Assembly: GCA_024704765.1 (NCBI GenBank)
Contig: JAKMXF010000027.1
Coordinates: 1-64,000, forward strand
Source: Oopsacas minuta
Taxonomy: Eukaryota; Animalia; Porifera
DNA length: 64,000 nt
Direction: 5' to 3'
Shown here in pieces: positions 1 through 64,000 of the stretch (positions are counted from its first letter, which is position 1; each line of letters starts with the position of its first letter). The notes under the pieces are model-generated. The model searched no databases. It saw only the letters and a list, made by a program, of their open reading frames with translations, and was not told where the DNA came from. The position numbers and the translations under genes are program-made.

Positions 1-106
1 TTTCACTTTTCAGAGGTGTTCACATTCTAAAGGGGTGACCACTATGTAAAACAATGGGAAAAATTTGGGACCAAGAAAAAGTGTTCATATTTTGGAGGTT
101 TTACTG
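1..106. mobile_element. Right end of a pogo/Tigger-like MITE (partial, runs off window start)
   Basis: Ends ...GTGTTCATATTTTGGAGGTTTTACTG followed by TA. The reverse complement CAGTAAAACCTCC is typical of Tc1/mariner-pogo MITE termini. The left end is not in the window. Confidence 0.45.
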
Positions 107-158
107 TACGGTATTATTCAGATAAATTGGTTTAATTAATTTGAATTATCCTATCTAG

Positions 159-1340
159 GTATCTAATTATGTCCGTGATTCTATTGGACCAATCCTTCAA
201 GCATTTTCCCTTGACTTTGATGCTAATGAGTTGGTATTAACATTTAATGAACCTGTTCTTAGTTCTACACTTGATATACCTCAAATAACATTCTCAGCTT
301 TTGCCAATTTCTCTGCAACAAACTATTCTTTAACTGAAGGAGAGATAGAATTCTTTTCCATATCCACAGGTGTTCTTCAATTTAGGATACTTTTATCCAG
401 AAATGATATTCGCGAATTAAAGGTTTCCAAAGTATTAGCTACCTCACGCTTTGATACCTTCTTATCACTTGCTTTAAGCGCTGTTCAAGACACGTCCCAT
501 TCTCCAAATTTGGCTATATATTTCCAAAGGGTATCTCGTTTTATTTTAGACACTACTCCTGCTGAAATAGAATACTTTTCTTTGGATTTGGATCTCGGTA
601 TTTTATCTTTGACTTTTAATGATGTTATGGATATCAGTTCTCTCAATCTCAATGGAATACAATTACAGAATTCCAATTATTCAGGAGGTAATTTTCAATA
701 CACCTTGACTTCTGAATCATATGCTCTAAACCAAGATGGATACTTTACTGACATTATATTATCAGAGTTTGACTTGAATAATATTTTCTTCATCCCTCAA
801 TTAGCTACCAGCTTAATTTTACTTTTATATCTTATGGGGCATTCCTGATTGACGACATCTTTGGGACAGATATACTTGCTCTTACTGATGGCAATGCAAT
901 AATGGCGAGTAATTTTATTCCAGATAGTAACCGTCCCCAGCTGATGGATTTTGACTTAGATATTAATAGTAGTTTGATCATCCTTTATTTCAATGAAGCA
1001 ATTGATATAACTACTTTAAGAACTGACAGATTAAGACTCTCAGCTGGCAACAGATCCTCAATTTTTCTACAATTTGACGATCTGAATACAAGTTCCTACA
1101 TCAACATAACAACTCTTCAGATCCCATTACCTATAGAATTTACGAATGTTATCAAGTTAAATCCATCTCTCGCTACTTCAGTGAATAATACCTTCCTATC
1201 TCTAACTAATGAAACTGTGGAAGACTTTGCAAGTAATTTATTATTACCCATTGGTACAGTAAATCCAAAGCAAGTTAGACTCTATCTTCCTGACACCGTA
1301 CAACCAGTACTTATTCAATTTGAATTTGATAATAATCAAG
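159..1340 (+). CDS. Giant tandem-repeat protein, first visible exon (internal exon; 1-nt frameshift at ~815)
   Basis: Acceptor ctatctAG|GTA at 157-158 and donor caaG|GTgatt at 1341. Translation VSNYVRDSIGPILQAFSLDFD... matches the module consensus. ORFs 231-848 and 902-1393 join into continuous modules if one A is restored at 815-816 (LATSL-NFTFISYGAFLIDDIFG). Confidence 0.85.
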
Positions 1341-1977
1341 GTGATTTACTTCTCATTGCTTTATCTACCACAATGTTTGACATCATAGGCTGAGACGGTA
1401 CTGCTACCGAGTCTGGACCGTAGGATTCTGCCTATAACACCAGAGTAATTATGTATAATTTCTATTTATAATAGATCTGTTCAAATTGATATGCCGAAAA
1501 TCCATGAATATGCTCGGGTGTTTGAGTTACTCGGAGTAGAGAATTGTACTAAAAAATACGCGCATTTCCGCTTATTCAAGGAATGTAACTTTAACAATGT
1601 TACACGTAGTAATTTTCTTTCGATTATATGTCAGGTTCACTTTGTCCAAAACATGGTTCGTTGGGGATTTTGTTCCACCTATATATTTTAGGATAGTTTA
1701 TGACTTAAGGACCGCGAAACGAATGTTGCCATTTCCTAATCCTAAATTGTGACCACAAATCATTACATAGCAATTTATATTTACACGTTAAAATGCAGCC
1801 AGGTGTGCGTAATTATAATTGAATCCAATTAATATCTCAGTATTCGTAATCAGCGTAAGATTTCTATTCGTTCAGCGGCTACTTGATCATATATAGAGAT
1901 TTTTCCCTAGCAACGCAAGAATGCCTCTGTTATGTAACAACATTCCATTCTCAAAATTTGTCCCAACCATATAAATA

Positions 1978-2261
1978 CCATATTTCCCCGAATAAGCGCC
2001 CAGGAGCTTATTTTTTTCGTGCACATGAAACCCCGGCGCTTATTCGGGGAATACGGTATTACGCCTACTTTCAATTTTTTAATCGATAGAATCACAATGT
2101 AAACATTATTCATTCATTCAAACTTGTCATATGCCATATACGTATACCTTTATTGATCAACGAATTTCAATCCCTAGCGTTTATTAAAACGGGCACTTAT
2201 AATAGACCGGCGCTTATTTTTCGTTCATATGAAACCCCGGCGCTTATTCGGGGAAATACGG
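1978..2261. mobile_element. Tc1/mariner-pogo type MITE(s), tandem or nested pair
   Basis: TA|CCATATTTCCCCGAATAAGCGCC (1978) pairs with GGCGCTTATTCGGGGAATACGG|TA (ends 2056). A second copy of the right end, GGCGCTTATTCGGGGAAATACGG|TA, ends at 2261. Confidence 0.7.
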
Positions 2262-2434
2262 TACTGCATTATAATATTTCTGGACCAATAAAATATATCA
2301 AAAACAGTCATATAGTATATTCTTACTTTGTGTATCACTTTATACCATTATCATAGTTAACACTTGATTCGACTATCCAACTTTAAGATCAATATACAAT
2401 TGTTCTGAGTCCTTATTACGAACATTTCATTTAG

Positions 2435-3537
2435 GTACACTTTTACTGTTGTTTTCAGAAACTATTGACGCTTCTAGTTTAAATGTTCAAATGATTACTT
2501 TACAGAATTCTGAAAATGTACGAAGTACACTTCTGAATGAATTGTATTCGTTGACTAATTCTACACATTCTCAAGAAAATTCTAATATAATTTCCATTTA
2601 TTTATCTACGTTTGATTCTAATAACATTAAAGCACTAACTGGTTTGGCTGTTAGTATCAATACGACTTACATATCAACTGGTACAGCTCTTGTTGAAGAT
2701 ATGAGTGCAGTTATCGCAAAACCAATTTCCCAAAATTTCGCACTATCTGCAGCCATTTTTGTTGGCGATTCTACAAGACCTCAATTATCTCATGCTGTCC
2801 TCAACCTTACGAGTGAGACAATAAAAGTGTACGTTAGTGAAACTATTCGAGTCGAATCTGTAAATTTGAGTCACTTCTCTTTACACAGTGCATCAAGAAG
2901 ACAAATATTTTTATCAGGTGGAACAGTTTCTAACGTAAATGCACCAGTTTTCTCTATTACTCTCGAAACCTTTGATATATATTTACTTCAACAAGATCAA
3001 AACTTTGCAACTAACTTGACAAACGTGTTTTTTTCTTTCACAGAACAATTTTTGTCAGACATGACTAATAATCCAATAATACCAATCAATGCATCTAATC
3101 CTATTATGTTTTCTGCTTTTATATCTGATGTAATTTCACCTACTCTCATCAGCTTCTCTTTCGATTTGAATAATGGGACCTTAATATTAACATTCTCAGA
3201 GACTGTTAGAGGTCTTACTGTCCCATTTTGTGACATTATCCTAAAGAATTCGGATTCTTCAAGAACGTTTCCTATTTCTAATTTTTCCATTGATAGTGAT
3301 ATTAATTCACCATCCATTCAAATTTTCTTATCAAGAATTGATCTAAATTTAATTAAATCTTCAATTATTGGCGCCTCTTCTTTCTTCATTTTTATGCCTC
3401 AATGCAATATTACAGATATGGCAAGCAACAATTTCACTCCACTTGGAGAAGAAAATGCTCTTGAGTCAACCCGGATTTTTCCTGATATCACATCCCCTCA
3501 GCTATTGTCTTTTATTCTTAATCTGAATTCTTCCAAG
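2435..3537 (+). CDS. Giant tandem-repeat protein, second visible exon
   Basis: Acceptor ttcatttAG|GT at 2433-2434 (phase 1, giving DNNQG-TLLLLFSETID in register with the module). Donor aaG|GTattc at 3538 (phase 0). Confidence 0.9.
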
Positions 3538-3869
3538 GTATTCAGTTATATTCAAATTCCCTTTTTAGTTCAGCTATAATAGGGAGATGCCCTAAGATAC
3601 CCATAGCTTATTTATTGCACGGTAGTGTATGTCATCGAGAGTAAAAATTTGAGGGCAGTTTTACTTTTTTAATTTAGCTGCGCAACTCAATATACTCGGC
3701 ACTATGTGCCTCAAATTCAAAAATAGAGGAAAACTTTCGTAAAAATGGTATACATTTTGATATGATATTTTTTACCATTGTGAGGTAATCCTTAATATGC
3801 CCATATATGGACATTTTCAATATTCCGCAATCTTCAGAGATACTATATCAAAATATATTATCAGGGAAT

Positions 3870-4070
3870 GGGAAGGCATCTATGTACTATAGATTGGCTC
3901 TCTTGATTTGACCATAATTATAACGATTACCGAGTTATAAGTGAATATTGACAAACAATCCATGGTCTCAGCTATAACTTGATAATTTGTGTAAAAATAT
4001 ATTTCGAATATTCTCTAAATTGAACTTCAAAATCAAAGATCAATATTTTCTATATAATGTTTCATATTTG
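3870..4070. repeat. Dispersed repeat, second copy at ~5225-5460
   Basis: ATTGGCT(C/A)TC(T/C)TGATTTGA(C/G)CATAA...CGATTA(C/T)CGA(G/A)TTATAAGTG(A/G)ATATTGACAAA and ATCAAAGATCAAT are shared in direct orientation. Confidence 0.55.
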
Positions 4071-5008
4071 GAGCATTTTTTCTAACATATCAGCCTATTA
4101 GGCGATCACATGATGTCTTTTCTACCTAAAATATTTTCTAGATGTTGACCATGTGATTCATTACATCCTATTTGTGAAACTTGATGATAGCTTCAGTATG
4201 TATGCTAATATCATGAGTTATTTGTACTTCGAATCAACAAAATGCCATTCGCTTGCTAAGTTGCTTTGTACATCTGGTTTAGCTTAACGGATATCACGGC
4301 TGAAATTTACGTTCGTAGTGAAAGGAATACTCAAATTTTACCACTTCGTTTTAACCAATTCCCCAACCAAAACGTAATCTAGCACCTATTTCACGTCATA
4401 AAATCACATATTTTCCCTGCCGTACTCGGTTAACTATGAAACAGATAAGTATCTTTGTGCTTCTGGTCGCTAGCCGCAAGATATATTCTGCACTACTTGC
4501 CTCGAATTCACAAAACACCGAAAAACTTCACAAATTATTTTTCATGGCCTATCGTGATTACTTTTGTTTTTGTTGTAACATTGGAGCTGCTACATAGCTT
4601 TGAGTTGTTGATCTCGGCACTTCGTGCCTTGAGTATTACATACTACTCAAAATTTTCGAATTTAGAGATTTACAACTTTTGTATTGTCATGATGGGTCCA
4701 ATAAATCCATCATGAGTTTGCATTTGGTCAAATTCTGACGTCGGGACATTTGCATATTGAGGGGTATGATTCAAATTTTAACTACTATCATGTATATTTG
4801 CTGAGCAGTTGTTAATTATGTAATTTTCGAAAATCCAAAAAGGTGACAATGACGTTATAATTTCGTAATAGGTGTGAATTTTCGTCCAAGACTCGAACTT
4901 GTCCGTGCCAGGCCCAAAATACCCCTGTATGCCAAAACTCAGCCCTAGGGGTCCTCCAGTTTCTTCAATTTACACATATTAATATATAGATTAATTGCAT
5001 TTTAATAG

Positions 5009-5695
5009 ATGTAAGTTATGCGTTTTTCACATCTTTCCATATATGGTAATACCTCATTAATTTCCGGTATCAGTCAGCTTTAGACATATGAAAGGCATTA
5101 ATTTCACTTCGAGCCGAGTGTATATCCTGTACAATTGTAGAAATACTTGTAATCAGTCCAGAAAAGCACTTTATTCGGAATGTCTCATTTTAATAGCTTT
5201 GTAAACACTATGTATTACAAGGATATGGGAAGTTGGATATGCACTATAAATTGGCTATCCTGATTTGAGCATAACTTCAACGATTATCGAATTATAAGTG
5301 GATATTGACAAAACATGTGTCATCCATGGCCTCTACGGTAACTCAGGAACATGCTAACATTATCATCATAAATTTATATTTTCTACAGAAAAAGTTTTAG
5401 TTCAATTATTATTTCAACATTTGATCAAAGATCAATTTTTATCGCTCTACATGGCATCTAAGATAGATTAATTTAGAGTAATTATTTTCGCTAAATTAGT
5501 GCTTACTAAGCTATTAAATTGAGACATTTCGAAAAAATTGCTTACCAGACTGATTACAGTATTTCTACAATTGTACAGGATATTCACTCGGCTCGAAGTG
5601 AAATTCATGCTCTTCATATGCCTAAAGCTGACTAATGTCGATATAATAAGGATATTACCATACATGGAAAGGTGTGAATATCGAATAACTTACAT
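5009..5695. repeat. Long inverted repeat, ~200-bp arms (5009-5210 and 5497-5695); MITE/foldback-like
   Basis: For example TTTCACTTCGAGCCGAGTGTATATCCTGTACAATTGTAGAAATAC versus GTATTTCTACAATTGTACAGGATATTCACTCGGCTCGAAGTGAAA. Similarity extends over both arms. Confidence 0.8.
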
Positions 5696-6361
5696 TCCAC
5701 AACTATTTCCGGTAAGCTAATGTGACTTTGGACTCCAAAATATGACTTCCTATAAGACAATAATACCTTGTCAGTGTCTAGAATTAGCAGATTTCGGGAT
5801 ATCAAGAAGTATGCTCTACTGTTTTCAGCCTACACTAATTTCACCGTCAAACGAAGTTGAAAGTCCGTGGGTGTAATTACTATATACGATCAGTAGAATG
5901 TGGATTACATTATCTGTGATGAGAAAATTACCATTAAATGTATTAGTGATCACAGCTGCTTGGATGTTGTTCCACGTAATTTTGAGGCACTATTGGCTTG
6001 TTTTTGAGGAATATACCCTGGATTAGTGATCATAAAAAAGCAGGAACGTGAACGGGATCGTTACACAGGGCCAGTTAAATGTACCTTACCACTTTTGGAA
6101 ATGATGTGCCGCCCATGTATGAAAATATGATCTTGTACATATTTGAAACTTTTATCTGTATACTTATCATCGGGACGTCCGGTTACGTAATGGGGTAACA
6201 CATGGCCTACTTAATTCATGCACGGCCTGGTAAGTGACCGAAAAGCCAATAAAAAAGCAGGCTAATTTGTAGGATTAGATTTTAACTTGCTTTATAACAA
6301 AAAAACTCTCAACGATAGACCTAGAGAATGTATTATCAACATATAAGAACACTAAGTTGTA

Positions 6362-7407
6362 AATGATATTTGATTAATAAATTATGCCCTAGGCACGGAG
6401 GTCCTTCCACTATACAGTTGTCTAGTGCAGCAACGTGGCATAGTCTTTGGATTTAGAGAAATTTACTCTTTCAATGCTGAAAATTGAGTAATGGCGGTAC
6501 AATATTATAGTTGCCTAGAACCGAAGATTTTAAACCTCAAGGACCGGCCCTGGCCATAAGGTTGTTGGTTGAATTGAATACTTTGAGAAATTTCTTCTGA
6601 AAAACCTAATATTTCAATTCATCATAGCGATAAAGAGTGTTTTATCAAAATTTAGCACAAAAATTGGCTAGTCAAGAAATTGTAATGATGCGAGACATAA
6701 TAATCTCTAAAGTAGGCCCTATTTCCAATTCCCCGCATATAGAGGTTCGTTTCTCTTCAACCAAATGAATAAAGGTGGACCAAGATGTATCATACTCGAT
6801 TGAATCCATACTGCTTTGTAAAGAGTTAAGATTTGGAACGGGAATTAAATGTATACATTTAGCAAGGTTGCAACCAAATACTATTTGGCGAATAGTTCAA
6901 TATTTAGTTACCAAGCGAATATCAGTATTCGGTATTCGGTTGGTCCAAACCGAATATTTTCAGTAGTATTAGGTTGAGGTAACCAAATATTATCAGTATT
7001 CGATTGGATCAACCAAATAATATCAGTATTCGGTCAAGCAACTATTCATAAATACTGATATTCGGTTCGATCGGTTTCAACCTTGAAATTTAGCTAATAT
7101 TCGAAGTCATTAATTAAAATACAATATGCCATAAATATAATTAATCATGAATCTACGCTTAGTTTAAGTAAAAATTTCGAAGGTTAATAGTGTTTTAAGG
7201 GTGACCATTTCGCCATACACTGTCCTTGAGGTTTCTAAATCTTCCGTTCTAGGCAGCTATAATATTGTACCGCCATTACTCAATTTTCAGCATTGAAAGA
7301 GTAAATTTATATAAATCCAAATATTATGCCACGTTGCTGCACTAGACAACTGCCTAGTGGAAGGACCTGCCCTGCCTATGGCATTATGTGTTAATCAAAT
7401 ATCATTA
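6362..7407. repeat. Long inverted repeat, ~185-bp arms (6362-6544 and 7222-7407)
   Basis: GGTCCTTCCACTA...TGTCTAGTGCAGCAACGTGGCA...TTTACTCTTTCAATGCTGAAAATTGAGTAATGGCGGTACAATATTATAG is present as its reverse complement in the right arm. The spacer holds a short AACC(G/A)AATA..TATCAGTATTCG motif array (~6910-7080). Confidence 0.8.
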
Positions 7408-7707
7408 AAAAGTAGGTTAGACGATCATATTCATTTACTCAAAATCTCTGGGTAAAGCGGAAGTAGAAAATATCCATGGTTAAAAGGGTTTTATGGGGTA
7501 CCATTTTCGTCAAAACAGTAAACATATTATCTATCAAATTTATGTTGTATCAGCATCAGGGTACAAAATATGCTATTTTTAGTAAGAAATGCTATTCCTC
7601 CTATCCAGCTTTAAACACTGTTTTTATAAATTCTAACGCTTAAATTCTGGGTAAAATGATAATTGAAAGCTATTTATGGAACAAAATGAGAAAATATCAG
7701 TGACATA

Positions 7708-9064
7708 CAGTGTGTCAAGATGAAATTGAGACTATGTTTTGACCTAAGTTTCTAAAGATAATCATCACAAGCCTCGAAATACGAGTTGAATTATTAAAAC
7801 GTGTCTATAGACTAATATTTGATCTTAAAGCCATTACTCTGGATCACTAACTTCTGACGTTTTGGCATAGATTGCCAATAAGGTTTCAAAAATTCGGGTT
7901 CTATAGAATCCCAAATAGAGAGAAGGGTTTCTTCAAGTCCACTAAGATTACGAGGAGGGTTCAAATCGATCTGATGTTTGATCCAAGCCCACAAATTTTC
8001 GATCGGGTTTAGATCTGGGCTTCAAGCAGGCCATTCCATACGAAATATATCATGACTTTCATAGAAAGTCTTAGCAAGCTTTGACGTGTGCTTTGGATCG
8101 TTGTCTTCCTGAAAGACCTAGCCGTCAGGGTAAAATACCTGGGCTTGTGTAATCAGACACCGTTTAGGATGTTCCTATATAATTCTCCGGTGAGGTTCTG
8201 CCTAAAACCTTCAACGGAAAGGTCTCATGAGCAGAAATTGATCCCCAAACACGTAATTTTGGACTATGTTTGTTGCTTTGCTTGACCGCTAGTTGGTCTC
8301 CTTTGCACCACAGCCTTATTCTGCCACCAGCTAGCCAAATTGACATCTCATCGCTAAAAACAACTCGCTCCCAGTCAGTTTGTTTGTTATTCTTAGCCCA
8401 CAATACTCTTTGTTGTTTGTGTCGACCCGTTAGCAGGAATACTCCTTACAACCTTGTGGGTGTACCCTCTCCTCTGTAATTCCTTCCTGACCGTCTCATG
8501 GGATAAACTTTTCTGATGAAGATGATGAATCGACTGGCCAGTTTTCGTATGGACATCTTGCGATTCTGATTTACCAAGCTTACAAGAGATCTAGCATCGT
8601 TCACATGTAATATTCTCTGTTTTTCGGTTCCAGATTTCCTCTGTATATCACCGCCCTGACGAAATTTGGCTAATATGCGGAAAACAGTGCTCCTCGGGAT
8701 AGCTGTTCGCTGATGTATTTCGCTACCACTTGTTACCCCCGCATCGAATAATTTGTGGATGAGGTCTCTTCGTTCTAACTCCACCATGCTGAATACGTAT
8801 TTCGACACAAAAGACAAATATAAGCCAAAAACTGATATTGGAGCGGTCTATGGGAATATAGCAGATATTTTCGGGAATGTGTATTCTAAGTGACAGATTG
8901 ATAGGTTGTTCGTGTATTCTAGAATCAATTAACTAATTGTAACTTGATATACATGTATAAATGAATCAGAAAACAAATGCGTTTCATATCTAGCCATAGC
9001 AAATAAAAAAATTCTGAAAATATACACAATTACACGAAAGTCTCAATTTCATCTTGACAGACTG
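7708..9064 (-). mobile_element. Tc1-family DNA transposon (DD34E), full length, 1357 bp
   Basis: 26-bp TIRs CAGTGTGTCAAGATGAAATTGAGACT (7708-7733) and AGTCTCAATTTCATCTTGACAGACTG (9039-9064), one mismatch. TA target-site duplication at 7706-7707 and 9065-9066. Confidence 0.95.
7812..8817 (-). pseudogene. Tc1 transposase, disrupted
   Basis: The N-terminal HTH (IPRSTVFRIL), WERVVFSDE, KLRVWGSIS and VFQEDNDPKH...EWPA*SPDLNPIENLWAWIK are present, with 34 residues between D and E. It is split by frameshifts and carries an in-frame TGA. Confidence 0.92.
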
Positions 9065-9241
9065 TATTACCATTTTGAATAACAATGAAGTAAAGATCAG
9101 ACTCATATCTAAAAAATAAGTTATAATATATTTCATAGAATTGATTATGAAACCACAAAATACCATTCTCGATAATTCATTCTTTACATTCTTAAGTATT
9201 TACTATAACTCACTAACACAGAAAATAAGATTTCCGCTGGT

Positions 9242-10290
9242 ATGGAATTGAGTAAGTTACTAAACCCTGAAATTGTTTCACTTATTGAGAGTTTTGGCCA
9301 CCTAAATGGCTATGTTAAAGTAAAAGTCAAAGCATCAATGTTTGGAGGCAAAACCTTAGCAACGATGACAGGTAAAGGAGGATCGCCATGTATTGTCTGC
9401 AAAGCAACCCGAAGTGATATAAATAGTATTACGAAAGTGGTTTGCAGGTTTCCTTTAGATTGTTCCATAGGGGATATTAAAGAGACAATCCTTCAGTTAA
9501 CCTCTGATGGAAAAGAGCTGCTGAGCTAGAATACAAAGCAACGGTGTGGGATTACACACGAAACTGCAAGTGGCATTGATTTTTTTCCTGCAGCACCTTT
9601 ACAGTCATATCTAAGGATTTTCGATTGGTTCTTGAACCTGGTCTACCGAATAGCAGTAGGAAAGTCCAAGTAGACTGAGGATCCAATGTTGCGAGATTAT
9701 TGGGGTTTAGTATGCAAGCGTATCCACGAACTAACGGAATTATTATTCGACCAACCAGGAGGAAGTGGGAACTCAAGCACTGGTAACATGGCAATAATAG
9801 GTTTTCATATAAAGATGCTCTAACAGAGGTTCACAGGAATTTACCTACATTACTCAGAGTTGCTAATAGTAGTGAAGTTGTAGATGTAAAGAGATTTCGT
9901 GTGTTAAGTCAAGAAACCAACTACTAATCTTACAAACTGCGCCCTAGGTCTCTATTAGTAATACACTCCACAAATCTTTGGCTCATATCTATCAGGTCAT
10001 TGAGAGAAATGACAGGATAGGATTGTGTAGTCTTTCTGAAGAAGGTTTAAGAACAAGGACTAAGTTGATCCGAGAGTTCTCCACACATTTGAGGAGGATT
10101 TCAGATTCCTAAGTGGGTTAAGTGATGTTGCAATGAGGTTCTACATCTATGATTGCCCAATTCTGAATGAAAAAATCAGAAAGATCATCATTTGTTCCAC
10201 CTGTGGTCGAGTAGGCTATCAAAAGAATTGTGTGAAAAATAGGCTAGCAGAAAACGTGACAAATAATATTGATAATGAGGATTCACTCTA
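9242..10290 (+). mobile_element. RAG1-like / Transib-superfamily transposase remnant (C-terminal half of core plus tail)
   Basis: Across several frames and stops: MFGGKT..GKGGSPCIVCKAT; QRCGITHE; APLQSYLRIFDWFLNLVYRI; LFDQPGGSGNSSTGNMA; TLHKSLAHIYQVIERNDRIGLCSLSEEG; LSDVAMRFYIYDCPIL..CSTCGRVGYQKNC. The motif order matches the RAG1/Transib core as I remember it (CxxC, HKTLAH, SE motif). Confidence 0.75.
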
Positions 10291-10618
10291 AAATTCCAAA
10301 GATGAACTCATCTTGTATTTAACAGTAATTCATCAACAAGATACTCATATTTTCTTTATTTTCAGTTAAAACAATATTTTTCATTAATTCCATTTCTTCT
10401 AATATAACTAATTAAGTGAATATCTACTCGTAGACTTTATTACTATATATAGTAATTACGATTACGTTATATATTGAAAAGCTGATGTGTTGCAACAAAA
10501 TAGATCAACAAACGAACCGCAATAGTGGACTTACTTTACAGTAATAATGCATTGTAAAAATCTATTTCTAAAATTAATCCGCGTAAAACCCGTAATGCTA
10601 GTAATACGTAATAATAGT

Positions 10619-10836
10619 CAGGGTTGTCGTGGGAATGAAATTTCCAATTCCCATCCCATTCCCACAGAATCCTGTGGGAACTCTGAAATCCCATATGAAA
10701 TCCTATGGAAATTCTATTGGGATTGCCACGTGGAAATTCTATTGGAACATATAGGAATTCCCATACATTTCATATGAAATTTCAGAATTCCCATAGGATA
10801 ACTACGATTCCCATTCCCATTCCCACGGCAACCCTG
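10619..10836. mobile_element. MITE with 19-bp TIRs (hAT-like CAGGG ends)
   Basis: CAGGGTTGTCGTGGGAATG ... CATTCCCACGGCAACCCTG (18/19 match). The interior is built of GGAAT/ATTCC motifs. No clean TSD. Confidence 0.8.
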
Positions 10837-11598
10837 AATTAATAGCCCACTAAATAGTATATGAATTTATATACTGGCGATAGGGTCGGAATATGATTCT
10901 ATACCTGAGAAAACTATTTGACCATATTATGGACATTATCTAGACTAAATCTATAATAATACTTACATGTTAATTATCTGGTCACACCTGTCGTATAATA
11001 TAATAGAATATCAGTTAACCGAACCCCTCGGGTCCCATCATGTTCGGATAACTGACCTTCTACTGTGATTTATGGTGATAATTTGATGTTCTACTAATGT
11101 AGAATACAATTTTTCGGGCAAAAGTTCACTGTTTCTGTAATGTAGAGATTTGATTTCTTTGCAATTCGCATATGGATCAAATAAAAAGGTCAATTCGCGA
11201 AAGGACCTACCTATTTATGAATGGGCCAAATTCGCACTTGGGCTGCAACATATGCTTAGTTACATGCGAAACACAAGCCCCGCAGCGATAGCAAGTCAAG
11301 CACACTCGAGTTTGTATAATCATTAATCAAATTCTTTTGAATTCTAACTTTTTACTGCAGCTCCAAGGGCTAGGAGGAGATACCCTAATGGCATAGATGA
11401 TGTGCGACGTCCGTGCAACTGCCTATCCATCCGCGCGGCCAGTGCGAAATCTAGCATTACGATTTATATGAAAATTGGATTACAAACCCTATTACCTCGT
11501 ATGAAAGACCCTCTCGAATAATTGCACCTCTACTTTGGTCAATCTACTGTTTGTTAGGATAAATACGCATAATCCAAGCATATAGTAACTTATGTTTA

Positions 11599-13372
11599 CA
11601 GGGCCCATTAAGGGTCGTCTGGGCCCTGGTACTGTCCAAAATTTTAGGCCGCAAATGTCTTACATCGAACCGACCCCACAGTATTCCGAATCAAATTAGC
11701 CCACAATATATTAATCTTATATAAAACACACACGACAGAAACAACTTTCCACATTGTCAATTTGTGGCACTTATTCTTTGCGAATTCATCTATCAATTTG
11801 CTGAAACCAAGCTTGCGCAACATCTCCTGCTCTATGCTCATAAGGGTGAGCATGACCAGACGTTGTTGGCCCATGGTCGATCGCAATCTTGATTCGAGCC
11901 AGCTTTGAAAAGGAGCGCTCACCTTCACAGATTGTAATCAACATACAGAGGTAGATGCGAAACATTATGTAGACGTTCGGAAATGTCTGATCTAGGCCTA
12001 GTTCTGTGAGTAAAAGGAATAACCGCAGCTCGTAGCAAATTTAACTTCTGGTTCGTTAGATGCTAAGGCCTGCTGATCTTGCTCTGATTTAACAAAACTA
12101 ACGAACTGAATTAGCTCAACAGAGAGATCTTCCTCCAAATCTTCTGAGTATTCGCGAACCAGCCGCTCAACTGCAACTGTGATATCACCACTTGAAGACG
12201 TGTGGAGGTTACTGAGGAAGCTGTGATCATAAAAGATCTTAAACCATATGAAGGATGGCCATGAGAACTTGCTAAATAGTCCCAATAATTTCCACATGTA
12301 CCAGAACCCCTAGAAAGTATAATTGGCAAATGGTAAGAGCGTTAGTTTGTCTAAGAAGTAAAAACTATCGTTCATTAGTATTAACATTTTATATAGTAAC
12401 GCATAAATATTCTCCGTGAATAGTCGAAACCGCGGACAGTAATCTAGAGAACGAGGGGGTCACTCGATGGGGTTAGGACTATTGAGAATGGAATCTTTTC
12501 GAAGGTCAAAAAGTCATATTTCAACTTGGGAACAGTGATTATTGGCTTCAATATTTGACTTCAAATTGTCCTAAATCGCTTGTTCCCAAACATTAACAAC
12601 AAATGCCTTAACACCTCAAAGTGTCATGGAACCAGACTACAAGTTAAGAAATGGATTCAAAGTAATTATGCTAAATATTTATCCGAAACTTCTAGCATCA
12701 TTTGAAATATGCAATTATTTGATTAATCATATGATAAATCTGTAAATTTTTAACTTTCAGACTCTGAAAATTCTCGAAATCGGACTCTAAGCACCTAATA
12801 ACCCCTGAACACGATAATTTCGATATAATCATACAGGGCCGTATTAAGGGGGGGGCTATGGGTGCTGCAGCACCGGGCCCGGACCCTGAGAGGACCGCGT
12901 AGGCATATTCGTAGCGGGCCTGCAGAAATTTATCTCTTGTGGATTCGCAAAGAGCCAAACAGAAAGTGCCCGCTACACTAAGGTAAGAGGTTGCACATAC
13001 TTGATTATACAATACCAGCTAGGGGGTCCCAACAGTGATTACCCAAAATGGAGTAATATGAGGATTTCCGGAAGGTAATGGGTACTTCATTAGATTAAAA
13101 TTTGTTATCAATAGTTCTATCTAATTTGTTTCTAATTGGCTTCAGACTGTAAATTATAAACTACTATGAGAGAGTTGGACATGAAGGATATACGGCAGGA
13201 AAGAAGTGTATGCGCAAGCGGAATGTTCAATGGGACTTTGGGATAGGTGAGGAAACAATCCTGGAGCCCAGGGAACGCTTTCGGGTAGAGATTTTTATTT
13301 CTATCATGGACAGCACACTGGGCGCACTGCAGCATCGGTTGGATGCCTACGAAGCCATCTGCGCCAATTAGT
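11599..13372. mobile_element. Internally deleted hAT transposon (ZMYM1-like transposase with C-terminal dimerisation domain), split by an inversion
   Basis: The + strand at ~13210-13370 reads RKRNVQWDF..ERFRVEIFISIMDSTLGALQHRLDAYEAICAN. The - strand at ~12230-11750 continues SFLSNL..YSEDLEEDLSVELIQF..FPNVYIMFRIYL..CEGERSFSKL..STMGQQRLVMLTLMSIE..IDEFAK. Ends CAGGGCC(G/C)..ATTAAGG lie at 12834 and 11599. Confidence 0.75.
12695..12800. repeat. Dispersed repeat shared with ~56010-56130
   Basis: GCAT(C/G)ATTTGAAAT...TTAATC(A/T)TATGATAAATCT...TAACTTTCAGACTCTGAAAAT...ATCGGACTCTA occurs at both sites. Confidence 0.6.
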
Positions 13373-14847
13373 GTTAACATTTTTATAAAAATGATATTTC
13401 CATATATTCTATATACTAATGAATGAATTCGTTTATTATCTTTATCACCAATTTGGTGGTGATCTAAGAATTTCCTTCTACAGAGCAAACGGAAGTGTAC
13501 CGTAACTTATTGAATCCGCAATTGTGTAAGTAGTACTATGCACCGAGTAGGATAAAAAATGTAAGGACGTTTTAGTTTTACTACAAACTATCGCTCTTTC
13601 CATTTTCCAATGATACTTCCTAGGGGTTCCCCATAGCCTACTTAATACGGCCGCGGATGTAACCGAGAAGGCCGATTTAGTTTTATAATTTTTAAACAAA
13701 CTAACGCTCTAACCATTTGCCAATTATACTTTCGAAGCTTTCCATATGTGAGAAATCTATTGAGACTGCTTAGCAAGTTCCCACGGCCATCCTTCATTTG
13801 GTTTAGGGTCTTTTAAATCATGACATGAGTATTAAGTATATAGTCGCAAATCAGATATGAATTTTTCTAAATTTTACATTTTTATATCATTTGTTGCAAT
13901 AATCATCTCAATTCATACGTAATGTATAAGTAACCAGCGTAAACGCTTTTGAATAAATTCTTTACTGAATGTCTTTATAATAATTTATCAAATTCATACT
14001 TTTAAGAATATCATTATTTTCATGACCAATGAATACATTATATTTTAATTATTTCATGCAATTTTGAACTTCTTAACAGTTTGCCGTGTACATACGTATA
14101 TAATTGTGGGTGTAGAATTGCACTTGGGAAAGGAATTTTGCTTAGGTAAAATTTTCATCATCAATTTTCACCTTACTGAAAACAGAGGAGAAAATAACAT
14201 TTCTATGAAAATCCACTCATCTTGATAATCGTGAAACATCTGGTTATATCAGTCCAGACAGTTTATGTTATCACGTATACTTACTAGGCAAAAATTTTAG
14301 CGCATTGCTGATTTTTAGCTTCTATGGGTTGAAATTTTTTTTCACACCCATATGCGATAAATTTGGATGAGCGGAGATACACCGAATTTTTATGTCATTT
14401 TCCGAATAATCGGAGGACGTAATCACAAGTCTGATTTATTTTCAGTATGTTGTCACTTGTCCGATCGGTTTTATTTACACATACAATGAATGATACATAT
14501 GATAATTATATGCACCAAAGCTAAATTGTTTTTTACTGTGCAAAGTGAGGTACATTCTGGCCTAGTTCACCTAACCATGAATTTAATGCGTGTATAATCT
14601 CAAAAGGGCAGATATTCCCAGTATAATTATTCGAGAACAGGTGTAATTTTGGGCTTTTACACTTATCCGAATTTTATGTATGCATATTTATCATGTCTTT
14701 CTGAATACATCGCTCCGGACCTGTGACTACCCCAATTTTTCTGAATTTTGAGATATCAAAATTCGGAGAATGAAATAGGAATGAAGAATATCTTCCTCAT
14801 CAAAATTGTATAATTTCTTAATATATTGTTCTTTTTCTGTTATCTAG

Positions 14848-16553
14848 CTCATACTCAACTTTGACGAGCCAGTAAATCCATCTTCAATTCAGTTTACTGG
14901 ATTTTCTTTGCAGAATGTTATCAATGCTAATTTAGCTGTTAATTTTGAATCTCACCATTTTACTTATCCTTTTATATATTCTGAAGCTCGTTCCTCTATT
15001 ATTGAATTACTTATTGATGTTAATGATGCTAATTTGATCAAAAACCTATCAAATCTTGCAACAACTGGGAATGACACGTTTCTTGTTATCAGTAATTTTT
15101 CTATTGAAGACACAACTGGGAATTTTGTTGTCCCTATCTTATCTTCAAATGCTCTCTCAATTCAAAGATTTATCCCTGATAAGGTTAAACCGACTCTGAT
15201 ATCATTTTCTTTTGATTTAGATAATGGATTACTTTCGTTTTTCTTTGATGAGACAATTCTTGTGAGTTCATTTAACGCGACTGAGTTTTCTATTCAGAGT
15301 AGTGATTCAACAACTGAATTGTGTAATTTCACACCATCAGTAGGGACATTATTTATTAACACCGTTAATTCAATCGATTATACTTTAAATACAAATGATC
15401 TTAATATAATAAAAGGTATGACTTGTCTCGCAACAATGCAATCGAACACTTATATTTCTATTAGTTCATCTTTTATACAAGACAAGAATTATAATTACAT
15501 AAATCCTATATCAGATTTATCCGCACTTCTTGTTAACAGTTTCATTTCTGATACTTCTAACCCTCAACTATTATCCTTTGACTTAAATCTGAACATTGGT
15601 ACACTTACCCTATATTTTGATGAAACTGTAAATTCATCTAGCTTGTTACTTAACCGTCTCATCGTTTCAAACCTTACTACAAATATATTTCAAGATTTAT
15701 TTGTTGTGTTAACAGGTGGGTCTTTTAATGCAACTAATTCCCCTTCTGTTGTTATAACCCTGACATCTAACCATCTTGATGATTTGAAAGTTAACCGCTA
15801 TTTGGCAACTGAGAAAAATAATACATTTTTGAGCATATTTACTACTACTATTCGAGATATGTCATTAGCACCGAATTATGTGCTAGCTACTACCCTTCAA
15901 GTTGATGTACTTATTTTTGACGAGACTAGCCCAAGACTTATCTTATGGTATCCAGATTTAGATATTTCAACTATTTCGCTTTATTTCGATGAACCAATCA
16001 ATTCCAATAGTGTTATGGCCACTTCTATCAGCTTTCAATCTCAGTATATGTTTAATATTAACACAACTGTGAATCTAACCCTTTCTGGTGGGGATACATC
16101 AAGTTCTGATGGAAAAATGATTGTTATAAACATTCCGATTACTGATCTTAATTCTATCAAGAGTTTGCCGTTGCTTCTGAGCTCTATTAACAATTCTTAT
16201 ATCACTTTTACTCCGTTACTTTGTAGGGATATAGCAGGAAATCAAGTAATTGGAGTAACTAAGAATATATCGCTGATTGCATCTAGCTTCATTAGAGATA
16301 ATGGCAAACCACGACTTATAAGCTGGAGTTTAGACATGGATGCTGCTATTATGGATCTTACCTTCAGCGAGACTGTGAACTTTTCTTCAGTGTATTTTCC
16401 AGGAATTGGACTGCAATCTTCATTCAATTCCAGTGAAAGCTCAGGAGTTAGATTGACTGGGGGCTCGGTGCTAAATAAGGATCACGCTGTTGTTATCTCC
16501 ATTCAAATCCTGAATGATGATCTCAACATTATGAAACAATTAGGAATTGGAAG
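14848..16553 (+). CDS. Giant tandem-repeat protein, third visible exon
   Basis: Acceptor ttatctAG|CTC (phase 0) and donor gaAG|GTattt at 16554 (phase 2). It contains the 552-aa ORF 14908-16566 made of the same modules. Confidence 0.9.
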
Positions 16554-16629
16554 GTATTTTAATTGATATATTGCGATGGTTATTTATATAAATGCATTAA
16601 ATTACTTTTGTAATTGATTGGAGTATGTA

Positions 16630-16782
16630 CAGTGGAACCTGCATAGACCGACACTCGATTGAGATATGAAAATTGAGTCGGATTATACAGGTTAACTTGT
16701 ATTGTGGGAAGCTATTATTGTTCAGAAACACTGTCGGATTAGGGTTCTTCCGGATTAACAAGTCAGATTATGCAGGTTCCTG
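16630..16782. mobile_element. Degenerate pogo/Tigger-like MITE
   Basis: TA|CAGTGGAACCTGCATAGACCGAC ... GTCAGATTATGCAGGTTCC(AC deleted)TG. Confidence 0.45.
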
Positions 16783-18954
16783 GATCTTCAAATTTATGGG
16801 CACGTTAGTTAATGTAGTCCTGACAAGTGTTGTCAGTTGTCCCAAATTTCCATTGACAATACTGCGGAAAAGGAAATATACATATATTAATTGGTTAACT
16901 GAAGAAGGCCGAATGATTTCAAAACTGTAATAAGGCATTTGATTTTGTCCTAACTTTCGATAACGGATTGAGTTCCTAGAATTTGTCCTAAACTTAATAT
17001 AGGAATTGTCCCGAAATGTCCTATAATTTCTCGTTTTAGAAATGCACCCACCAACAACCATGGAGTGGTCAAGATGTCTGGGCAACAGTCCAGGGAAAGA
17101 TACACACTAATTCAAGGGAAAATACTTAACAACCTACCTAGTGAATATACATACACAAATCCAACAAGTTTAGCTGGTTTATCCATTAATCCGGTCTCCG
17201 CTAGACATTTTTAGGATGTTCTGAAATAAAATCGACCCTATTCCGGATTTGACAATTCTGCTTTATTCAGCTTTCCCATATTAATGTAACTAAGTTATAC
17301 TCATCAGAAATTTTGGTTTCGCTTCCTCGATTCCTCTCTTCAAGCTATTTCTTCATTTCAATGAGATTTGTCTCATATATTATGTATTTAATTTTAGGAT
17401 TTTGCACGATATTTTACCGCAGTAATGACATATACACCACTTTGGGAAAATTATTCAGCTGTAGTCTTTGGAACAGATAGTTTGCTTAAATAGCAAATTG
17501 TAAAATTTCGGCTTACTCCGCTAGCGCCACGAGTATGAAGTTGGCAGCGAATCCCAGCAGTGAAATTTGTGCATACCTTAACACTTTATAAATCGATCAA
17601 TTGTCAATCAATTCATCTGAAATTTGATCAGTACCTTTGCCTAGGGTGATGTTTTCTGTATTGGTCTAGCAAACGAATTTTTTAGATCTGTAACGGTATG
17701 TACTTGTAATGTGAGCACCACAACACATAAATATCTTCTAAAAGATCATACCCATAGTTGTCAAGTCTCACAGATCCAAAGTGAGACTCACGTATTTGAA
17801 CACAATCTCACTTTCGTTTTCACATTTTCACTTTAAAGATTTTCCAGATATTAGCCATCCAATTCATTTCAAAACAGCTAAATTCAACCTATCTTATTAA
17901 GATCTCACTGGTAGAATTTTAGAAAAGTTGACAACTATTTATACCTAAATGGAAACAATATCCAAATTCTTTTTTCTTCGATTATTAACATTCGCAAATG
18001 TACAAATATTTGTATCCACATAGTCAATCGGAATCATTCCTAACCAAATGTGTCTTAAACACAGTTATGTTATTTCAAGGTTCGCCTTTACGTGACAGTT
18101 GAAAGGTGACAAAAATGTCAGGCATATAAAGGCCTACTCCACTAGACCCCACTAGAAGACCTACAGCTCCCCACAGACTCCCAGCTGGATGGGTATCGCC
18201 CCAACCAGATTAATTGGTCCTTCACTTGGTATGCCCCCTGGTAAACTTGGGTAAACAAGCCTTACCTGGTGCCTGCCACCTATTAACCTCATGCGAAACT
18301 GGTGGTTTTTCCTATGTGAAAATCCTGGTTACGTATCTGATCGAAAAAGTGTCCCAAATAATGCAATTGCAGGGGACCTCAAATTTTTCCAGCCGGCCTT
18401 GATTGTATTTAGCGTACTGGATTTCTATTGATCGATGAAATCTATTAAGTGTATATACACAGACTAATAAATACACTTATTTATATATGATTAATCTTAA
18501 TTTCACATCTCTTTCTGAAATTTCAAAATTATTCTAGAGATTTCTTCCACTTGCTGATTAGGGGTAAGGAGTGACGTAGAATTCGATTTTGATACTTTTT
18601 TATTTTGAAATTTCTTTGCTATTAAGTAGAATGTAATTGTCTCAAAAATCCAGCAAATCCAGTGTAATCAATTTAAACATTATTCGGTACAGACTTTGAT
18701 TTGAGATTTTTGTTATACTTTACTTAATTCGAGGTACGAAGTGTCGAGGCCCTACATGAATACGAAGTGTTTGTCAACCACGGACTACGGAAACAAGGTG
18801 AGCGCATTCGTAGACTCTTGAGTCTAAGTTTAATGCCTATCCACATCTCGACAAGATCCAAACATCTCAAATTCATGACTCCATTTCTTCGAGACGCCAA
18901 TTATGGGACTGCTGTGTTGAGACACCTCACTCTACGTATATAAATACTAAGTAA

Positions 18955-20051
18955 TCTATATTATTAAATCTCAATTATTGTCTGTTTGTTTGTCCGTTGT
19001 AAAGGAAAGGATTTACGGTATGCAATTTTGAAATAGCCGCATAACTATGTATTTATCGTGTTTATTAAGGAAGAAAAGAATTCAATAAAGCTTTACTAAA
19101 CATATCGAACATCCTGAATCCGATTTTCACGCTTTTGGATTAATCATATGTAAATTTATTGTTGTTTTTGTTGCGTTAGTTTCTATATCTACACCACCCG
19201 ATTATTCGGACACTTTCGTCTTTGAATTGAGGTATGGTGTTCGGATAACTGAAATAGTGTATTTTGATGTATGAAATTCACTGCGGGATGATACATGAAA
19301 ATTCGGATTTTGTAATTAGTTTTTTACTGCATATTCAGGACTAATACCACGTCACAGCTGGCAGGCAACAATATTATTAATCTGTTCTTATGTATAGTGA
19401 ATTATCTAATTACTTATTACTACAGATACACTATACCCTCGATTATCCGAACAGCAGGAAGTATGTTATAAATCTTTGGAGCTTCTGACTACTCTAGCTC
19501 TAGTACTAGTTTTTTGAAAGTTGTCATGAATATAATGTAAACAAATTAGTCAAATCTCAAAGTACCGTACAGGCTTGCTGTAAACGGCTACCTGGGGGGA
19601 AGTAAGTACGCTGAATCCGAATTTCGCATTTCAAGTTTTTCATATCCAAATTTATTGTTGTTTTTATGGATATAAAGTAAACAAATTTCAAAATTGAGGT
19701 AGAATCATACTTTCAACGACTATACTGGGGTAATCGAGTATGCTGAGTCCGAATATAGTATTGTAAACAACATCAATATTATTAAATCTCAATTGTTGTT
19801 TGTCTGTTTCTTTGTCCAGTTGATATGTAAATGTATTGTTGTTTTTATGAATAGGCTTGCTCTCAACGGCTACAAATGGGGTTGATCTTACAAAACAATT
19901 CAATAATATATATGCCATATATGTATATTTGTGAATTACATTGTTCAAATATATATATATATTATAATACTCAAAGGGCGAATAATGGATACCTCGAAGC
20001 GCAATGTGCCGAGTTAATCGCAAAGCAACGAGCCAAAGGCTCGTTAAATAG
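18955..20051 (+). mobile_element. Non-autonomous Helitron-like element
   Basis: 5' end A|TCTATATTATTAAATCTCAATTATTGTCTGTTTGTTTGTCC. The 3' hairpin CGAGCCAAAGGCTCG is followed by TTAAATAG|T (a degenerate CTAG). It sits between A and T, and the 5' block is repeated at ~19775-19825. Confidence 0.5.
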
Positions 20052-20252
20052 TAATTAATAATATTTCGGTTCACATTTGGTCACCTTTGAAACGCACACT
20101 TGTGAAAACAGTGTCTGAATCAAGTGGAGTCGACAGTGGTTAAATTGTGTATATTATCGATTCTGAGTATCGCCGTAAATATACAACTGCGAATATATCC
20201 CGCATATTCTCAAGATCTTAAACACGTTTCTTGTACTTTTCTTTTCCTTTAG

Positions 20253-23200
20253 ATATCCTTATCGGAGTTTCATTACCCTCGATGATTCGAGCATTTCAGA
20301 CCTTTCTGGACAGAGTATATTTGAACAAATAGATTCATTGTCACCAATTCAAGTTACTCAATCGCTCTATAAACGAGACATTACTGGCCCCATCCTCTCA
20401 TCATTTGATCTTGACCTAAGTTTGGATCAATTGATCTTACGATTTGATGAAGTGGTGAATGTAGTTACTCTTCGCGTGGAGTTCCTTACTTTCCAAAATT
20501 CAAGTAATGTTTCACTCTCACAATACCAACTTAACAGTTCTCAGTCATCCTCCGAGTACGTGGTTTCGCAGTTGACTATCGAATTAAGTACTTTTGATTT
20601 GAATAACATCAAACGGTACACTAACCTTCTTACGAACAAGAATGATACTTATCTAAATATTCTTCCACTCTTTATTTCTGACGTTTTTCATAATCCGGTT
20701 CAAATCATATCTAAAAACTCTGCCCTCATGGTTACAAATTATTCCCCAGACTTTATTTCACCACGACTAGAGCGATTTTCCGTAAACATGAGCGATGAAA
20801 CCCTCACTCTCTACTTTTCTGAAACTGTCCAATCTGATAGTTTGAATAGCACCCAAATCAAGCTAATTAGCTTCTCTTCACTAGATTCAACAAGTGTTAC
20901 TTTGCACCAAGCGTTTTCTTTGTTTGATGACGATTTCATTATCACTTTTTCAATATCAAATGAGGATTTAAATTTGATTAAACAATATACGAACCTAGCA
21001 ACATCTGACTTAAATACATATATATCTATCACTTCACGTCTTATCCAAGATATGAACAACAATTATGTTGTTCCAATCAATGAATCCAGAGCTCTTCAAG
21101 TTTATTCTTTGTTTCCTGATTTGATCAAACCTTATTTGGTGTACTATACCTTAGATTTAGATGGATCGCCAATGCTCTCATTGACATTTTCTGAAACAGT
21201 TAACAGTTTATCATTAGATCCAATTCAAATTTCTATTCAGGACTTTAGTACTGCACAAGAATTTCGAGTATTTACTGGTGGATATACTCTAAGTCTCAAT
21301 GATACTGTGATTGTTATAGTTATGTTCAAACTTGATATTGAATATATAAAGCAGAACTTTAAATTAGCAACCTCTATAAATACAACTTATCTGCGACACA
21401 ACTCTTCCTTGATACAAGACATGAATTCAAATTTCATAGTTCCAATCAATGATGGCATGGGACACCAAGCAAACTTGTTTATACCGGATACCACTCGCCC
21501 TTATCTCTCTCGTTTCGATTTAGACATGAATTATGGGATCGTTACTCTATATTTTTCTGAATCCATAAATGTTGATACTTTTATTCCTTCCAGCATTACG
21601 TTTCAGGCATCAAATCTTACAGTTTTAGATAGTAATTTGGATTTCTTGCTTACTGGTGGCGTTTTGACTACTGGAAATGATACTAAACTCACTTTCTCAA
21701 TCTTAAAACGCGATTTAGACAGCTTGAAGCTCCTACCAAGTGTAGCCGTATCAGTTTTATCAACATATTTAAGCTTTCCAGAAATTTTGGTAGAAGATAT
21801 GAATGGCAATGAAATAATCCCTCAAAATAATGGAAATGCTTTAATTGTTACGAATTTTGTTAATGATACTACTCGACCATACATTTACGACTTTGACATT
21901 AACTTTAGTGGTTATTTAATTTTCCTTTCACTCTATTTCAGTGAAGCAATAAACGCTAGTACATTAAATGTAACTGATCTTATTCTGATAAATCGACCAT
22001 TTAATGCTTCTAACAGTTCAAATACAAGTAATGTAGCATTCGTCCTTACTGGTGGAACATATCCACAAACGAATGATATCACGATTAATATTACGCTACT
22101 GTTTGATGACAGTAATGCAATTAAAGGATTAGAATTATGTTCTGAGTCTATGAGGCAAGACAATTGTTTCTTGTCCTTTACCACTAATCTTATTCGTGAT
22201 ATGAATGACAATCCTATCATATCGAGAACAGTTGAGGATCCATTACAAGCCCGGTTCTTTATTCCAGATAGATTCTCTCCGTTTCTTCTTCAATTTATCG
22301 AATTTGATTATAACACTGAGACAGTGACCCTTTTATTTGATGAGACGGTTAATATCTCTACATTTGACCCAACTCAAATCAGTTTTCAGCGTTGGGGGTT
22401 TGACGACGGTACCCTTTCCCCGTTTAACGTTATTTGGCTAACAGGTGGATATAACTTTACACTGGTTCATGATATAAGTTTACGTTTCACCCTAGATAAC
22501 TATGATCTGAACAGAATTAAACGAGACTCTGATGTGTGTCCAGATTCTACTCGTTGCTTTATACGCTTCACGCCTTATGTTATCAAGGATATGGCTGGAA
22601 ATTTGGCGCGTGCTCTTTTAGATTCTATTGATCAACAAATACGTCGATTTGAGTATGCAGAGACTCTCAATACAGATTTGACAAGCCCTTACCTTACAGG
22701 TTTTAGCATTGATCTTGATCTTCTGAATATTTCTCTCACATTTGACGAAACCATAGATTTTACTGATTTTGACCCTCGCGGAATAACAATTCATAATGCT
22801 CCATTTAACTCATCTGAAAGTCATACTCTAACTGGAACGGCTTTGGGAACTGCCCCCTCTACTACAGAAAACTGGATATATGTGAATTTCATCTTAAACG
22901 AATTTGACAGCATCCAATTGAAATATTTAGAAAATCTAGCTATCAATGCAAGCACAACATTTCTTACGATTACTAGCCAGGTAATCGAGGATGTTAACAA
23001 TAATAAGCCTCTTTCCACCTTAGCTTCAGGAGGTATAATTCCCAATCTCTTCACTCCTGACTCAACAGAGCCTTACATGACCCAATACGATGCTTTTCTA
23101 ACAGATAAATATATCCTACTTACTTCTAACGAACCAATCTTCCTTAATTCTATTGATCCTACCTTCATCACTCTCCAATCTGCTGTGAGTATTCTTGAGA

Positions 23201-26200
23201 ACGGAACTTATCATGAAACATTGATTGCAGGTAATGTGTCTTACCATGAAGCTATAAGTAACCGAAAACTTGTAATCAGAATAGATTTATACAGAGAGAA
23301 TCTTCTTCCTATTTTGCTAAACAATGAATTCATGACATCAAGATTAGATTGTTATATTTCTCATCTTCCTGGTTTATTTCAAGATATGTTTTTCAATCCA
23401 TCTTTAAGTATTTCGAATGAATCTGCTCTTCAAGTCAACAGTTTCTTTGGAGATAATTTGCCTGCAAATTTAGAATTTTTTACAGTAAACCTAGATGTAG
23501 GTACTATGACGTTGTACTTTAATGATGTGATTCTGGTTCAGAGCTTCGATCCAACAGGATTAACTTTGAAAGATAATAGAACTCCAATTGGAACAGCTGA
23601 ATACACTCTTACCTCTGAGTCTAAGGCAATTTCAGACTCTAATTATTTTTTCACTGTAAAATTTTCGGATCAAGATTTGAATGTAATAAAGAAGCTTACC
23701 CTCCTAGCAACTCAAGCTAATAATACCTGCTTGGTAATACAAGGATTTCCAAACTCTCCTTTAGGTGATTATAGTAACCATATCGTTACTCCTACTACTG
23801 ATTGCGTCTTTGCTTCTAGCTTCATACCCGATACCACGAGGCCAACTTTAATTTCTTTTGTTGTTAATATGGATAATGGCGAAGTTAAATTGACTTTTTC
23901 GGAAACTATGCGAGCAGCCAGTCTAAATATTACTAATTTTCTTTTATTAGATTCAAATAGATTGATGAATACTTCAATAAAATATTCATTAACTGGAGGC
24001 AATTCATCCCTAATTGATGATACAGTATTAACTATCACATTTTCTATTGACGACCTGAATGAACTGAAACGGATTACACCTGGATTGTTTACTTCTGTCG
24101 ATGACTCGTTTATTTCCTTTAACAACCTAACAGTCTATGATATGAATTTTAATCCAGTAATTGAGGTTCATAATGATAATGCCACGCAAACTAGTTTCTA
24201 CATTCCTGATTCAACGAATCCCTTTTTAGTATCGTATGATTTGGATCTGTCAAGAGAAATATTAATGTTTACATTTTCTGAGACGATAAATGCTGGCTCA
24301 TTTTCTGTGGGTGAGTTACACCTTCAATCTACTATCGATGGAGGAATTGTGTATCAATTAACTAGAGGCGTTTCTACGAGTGCGAACTCTACTATTCTCA
24401 CCTTACCTCTCTCCTTTAATGATCTCAACAATATCAAAAGGTATACTGAACTTGCAATTGATGCTAATACAACCTTTCTATTTGCGACTAGTCTCCTTAT
24501 ATCAGATATGAACTCTAATCAATTTATGTCTATCTCACCTAGCTTTGCTCTTGAAGTAAACGCATTTATTCCTGATAATATACTCCCTGTCCTCGAATCT
24601 TTTGATTTAGATCTTAATACAGATTATTTAAGGCTAACATTTTCTGAAACTATGCGAGTCAGTAGCATATTTTTTGAAAGATTCGTTCTTGTTAACAAAT
24701 TAGTTAACTGGACCATATTCTATCCTTTCAGCTCTGGTAATTGGTCAAACATAGATAATAGGTCAATTGCCATAAACTTTGGCAAAATTGATTCTGATAA
24801 CATTCGCTTGCATACTAACCTAGCCACTTTTCAAAATAATACATATTTATACTTGCTAGACCTCAGTATTACTGATATGAACCAAAACTATGTTAACAGC
24901 ACAATACAGAAGGTAAAGATTTACACTCAAGATCGAATCAGACCAAGCTTACTTCGATTCAATATTGATCTAGACTCAGCCTTACTCAGTCTTTATTTCT
25001 CCGAAACGGTTTTGGCAACTTCATTTAATTCCACTCAATTAACCTTTCATAATGAGAACCCTGTGTCTATTTCAACTATCAACTTCACGTTAAGTATCAT
25101 CCCTTCAATACTTGGTTCAAATACTTCAATTATTTTAAAATTACCAATTGATGATTTGAATGAGATTAAACGTTCATCAAATCTTGCAACCAGTAACAAT
25201 TCTACATTCCTTTCAGCAACCAAGTATACAATTTCTGATATGAACTTCAATTTGTTAATTCCTGTTGATTTTCCCAACCCTCTCTCTGTTTTTGAGTATA
25301 TTTCTGACACTACTTCACCAGTTTTCAATTATTTCGATTTCGATTTGAACATTGGGTCACTGATACTTACTTTTTCGGAAACTGTCGACACTTCCTCCTT
25401 TATTCCGTCAGGTTTCACCCTTCAATCACACCTTACTTTGACTGAAACTGATAATATTACTTTGTCATTGAGTGCACCCACTAGTACAACTACTCTAGAT
25501 TCCACCGTTGTCTATGTAAACCTGAGTGTACAAGATTTGAATGAATTAAAGAGGCTGATTGGGTTAGGAGACGACAAATTTACCACTTATATTAGTGTTA
25601 AATCCTTCGCAATTACAGATACCAATTCTAATCCTATATCCCCTATACCTAGTACCAACGCTACTCAAGTTTACCTATTCTCTCCAGACATTACAAGGCC
25701 TGAACTCTTCTCTTACACTTTAGATATGAATACAGGTTTTCTGACATTACAATTTTCTGAAACAGTAAATACAACTTCTCTACAAGTAAAAGGAATTACC
25801 ATCCAATCTATCGTTACTACTTCAAATAATTCTCAATCTCACACTCTAACAGATGGTGTTAGCTTACCTTTTAGTAATGATAGTACATTATTACGAATAT
25901 ACATCGGATTTAGCGATATTAACAGCATAAAGTTCTTATCCTCTCTGGCAACTTCTATGAATAATACATTTATCTCAATGACTGATTACACTATTAATGA
26001 TATGTCACAATTACCTATTCTACCGATACCCAAAACTCAGGCCTTGAATGTGTTTAGTTATATTCCTGATGAACTAGGGCCAATTCTCCAAACTTTCAAT
26101 ATGAACCTCTCTGATGGGATAGTAACCTTACTCTTTGATGAAACTGTTGATGTATTTAGCTTTGATCCCAGATTTGCTCTCTTACATGCTTCTACTAACT

Positions 26201-29200
26201 CTTCTCTAATTCCACTAGATGGTAACTTTACAGCACCAGATCATCACGTAATTATTCTCAGAATTGAATATGATGTTCTTAACATTATAAAGCTTGATAC
26301 CAATCTCGCAACAAGTCCTTCCAATGCATTTATTACTCTGCTACCCGATGCATTATTTGATTATTCGTTCGTCCCCAATCGAGCACAATTAAGAACTCTT
26401 AGAGTTTCACAATTCTCCGAAGATATTGTTTCACCTGCACTTGAGAATTTCTTTGTTGATTTAACTCTTGAGAGGATTGTTTTCAATTTTAATGAACCTG
26501 TACTTGCTACTTCCTTTGATATATCTGCCCTGAGTCTCCAATCTTCTCCTAACTTTTCAACTAATGGGGTGCAGCATCAATTTTCTCGCCCTGTCTCTCT
26601 AATACAGCAGAATAATACCTTGAATCTGAACGGTCTTAGCGTAACAATAACTTTGGCTCAGGAAGATCTGAATATTATCAAATCTAATCCTAACTTTTTC
26701 ACCAGCGTTGAGACATCTTACATCTCTTTCACTTCTAATTTTGTGACTGACATGAATTCTCGTTCTATTTCTCCTATTTCTTCGAGTATTGCTATTATGG
26801 CATCTGGTTTTATAGATGACACATTGCGGCCATCATTATACAATTTTGATTTTGATTGTGATTCTGGATTGCTGCTTTTAAATTTTACCGAAATAATGAA
26901 TGTGACCAGTATTCAAATTCAAAATCTGTCTTTTCAGAGATTTTCATATGTAAATAACAGTATTCACTCTTATCCTTTTCAGACTATTGATCTTATTACA
27001 AGTGAACCCTCTCTGGTTATAGAAATAAATCTGAACCGAAATGATTTGAATGAATTGAAGAGGAGGTTGATTGCTTTAACTTTTGAAACAACATTTTTAA
27101 CCTTTGACGATATGACAGTGCAGGATATGAATTTTAATTATGCTTATCCTCAAGTTAATGGGATTAATGCTATCCAAGTTAGCCAATTTATCTCAGATAC
27201 AACCTTTCCAACTCTCACTGTGTTTGATTTAGACATGAACACTGGGATAGTTAACTTATACTTTTCAGAAACAATTTCAAGTTCTTCTATTCAGGTACAA
27301 TATTTAGTGCTTCAAGACAGGAGAAATTTTAGTGATATACAAAACTTCTATATACTTTCAGCCAACAGTTACAGCCTGCCAATTAATGATGACATTGAAG
27401 CCTTTATTCAGATTGGATTATTTGATTTAAATGAGATTAAAAGGCTGGAAACACTTGCAGTTTCATCTTCTTCAACTTATTTATACTTATCTGCGAATTT
27501 TCTGGATGATATTTCAGGTAATCCCATTGCACATATTTACAGTACTGATGCTAAGAGGGTAAGGCATTTTCAACAGGATATCACTCCTCCATCTATAATC
27601 TCTTTTGATTTTAATTTCAATACTGAGATTTTGTCAATATACTTTACAGAAATTGTCGATATTTCAACCATTAATATCTTAATGACATTATCGCTATCGT
27701 CTTCCTCTTCTTCAATTGGACAATTGTATAATATCACCGGGGGTACAGCAGTTGGAGGAGATAGCCCTCTTGTTGAAATTCGACTCACTTATTTCGATCT
27801 AAATAACATAAAAAACCTGACTTTACTTGCTACTTCTACTTTCGATTTATACTTGAGGGTCTATAATGAAACTTTCATTCAGGATATGATAGGAAATTAT
27901 GTTGAGCCTGTCCAATTATCGGTGACTAATTTTACGTCAGATACAACGTCTCCTTACCTCTTGTATTTCGATCTCGATCTCACACTTGGTCAGTTAATTC
28001 TATTTTTCTCAGAAATTGTTGATATTAACTCTATTAAAGTTGATGAATTCGTCCTACAGAGTATGGTTTCAAATGCGAATGTTTCTCATAGGATTGCAGG
28101 TGCCAGAATATTATCATACAACTCTCCTGTCATTTCACTTCAATTATCTACTTCAGATCTAAACTCGATTAAGAGATTGCATGCATCTTCATTAGCTATA
28201 TCCAAATCCACAACTTATTTATCTTTTTCCCCAGATTCTATTAGCGACATTGCTGGGAATCGAGTTGTCCCAGAATTAAATGATACAGCAGTATTGGTCT
28301 CTAGTTATATTCCTGATTTGTCAGCTCCAATACTTGATAGTTATGCTCTAGATTTAAATTTAGGTGTGCTGCAGATGACATTTTCTGAAGTTGTCAATAT
28401 AAACACATTTTCTGCAATGGAAATTGTCCTTCAATCAGTTAAAGATTCCTCTGTTGGAGAGTATCAATTTCATCAACTATCTGGTGGAATACCTTCAACA
28501 ATTAATTCTATTATTATTAATCTCAATATTACTAGTCCAGATTTAAACATGATTAAAAGATTGTCCCAATTAGCAACGAATACAGAGACAACCTTTCTGT
28601 CTTGTACAATTGAACTAGTTCAAGATACAAGCAACAATCAACTGCAACCTATTCCTTTTTTCGGTGCACTTCAAGTTACTAAACTGACAATTGACGTTAC
28701 GAGACCATCACTAATGGGATTTTCTATTGATATGAATCAAGGTACTATTTTCCTGTCCTTTGATGAGACCATCGATGTATCTACTTTAATGATTAATGAA
28801 TTAGTTATTGTAAATAAATATGATTTCTTCTCTAATCTCACTTTACAATCCAATTACAGCGATCAACCATACGCAAATCAGTACCATGGCCTCTCTGGAG
28901 GGATGGTGATTGGCACTGATGCAACATCTATTACAATACAGCTCAATACAGGTGACTTCAATGAAATTAAACGAAAGGATCTTTGTACAGATATTTTGCG
29001 AGAGAAAAACTGTTACCTAACGTTTTCTAACAATACTATCAATGATGTACAAGGAAATGCTATTAGTGGTTTAGATTCTATCGCCATCCAATCGAATCCT
29101 TTTATCCCAGATACTACTTCACCATTTGTTATGTCATTCTCAGAATTCAATCTCCTAAATCAAACGATTACTTTTTTATATGATGAAACGGTTAATGTTT

Positions 29201-32200
29201 CAACTTTCGATTTTAGTTCAATCACATTACAAACATTTTTTGAGAATCCTGAATCTTCCATTACTTTAACTAGTGGAGAAATACTTCACGCTAACTCTTA
29301 TATGGTCACTATTCAGATTAGCGATATGGACATTGATAGGATTAAATCTCATCCTAAAGTTTGCAAACAGAGAAATCTTTGTTGGGTTAGTCTCTCAAGC
29401 GGATCTATTCAGGATATGGCAGGGAACTCCGCTGATGCAATATTGAATGGCAAAGGAATATACGTATTACGGTTTGTTCAAGACGTTCTCTCGCCCTATC
29501 TTTTGCATTGGGACATTTCTGTAGATAACGGCACTGTATGGTTATATTTTAATGAACCTGTAATCGTGACGTCACCAGAAATTCTCCCGATATCGTTTCA
29601 CCCCTCCCCTGATAGTATTCTCAATTATACTCTTCTTGAGGAAAGTATATCTCTCGTGAGTGTTAAGAGTATAGTTGTAACTCTTTCTGAGACAGATCTC
29701 TTTTCTATTCGCGCAACCGATTTTATAAAAAATCCCAATAATTCTTATATTACTTTTCCTTCCACACTTTTAACTGATACTGCACAGCCCCCTAATAATG
29801 TCATCCCTATATATATCCCCTATGCTATCCCTGTCCGTTTCTTTTATCCTGATAGTTCTGGTCCGAATCTATTCCGTTCTATCCTTGATCTGAACCTCGA
29901 TACGCTCACTCTTATATTTGATGAACCAATTATTCCATATTCAATTAATATCAGCTATATAACTTTGATTATTTCATCTTCTATTACAGCTATTACAAGC
30001 CAAAACTTAACAAATGGTGTTATTTTAAATTTGAACTTTTCTAATTTCATTAACATCCAGCTAATTCGTAGCGATTTGATTTTGATAAAAGATCACCTCG
30101 GATATAGAAGTGAGCAAGATCTGATCTACACTTCACTTTTGTTTGGGGCCATACTAGACACGCAATTGCAGTCGAGTTTACCCATTCAATCTCTACTTTC
30201 CGAATATATTTTTGATACCTCAAGAGCTAGTTTGGAATCTTTTGTCATAAATATTGAATTTGGGACAATAACTATGACTTTTAATGACGTAATGAATGCT
30301 ACTACATTTAACGTTGATGGCATCTCAATTCAGAACATGGCTTTCGCATCTATAGCCAATCGTTATGCCCTGCAATATTCTTCCACATCCACATTTGCTA
30401 ACGGTTACGTTTTCTCCATAAATTTGGGTGTCAAAGATTTGAATAATATTAAAGAAAATATTAATCTTGCGACTAGCATCAATACATCTTTTATAACTCT
30501 ATACGCCTTTACTATTAATGATGTCAATGGTAGAGATGTGCTTGCTACAACAGATCAAAATATCGTTCAGGCATCTGCATACATTTCTGATTCCTCTCCT
30601 CCTGCTCTTACAAACTTTACTCTAGACCTTGATTCTAACAGACTTTTATTTACATTTTCTGAAACTATTGACTTATCTTCTTTCAATGTATCGAAGTTCG
30701 CATTTCATGGGACTAGATTCGGTATCAGGATTAGTCCCCTTTCTGCAGAAATTAATTTTTCACGACTGGATCTAGTTACTGTAGAGATTTATATCCCGCA
30801 AGCGGATATCAATTTGCTCACTAGGGATACTAGCATTGCTACTTCAGAATCTGATACATTCATAACAATATATCCCAACATTATTAAAGATACCAATGGA
30901 AATTCTTTAAATCTCACTCAAGTTATTGTAGCATCATTATTGATACCAGACTCTCAATCCCCCGAGTTGATCAGTTTCAGCCTGGATTTAACTACGAATA
31001 TCTTGGACCTGGTATTTTCTGAGATTGTTAACAGTTCCTCCCTAGACACCTCACAGATTACGATATTCTCAAATGGGGAGTGGGTGATTGCTAGCCATAG
31101 CCTGGTTAATAGCTCGGCTCCTCGTAATTCGTTTAGTGATCTAATTCAGATTTCATTAGGAAACGTCGATCAGAATGCTCTTAAAGAGGACAGTGCACTT
31201 GCAATATCAACAAATACCACATACATTGCGTTATCTATATTTGTAATTAAAGATATGTCCGGTAATTACAATAAACTGTTGCCAATTGAAGATCTTTTTG
31301 CTGTTAATCAATATACGAATGACCAGATAAGACCAACTTTGTTGTCTTTCTCTTTAAATTTATCTACAGAAATCTTAACTCTAACTTTTTCTGAAACTAT
31401 TTCTATATTATCTATAGATTTAACTCTATTTGAGTTGTCTGATAATTCAACTAATTCTTACCCATTAACTGGTGGCAGCATTATTTCTGATAGAAATTAT
31501 CATATAATATTAGTTGCACTATCAACACCAGACCTCAACAACATCAAGAAGCTTAATAGTGTTGCAACAGTAAGAGAGAATACTTATATTGAAGTTAAGG
31601 CTGGAGCGCTCACAGACACTAATCAAAATTATGTTTACCCAACAGTTCTTCAAGCTCAGGACTTCTCTGAAGATATTATTTCTCCTGAGGTAATCAGGTT
31701 TACACTTGATCTCAATAGTAACCTTTTGATTTTAACATTTTCTGAAACAGTACGGATAACTGCTACTCTCAATCTCAGCAATCTGTCCCTCAGGAGTGCA
31801 ACATCTGGAACAACTCGGAGTGTTAACTTGTTCAGCAGCTATCATAACGATTCTGTTGATGACATACTGACTATATTTCTGTCATTTGAAGATATCAATT
31901 CAATTCAGTCTCAGGAAAATCTGTGTACTGATAAACTGAATTGCTTCCTTTCATATTCATCTACTTTCATTTCTGACGTTAGTTTTAACCCTATAATTCC
32001 TCGAATTTTCCCCTCCACTGATCTCCTACAAGTTGCTGAATTAATCCCTGATCTAGTCTCACCTAGACTGATTGAATTCTCCTTCGACCTTGATTCTGGA
32101 TATTTATCATTAACTTATAATGAGGTTATAATGTATGATACTATTTCAGTTACTGACATAACTTTACAAGATGCGGAAATAATATCAATATCATACACAT

Positions 32201-35200
32201 TGAGAACTATTTTTGTTGATAACGTGAATAATTACATAATTAATCTAGAATTATCAGTCAACGATCTTAATGCTATTAAGCAGATTAGACCACTGTGTAC
32301 TTCAGTTAATAATACATTCATTTCTTTTACATCCAATGCTTTTTACGATATGAACATGAATCCAGTATATTCTGTGTCTAATGTTTCTGCTCTCAGGGCA
32401 TCTCAATTTTTCCAGGACTCCACAAATCCTGTATTGTCTGACTTTTCCTTTGATGTGGATATGAACTCTCTTATTCTGACATTCACTGAAACAGTTGATA
32501 TAACTACCTTCAACGGTTCCCAGCTAACCTTTTTGGATAGTATTAATGGAACATCTTTTGTTCAGTTATCTGATGTTTTATTAGTGAATACTGATTCTGA
32601 ACCAATCCTTTACCTCCGCCTTTTGGATTCTGATTTGAATAGTATAAAAGGTGTCCCAGACCTAGCTAAAATGCTCACTAACACATATCTTAGTTTCACT
32701 TCTGTTCTCATTCATGATATGGCTGGACTTAATGTCCTGGCTATTGAACCTTCAGGTGCATTAATTGCTACTTCCTATTTTGAGGATCAGACTGGTCCTA
32801 TTCTACAATTCTTTGATTTGGATATGGATGAAGGTGTTCTCGTCCTCATCTTTGATGAAGTCGTACGGGTAAGTAGCATTAAACTCAATCGCTATACTCT
32901 CATGGACAGTCAGAATATGTCTAGTTTCATCTACACACTAGATGGTGAAGTTATAGCGAATAATGATTCCGTTTCTATCAGTTTAAAGTTAGATGATAAC
33001 GATATATTAGGTATAAAAACAAACCTAAACTTAGCTACGAGCAGAAACAATACATGGCTCTTTTCTGATGACGCTGCTGCACGAGATGTCTCATTAAAGA
33101 AGAATCCAAATAAAAATATTACCCTTTCTGTACGGAACTATGTTGCTGATTCTACTGGCCCACAAATTATCATTGATGATGTCTTACTAGATTTAGATGC
33201 AGGGATAATTGTCCTTGGATTTAATGAACCAGTCAGTCGAGATTCTCTGAACGCCACCGGGATATCTCTTCAAACTGATTCTAACTCAACAACCAGATTC
33301 CGATTGACAGGAGGGTATACAAACTCACCAGATGGATTCGTCATTATTATAACTCTAACAAATAATGATCTAAACGCTATCAAACAGAATAATCTTCTCT
33401 GTACTTCATTCGGGATAGACTGTTATCTCTCTGCAAACAAATTTACCATACTGGACAATTCTGGGAATGGCCTTATTCCGATATTACCTCCCAATTCACA
33501 GCTGATATCACAGATTGTGAATGATACGGATCTTCCTAGTCTCGATAACTTTAGTTTGGACATAGATTCAGGAACTCTTATCTTAACATTCTCCGAGACA
33601 GTAAATAGCAATTCTCTTAGTATAGCAGAAATAAGGCTACAGACGACAAGAGATGATCGTTCTTCTAGATATCAGTTTCACCATTTGACCATCGGCACTG
33701 TACTCAATCTTGTTAATAGTACAACAGTCACCATTTCTCTCAGTCTCTTTGATCTAAATTCAATCAAAGTACTTCTCATTGGTGAATTTGTTAATTCAAC
33801 CTGGCTCGTAGCATCCAATAGTACAATTACAGATATGAATGGAAATTTCAATTATCCTATAATCTCGAATCTAAATACTCTGAATGTAGCTAATTTGACA
33901 AGAGACACAACTTCACCGAACTTGTCTAGTTTTACATTGGACTTGAATACTGGCTACCTCAACATTTCTTTTGATGAGAGTATGGATGTGAGTATGATTA
34001 ATGTGAATTTTATCACTCTGCAAACTAGAACGAATAGTTATAACTATACTCTATCTGATAGTTCTAGCAGTTTGGTTGACGGACCTTCCCTATCGATTCT
34101 ACTGTCTTTGACAGACAGCAATAACATTAAGAGAATCACTGAGCTAGCTACATTTGTGAATAATTCTTTTATTTCTTTCCCTAATAAATTGATCACTGAC
34201 ATGTTTAACAATAATATTAACCAAATCCTGACTACTAATCCTACTCAAGTTTCCACGTTTATTGAGGATATTACTCCACCAACTCTTCAAATGTTTGATT
34301 TGGATCAAACAAAAGAACAAATAACTCTCTACTTCTCAGAAACAATTCGTCATCTTACTCTAATAGCCTCACAAATTACTTTACAACAACAAACAACAGG
34401 TGGAGTTTACTATAAACTAACGAATGGGGTTGTCAGTGTGCTGGTAGATGATCCTATCATCATCCTCAACCTTACTCAATTTGATCTTGATAATATTAAG
34501 TTTCTGACTGCTGTTGCTACAAATCATTCTAATACTTATATGTCAATTACATCCAGATTTATACAAGATATGAATGGTAACTATATAGAATTGATATCGA
34601 ATATTTCTTCTCTCCAAGTTACTACATTTGTTGAGGATCAAATTGATCCAGAGGTGCTAGCTTTTCATTTGGACATGGATGCATCTAGTTTGCACTTAAC
34701 CTTCAGTGAGACTGTGAACCACAACTCCTTTAATCCTATTCTGCTGACGATTCAGAATAATATGCTAGCTGATACGTTCCTAACGCTAACTGGAGGGAGA
34801 GTATCTGAGAAAAATAGTACTGTAATAACTGTATATCTTAATACTCCAGATTCTAACTTCTTAAAACAAGATGCTGGCATCGCGACTTCAACATCAGATA
34901 CATTCATTGCTTTTCCGAATGGTTTAATCCGAGATATGAACGATAATGAAATACAGGCTCGAAATAACGAGACTGCTTTGATGGCTCGAAATTTTACCGA
35001 TGATACTACTCCGCCAAGGCTTGTCTCTTTCTATTTTGACTTGAATAGTGCATTGCTGTATTTATCTTTTTCTGAATCCATAAATGGGAACACTTTTGAT
35101 ACAACGCAGTTAACATTCCAAGCACAAGTTAACCTAACTGACCTGAGATTTAGCTTTACATTATCTGGCGGTAGTTATACACATGATAACTTCACTTCTC

Positions 35201-38200
35201 TAACCACCACCCTGATTAAGAATGACCTTGATGAACTGAAGAGATTATCCTACCTCGCTATCTCACTTAATTCAACCTTTGTTAGTCACACATCTCAGTT
35301 AATCAGAGATATGAATGGTAACTTAATTTCTCCAATTTTACCTTCTGCAGCGTTACAGGTTCTTAACTTCACTGAAGATACAACGGCACCAACATTCGTG
35401 GATTGGGAAATTGATTTGGACACCGGAACTTTTGTTCTCTATTTCAGTGAGACTGTAAACAGTTCTAGTAGCAATTTCAATGGAATTACTCTAATTGACC
35501 ATTCAACTGCTGACAATAACTCCGTATTTATTGTTCTGGATCAAGGTAGCATATTATCTCCAGACAATACTAATATCAGCTATAACTTTACGACTGATAA
35601 TTTGAATTTGATTAAAAAACTAGATCTCTGTACTGACCGCCTGGAAACTCTTGATTGTTTTGTTGGATTATCTTCTTACACAATCAACGATATGAGTGGT
35701 ATTTCTTTAATTCCCGTTCTTCTCAACCAATCCATTCAAGTATTTGATTATATTAGAGATAGCACTCAGCCAGAATTGACTCAATTTCTTCTCTTCAATG
35801 CTTCAAGCGGGACTGTTTCTCTCTTATTTAGCGAGACTGTGAATATTTCTAGTGTTGACATCACCACCATATCGCTGCAAAGGTGGGCGTTTGATGACAA
35901 TACATTACCCAGACCATTCCCTATAGTCCAACTCAATCCCTCTATCATCCTCACCAAAGAAAATGGTCTGGAAGTATCGTTCATAATTGCGGACTATGAA
36001 CTTAATTTAATAAAACAATTCAACACGCTTTGTGTAAATACACGATCTTGTCATATTCGATTCAGTCAAAATTTGTTGAGGGACATGGCAAATAACCGAG
36101 TAGTGCAGGTAATTGATAATTTTATTTCTGTTCCAGTTTCCGAGTACGCCATGACATTTATTGAAGACTTAGTGAATCCATCATTGATTTCGTTTTCTAT
36201 TGATCTCACAATTCAAAATGTTACTTTGACATTCGATGAGACAGTCGACATCACAACATTCGATTCCTTGCAAATTACATTCCAAAATTCTCATAATTCC
36301 TCCCAGTTTTATATGCTCACTAGTCCAGGGAACGTGCTTAGCGTAGAGAATTGGATATATGTTCAATTCTTAATATCAGATCAGGACCTACTGGTTATTA
36401 AGTACATGGAAGAGTTATTGACTAATGTTAATGACACGTATATTTCTGTAACTTCTACTTTGGTTCTTGACATGAATCAGAATGAGTTAGAAGCAATTCC
36501 ATTCTCTAGTGCCCTAAGGGCTACTTCTTACGAGCGTGATTCTATACCTCCCCAACTAACCACATTCACTCTTAATTTACAGGAATACTATCTCCTCTTA
36601 ACATTTGATGAACCTGTTAAAGTGAACACAACTATTCCTAGTTATATTTCTCTCCTCAGTACGGATAACATATCGATTAGCGGAACCAGCATTTACACAC
36701 TAACTGGAGGTTCGTTTGGTTATTACACTGTTATACCAAGTAAAACTGTAGTTAAACTTAATCTCACTCCGGGTGATATCCGCGAAATCAAACTTGATCC
36801 AGAAATCTCAACTAGCGTATTCATCTCCTTCAGACAGAATATGATACAAGACATGAGCTATAATTCTATCTTGGCTATTTCAAATTCTTCAGCTATAGTT
36901 GGTACAATTATTCTAGACGCAATAAATCCTGCATTGATTCAATTTGATATCGATTTAGATGAAGGGACTTTAACCTTAACATTCAATGATGTTGTTTCCA
37001 GGGCCAGCTTATTGAGTGAACGAATTACTCTATTAAACATAAGTTCTCTGTCAGATTCCACTTATTATACATTGACAGGCGGATCAACCTCTTCTTTAGA
37101 TGGTTACATTATTGTAGTTGATTTTCTCCTAATAGATCTTAATGCCCTTAAGAAAAACCAGGGACTTGTGACTGATATTAACAATACATGGATAATCCAC
37201 CCCAGGGAGTTGATACAAGATGAGAGGGGGCTGTATGTATTTCCCCATGCTAGCTCTGATGGTATTCAAGTAACCTCTTTTATTTCAGACACTACTGCAC
37301 CTGTACTCTTGGGGTTCAATTTTGATATGAACGAAGGGATTATTTACTTGCTCTTCTCTGAGACTGTTAAATCTGATAGTCTCAGCATTACGAACCTCTT
37401 ATTACAAAACTCGTATTCTATTAATAGTTCAACTGTAATTCTACACAGATTATCTAATCAGAGTACTCATACAATAGAAACAGATGATGTGACTATTAAT
37501 ATTACTATTTCTCAGTACGATCTGAATGAACTCAAAAGGCTCTATGGTCTAGCGATTTCTGTTATGACTACTTTCCTATCCTTTCCTGCAAATACTTTAT
37601 TGGATATGAATGAAAACCAAATCACTCCCGTATCATCTATGAATGCAACTATTGTACAAGCGTTTACTCCTGATTCAACCCCTCCTACAATTACGAAATG
37701 GAATTTAGACACCAACCAAGGTACCATGTTATTTTGGTTTAGTGAAACAGTGAATGCTTCTTCGTTTACTCCTCAGAGCATTACAATTCAAGCATCTGTA
37801 AATATATTAGATCCCCAATCTCTATCTTTCACATTGAATGAAGGTTCGCATAGCACCCTAGATGATACTGTTATATATTTTAATTTCTCTAAATATGACT
37901 TAGATGAAGTTAAACGATTAGAATCCATTGCAACTTCTGCGAATAATTCATTTATTTCTTATGATGATAATCTTATCTCCGATATGAATGGTAATAAATT
38001 GACAGCTAGATCAAATGGAAATGCTATACAGGTCTCGGATTATATTTCAGACACTTCTCCTCCTACTCTACTGTATTTCATCCTAGATATGGATGAGGGA
38101 TTTATTCTTTTTACCTTCTCTGAGACCGTTAAATCAGATTCAATAATATTCCAATCTCTCACTCTACACAATCAGCCCTATTCTGTTAATACTAGTATTG

Positions 38201-41200
38201 ATAGTTTCACTCTAACAAACGGTAGTGTTTCTATTCGTGACTCTACGATTATTCAAGTAAATTTTACTAAATCTGACTTGGATACCATTAAGGAGATCTA
38301 CTCTTTGGCTGTCTCTATTAATACTTCATTTGTTTCGATCAATCAAGGCGGCATCTTAGACATGAATAGAAATGAATTGATTGCTGTTACAATACAATCT
38401 GTCGATTTTATCGAGGATAATACACCTCCATTGTTGATATCTTACGATTTGGATCTAAATAGAGGTCTTCTTTTACTCACTTTTTCGGAAACAATGAATA
38501 GAAATACATTAACTTTATCAAATATAATACTTCATAATTCTTATTTTATTGATCCAGAATATTTCGTTATTCTTGGTAATTCTGATTACTCACTGGACAA
38601 TGATACTAAGATTACAATTTCGCTCAATTCAGATGATCTCAATGAAATTAAGCGTTTGAGAATGCTCGGTACCCATGAGAACAATACATATATTACTTTC
38701 AATGATTCCTTAATTTCTGATATGAACGGTAACTCTATCACTCCTTCTCTAGGGGTGAGAGTTAATACATTTATTCCTGATCTGGTTTCACCGGAATTAA
38801 TTCGATTTTCAATAAACCTGACTAGTGGCCAACTTAGCCTAATATTCTCAGAGACAGTATCAGCAATATCTCTAGACATACCAAGTTTATTTTTGCAGAA
38901 TATTAAAAATTCTACAACTTCTGAGGAGTATGAATTTCTACAGCTCTCAAATTCTTCATACTTATCTTCCCCTGATGGTATTTCTCTTATAATCTATTTC
39001 AGTTTGGCAGATTTGAATAAAATGAAGAGGTTACGAACTTTATCCACTAATGTTAATGACACGTTTATCTATTTCAATTCTTCTCTCTTGCGAGATATGA
39101 ATGGGAACAGGATAATTGCTGTTCAACCTGACAATGCGCTCCAAGTATATGACTTCTTTGGGGATACAATCAAGCCTAATCTGGAAGCATTTGATCTAGA
39201 CTTGGATAATGGAGAGTTAAAATTTTATTATTCTGAAACAATAGATATAGCTTCGTTTAATATTAATGATCTGGCCTTGCAATCTTCACAAAATATTTCT
39301 GGCTCTAATTTCCCTGAGTACAACATACTACATGATTGTAATGGATGTGCTTACTCAAATGACACAGATAATCATGTTACTATAGTTAAACTTGGAATAC
39401 TTAATCTAAACTTTATTAAGAAAGAGTACTATCTTGCTCAATCCCGAGGTAGTTCCTTTCTCTCATTCTCCTCTTCTCACGTCAGAGACACATCTCTAAA
39501 CGAAATTATTCCCTATCCTACCTCCTCAGCATTGCAGGTCTCCCAATTCACACCTGACACCACTCCTCCGATTGTACTGTCCTTCTCACTTAATCTCACT
39601 TCCGAGGAATTATCTCTCACTTTTGATGAGATAATTAATGTATCTTCTCCTGTCATCAACCGAATAGCCGTACAAAATACTCCATATTTATCTGCTACTA
39701 CTAGTACCATGACAAATAGCAGCATTCATTATCTAACCACATCTTCCCTCGTTACACAGTATGATTCTACTGTTATCACTATAAGTCTCTCAAATTATGA
39801 TATTAATTCTATTAAATTGTTGCAAGAACTGGCCGTTTCTTTGTCTACCACTTTCATTTATCTGCAAAACATGTCAGTAATCGATAACAGCTTGATTGGA
39901 AATTCGAATTTGTTCGTAATATTGAACTCCGGTATATTTTATCCAGATAAAACTGCTCCGCTTCTTCTAAATTATACTGTAGATTTGGATATTGGTACTC
40001 TAACTCTCAATTTCGACGAACCAATTAATGTGTCTACCATAGATTATACTGGACTCTTGCTTCAGAATAGTATAGTTTCGAATAATATCAATAATGAATT
40101 ACGGTTAACCGGCGGTAACACTATTAGTAGAAACGGTCTTCAGATTGTAATAAACTTACTAATTCAAGATTTGAATGAATTAAAACGTAAAGACTTACTC
40201 TATATTAATGGTGAATCATCTTACCTTGTAGTGGATTCTTCATTCATTCAGGATATGAATGCTAATCCAATTTATCCAATAGAAAATGGAGCTGCGCTTC
40301 AGACCATCTCATTCAGAACTGACTCCACTGGGCCAGCACTTGTTAGATTTGATCTCGATATGGACGAAGGTCGAGTAAGCTTATATTTCACTGAAACAGT
40401 AAATATCTCTTCCTTTATGATTAGTAAAGTAACTCTTCAAAGCTTCCCTTCTATCCGGAACAATTCTCTCGCTCAATACAGATTGATTGGTGGGAACATT
40501 CTTACTACAGACAATAGCATAACTGTATCCTTCCATCTATTAGAATCTGATCTGAATATTATCAAGACTAGACGTATTGGATTGAACAATATGACTAGTT
40601 GGATAGTTTTTCCCAGAGATACTATACACGATATGACTGGTATATCAATATTGCCACAAGTGGATTCAGTCAATGCTACTCCTTCCACAGATTTCTATCC
40701 AGATGCTACTAGACCATTTCTAATCAGTTATGATATTGATCTCTCAAGCGAATGTCTTACTTTAACATTCTCTGAAACCATACTCACCAGTACTCTCTCC
40801 ATCAGTGAACTATTATTCCAGAGTGTGGAAATTCCTGTACGTGTATATTTCGAATCTTATCACTTGAGCTCGAACTCAAAAACAAACTCTTCAGACAATC
40901 CAATAATAAAGATCGAACTTGGTGATGCTGATCTTAACGAGATTAAAAAGCTGACAGAATTATTAGTTGATAAGAATCATACGTATTTATCATTTCCTGC
41001 ACAATCTATCACTGATTATATTGGAAATATTGTACTGGGTATACTACCTAATTTCCCATTACAAGTTAACAATTTTATTTCTGACTTTATACGCCCCGAA
41101 CTATCCGCGTTTTCACTTAACCTAACTTCAGAAATATTAATGTTTTACTTTTCAGAAACAATGAACTATTCTAGTTTCTCAGTAGATCAGATCACTTTCT

Positions 41201-44200
41201 CATCCCAACCAATTTCTGAAGATTTCCTTTCGACTATTCAGTATCACACACTAACAGGCTTCAAGAACTACCTTACTGAACACTCCTCAGTTTTTATGTT
41301 AATGTTATTGGATAGTGATCTCAATCGCTTGAAACAGCTCTATGAACTAACAACGACTAGATTCAACTCGTTTATTTCAATTTCCAACTCTACTGCTTTT
41401 GATATGTTCGGGAATCGTGTTAATGAAATATCCACTTTAGCTCCTCTCTCTCCTGTTAGCTTCTTCCCCGACACCATTCGCCCTTATCTTACCTCATTCG
41501 ATCTTGATCTAGATGGTGATGGTAATCTTGTACTCTCATTTTCAGAAACTATGAAAATTTCATCACTCAACATTTCTCAACTAAAAATACAGCCTCTCCC
41601 ACAATCATTTTACTTTTTCAACTTTTTCTATTCACTTGAATCTCAAACCAACAGTTCGCTTGTAACAATTTACTTTGACATTAAGGATCTCAATTCTTTG
41701 AAGCTTAGTTCTAATATTGCAATAAACGCTGAGACAACTTATCTCACGTTTGGCTCTGCATTTATCACAGATATGAACGGCAATCCTATTCTAGCATTAT
41801 CTAATGGAAATGGAAGGAAAGTCTCTCAATATATTTCAGATTCTACTCTACCACATCTTGTAAACTTTTCTCTTGATCTATCCCTTGCTGTGATTGAGTT
41901 AACATTTTCTGAAGTGGTCCATTCTTTAACTCTAAATCTGAACAGCATTTCTCTACAGAATACTTCAAATTCTGTTGAAAACAGCAGAATGTATTCTCTC
42001 ACTGGTGGAAACATTTCTTCTATCAACAGCACTACAGTACTTATTACGCTCAATTTTGTTGATTTGAACAATTTGAAACTCTTGACTGACTTAGCAATTT
42101 CCCGTAACACAACATTCATATTCCTAAAGAGAGGGACAATTAAAGATACCAATTATAATGATTTAATAGAGATTTACAGTACTGATGCATTGATAGCATC
42201 TAGCTTTATTGGAGATAATATCAGTCCTACCTTAGATAGATTTGAAGTCGATCTGGATGAAGGATTATTACGTATAGACTTTAGTGAAGCTATCAATATT
42301 GATTCACTGCAACCCGTACAACTTACTCTTCTTGATTGTTGCTATTATACCAGATTATCTAACTACTCTAGCACCTCTCTCTACAATCACTCTCTAACCG
42401 GAGGTGATTGTGTTCATTTTGATCAAACATATTTTACCTGTACTCTCACTAATGTGGATTTGAATGAGATTAAACTACAGAATATTTGTACTAATATAAA
42501 CAAAGCCAGAGATTGCTGTTTGACGATTTCTGGAAATACGATATTTGATTTATCGAATAATCCAGTTATGCCTATCTTCGAAGGATGCGGGTTTCCAGCT
42601 AATACATTTATTGCTGATACTACTCCGCCTTCTGTTCTTGAATTTACTGAATTTAACCTGAATGATGGAACTGTTAAACTGAGCCTCGATGAGACTATTG
42701 ATGTCAATTCTGTGGACTTAACCAAACTTACTCTTCAGTCCTTCTTCCGTACTCCTAAATCTACGTTCACACTTACAGGGGGATACTTAACTTCTCCTAG
42801 TTCCAACATGATTACATTCAGATTAACTGCTTCTGATATTGACAAAATCAAACTTCTACCAGATCTCTGTTCTCACCCAAATAATTGTTGGTTATCAATT
42901 TCTGATTTATTCCTATTTGATAAAGCCAATAATTCGGCTAATCCTATTTCTTCTTACAGTGCCAGTGCTATTGCTACAGCTGTATATATAGATGATACGA
43001 CTTCCCCCAATTTGTTATCATATTCATTCAATTTACAGAACAATACTCTCTTGTTAACTTTTGATGAGCCTGTCAATGCTATGTCTCTTGAGCCTACTTC
43101 TCTTACTTTTCTAAACAAGCACTCCAGTTCAATTTCTTCACTCTCTTATGTGTTGACAGGAGGATCCAGTTCAGAGCTGGATGGGAAGGTAGTCTCACTA
43201 TTTCTTACCACAAGTGACGTCAATGCTCTCAAATCTTTTGATGACTTAGCATCAAATCTGATGAATACCTACTTGTTTATAAATGATAGTTTTATTTCTG
43301 ACCTCGCATCAGGATCCCCTAATAGCGTTACCCCAATTTCAGAATTATCAGCACTTAGAGCTTCTAACTACACTAAAGACATTACCCCGCCTACTGTTAG
43401 TTCATTCTATTTGGATTTAAATTCTGATACTATTTTGATAAATTTCTATGAGCCTATTAGAATTTCAACACTCGAAATAGGCAAATTCACCTTAGTCTCA
43501 GACAGAGTCGGGCCAAATGACTTGCTCATCCTCACTGGGGGGATAATTGACCCTTTAAGTAATTTTAATGGGACTACTAGCATCTTAATCCACCTGCTCA
43601 AACCTGACATACGTTACCTAAAGCTTTCCACTATTATTGCTCAAACAGAAGAGAGTACCTTTTTGATTGTAGAAGAGAATGGTATCAAAGATATGGCCAA
43701 TAATAGTGTTCAAACACTTACAATTTCTGATGCTGTAATGGCTACCCAATTAGTTACTGACTATACTAGAGCTTCTCTTCTCAGCTTCTCCTTAGACATG
43801 AATCTTGGATTCCTAAACCTCACTTTTGATGATATCATACGCACTTCTACTCTCTATTCCAGTGCCTTTACTCTTCAAGACTCGACAGTAGTAAATATAG
43901 ACTACATGCACACCCTCACCAGTTCAACTATAACAAATAGCGTGGATGGATACATTGTAACTCTGGAATTGTCACGAATGGACCAGAATGAAATCAAGCT
44001 TAACATAGGTTTAGGGACTAATATTGGCAATTCCTATCTGAGCATGAGAGCAGATGCATTTGATGATTCTTTCGCTGTAGATGTATTAGCAGTGACGCAT
44101 GAAAATGGCATCCAAGCTACCCTATATATTGAGGACAATTCTCCTCCTTATCTGCTGGACTTTACACTTGATATGGATTTAGGTATCATTATCCTCACTT

Positions 44201-47200
44201 TTGATGAGATATTGAGAGGAACTAGTTTTTATCCAGAGAATATAATTTTTCACAATACACGTGCACAATACAATGGCACCATATCGTATTCTTTGAAGGG
44301 AAGCTCTTCCAGTCTGTTAAACTCTACAGAGATTACTGTCTACCTCAGCCACACAGACCTTAATGCTATTAAATCGCTACCATCTCTTGCCACCTCTAAA
44401 TTGAATACCTTTATTTCCTACAACAGTCAACTAGTTGTCGATATGGTTGGAATCTCTGTAATTCCAATTTCAAACAATTCTAGTGCAATTGCAACAGTAT
44501 TCATCCCTGACACCTCAAAGCCTAAACTAATATCATTCTCTCTGAATCTCACATCTGAGCTTCTGATACTAACATTTGACGAGACTGTCAATGCCAGTAC
44601 ATTCAGTATAGCAGAGTTAGCACTACAAAATGAATTTTTTCTCTCTTTCTTTCCTCTTATTGCTGGTCTATCCTCGATAAACGACAGCACGGTCATCTCT
44701 GTGAAACTCTCTCTATCCGATCTAAATGGTATAAAAAGATTGATTCTTCTTGCTACAGAAATCAACAACACATTTATCTCTGCTCGACAGAACACGATTA
44801 GAGATATGAACGGAAATGCTTTGGAAGAGATATCATTGAGAAATCCTCTGAAAGCATCTGAATTCTATGGAGATTTTATTAATCCGGTATTAGAAATGTT
44901 CGATTTGGATATGAATTCAAATTCTTTGACTTTATACTTTTCTGAAACAATGAATGCTGAATCTGTAGTTCCACAATATTTCACACTCCATAATACGATG
45001 AGTTCATTATCCTCAACACACACTTCTCATACTTTGAGGGATGGGGATGTTATACTTAACAACAGTCCTGTTATCTACATAAATTTTCCTTCTACTGATT
45101 TTAATGAAATACAACGGATCTCTAACTTAGCTACTTCAAACGCCACTACATATTTATCTGTCCTACAAGGAGCTGTAGTGGATATGAACGATAACCAATT
45201 GGTCCCAATTAGTTCAAATGCTTCCCTCCCTATCAGTGTATATTCCCAAGATAGAACAAATCCAACTCTTGTATCTTTTGTTCTTGATATGAACACTGGA
45301 GCTCTATATCTAACCTTTTCAGAAACAATTCGTGTTTCTACACTGAACATTTCCTTACTAACGATCCAGGGTTCTGAATATTTGGAACCTGACTCTCAAT
45401 TTTCTTTAACTTCTAATTCCTCAACAACTTCTATGGACAATATTTCACTCATTTTGTGGTTAGGTCATTCTGATATCAATGAGATAAAAAGAATCCCGTC
45501 TCTTGCTTCAAATCGCTCCAATACATTCCTTTCATTCACTTCGGACCTGATAAGGGATATGAATAACAATAAAATCATAGCCTATCCTTCAACCTCATCT
45601 ATACAAGTTAGCAACTACGTTCCTGACCAAACAAGCCCCATATTAAATAGGTTTTTCATCAACCTGAATTCAAGTGAAATTACATTATCCTTTTCTGAGA
45701 TAGTCCGTGGCTCCACTTTGCAAGTTTCCGGACTAACTTTAGCTCCTTCCAGAATGAGCGATTATGACAGTACATACATGCTAACCAACAGTTCTTATCC
45801 AATTAATGAGAATGATTACTCTATAGTGATTATTATTGGACTTTATGACTCTAACGAGATTAAGAAATTACTACAGCTGGCTACCAATATCACTAACTCG
45901 TACATATCAATCGAAACTTACACAATTACAGATATGAACGGCAACTTTGTGGAAGCTATTTTAACCTCAAACTCTCTCCAAGCTACATTGTATATACCAG
46001 ATATGATTCGGCCTTATTTGTCTGAGTTCTCACTTGATATGAATTCAGCTCTACTTTTACTAACCTTTTCTGAAACCATTTCAGTTACAAGTATAAATCT
46101 TACTTCAGTCATATTGCAAGCTTCCTCCCAATTAAATGAGAATGATTATGTAAATCTTCAGGTCCTAAATTCAAACATCAGCACCCTGGATGATTCTTAT
46201 ATCCGTATTATCCTGGGTATTAACAATGCGAATGCACTTAAAATGATCCCTCTCCTTGCTACTGATTCAACCAACACTTATATAAGCTTCACTTCCTATT
46301 TCCTTACTGATGTGAATTCCAATCAGATTATTCGAATCTCTCATTTAGATGCTTTACAAGTTACTGACTTTGATCCTGACGTAGAGGGTCCCTTGCTACT
46401 GTCTTTTGCTCTCGATCTGACGTTAGATGCGTTAACCCTTTACTTTGATGAGGTTGTTAATGTTCAGAGTTTGTCTCTTTCCCTATTAACATTATCTTCT
46501 GATATATTGGGCTCAAACTCTTTCACCTTTAGTTCAATATTTAGGAATATTTCAACCGAAAATTCTACTTCTCTATCTCTGACTCTCAATTCTGATGATG
46601 TTAACGCAATTAAATTAGATCTATTGTTAGCTACTTCTATCAATAATACGTATTTAGTTATGTCTAATGATTCGATATTTGATATGGCTCTAATACCTAA
46701 TCCTTTGATTCGATTCTTCCCAATTCGTGCAAGATACTTCACTGGTGATAGAATATCTCCTAATTTATTATCTTTTATTATTGACATGAATTCAGGGGTT
46801 CTGACGCTTAATTTTGACGAGCCTGTGTTTGCATTAAGTTTCAATTCAACAAACAGTATTTATCTAACTTCTTCACAAAATTCTTCTCTTCCAGAAAGCT
46901 ATCTTATCAGAGAAGCTGTAGTCAACAGTATAGATGATCTCATGTTAATCATTGTCCTATCAAACAACGATCTCAATGAAATTAAATTGAGAGACGGTTT
47001 CTTCGTAAGCAGGAGTACTTCTTACCTTTATGTTACGTACAATCTTGTTAGAGATATGAATGGAAACCCGGTAAATTCTCTTAATTCCTCTATCCAAGCA
47101 ATCTTCTTCATAAACGACACAACTATGCCAGTAATAGTCAGTTTTGGTCTGGATATGGATGAAGGAATTCTGAGCCTCACTTTCCCCGAGACAGTTGACG

Positions 47201-50200
47201 TTTCAAGCGTGATGTTTGAGAGCATTACATTTCAGAAGGCAGCTAACGTTACTTTGTCAATCAACAGATACTCACTAACTGATGGTAACCTTTATATGTT
47301 TGAAGACAGTACTGTTGCCTATTTGAGGCTTGTTAATTCTGACTTGAATGCTTTGAAACAAAGAAGAATTGCTAGAACTTCTAACTTGACATATTTAGCA
47401 ATCGAAAGCAGTGCTATTGTGGATAAAAGCAACCAACGTGTCCAGGCACTGAAGAATGGTGTAAACACACTTAAGGTTACTACATATTTACCAGACACTA
47501 CTGAGCCCATACTGAACAACTTTGTATTAGATCTTACGCTCGAGACAATTACTCTAAACCTCTCTGAAACAATATCAGTTCTGTCTTTGGATGTGACCGA
47601 GCTAACTCTACTCTCAGACTTTAATGCCAGTAATGAAACGGAATTTTACACTCTCTCTTCCAATACTACCTCTAACTCTACAGATTATCATATACTTACA
47701 TTGAATTTAGGAATAACAGATTTGAATTTCATCAAACGATTAACTCTACTTTCAAACAGTATCTCCAGCACTTTTATATCATTAAATTCAGGATTTATTA
47801 ACGATACATTTGAGAATCCAATTGTCCCGATATTGAGAAGTTCCTCACTCTTAGCTTCTGGATTCGTTCCAGACAGAATCAATCCACAATTGCAGAGATT
47901 TAAGATCGACCTGAATATGAGGATAATTACTCTCTACTTTACAGAGACTATTAACGTATCATCTGTAAACATTTCTCAGTTGATTGTCCATTGCTCTTCT
48001 ACTTATACAGTTTGTTCTTACCCACTGAGAAGCACTAGTACTTATAACTCCAATCAACCCATCATAACACTCCAACTATCGGATGAGGATTTTAATGAAA
48101 TATCTAAGCGGGAGGCTCTCGCAATTGATATATCTAGTAGTTTTATATCTATTACAGCTGATTTTATTTTTGACATGTCTTTTAACCAAATAGTACCAAT
48201 ATCTGCTCCCAATCTCCAAGCAAGCAGTTATACCCCAGATATATCAAGACCCAGTCTCTTATCGTTTTCCTTTGATCTTAATTTGGGTAGTATCCTCCTT
48301 CTTTTTAGTGAGATTGTAAACATCAGTTCATTCAATCCTACTTCCCTTTGTCTACAGATTAATGCAACCTCTAAACTAGATAATTATACCCTGACTGGAG
48401 TTCATTCTTACTTTGCGTACGATCAAGCAACTGAGTCAATTGATCCAACCTTAAACCAACCTCTTGTCCTTGTCTCTCTGCTCCAATCAGATCTTAACAA
48501 TATAAAGAGAAACACCAATCTAGCTACATCTGTCTACAATACTTATATCAGCATTAACTCAGGTTTAATTGCGGACATGGGGAGGAATCAGGTTAATAAT
48601 GTTACCTACCTATCTGCCCTACCTGTATCTATGTTCATCCTAGACAATATGGAACCAAGTTTGACTTCATTTGATTTTGACCTAAATGAAGGCGTATTAA
48701 GTCTCCTCTTCAGTGAGACTGTAAATTCTTCTTCTCTTTTGCCTGGCACTATTACCTTCCAAAGTACAGAAGACAGCAATAACACATACGACTTAACATA
48801 TACTCTAACTGGTGGAGAATTATTAAGGATGTACGATGATATTCTTATTCAACTCAATCTCTCCGTTTTCGATAGTAACGAAATAAAAAAGTTAGATTCA
48901 TTGGCAACTTCTAATTCTAACACTTATATTACCATTAGAAATATTACAATTTTAGATATGAATGACAATACTCTGATCCCTGTCACCAGATTTGATGCTC
49001 TTCAAGTAAACAATTATATTAATGATACTACCCCGCCATATTTAGTCTCATTCTCCATTAATTTATCTTCTGAAATATTAACTTTGTCCTTTAACGAACC
49101 GGTTGACTTAGTCAACTTCGTAGCTTCCCAGATCACACTCTCAAATAATATAACTGAATTCTACACTTTGACTGGAGGATCTTTGTTTAATCAGAGTAAT
49201 GACGTCGGCTTGGAGCTCACCTTAACTACAACCGATCTGAACAATATTAAACAGATACCTGAGTTAGTTGTTTCCAAAGATTCTTCTTTCATATCTATTA
49301 CTTCTGATTTGATCTCTGATACGAATGCTAACCAGGTTGTGCAAATACCATCCCCGATCCCGGTTAGAGAATTCTACCCCGACCTTATACGTCCAGCTCT
49401 GAATGTATTCGATTTGGATATGAATATCGGTTTGCTAACATTGTTTTTCAGTGAGACAGTGAACGCCACCTCTCTGCAGGCAACGTATCTGAGCATCTCC
49501 TCCTCCATAGATCCTTCAGCTCTGTCGCATACATTAAGCAACTACTCGTATACGAATTCAGCCAATTCAGATATTATTACGATTTTCATAAGCTTGCATG
49601 ATTTAAATCTGATTAAACAAATTGAAGATCTTGCTACTGACAGGTCAAATTCTTTCCTCGTGATAACTCAGGAGTTTATTAATGACATGAATTATAATCC
49701 TGTTATCCCGATTGCTAACACAACAGCCTTACAAGTCAGAAACTTCACTGTTGATTCCTCCTCTCCACTTCTTAACGGCTTTTCCCTTGACATGGACCTT
49801 GGAATTCTAACGCTTTCATTTAGTGAAACCATCAATGTAACTTCAATTCGCATTACTTATTTCCTTTTACAATCTCTTCCATACTCTAATACGTATTCGG
49901 TTAGGCTGACTTCTTCCTTGCCTTCTCCACTGAATCTTCCTATTGTTATAATAACTATATCGGATTATGATCTTAATCACATTAAGCGGATAGATTCCCT
50001 TGCATTTAGTTACAATTCTACATATCTCAGCATTAATGCCTCTGCAGTTTTAGATCTAAATGGAAATCCTTCATTAGAAATTCAATCCCAACAAGCGATT
50101 AAAGTTGCTGAATTTATTCCTGACACAACAAACTCTAGCGTTGAGGGCTTCACGTTTGATTTAGATTCCGCATTACTTGTGCTTTCTATGTCAGAAACTC

Positions 50201-53200
50201 CTAACTTATCTACATTTAACTCTATGGTAATTACTTTACAATCTAACAGTACAAATAGTTCTGTTTCTCACACCTTATCATATAATATTTCTTATTTGGA
50301 ATATTTAACCTTCAAAACCTTCTCTTTTACGCTGCATACGTCAGACCTCAATGAAATTAAGTTACGGTCTTCATTAGCGACTAACGAAAGTAGCCTTTTC
50401 ATGTCATTTCCCTCATCTCTCATTAGAGACACTTTTGGAAACTCAGTGGTCCCTTCTCTTAATTCAAACCCACTTCAAGTTACCACGTTAATCCAGGATA
50501 CTACTTGCCCAACTATTTTACAATTCTCGTTTGATCTAGACAGTGGAGTAATCTTGCTAAATTTTGATGAGATCATCAACTCAACTTCTTTTAACACCCA
50601 CGGAATTACATTCCAATCCAGCGACGCATCTCCATCAACAGATTATCTACTTACATCCGCCTCTACCCCATCAAGTGACGACACGTTGATTCAAGTTGAT
50701 ATTTCTCAAGACGATTTAAATCAGATGAAAATATATTCAGATTTGGCTAGTCAACTGGACAATACATATCTTAATTTATCAATGAATTCTTTTGCAGATA
50801 TGTCCGGCAATTATCTCTGTCCCGATGTACTCTCAGCTGAGTATTTCACTCCAGATACAACAGCCCCAGAAATAGTTTCGTTTGATTTTGACATTAATTC
50901 ATCTCTCTTAATCCTAACCTTTTCAGAAACAATTCTTCCAATTAATTCTGTTGCTGGTATATTCACTCTCCACGACAGATTATCTCTAGGCTCTCAATAT
51001 CATATCATCAGTGATGGGATAGCTACTGGTGGTTCTACGAATTTTCTTAATCCCACAGTGATAATTATTGAACTATTTCAAGCAGATATTGATATCATAA
51101 AGAGTATTTCCTCTCTAGCAATCTCCAACACCACACTCTATCTCTCAGTGCAAAATAACTCGGTGTCGGATTCAGCTAATAATATTTTGCAACCAACTTC
51201 AATTGGCCAATATATACCAGTGGATAGATTTACTCCTGATATTACTCCACCAGTTCTGATTTCCTTCAAACTTGATATGAATTATGGCATATTATCTTTA
51301 TCTTTTTCGGAAGCAGTTGACAGTACTAAGCTACATATCCCATCCATTTTATTGCAATCTACGATTTCATCTTCTATAATTTCCTATGCTTTGACAGGAG
51401 GGAATTATACAGCTGTATCTTTGACTGAGATTGATATTTATCTTACAGTTGACGAGCTTAACTCAATCAAAATATTACCTCCTCTAGCATTAGGTAGAGC
51501 TACGACATATTTAAGTCTCTTGGATTATCTTATTTTGGATTACTCCTTACTAAACGTGGTACACATTCCTGTGGGGAATGCTCTCAATGCAGATTTATAT
51601 TACCCTGATATATCCTCTCCCAATCTACTTGTAGTTAGAGTAAACCTCACAAGTGAGGTTCTTACTCTCTATTTTGATGAAATAGTAGATCCTTCTACTC
51701 TCGATGCAACAAACATTCAGTTCAAAAGGACTTTTGTGGGTCAGAGTATTGTTACATTACAAGGTTACTCTGCTATTTCAGCGCCGCTTAGTACTACAGT
51801 TTCTATATCTCTTTTGAAACAAGATCTCGACGAGGTTAAACTTGAAACTCAATTGGCTGTTAGTGCCAATACTACTTGTATAACAATATTGGAGAATACA
51901 ATCAATGATGCAGCATTGATTTCGAATCCTAATCTAATGCAAACCAAATGCGTATTGTTTAGTGGATTTTTCAGTGATATTGCTAGGCCTGAGTTGTTGA
52001 CATTTGTAATTGACCTTGATTCAGGGGAATTGGTTTTGAATTTTAACGAACCTGTTAACGTCAACACACTTAATGCTACTAGCATTATATTTTTATCCTC
52101 TCAGTCTGATACCCCTGGGAGAGAACAATACACTCTTACTGGTGGCAGCACCAGTACTACAAATGGATTAATGGCCACTATAAATATTACACTTGATGAC
52201 TTGAACAATTTAAAAGCAATGAGGTCACTATTAATTTCTAATTTGACCACTTTCTTAGCTCATTCAAATCTCTTAGTGCAAGATATGAATAATAATCGGA
52301 TTTTACCAATCCCAATTGATTCAGGGCAGAGAGTGACCCTCTTTGTGGATGATTCAACTCGTCCTTCTCTCATCCTATGGGGCCTTGATCTCACGTCTAA
52401 TGTTATTACTCTCCAATTCGATGAAACTGTTGATCCTACAACCTTAGATGTATCTGGAATAAATCTTCAAACTACTTCTGGTATCCAAACTACATTTATT
52501 CATACAATTTCCCCTCTTACTATAGCCATATCAGATAGTGAGAACTCTGTCGTGTTACTAAACCTCAGTACCACTGATTCGAACACACTGAAGAGAGAAA
52601 AGATTGCCCTCACTAATACTAGTGCATATATTACGCTATCTAGTTCAGTTATTCAAGACGTTAATGGGTATTATAATATTGAGCGACCCCCCGGAGTTTC
52701 GGCCTTACTTGCATCATTCTTCATTTCTGATACAATTCCTCCTTCGTTACAATTCTTCAGTTTAAATTTAACTTCTGAAGAAATTATTTTAACGTTTTCT
52801 GAGACAGTAGATTACCAGTCTCTCGATCCGAGTCTTATCGGGATTTCAAATGGAGTTGCAAATTCGTCAATTGCCTATCATGAATTTTATCAATTACAAG
52901 ATAGTATTGTTCTGTCTACTTCAGACTCACACATACTTATAATTAAGTTTTCTACTCGTGATCTAAACGAATTAAAACTCAGGACTAACGTTGCCAATTC
53001 AGAAAGTAACACATATTTTATTGGCTCATCTTTTGTGAAAGATGTATTCAACAATGATGTTCTTCCTGTTTCACAGCTGCCAGTTAACGTGTTCACTGAA
53101 GATTTTGTCCTCCCAGTTCTTATTTCTTTTGATTTAGACATGGATACTGGCATTATTAGGTTCGTTTTGTCAGAGGCTGTGAACAGTTTGACTTTAGACA

Positions 53201-53847
53201 CATCTGGAATTACCCTATCTACTTTTTATAACTTGTCTGGTCACTCATACCAACTGTCTGGCTCCTATATTGACGTCTCCTCAAATGGACATGATATCTC
53301 CTTCACTCTTATTCGTGATGATGTTAATGTAATCAAATTCTTACAGAACCTAGCCGTTAGTAGAGATACTACTTATATTACTGTTGAGGGAAATACTCTA
53401 CTTGACATGAATGGCAACCCTCTCTCGGTAATCACATTGATTTGTGATGTTTTTGTGGAAGATTCAACATCACCTCTTCTATCCAACTTCACGATGGATC
53501 TCGATGCTGGCTTGTTAATTCTCACTTTTGATGAAACTGTTTTAGACAGTAGCTTAATTTTGAGTTACTGGGTTGTTCGTAATAACGACAGTGTTGTATT
53601 TCAGTCAGATTCTCAACACCAGTTAATTCTTGGTTATACTTCCTCTGTCAACTCTCCTATTATCTATATTTACATATCCAGAATTGACCTAAATGAAATT
53701 AAACGCAAAAACTTGTGTACCAAAGAGTTAATGAGAGAAGATTGCTATCTTGCTTACCGTATAGATGCAATAGAAGATATGAACAAAAATGAAATTGTTG
53801 GGTGTCAAGAATTGGCTTTCAGTACTTCGCTCCAGACAAGTGGCTAA
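20253..53847 (+). CDS. Giant tandem-repeat protein, 33,595-bp final visible exon (89 modules), probably a secreted or extracellular glycoprotein
   Basis: Polypyrimidine tract and AG at 20251-20252. The phase-2 join gives LGIGR-YPYRSFITLDD, in frame with ORF 20338-53847 (11,169 aa), with stop TAA at 53845-53847. Module consensus: D-x3-P-x-L-x2-F-x-LD[LM]-x2-G-x-L-x-L-x-F[SD]E[TP][VI]...ITLQ...LTGG...DLNxIK...LA-x4-NT[FY]IS...IxDMNxN-x-I. Rich in S/T/N/D/L/I, with many N-x-S/T sequons. Confidence 0.95.
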
Positions 53848-54798
53848 TTAGATTATTTTATATTTTTTAGATTAACTAACATTATTTATTTTATTAACTA
53901 TTATTTTATTCATCTTTACGATTATTTCTTCGTTTTTCCAAACTATCAATTCTATTTTTTTCTTTTAACCTCTTTTGTATCAATATGAAACCTATATCTT
54001 ATTTGATTTTGGGAATTACATACGTAACTTTGGGAGGTTCATGACAATATTCAGTTTATGAATTTTGCAACTAGAATTCTTGTTTCATCTCAGATACAAC
54101 AAAACATCTTTAAGCCAGAAAGAATATTCTTAATTTTAACTTATTAATTTTATTAAGCATTTAGGTATATATTTATAAACAATCATAGCATTCTATACAC
54201 TAAGGCTGTGGGCCTGTGGTTCTCACCCAGTGTCCCGAGGTATTACTAACCTCCAAACAATGCTTACTAAGCAAAGAAATTGGAACATTTTGAAAATATT
54301 TGCTTTTTTGGATTTGGAGACATGATATTCTACAAATCAGTAATACATTTACTTGGCATAAAAATACAGTTCGTGCGATATGAAACCATTCTATCTACTA
54401 ACATAATTTATACCGTACACTACTATATCCTTAGTTAAAACTTCAAGTTTGATGGTAGGCCTTATACTTATACTTATAGAGAAGGTCATGGTATATATTC
54501 ATAAAACAACAAATAAATTTACACATGATATGTATTTCTCCGATTATATTACCTTTGAATAATTGTAGAAGATTGTTCTAAACAGCAGAAGGGGGTAATT
54601 TAATACGTTGAATCCGTTTTTCAAACTCTTGAATTTGTACCGAACAAATCTCCTCCAATATTCCATTCTATTAATAATATTTACTCAACCGATAATTACT
54701 GTAAACAAATTCAATTTTATATGAACTGGATCATCATATTAAATTGTAAATAAATTGTTTGATGAATTTGAAATCCGAGCGGAGCGAGGAAAAATACA

Positions 54799-54947
54799 AA
54801 AATTGCAACTTGTACTGATAGCTTAGTCTATTAATTTTGTTTAAGAAGTGGCACTATGAAAGGTTATGTTTAATCTCGATATACATAGTGTCACTTTTTA
54901 AACAAATTTGATTAATAGACTAAGCTGTCGGCACAGGTTGTAATTTT
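54799..54947. repeat. Near-perfect hairpin (~60-bp arms, 25-bp loop); foldback/MITE-like
   Basis: AAAATTGCAACTTGTACTGATAGCTTAGTCTATTAATTTTGTTTAAGAAGTGGCACTATG (54799-54858) pairs with CATAGTGTCACTTTTTAAACAAATTTGATTAATAGACTAAGCTGTCGGCACAGGTTGTAATTTT (54884-54947). Confidence 0.8.
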
Positions 54948-56179
54948 ATTTCTTTTTGAATTTTGGGGTGATTTTAATCATGATTCAATCAAAATGATTT
55001 TCATCAAACAACCCTGCCCGTTAGTGAGTAAATATATTGTTTAGTTGAATTTCACTGAGAAAATGGTGAAATAATGATAGCATTCATGCGACAGGTTAAT
55101 TTGATTCGGGCGGTGGAGCTAAAACAAGTTTCCAACTCACAGTGCCTTATACATCAGTAGAGTTCGCTTAATATAGTGTGACCAGAAGGTTTTTTCCAAA
55201 ATCTTGGACATTTTTCATTTTTTCTGAAAGATCCCAAACATTTTATGAAATGAAATATTTTGTTATAAATCCTTAGCTCACTTGATATGAATCCTGAAAT
55301 CCAGGATGCACTAGTGATCGTTTATGTATTCATTTTTCAGAAAAGCGTTAGGCATTTGTCAGAATGCTGTAACATGCATTTGTCCAAATTTTAACCAACA
55401 ACCATTAGGAAGTAAAAAATCTGGATAACATCCAGAACCAATTATGACAATAATCCGATCCAAAACTCTTCACTAAACTAAAATAGTAAATACACATAAT
55501 GAGCAAATAGAACCACTAACCCTAACTGATACGATAAAAAATACAATTCACCAAGTAGATATCGATTCAAAATACACCAATCAACAATCAGGAGGTGGTC
55601 TGAGCTCCGGACAACATCAAAGACCAATACTTACACTAATTCGAAGCAAAAGCTCTTCACAACAGTAAGAATCATGAGCAAAATACATATAATCAGCAAT
55701 TAGAAACATCTGTCTGACAAATGCATGCTACGAAAATTCTGACAAATGGAAGGATTTTTGTCTTGACAAATGCAGCGCTCCTGACAAAGCATGTCGATTG
55801 AGATTTGAAAATATCCAGATTGGAATCTACATACTCAATTACCCTGACAAATAGCTGAAACGAAATATCTGGCATCATGTTGAAACAAATACAAAACGAT
55901 GTGAAAATTTGATTAATCATATGATAAATCATATAGAAATACATTCGAATGTATCAAAGATTTGTATCGCCATACTCGATTACCCCTAACTAGCTGTTAA
56001 AACGAAAGTTCTAGCATGATTTGAAATTGCCATATATGGGTAAAATGTGTGAAAATTATTATTAATCTTATGATAAATCTTTGAATTTGTAACTTTCAGA
56101 CTCTGAAAATATCAGAATCGGACTCTACGCACGTATGGACGTCGTACACGTTCATGCCATTAGGCACCTCCCAATAGGA

Positions 56180-56268
56180 CAGCGGTTCCCAACTTTTCAA
56201 CCGTTTACTATTTTAACACCTTCTGTGGACCACCAAGGGGTCTATGGACCCCAGGTTGGGAACCGCTG
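56180..56268. mobile_element. 89-bp hAT (Charlie/MER5-like) MITE
   Basis: Perfect 14-bp TIRs CAGCGGTTCCCAAC / GTTGGGAACCGCTG. 8-bp TSD CAATAGGA / CTATAGGA (7/8 match). Confidence 0.9.
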
Positions 56269-57960
56269 CTATAGGAGCGCACTAAAAATTCAAAATCAAT
56301 TAAGTCTACTTGAAACGGCCATCCTTCATCAAGTTTAGGCTCACTTCAATTCATGACATCACAATGTAAAAATTTACTAATAGAAAAAGTTCTTGAATTT
56401 TTGTAAATTTTGTATTTCCTTGGAATAATGTCTTCTATTCATCCATACAGAACATACAGCATAAATATTCAGCATATTTGCTTGATAATTAATTTCTTAC
56501 CTTTGCTTTATTAATTTTTTTCTATTAATTTATAAATGGATTTTTCATAAATATATTTTTTCATGTCCAAGGTATAAATTGTGTAATCTTTCTTAAAATA
56601 AGCTACTTTCGGACTTGGATATATCTTAAATGTAAAAGTAAATGAACTAATTCAAACATCCTAGTATCAATTAGGGCAGAATGTCTTTTACTACAAAAAC
56701 TGTTGAGAAAATACTCGAATTGTATAAATGCTAATGTTATCGCATAATTGCGCCTATATTAGATGAAGGATGACCTATAAAACTGATAAACTCTTATTTT
56801 TACAATGATTCGGCAGCATATATAGCCGTATTTTAGTAGGCCATGGGCCACTGTTAATGAGAAACTTGTTTCTACATTACATGAGATCCACCTGAGCATG
56901 CATGCGGGCGGGCGGTTCATTATCATTAACTCATTATTTAGTGACGTATCAGCGGGAATATTGATTCATTCATAAAAACATGTAAATGACTAGCATGTTT
57001 GCTGTTAAAATATGCTGAACGAAGAAAAGTCATCTCTTATCTAGTGTATACACTCTGTAGCTGAATTACATTGAGTAAATGATAAAAACTGACAAAAATG
57101 ACAATAATGACAATATTTGTGCGATAGCCAAATCAGATGCGGTGGAGCTGAAACATGTTTCAAACTAACAGTGGCCTAACATAAGTAGGACACCTCGGAT
57201 TTGCGAAATTCGAAATCAAATAGCATACCATGTACCATAGGCGTTTGTTTCCTGAGGGGTACGTTTTATCCGAGTTCTAATGTATTGTCTTACATGTTCC
57301 ATCCCTGATCCACTCTATATCCTTTTAGTAATTACTTCTTCATAATTAATCTGATTATACTCGTAAGGGAGAGCAAGTGCTCAAAACTCTAAACGTCTGT
57401 ATAAAATCAATAAACACTTAACTCATACAACATAAAAACCATATTCTAAAATACTTTCTCTCTAAGGATATGTTTATAAGCAAGTAATACTATATTAGAC
57501 ATTAATACAACTTGCAAATCCTGAGGAAAAACCAATGCAAACGCAGTCTTAAGATTATACAATTTAACGATCACATGTAAGTTGATCTCTACAGTAGTAA
57601 TGATAAATTGTATAATTTGTGCTTGCTTAGAGTGACCGCATACTTGAATACTTTCAAATTGAAACTTTTCCTTGGCAAGATAAGTTTACAGTTCAAATAG
57701 TAATTCCAAGTAGAATAACTGAAAGACCTTCCCGTATTAGCACTGAAAAGCACTACAACGTTATTATATAACTTATCATGATATCAACCACGAGTAACTG
57801 ATTTATTTGAGATGACTGAAGATGTAAATAAATATAAAAACAATTTGCCACACGGTTAGAAATGTAATTACAATATTATACCCATCCTCTTATGACCAAG
57901 ATAGACCCCTAGATATATCTAAATCTTACTTAAGAGTGCTAAATTATATAATATCTATAC

Positions 57961-57968
57961 TATAAATA
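57961..57968 (+). promoter_or_regulatory. Candidate TATA box of the bZIP ORF
   Basis: TATAAATA starts 68 bp upstream of the ATG at 58029 and is followed by a CAA/AAAC-rich leader. Confidence 0.4.
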
Positions 57969-58028
57969 CCGAGACACAACAACAACATAAACAAACAAAC
58001 AAAAATAAACTCAATAGAAACCAATAAG

Positions 58029-58379
58029 ATGCAAACTAATGAAATGGTAAAGTGTTCTGCAATGAAAATATACAATCAATTGAAAATGAACGATAATACA
58101 ATAACAAGACTCAATCTACATGCTCTATACAGCAAACTATACACTGCAGGATGTAATGATCAGGAAATACGAGTTATAATGAAACTGAGAAGAAATGCAC
58201 AATCAAGGAAACATCCAGAAAATTGTAAGAGGAAGCAAATAGAGTTAGAGGATGACGTCATAAGATTGAGGAAAGAAAAGGAGATACTTTTTCGAGAGAG
58301 ACTGGGATTAGTTTTAGAAATATCGCTACTAGGAGAAGTTCTACTAGGAGATAGATATTATATAGAAAATATGGTTTGA
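58029..58379 (+). CDS. Small single-exon Maf/CNC-like bZIP protein (116 aa) with an atypical basic region
   Basis: Maf-type extended homology region (TITRLNLHALYSKLYTAGCNDQEIRVIMKLRR), basic region RRNAQSRKHPENCKRK, and a leucine zipper with L at five consecutive heptads (LEDDVIR-LRKEKEI-LFRERLG-LVLEISL-L). Confidence 0.7.
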   Translation: MQTNEMVKCSAMKIYNQLKMNDNTITRLNLHALYSKLYTAGCNDQEIRVIMKLRRNAQSRKHPENCKRKQIELEDDVIRLRKEKEILFRERLGLVLEISLLGEVLLGDRYYIENMV

Positions 58380-58563
58380 TTAATTGATTATATCTTTAAT
58401 TAAATATGAAACTCAGGACAGTTCAATATAGTCCACTTTATACACTTGTTGTTTTGACCCTATTGAATCATATTTCGGGTATGTAAGTACCTAGCAGATG
58501 GGACAGGTCTGCATTATTATGAAGATTTCCTTGATAATGTACAAGAATTTCGTAAACTTGAGG

Positions 58564-58627
58564 CATTTCCTGTTGAACCAGCATGTAGGGTTCATTTCCT
58601 GTTGAACCAGCATGTAGGGTTCATTTC
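58564..58627. repeat. Perfect 29-bp tandem duplication
   Basis: CATTTCCTGTTGAACCAGCATGTAGGGTT occurs twice, followed by CATTTC. Confidence 0.9.
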
Positions 58628-59128
58628 GGGGATCCCTCAAATATGGGGGAATCTCTCAATTTTTGGAGGGTCCCTTTCAAATTCTATTTGGGGAAACTCA
58701 CTCGATGTACTGTCGTCTCCCCGTAATTATCACATATTTCTAGCTGCCTAACTGTCCAGATTCCATGGCCGACTAGATTAGAGCAGTTTTAAAAACTTTT
58801 ATGCCAAAATTTAACAAAGGGGCCAGACATGGTTGTATCAACTGTACTACAGTGGAACACGGATAACATATACCTCTTCTGGAAACCAAAACTGTGTGTA
58901 TAGTATGCTAGTGAACGTCTTATCCGAATAGATATTGTGTTAAGATGAACGATTGTTACAAGCATCTCCATATCCATTTTGAACAATGGTTAATTAATAG
59001 AATCAGTTTTAATTAGTAATTTTACAACAAAGGTAGTATTGTTATTTATTAATATATTAGGAGAATATACTAATTAGTTTCTATGTTATAAATATAATTA
59101 CTATTTCAGATCATAAATGAGTAATTAA

Positions 59129-59546
59129 TTATTGAGAAGTAACGTTAAATTTCCCTCGGCGAATAACTGAGACGATCGGCTCATAGTGGGCAGAATAATT
59201 CCCGGGATAGATATCTTGTGTGTAGAAATATTCCTCCTCTTTTAGGGTTGAACCCTTTGAATGAGAATTTATTCCATTGTGCATTCATCAGCATGAATAT
59301 ATCTGTCTCTAGCCAAATAGCAGCACAAAATATCTCTACGTCACTACCCCAAATTGTTGACATCAGTGTGTTATTTTGGTGGAGGTAATCTTCAATAGTT
59401 GATTAGATTTGTTTCAACATACTGTTGACATATAGATGATTCTTTCATGAACTCTATGCAAATTTTATTTTAACAAGCGAAAGGAAATCCTCTTGCCCGC
59501 TTAACCACCAGCTAATTGATTTGCATAGACAAAATCCATCCGGATG
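59129..59546 (-). pseudogene. Degenerate OTU-family cysteine protease (deubiquitinase-like) domain
   Basis: Cys box HPDGFCLCKSISWWLSGQED (Cys codon 59529-59531), central IEDYL..TIWGSDVEIFCAAIWLETDIF, and His box AHYEPIVSV (His codon 59186-59188), in different frames. ORF fragments to ~60048 may be its N-terminal part. Confidence 0.7.
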
Positions 59547-60227
59547 ATTGAATTTTATCCTTTGATAATTGATATACAATTTTTCAATTTAATGTATGTG
59601 GTTTTATGGAATTTTGAAGGTTGTACAAGAAAAACATTAATTTTAATTTTTCTTGATTTATTCTCTGACGCCACTTGATTGTGATGGGCTTACAATAATC
59701 TTCTTCGTGGAAGGAAGTTCCTTGTTTAGTACTTCGATTTCCTTTATGCTACTTTTCTTCTCAAGCAATTCAACTAATAAATCTTCCTTATTTAAAACAA
59801 TGAGATCTCCAGAAGGGATATTATCATCTATTAGCACTATCAATTCATTGAATATCCTTGCAAAGGCATATCTGAAAATCATGATCACTTTCATGATCAG
59901 CTAAAAAGGGACTAGTACTAGAAACTCTTCTTCGCCTCTTTCTCAGAATATTCGGTTTGCATAGAATAGCTTCGTCATTTATAACTATTCGTTGATGGGA
60001 GTATGACTTTGTGTACACATATTGCCACAACTGGCCCGAGCCGGACAAGTTATGGGCCGGGGCCAGTTGTACCGTGACAGAGCCCTGATGTTTACTCTAA
60101 TTAGATTTGACCTGGTCAGGGAAAATTAGGCTTGCACGGCCCTGATATAGTTTTCTAAATACGAGATTTATGTAATAGCGAAGCCTAAATAACACACATT
60201 GTATGTAAGCGATAATTGAACGAAAGA

Positions 60228-60262
60228 CTAGATTATACAAGCCCGCTACTTGCTCTACGCGG
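60228..60262 (-). mobile_element. Helitron-like 3' terminus
   Basis: On the - strand it reads CCGCGTAGAGCAAGTAGCGGGCTTGTATAATCTAG|T, a short GC hairpin followed by CTAG and T. Confidence 0.4.
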
Positions 60263-60894
60263 TTAAACATTCGATGTTTCAAACTTGGGACTTTTGGCCC
60301 CCCTCAACTCGTGGCCAACTATCAACTACTTTGTTCCAACTTTATAGAAATAGGACAAACAGACAATCAAGATTACATTACTACCTCGAATAATAGCCGG
60401 GGCGATTAAATATTTTAAGCCCTTCTCAGAGGGTTTAAACGTTGTTTATTGGGCTAATATTTTCGGGCACCAGCAAAATCCGTACACAAACGTCGCATGA
60501 GGTACTGTACACAAATGTCTCCCTCCGTTGAGAAACACTGATTCTGAACAATTGAAGTAAGCCATCGTATTTATTGATTTTGAAGCTTATTGACTTCATA
60601 AAACAGCTGTAGCATGTTTACAGATTCTAGAATTTGATGCTGGTTACTTGAGGTTTACATTCCAAGTGTAGCGAGATGTCTTGTAACAAAACGTCGCTAT
60701 AGCAAAATGTCGGAATCCGACTCCCCTGGCCACAGCATTTGCGTTTCAGAGCCCAAAGTTATACTCAAAGTCACAGATAATCTACTGAGTGTAGATTTAA
60801 GTTAAAAAATTCCTACGACACATTACGACCATTTTTACCACCAGAAAATTGTATCCATAATTTCTTGGCCAAAATACATTGTTTTGATTAACAC

Positions 60895-61465
60895 ACCACA
60901 TCCTTCCTCCCCGTGGAAGAGGTGAAGACACATCGACATAATTTCAGTTTCCATTTTCCTCACACCCGGGAAAACATCTGGATGTAGAGGATTAGTTTCA
61001 TAAAATAGTTTATAAACATTTCCATCAATTGTTTGTGTTCCTTGCCGTAAATATAAACAGTTCCTACACCTTCCCACTGTTCCAATCCCACTCACCAATA
61101 CTCGCGTGATTCTCACATTCCTTAAGCACATTCTCGTAACTAATGCCCATATATGGCATTTTGGGTCGGTGTATGGGAGCATTTTTAATAACCGCGCTCT
61201 TTTTAATCGCATCGTCCGTTTTCTGGATTTCACTTTTAATTTTATTCTTAATAATCGGAGCCTTTCCAATTACGGAGAAAAAGGTGTTAATAAATCTCTG
61301 TTTTGGCGGGAGTCTTTTGTGGAAAATGAAATTATAAGAATTGTGGCAGAAATATGATAAAATAGCTGTTATGAGAAATACACGCCAGCTGGCCACTTTA
61401 GAGATGGCTTCATTTCATGGAGATACGAGTACGACAATGCTGTTTACTTGTTTGTTAATTATTTC
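60895..61465 (-). pseudogene. SGPL1: Sphingosine-1-phosphate lyase 5' fragment, frameshifted and truncated
   Basis: SWRVFLITAIL (membrane anchor), KAPIIKNKIKSEIQKT, MPYMGISYENVL, WNSGKV-[S]GTVY and NVYKLFYETNPLHPDVFPGVRKMETEIMSMCLHLFHGEEGCG match the SGPL1 NPLHPD.FPG.RK.E.E motif. There are 1-nt deletions at ~61065 and ~61021, and similarity stops before TSGGTES. Confidence 0.85.
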
Positions 61466-61820
61466 GTTGTTGATTCTTAAGTTTGTGACGGGAGACAAGT
61501 ATTATAAGAACAAATTGGGATATAAGGATATCCATCGGAGCAGAAGTGATGTATACAGGATATAGTTCATTTCACACCTTAAGAAAGTATCTAGAATGTA
61601 TACAGCAAAATGAAATAAACACACCGGTTAATCGGGTCAAAATGAAGCTTCGAAGCTACAAATTAAGAAAATTGGTTACTGTTGAAAATGTTTAATAGAG
61701 ACAATAGTTTATTTAGAAAAGAAAATAGTAAATGTTAGTTAAAAATAGAGGAAATAATCAATATACTAATGTACAGGTAAATATGTTCTGAGTAAAGAGT
61801 AAACAAAAATACAAATAAAG

Positions 61821-63242
61821 TTATAATGCTGGTAACAATTCTATTATAATTAGAAGAGTTATGCTGTCTTCTTTACAATATTTAGCTTCTAATATCTCAG
61901 TGTTTGAAATGAATGAACGAGTTCCTAAACTGTCATCATTTCTCAGCTCAGTAGGTCTCTTGAAGCATTCAGGATATTTCTCCAAATTTTCCTTAGATAT
62001 TTGATTAGTGTATTCATAATTATTATCACTGTTAATGTGATTGAGTAGAATAAACGTATATTTGTATCTGATAGGCCAGTGTAGTTTATCATCATAATCT
62101 CCTTTCATAATAAAAATGAAAACACCAACTTCAAATGTATTCAAACAATTCCATTGAATATAGCCCTGACACTTGTATAAACCTACATAGAATGGATCAC
62201 TGTAAGTATCCTCTTTGTTTTCTATCTTCTGTTTAACACCTTTAATCTTCCATTCCAATTGTCCTGTAGATAGAGATGTATTAGAATAGAGTACTTCCAT
62301 AATTGATTTAAGTTCTGAATCCTTCTTAGTAATCTGTTTCTCTAAATTCTCGATTTTGGTATTTGCTGTAGCCAGTTCCTCTTCTAGTAGTGTATTATCT
62401 ATAGATGTTTCAATTAGTTTCTGTTTCATATCAGTCATTGATAATCTGAAGTGAATATGCATGAATTCTCTTTCGTGAAGATCCATCTCTTTCCTCTCCA
62501 TCTCCTCTCTACACCCATAGACCCAATAAGGACACTACTCTCTTTAGAGGACACTCATTAGCTAGATAGACATGAACATCTCTCCTCGTTACTTGTCTGG
62601 TCCCTTCCTCTCCTTCTATTACACATCCATTAGGACAAGGAACTGGAAAGTGCTCACAGTCCTCCAAATGAGGATTCATCTCACAGGCCTTCACTTTATT
62701 CATACAGAATTCACACACCAGTTCTCTTAAGGGACACGAGTCTCTCTGGTGTTCTACAATCCATCTCTTTTCAAGTTTCTCAACTTTCCCATTCCTCTCT
62801 CCTTCCAGACAGACACACCCCAGAGGACACAGTACAGGAAAGAACTCACATTCCTCCAGGTGGTGTATTGCTGTACTCACTGTGTCACTCCATTCACACC
62901 CTCTCTCCTTTAGGGGACAACTAATCTACAAATAAATAACTCATCTATAAACACAAACAAATACTTGTAAATAACAACAATTAACTACCATTTTATCGGA
63001 GACAATTTCACGGTTCATCTTTACTGGTTGCCATGCTACACCCTCAGGAATGCACACACCACACCTCAAATCTCCTTCATAGATACAAGCATCTCTTAAC
63101 ATTCCATTACAACTGCTACATAGCAATAATTTCTCTTCCATTTTGTTGGACAAGTTTTCGACCAACAAATCAACCCTCCAGCCTCTGTCTTAATGTAGAC
63201 CAAATCCTCTCTCCCTTCTGAGTCTGTTAACTTCTCCGCCAT
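61821..63242 (-). pseudogene. TRAF-family gene (N-terminal Cys finger, TRAF zinc fingers, coiled coil, MATH domain) with two frameshifts
   Basis: ATG at 63242 (MAEKLTD), CSSC..CGVC, a 63-bp GT-AG intron at 62926-62988, ISCPLKERGCEW..HLEECEF..CPLGC repeats, and a MATH domain LEWKIKG..SDPFYVG..MKGDYDDKLHWP..FKRP..FIS..DSITL ending at 61821. Frameshifts at ~63174 and ~62535. Confidence 0.88.
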
Positions 63243-63742
63243 TATACAATCTATGTATGTTTTGTTGAATAGAATTATTATATAAATAAGAGGAACCTGA
63301 GTAATGATAATTGAATGATCGCATATCAAATAGTTACAGGAATGGAAACAGCTAAGCTGTTAAGAAACAACGGAAAATAGTAGCTGTTAGCATCTATCAC
63401 TAAACTTAGTTCCATTTGTCTATCTCATGACTATAGGAGACAATCAGGTTAGTCAGATTAACATTCGGACAGTTACTACAGATAGTATTTGTCAACCTAG
63501 ACCAACTTTGGTTGCTCATATATTTTCATTGATCAAATTGATTAATTGAAACTATTGTCCCCCTTGTGTCTATACATACAGTAGATCCTCTCTATCATAA
63601 TCCACTTCAAATTCTGTAATCGTCTGCTTCGGACCCACTGTATTACCTAAAATGATAGCTCTAATTGGTTGTTAGAGGATAGAATATATTCACACAAGAT
63701 TTAAAACAAATATTTACAATTCAAAATAAGTTCAAAGAAATG

Positions 63743-63946
63743 TTACTTAGGAATAGTAGAGAGTCTCACTGCCTGTTGGAAGTCGAAGGGGTGAGGGAGA
63801 GTACGAGCACCTCCGTTAATCAGACCATTATAGGGATGAAACCCACACATGTCATGTTCTATGCCCTCTGATCCAACTGCTGAATCACCTGTAGCTACAA
63901 AGGTGCCCAGACCCAAGTTGAGGAGACTAAAAGGGTGAATATTCAT
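63743..63946 (-). other. Unassigned ORF or possible exon near the window end
   Basis: It is GC-richer than its flanks and has a protein-like composition (HDMCGFHPYNGLINGG), but I do not recognise a family. Confidence 0.25.
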
Positions 63947-64000
63947 AAAACGAATAGTGTCCGGGGTGATTATTCATACTTTAACACCCTTGAACGGGGG

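What the first reader, a model, noticed from the sequence alone, without database searches (positions are those of the whole stretch)
555..43900. Strict 18-module super-repeat (titin-like higher-order periodicity)
A distinctive module with FND/FDD in place of FSE/FDE and a D-G/N-Y motif recurs at codons 615, 23518, 30280, 36982 and 43825. The spliced spacings are 2267, 2254, 2234 and 2281 aa, and I count exactly 18 modules in each interval, including the one that crosses three introns. Position-specific signatures recur. Module 8 has D-x-[SA]-[LF]-x2-N (15856, 26359, 33085, 39883, 46681). Module 9 has F[DN]EP with an NG/DG turn. Module 10 has a shortened helix loop (KQLGIG, KRRLIA, KVLLIG, KTRRIG). 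Modules 15-16 carry Cys pairs (first Cys at 22138, 28984, 35629, 42487). A fixed period could act as a molecular ruler or set the register of a lateral polymer (inference). The exact count across introns also independently supports the exon model.
Basis: seen in the sequence. Interest (0 to 1): 0.9.

Follow-up and report, generated by a model that had tools for sequence, protein, structure and literature searches.

The report
Giant sponge protein with 18-module super-repeat
A glass-sponge gene encodes a secreted protein of about 127 similar 125-residue Ig-like modules whose central part repeats every 18 modules, and the module count and order are unchanged across three sponge classes, but what it does is unknown.

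Summary
With splice sites from a spliced 18-kb RNA contig and one read-supported base at an assembly error (807/808), window 159-53847 is one open frame of 12,528 aa. It consists of exactly 100 contiguous ~125-aa modules.

Module similarity peaks only at lags 18, 36, 54 and 72 (z 7-11); spacing is 2258±17 aa. The signal is weak: 33.6% in-phase against 30.6% out-of-phase identity. It covers about five copies, ending near 47475 rather than 43900. The last 17 modules are aperiodic.

Orthologues, including Dysidea and Corticium, align module for module without gaps and carry the same signatures at the same indices. Two begin with a signal peptide 38 modules upstream, which implies a full protein of a half-module plus 126 (7×18) modules.

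The module is a distant SbsA/Big_5-type Ig-like fold. Paralogues, one noted earlier in this genome, have other periods (23, 19-20, 24-25).

The likeliest origin is ancient block duplication, frozen since before the sponge classes diverged. A ruler or lattice role is untested. I found no published description.

The parts
159..1340 (+). Exon (the window begins inside the gene). It encodes modules idx -11 to the start of -8. Acceptor AG at 157-158.
   Evidence: HMM hits; RNA contig of run X4 covers 157-1338/1340; sequence.
807..808 (+). One base missing from the assembly. It causes an apparent frameshift in module idx -10.
   Evidence: Contigs of all four runs insert one base here. With it the frame is open.
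1341..2434 (+). Intron (GT..AG). It splits module idx -8 near module position 21.
   Evidence: Joint 1338/1340 to 2433/2435 in the X4 RNA contig; sequence check.
2435..3537 (+). Exon: modules idx -8 (rest) to the start of -5.
3538..14847 (+). Intron of 11.3 kb (GT..AG). It splits module idx -5 near position 23.
   Evidence: The same RNA contig is contiguous across 3537|14846-8.
14848..16553 (+). Exon: modules idx -5 (rest) to -1 (first about 90 positions).
16554..20252 (+). Intron (GT..AG) carrying very high-copy repeats.
   Evidence: RNA contig contiguous across 16551-3|20251-3; depth near 0-5 in X4 against 32 in exons.
20253..53847 (+). Giant last exon of 33.6 kb: end of module -1, then modules idx 0-88, then the stop codon at 53845-53847.
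   Evidence: ORF; 89 contiguous modules. Orthologues end at the same module with a conserved C-terminal Cys motif.
20362..27180 (+). Super-repeat copy c1, modules idx 0-17 (the register is arbitrary).
27181..33888 (+). Super-repeat copy c2, modules idx 18-35.
33889..40683 (+). Super-repeat copy c3, modules idx 36-53. It is closest to c1 (0.270).
40687..47475 (+). Super-repeat copy c4, modules idx 54-71. This is the last periodic copy.
47479..53823 (+). Aperiodic C-terminal tail, modules idx 72-88. The last module has 3 Cys and a phase-4-type Cys motif.
   Evidence: In-phase 0.199 against out-of-phase 0.196; no shift helps.
23437..23802 (+). Marker module idx 8 (core motif FND). Its in-phase partners are idx -10 (534-908), 26 (30199-30573), 44 (36901-37272) and 62 (43744-44118).
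21850..22641 (+). Cys-pair modules idx 4-5. Their partners are 22-23 (28678-29466), 40-41 (35362-36135) and 58-59 (42199-42972).
   Evidence: family D12.
42199..42594 (+). Module idx 58 with 8 cysteines. This is unique in the protein and conserved in orthologues.

Best explanation
The window holds the 3' four-fifths of one expressed sponge gene; earlier notes of this scan name the genome as the glass sponge Oopsacas minuta.

The protein:
- It is a secreted, heavily N-glycosylatable giant. By orthologue collinearity it has a signal peptide, a Cys-rich half-module and 126 full modules, about 15.9 thousand residues in all.
- Each module is a roughly 125-residue Ig-like beta-sandwich with one short helix.
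- The module is a distant relative of the bacterial SbsA/Big_5 domain.
- There is no other domain and no membrane anchor.

Origin of the 18-module periodicity: it is the trace of ancient block duplications of an 18-module unit. Lag 36 is the strongest, which suggests a later duplication of a larger block. The whole array equals 7×18, with the two end copies diverged beyond recognition.

Age: the duplications predate the split of the Oopsacas, Dysidea (demosponge) and Corticium (homoscleromorph) lineages. Orthologous modules (37.9% identity) are closer than in-phase paralogues (33.6%), and these are closer than out-of-phase modules (30.6%). Since then no module has been gained, lost or moved in any compared stretch. 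Purifying selection therefore acts on each module's identity and on total length.

Inferred, not shown:
- The protein is a long, rather stiff glycoprotein rod. Taking about 4-4.5 nm per Ig-like domain from general knowledge gives roughly 75-80 nm per 18 modules and about 0.5 µm in all.
- The periodically placed special modules (Cys-pair modules, altered core motif, shortened helix loop) would offer regularly spaced cross-link or binding sites in an extracellular meshwork or coat.
For: Gene and expression:
- An 18,133-nt spliced contig in run X4 joins the exons at GT..AG sites. X4 depth is near zero in the introns.
- The resulting frame is open for 12,528 aa and gives 100 contiguous modules.

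Periodicity.

Fold:
- The AlphaFold2 model of two modules has pLDDT 95.7.
- The best Foldseek hit is an 'SbsA Ig-like domain-containing protein' (TM 0.85, rmsd 2.5 Å over 244 residues; organism not shown by the tool). It is followed by bacterial SbsA and S-layer proteins.
- Big_5 is the commonest sub-threshold Pfam hit (10 of 75 module pairs).

Orthology and frozen architecture:
- Module-level alignments to P0001, P0006, P0002, P0003, P0013 and P0016 are single gap-free diagonals.
- The same signatures sit at the same indices in orthologues. Examples are 8 Cys at idx 58, 3 Cys at idx 88, and K...I[GA] at 35, 53 and 71.
- Cross-species matrices show secondary diagonals at ±18 and ±36.
- P0001 and P0006 start with signal peptides, and their module arrays begin at idx -38 and -37. 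Four orthologue models end 1-2 residues after module 88.

Ancient rather than recent origin: no DNA repeat is longer than about 85 nt or above about 80% identity.

Block duplication is the family's habit: paralogues have their own periods, and S. rosetta PTSG_06209 has a strong lag-25 copy (0.416 against 0.11).
Against: - The in-phase excess is only about 3 identity points, and the module tree is far from sorted (65 changes where a perfect sort needs 17).
- The A/B alternation is not clean: c3-c4 (0.261) is nearly as high as c1-c3 (0.270).
- The N-terminal 27 modules lie outside the window. The totals of 127 and 7×18 rest on two other species.
- The species behind most orthologues are unnamed.
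- The rod shape, the lengths in nm and any cross-linking role are inference only. No localisation, partner or phenotype is known.
Confidence: 0.75

Rival explanations
1. The 18-module period is kept because it matches the spacing of a partner lattice or sets the stagger of a lateral polymer, as titin's 11-domain repeat matches the 43-nm thick-filament repeat.
For: - Module count and order are frozen across three sponge classes.
- All 18 phases show an in-phase excess.
- Special modules recur at fixed phases in every copy.
- The conserved odd Cys in the last module and the Cys-rich N-terminal cap could allow polymerisation.
Against: - No partner is known.
- Paralogues in the same organisms have periods of 23, 19-20 and others, so there is no common lattice.
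- The conservation level is not periodic (p=0.21).
- The signatures could persist simply because each module is under its own purifying selection.
- Both ends of the protein are aperiodic.
Confidence: 0.2
2. The periodicity is an artefact or is recent: a mis-assembled or collapsed repeat, concerted evolution by gene conversion, or chance recurrence of short motifs.
For: - The assembly does contain one single-base error in this gene.
- The in-phase excess is small.
Against: - Copies share only about 34% protein identity, and no long DNA tracts match.
- An independent RNA contig spans 18 kb of the gene.
- The same period and the same index-specific signatures occur in other species.
- Shuffles and neighbouring moduli give no signal.
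Confidence: 0.02

Closest known systems
Titin A-band super-repeats (7- and 11-domain Ig/Fn3 patterns)
   Same: - A fixed number of Ig-like domains per higher-order repeat.
- In-phase domains are more alike than neighbours.
- A periodic core is flanked by non-periodic ends.
- The pattern is conserved between species, and the protein is very large.
   Different: - Here the protein is secreted: orthologues have a signal peptide and there are about 3 N-glycosylation sequons per module.
- There is a single module type, of SbsA/Big_5-like fold, not an Ig/Fn3 pattern.
- The period is 18, and no partner filament is known.
- There is no sequence relationship to titin.
Nebulin 7-module super-repeats
   Same: A hierarchical repeat built by block duplication.
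   Different: - The number of nebulin super-repeats varies widely among species (PMC7754682, title and abstract). Here the module number is invariant across sponge classes.
- Nebulin modules are about 35-residue helical units (general knowledge, not tested here), not Ig-like domains.
Bacterial SbsA/Big_5 (PF13205) and SWM_repeat surface proteins (S-layer proteins, giant adhesin-like proteins)
   Same: - The same beta-sandwich fold (Foldseek).
- Sub-threshold Big_5 matches, and atlas neighbours carry Big_5 or SWM_repeat.
- Tandem arrays on cell surfaces.
   Different: - This is a eukaryotic gene with spliceosomal introns.
- The module has an added helix and its own motifs.
- No module reaches Pfam's threshold.
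- It has 126 modules with an 18-module super-repeat.
Sponge aggregation factors (Calx-beta + Wreath proteins)
   Same: Very large secreted sponge glycoproteins made of many beta-sandwich repeats.
   Different: - No Calx-beta match here (Pfam). The Wreath domain has no Pfam model, so its absence was not tested directly.
- Aggregation factors are described as unique to demosponges, with 1-66 Calx-beta domains (PMC12749355).
- This protein is shared by three sponge classes with a fixed module number.
Chlamydomonas flagellar membrane glycoprotein FMG1B (PDB 9gos)
   Same: A giant surface glycoprotein built of Ig-like domains. Foldseek probability 1.0.
   Different: Low TM-score (0.28) and 12% identity. 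The resemblance is at fold level only, and no super-repeat comparison was made.

Membership tests
Big_5 / SbsA Ig-like domain (PF13205) | Match to the Pfam model above its gathering score | tested here: not met
   No family at E≤0.1 in a 2000-aa piece. Scanned as 75 two-module pieces, Big_5 is the commonest hit (10 of 75) but only at best E=0.0011, below threshold.
Big_5 / SbsA Ig-like domain (PF13205) | Ig-like beta-sandwich fold shared with S-layer SbsA-type domains | tested here: met
   AF2 model with pLDDT 95.7. Top AFDB cluster hit is an 'SbsA Ig-like domain-containing protein', TM 0.85. Many bacterial SbsA and S-layer proteins follow at E 1e-8 to 1e-10.
Titin-type super-repeat architecture | Fixed number of domains per repeat, with in-phase domains more similar than out-of-phase | tested here: met
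   Peaks at lags 18, 36, 54 and 72 only; 18 of 18 phases positive.
Titin-type super-repeat architecture | The repeat is a pattern of different domain types (Ig and Fn3) | tested here: not met
   One HMM covers all 100 modules contiguously.
Titin-type super-repeat architecture | The period matches the axial repeat of a partner filament | not testable with these tools
   No partner or localisation data are available.
Sponge aggregation factor | Calx-beta domains plus a C-terminal Wreath domain | tested here: not met
   No Calx-beta in the Pfam scans. The protein ends right after the last module, leaving no room for a separate C-terminal domain. The Wreath model itself is not in Pfam and was not run.
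Orthologue group of the 18-period giant (Dysidea avara and Corticium candelabrum 'uncharacterized proteins') | Module-for-module collinearity, the same C-terminus, the same index-specific signatures | tested here: met
   Gap-free diagonals; shared signatures; conserved terminal motif.

The most novel reading that the evidence does not exclude
This family of giant periodic rod glycoproteins may be the unknown building material of the regular extracellular meshes of collar cells, namely the flagellar vane or the collar glycocalyx of choanoflagellates and sponge choanocytes. The super-repeat would then set the node spacing of the mesh.

Circumstantial fit only:
- Every named hit but one distant alga (Aureococcus) came from sponges or choanoflagellates.
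- In S. rosetta the vane is a glycoprotein-like mesh of roughly 3.5-nm filaments. They run about 80 nm before the first node, and their composition is unknown (PMC9671500).
- A chain of Ig-like domains has about that thickness, and 18 modules would be roughly 75-80 nm (general knowledge).

Nothing here tests the localisation.
Probability: 0.08. Interest if true: 0.85.

Novelty: new variant of a known kind. Interest (0 to 1): 0.62.

Why it matters
- Super-repeats that are conserved domain for domain are textbook features of muscle rulers such as titin. Here the same formal architecture appears in a secreted protein of animals without muscle.
- The roughly 126-module order seems not to have changed since sponge classes diverged. 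That degree of constraint on a 1.7-MDa repeat protein implies a precise structural job that nobody has described.
- The family has no Pfam model, and database entries are 'uncharacterized' or 'hypothetical'. Gene models are split into fragments (the Dysidea protein is annotated in at least two pieces).
- Named members were found almost only in sponges and choanoflagellates. The family is therefore a candidate component of a shared extracellular structure of collar-cell organisms.
- Practically, the module HMM plus lag analysis gives a way to annotate these genes correctly.

Tried and rejected
- Pfam on long pieces: no hit.
- PDB sequence profile search: nothing credible.
- PDB Foldseek: only generic Ig tandems at low TM.
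I could not read orthologue loci or the gap between P0006 and P0002.
- Cluster look-up gave no taxon names for the ENA orthologues.
- A 9-module half period: none (lag 9 z 0.0, lag 27 z 0.3).
- A shifted register for the last 17 modules: none.
- Periodicity in the strength of between-species conservation: not significant (27% of variance, p=0.21).
- Homology between the 18-unit and the 23-unit of the paralogues: no significant diagonals (P0015, P0010).
- Recent gene conversion or duplication: no long DNA repeats.
- Literature searches for the S. rosetta gene id, for sponge super-repeats and for giant proteins found no description. The O. minuta genome paper does not mention the gene.
- Aggregation-factor identity was rejected.
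- The clean 'A/B alternation' is only partly supported.
Full report
**What is there**

The + strand carries one gene that enters the window from the left. An HMM built from the sequence's own repeats finds 89 contiguous ~125-aa modules in the 11,169-codon ORF 20338-53847. It finds eleven more in three upstream exons.

Public runs from one sample were laid on the window. One of them (X4) behaves as RNA. Its depth is about 32 over exons and 0-5 over introns. It holds an 18,133-nt contig that joins 1340|2435, 3537|14848 and 16553|20253, each GT..AG after allowing for two ambiguous bases.

Contigs of all four runs carry one extra base after 807/808. The apparent frameshift in module idx -10 is therefore an assembly error. 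With these corrections, 159-53847 is an uninterrupted frame of 12,528 aa. It is made of exactly 100 modules with no gap longer than 6 residues. An acceptor AG at 157-158 shows that the gene continues upstream of the window.

**The module**

No Pfam family reaches threshold. Big_5 (PF13205) is the commonest sub-threshold hit (10 of 75 two-module pieces, best E 0.0011).

An AlphaFold2 model of two modules, using the other modules as alignment, is very confident (pLDDT 95.7, pTM 0.88). Each module is a beta-sandwich with one short helix.

Foldseek's best AlphaFold-DB cluster is an 'SbsA Ig-like domain-containing protein' (TM 0.85, rmsd 2.5 Å, 26% identity). It is followed by bacterial SbsA and S-layer proteins. 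The protein atlas also points to Big_5 and SWM_repeat neighbours.

The module is therefore a divergent eukaryotic relative of the SbsA/Big_5 Ig-like domain. There are about three N-glycosylation sequons per module.

**The periodicity**

- Lag means. All-against-all global alignment of the 100 modules gives a flat background of 0.1886 (sd 0.0046). Sharp peaks occur only at lag 18 (z 7.5), 36 (z 11.2), 54 (z 7.2) and 72 (z 6.9). Lags 9, 17, 19, 27, 35 and 37 are at background.
- Shuffles. None of 5000 shuffles of module order reaches the lag-18 value. In the 89 big-exon modules, 30% have their best partner at a multiple of 18, against 4.5% expected.
- Dot-plot. A BLAST self dot-plot independently gives the highest identity (31.1, 33.1 and 31.4% against about 29%) and the highest scores at lags 18, 36 and 54.
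- Tree. On a module tree the phase label needs 65 changes against 80.3±2.0 when shuffled. Moduli 16, 17, 19 and 20 behave like shuffles.
- Phases and spacing. All 18 phases show an in-phase excess. Spacing at lag 18 is 2258±17 aa.
- Size of the effect. It is real but small: 33.6% identity in phase against 30.6% out of phase.

All are verified:
- The F[ND]D core motif occurs in idx -10, 8, 26, 44 and 62 and in no other module.
- The shortened loop K...I[GA] occurs in -1, 17, 35, 53 and 71.
- D.[SA][LF]..N occurs in -3, 15, 33, 51 and 69.
- Cys pairs occur in 4/5, 22/23, 40/41 and 58/59.
- F[DN]EP occurs in all five phase-16 modules, but is not exclusive to them.

**Limits of the periodic zone**

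The last 17 modules (idx 72-88, nt 47479-53823) have no in-phase signal in any register (0.199 against 0.196). They lack the Cys pair at 76/77.

Lag 36 is the strongest, and c1 resembles c3 (0.270). However, c3-c4 (0.261) is almost as high, so an A/B alternation is only partly clean.

**Orthologues**

A search of 5.8 billion proteins found giants made only of this module. They include uncharacterized proteins of Dysidea avara (Demospongiae) and Corticium candelabrum (Homoscleromorpha), and more distantly Salpingoeca rosetta PTSG_06209.

Earlier notes of this scan identify the genome as the glass sponge Oopsacas minuta. An O. minuta paralogue among the hits is consistent with that.

Module-level alignment gives single, gap-free diagonals:
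- P0002 (Dysidea) covers idx 29-88.
- P0003 covers 33-88.
- P0013 covers 41-88.
- P0016 (Corticium) covers 42-88.
- P0001 covers -38 to 24.
- P0006 (Dysidea) covers -37 to 12.

Orthologous modules share 37.9% identity on average. Every cross-species matrix also shows weaker diagonals displaced by ±18 and ±36.

The signatures sit at the same indices in the other species. Examples:
- 8 Cys at idx 58 (6 in Corticium).
- 2 Cys at idx 80.
- 3 Cys at idx 88.
- K...I[GA] at 35, 53 and 71.
- F[ND]D at 44 and 62.

Four orthologue models end 1-2 residues after module 88 with a conserved Cys-containing motif, so the stop at 53845-53847 is probably genuine. P0001 and P0006 begin with signal peptides, and their module arrays start at idx -38 and -37.

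The full protein is thus inferred to be a signal peptide, a Cys-rich half-module and 126 full modules. That is 7×18 modules and about 15.9 thousand residues, with no anchor and no other domain. In the orthologues the first ~12-20 modules are not periodic. The layout is therefore aperiodic N-terminal zone, about five recognisable copies, then aperiodic tail.

**Family context**

Other giants of the family have their own periods:
- 23 in many members, including a second Corticium protein and a protein on the same contigs as P0001.
- 19/38, 20 and 36 in others.
- 24-25 in choanoflagellate-type members.
- S. rosetta PTSG_06209 has a much fresher lag-25 copy (0.416 against 0.11).

A first-stage note reports a 23-domain super-repeat elsewhere in this same genome. 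I saw the same period in homologues but did not read that locus. I found no significant alignment between the 18-unit and the 23-unit.

**Interpretation**

The ranking orthologue > in-phase paralogue > out-of-phase, together with the absence of any long DNA repeat, shows that the copies arose by block duplication before these sponge lineages split. They have not been homogenised since. The unbroken collinearity shows that the module number and order have been held fixed.

Whether the period itself is functional is open. In its favour are the retention of phase-specific special modules in every copy and the frozen count. Against it are three points. The strength of conservation is not periodic (p=0.21). 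Paralogues have different periods. Module-wise purifying selection alone could preserve the signatures.

I therefore treat 'ancient block duplication, frozen architecture, secreted rod-like glycoprotein' as shown or strongly supported. 'Periodic cross-link or binding sites, ruler' is inference. Dimensions are from general knowledge of Ig-like domains, not measured: about 75-80 nm per 18 modules and about 0.5 µm overall.

**Comparison with the known, and novelty**

- Formally the architecture is titin-like. It fails two defining titin features: mixed domain types and a sarcomeric context.
- It is not a sponge aggregation factor (no Calx-beta match and no room for a separate C-terminal domain).
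- Literature searches found no description of the gene or of its super-repeat.
- The Aphrocallistes genome paper mentions a 49,014-aa single-exon protein without analysing it.
- A speculative link to the compositionally unknown flagellar vane or collar mesh of choanoflagellates and sponges (3.5-nm filaments, about 80 nm to the first node) is recorded as the novel case only.

The scan had already noted the 36-module layer on this same stretch and a 23-domain analogue elsewhere in the genome.

Noticed in passing
window 807-808: Single-base deletion in the assembly. Contigs of all four public runs carry one extra base, which removes the apparent frameshift in the giant gene.
   Followed up: yes
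window 2157-2277; 18837-19230; 19625-20018: Very high-copy repeats inside introns 1 and 3. Summed contig depth reaches about 15,000 and 50,000-110,000, against about 40 for the flanks. There are many rearranged joints, presumably from dispersed repeats or small transposons.
   Followed up: no
window 61821-62880 (- strand): A neighbouring TRAF-like gene. One ORF has a TRAF-type zinc finger (E 3e-10) and another has a MATH domain (E 2e-18).
   Followed up: partly
window 3538-14847 (intron 2): An 11.3-kb intron with higher GC (0.37-0.39) than the gene. The one ORF I scanned there (9242-9529) had no Pfam hit.
   Followed up: partly
window 42199-42594 (module idx 58): One module carries 8 cysteines. 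This is unique in the protein and conserved at the same index in four orthologues (6 in Corticium). It may be a singular cross-link or binding node.
   Followed up: partly
window 53685-53823 (module idx 88) and orthologue N-termini (P0001, P0006): The last module has an odd third Cys next to the stop, and the N-terminal cap is Cys-rich. This hints at end-to-end disulfide linkage. idx -37 to 88 is exactly 126 = 7×18 modules.
   Followed up: partly
homologues P0010, P0015, P0017, P0019, P0034, P0039, P0076, P0078-P0081: Other giants of the family have their own super-repeat periods (23, 36, 4, 14, 24-25). The 18-type and 23-type genes coexist on the same contigs and in the same species.
   Followed up: partly
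introns at 1341, 3538 and 16554, and the acceptor at 157-158: Two introns split modules at almost the same module position (about 21-23), one at about position 90, and one falls exactly between modules. The remaining 89 modules lie in one intron-less 33.6-kb exon.
   Followed up: no
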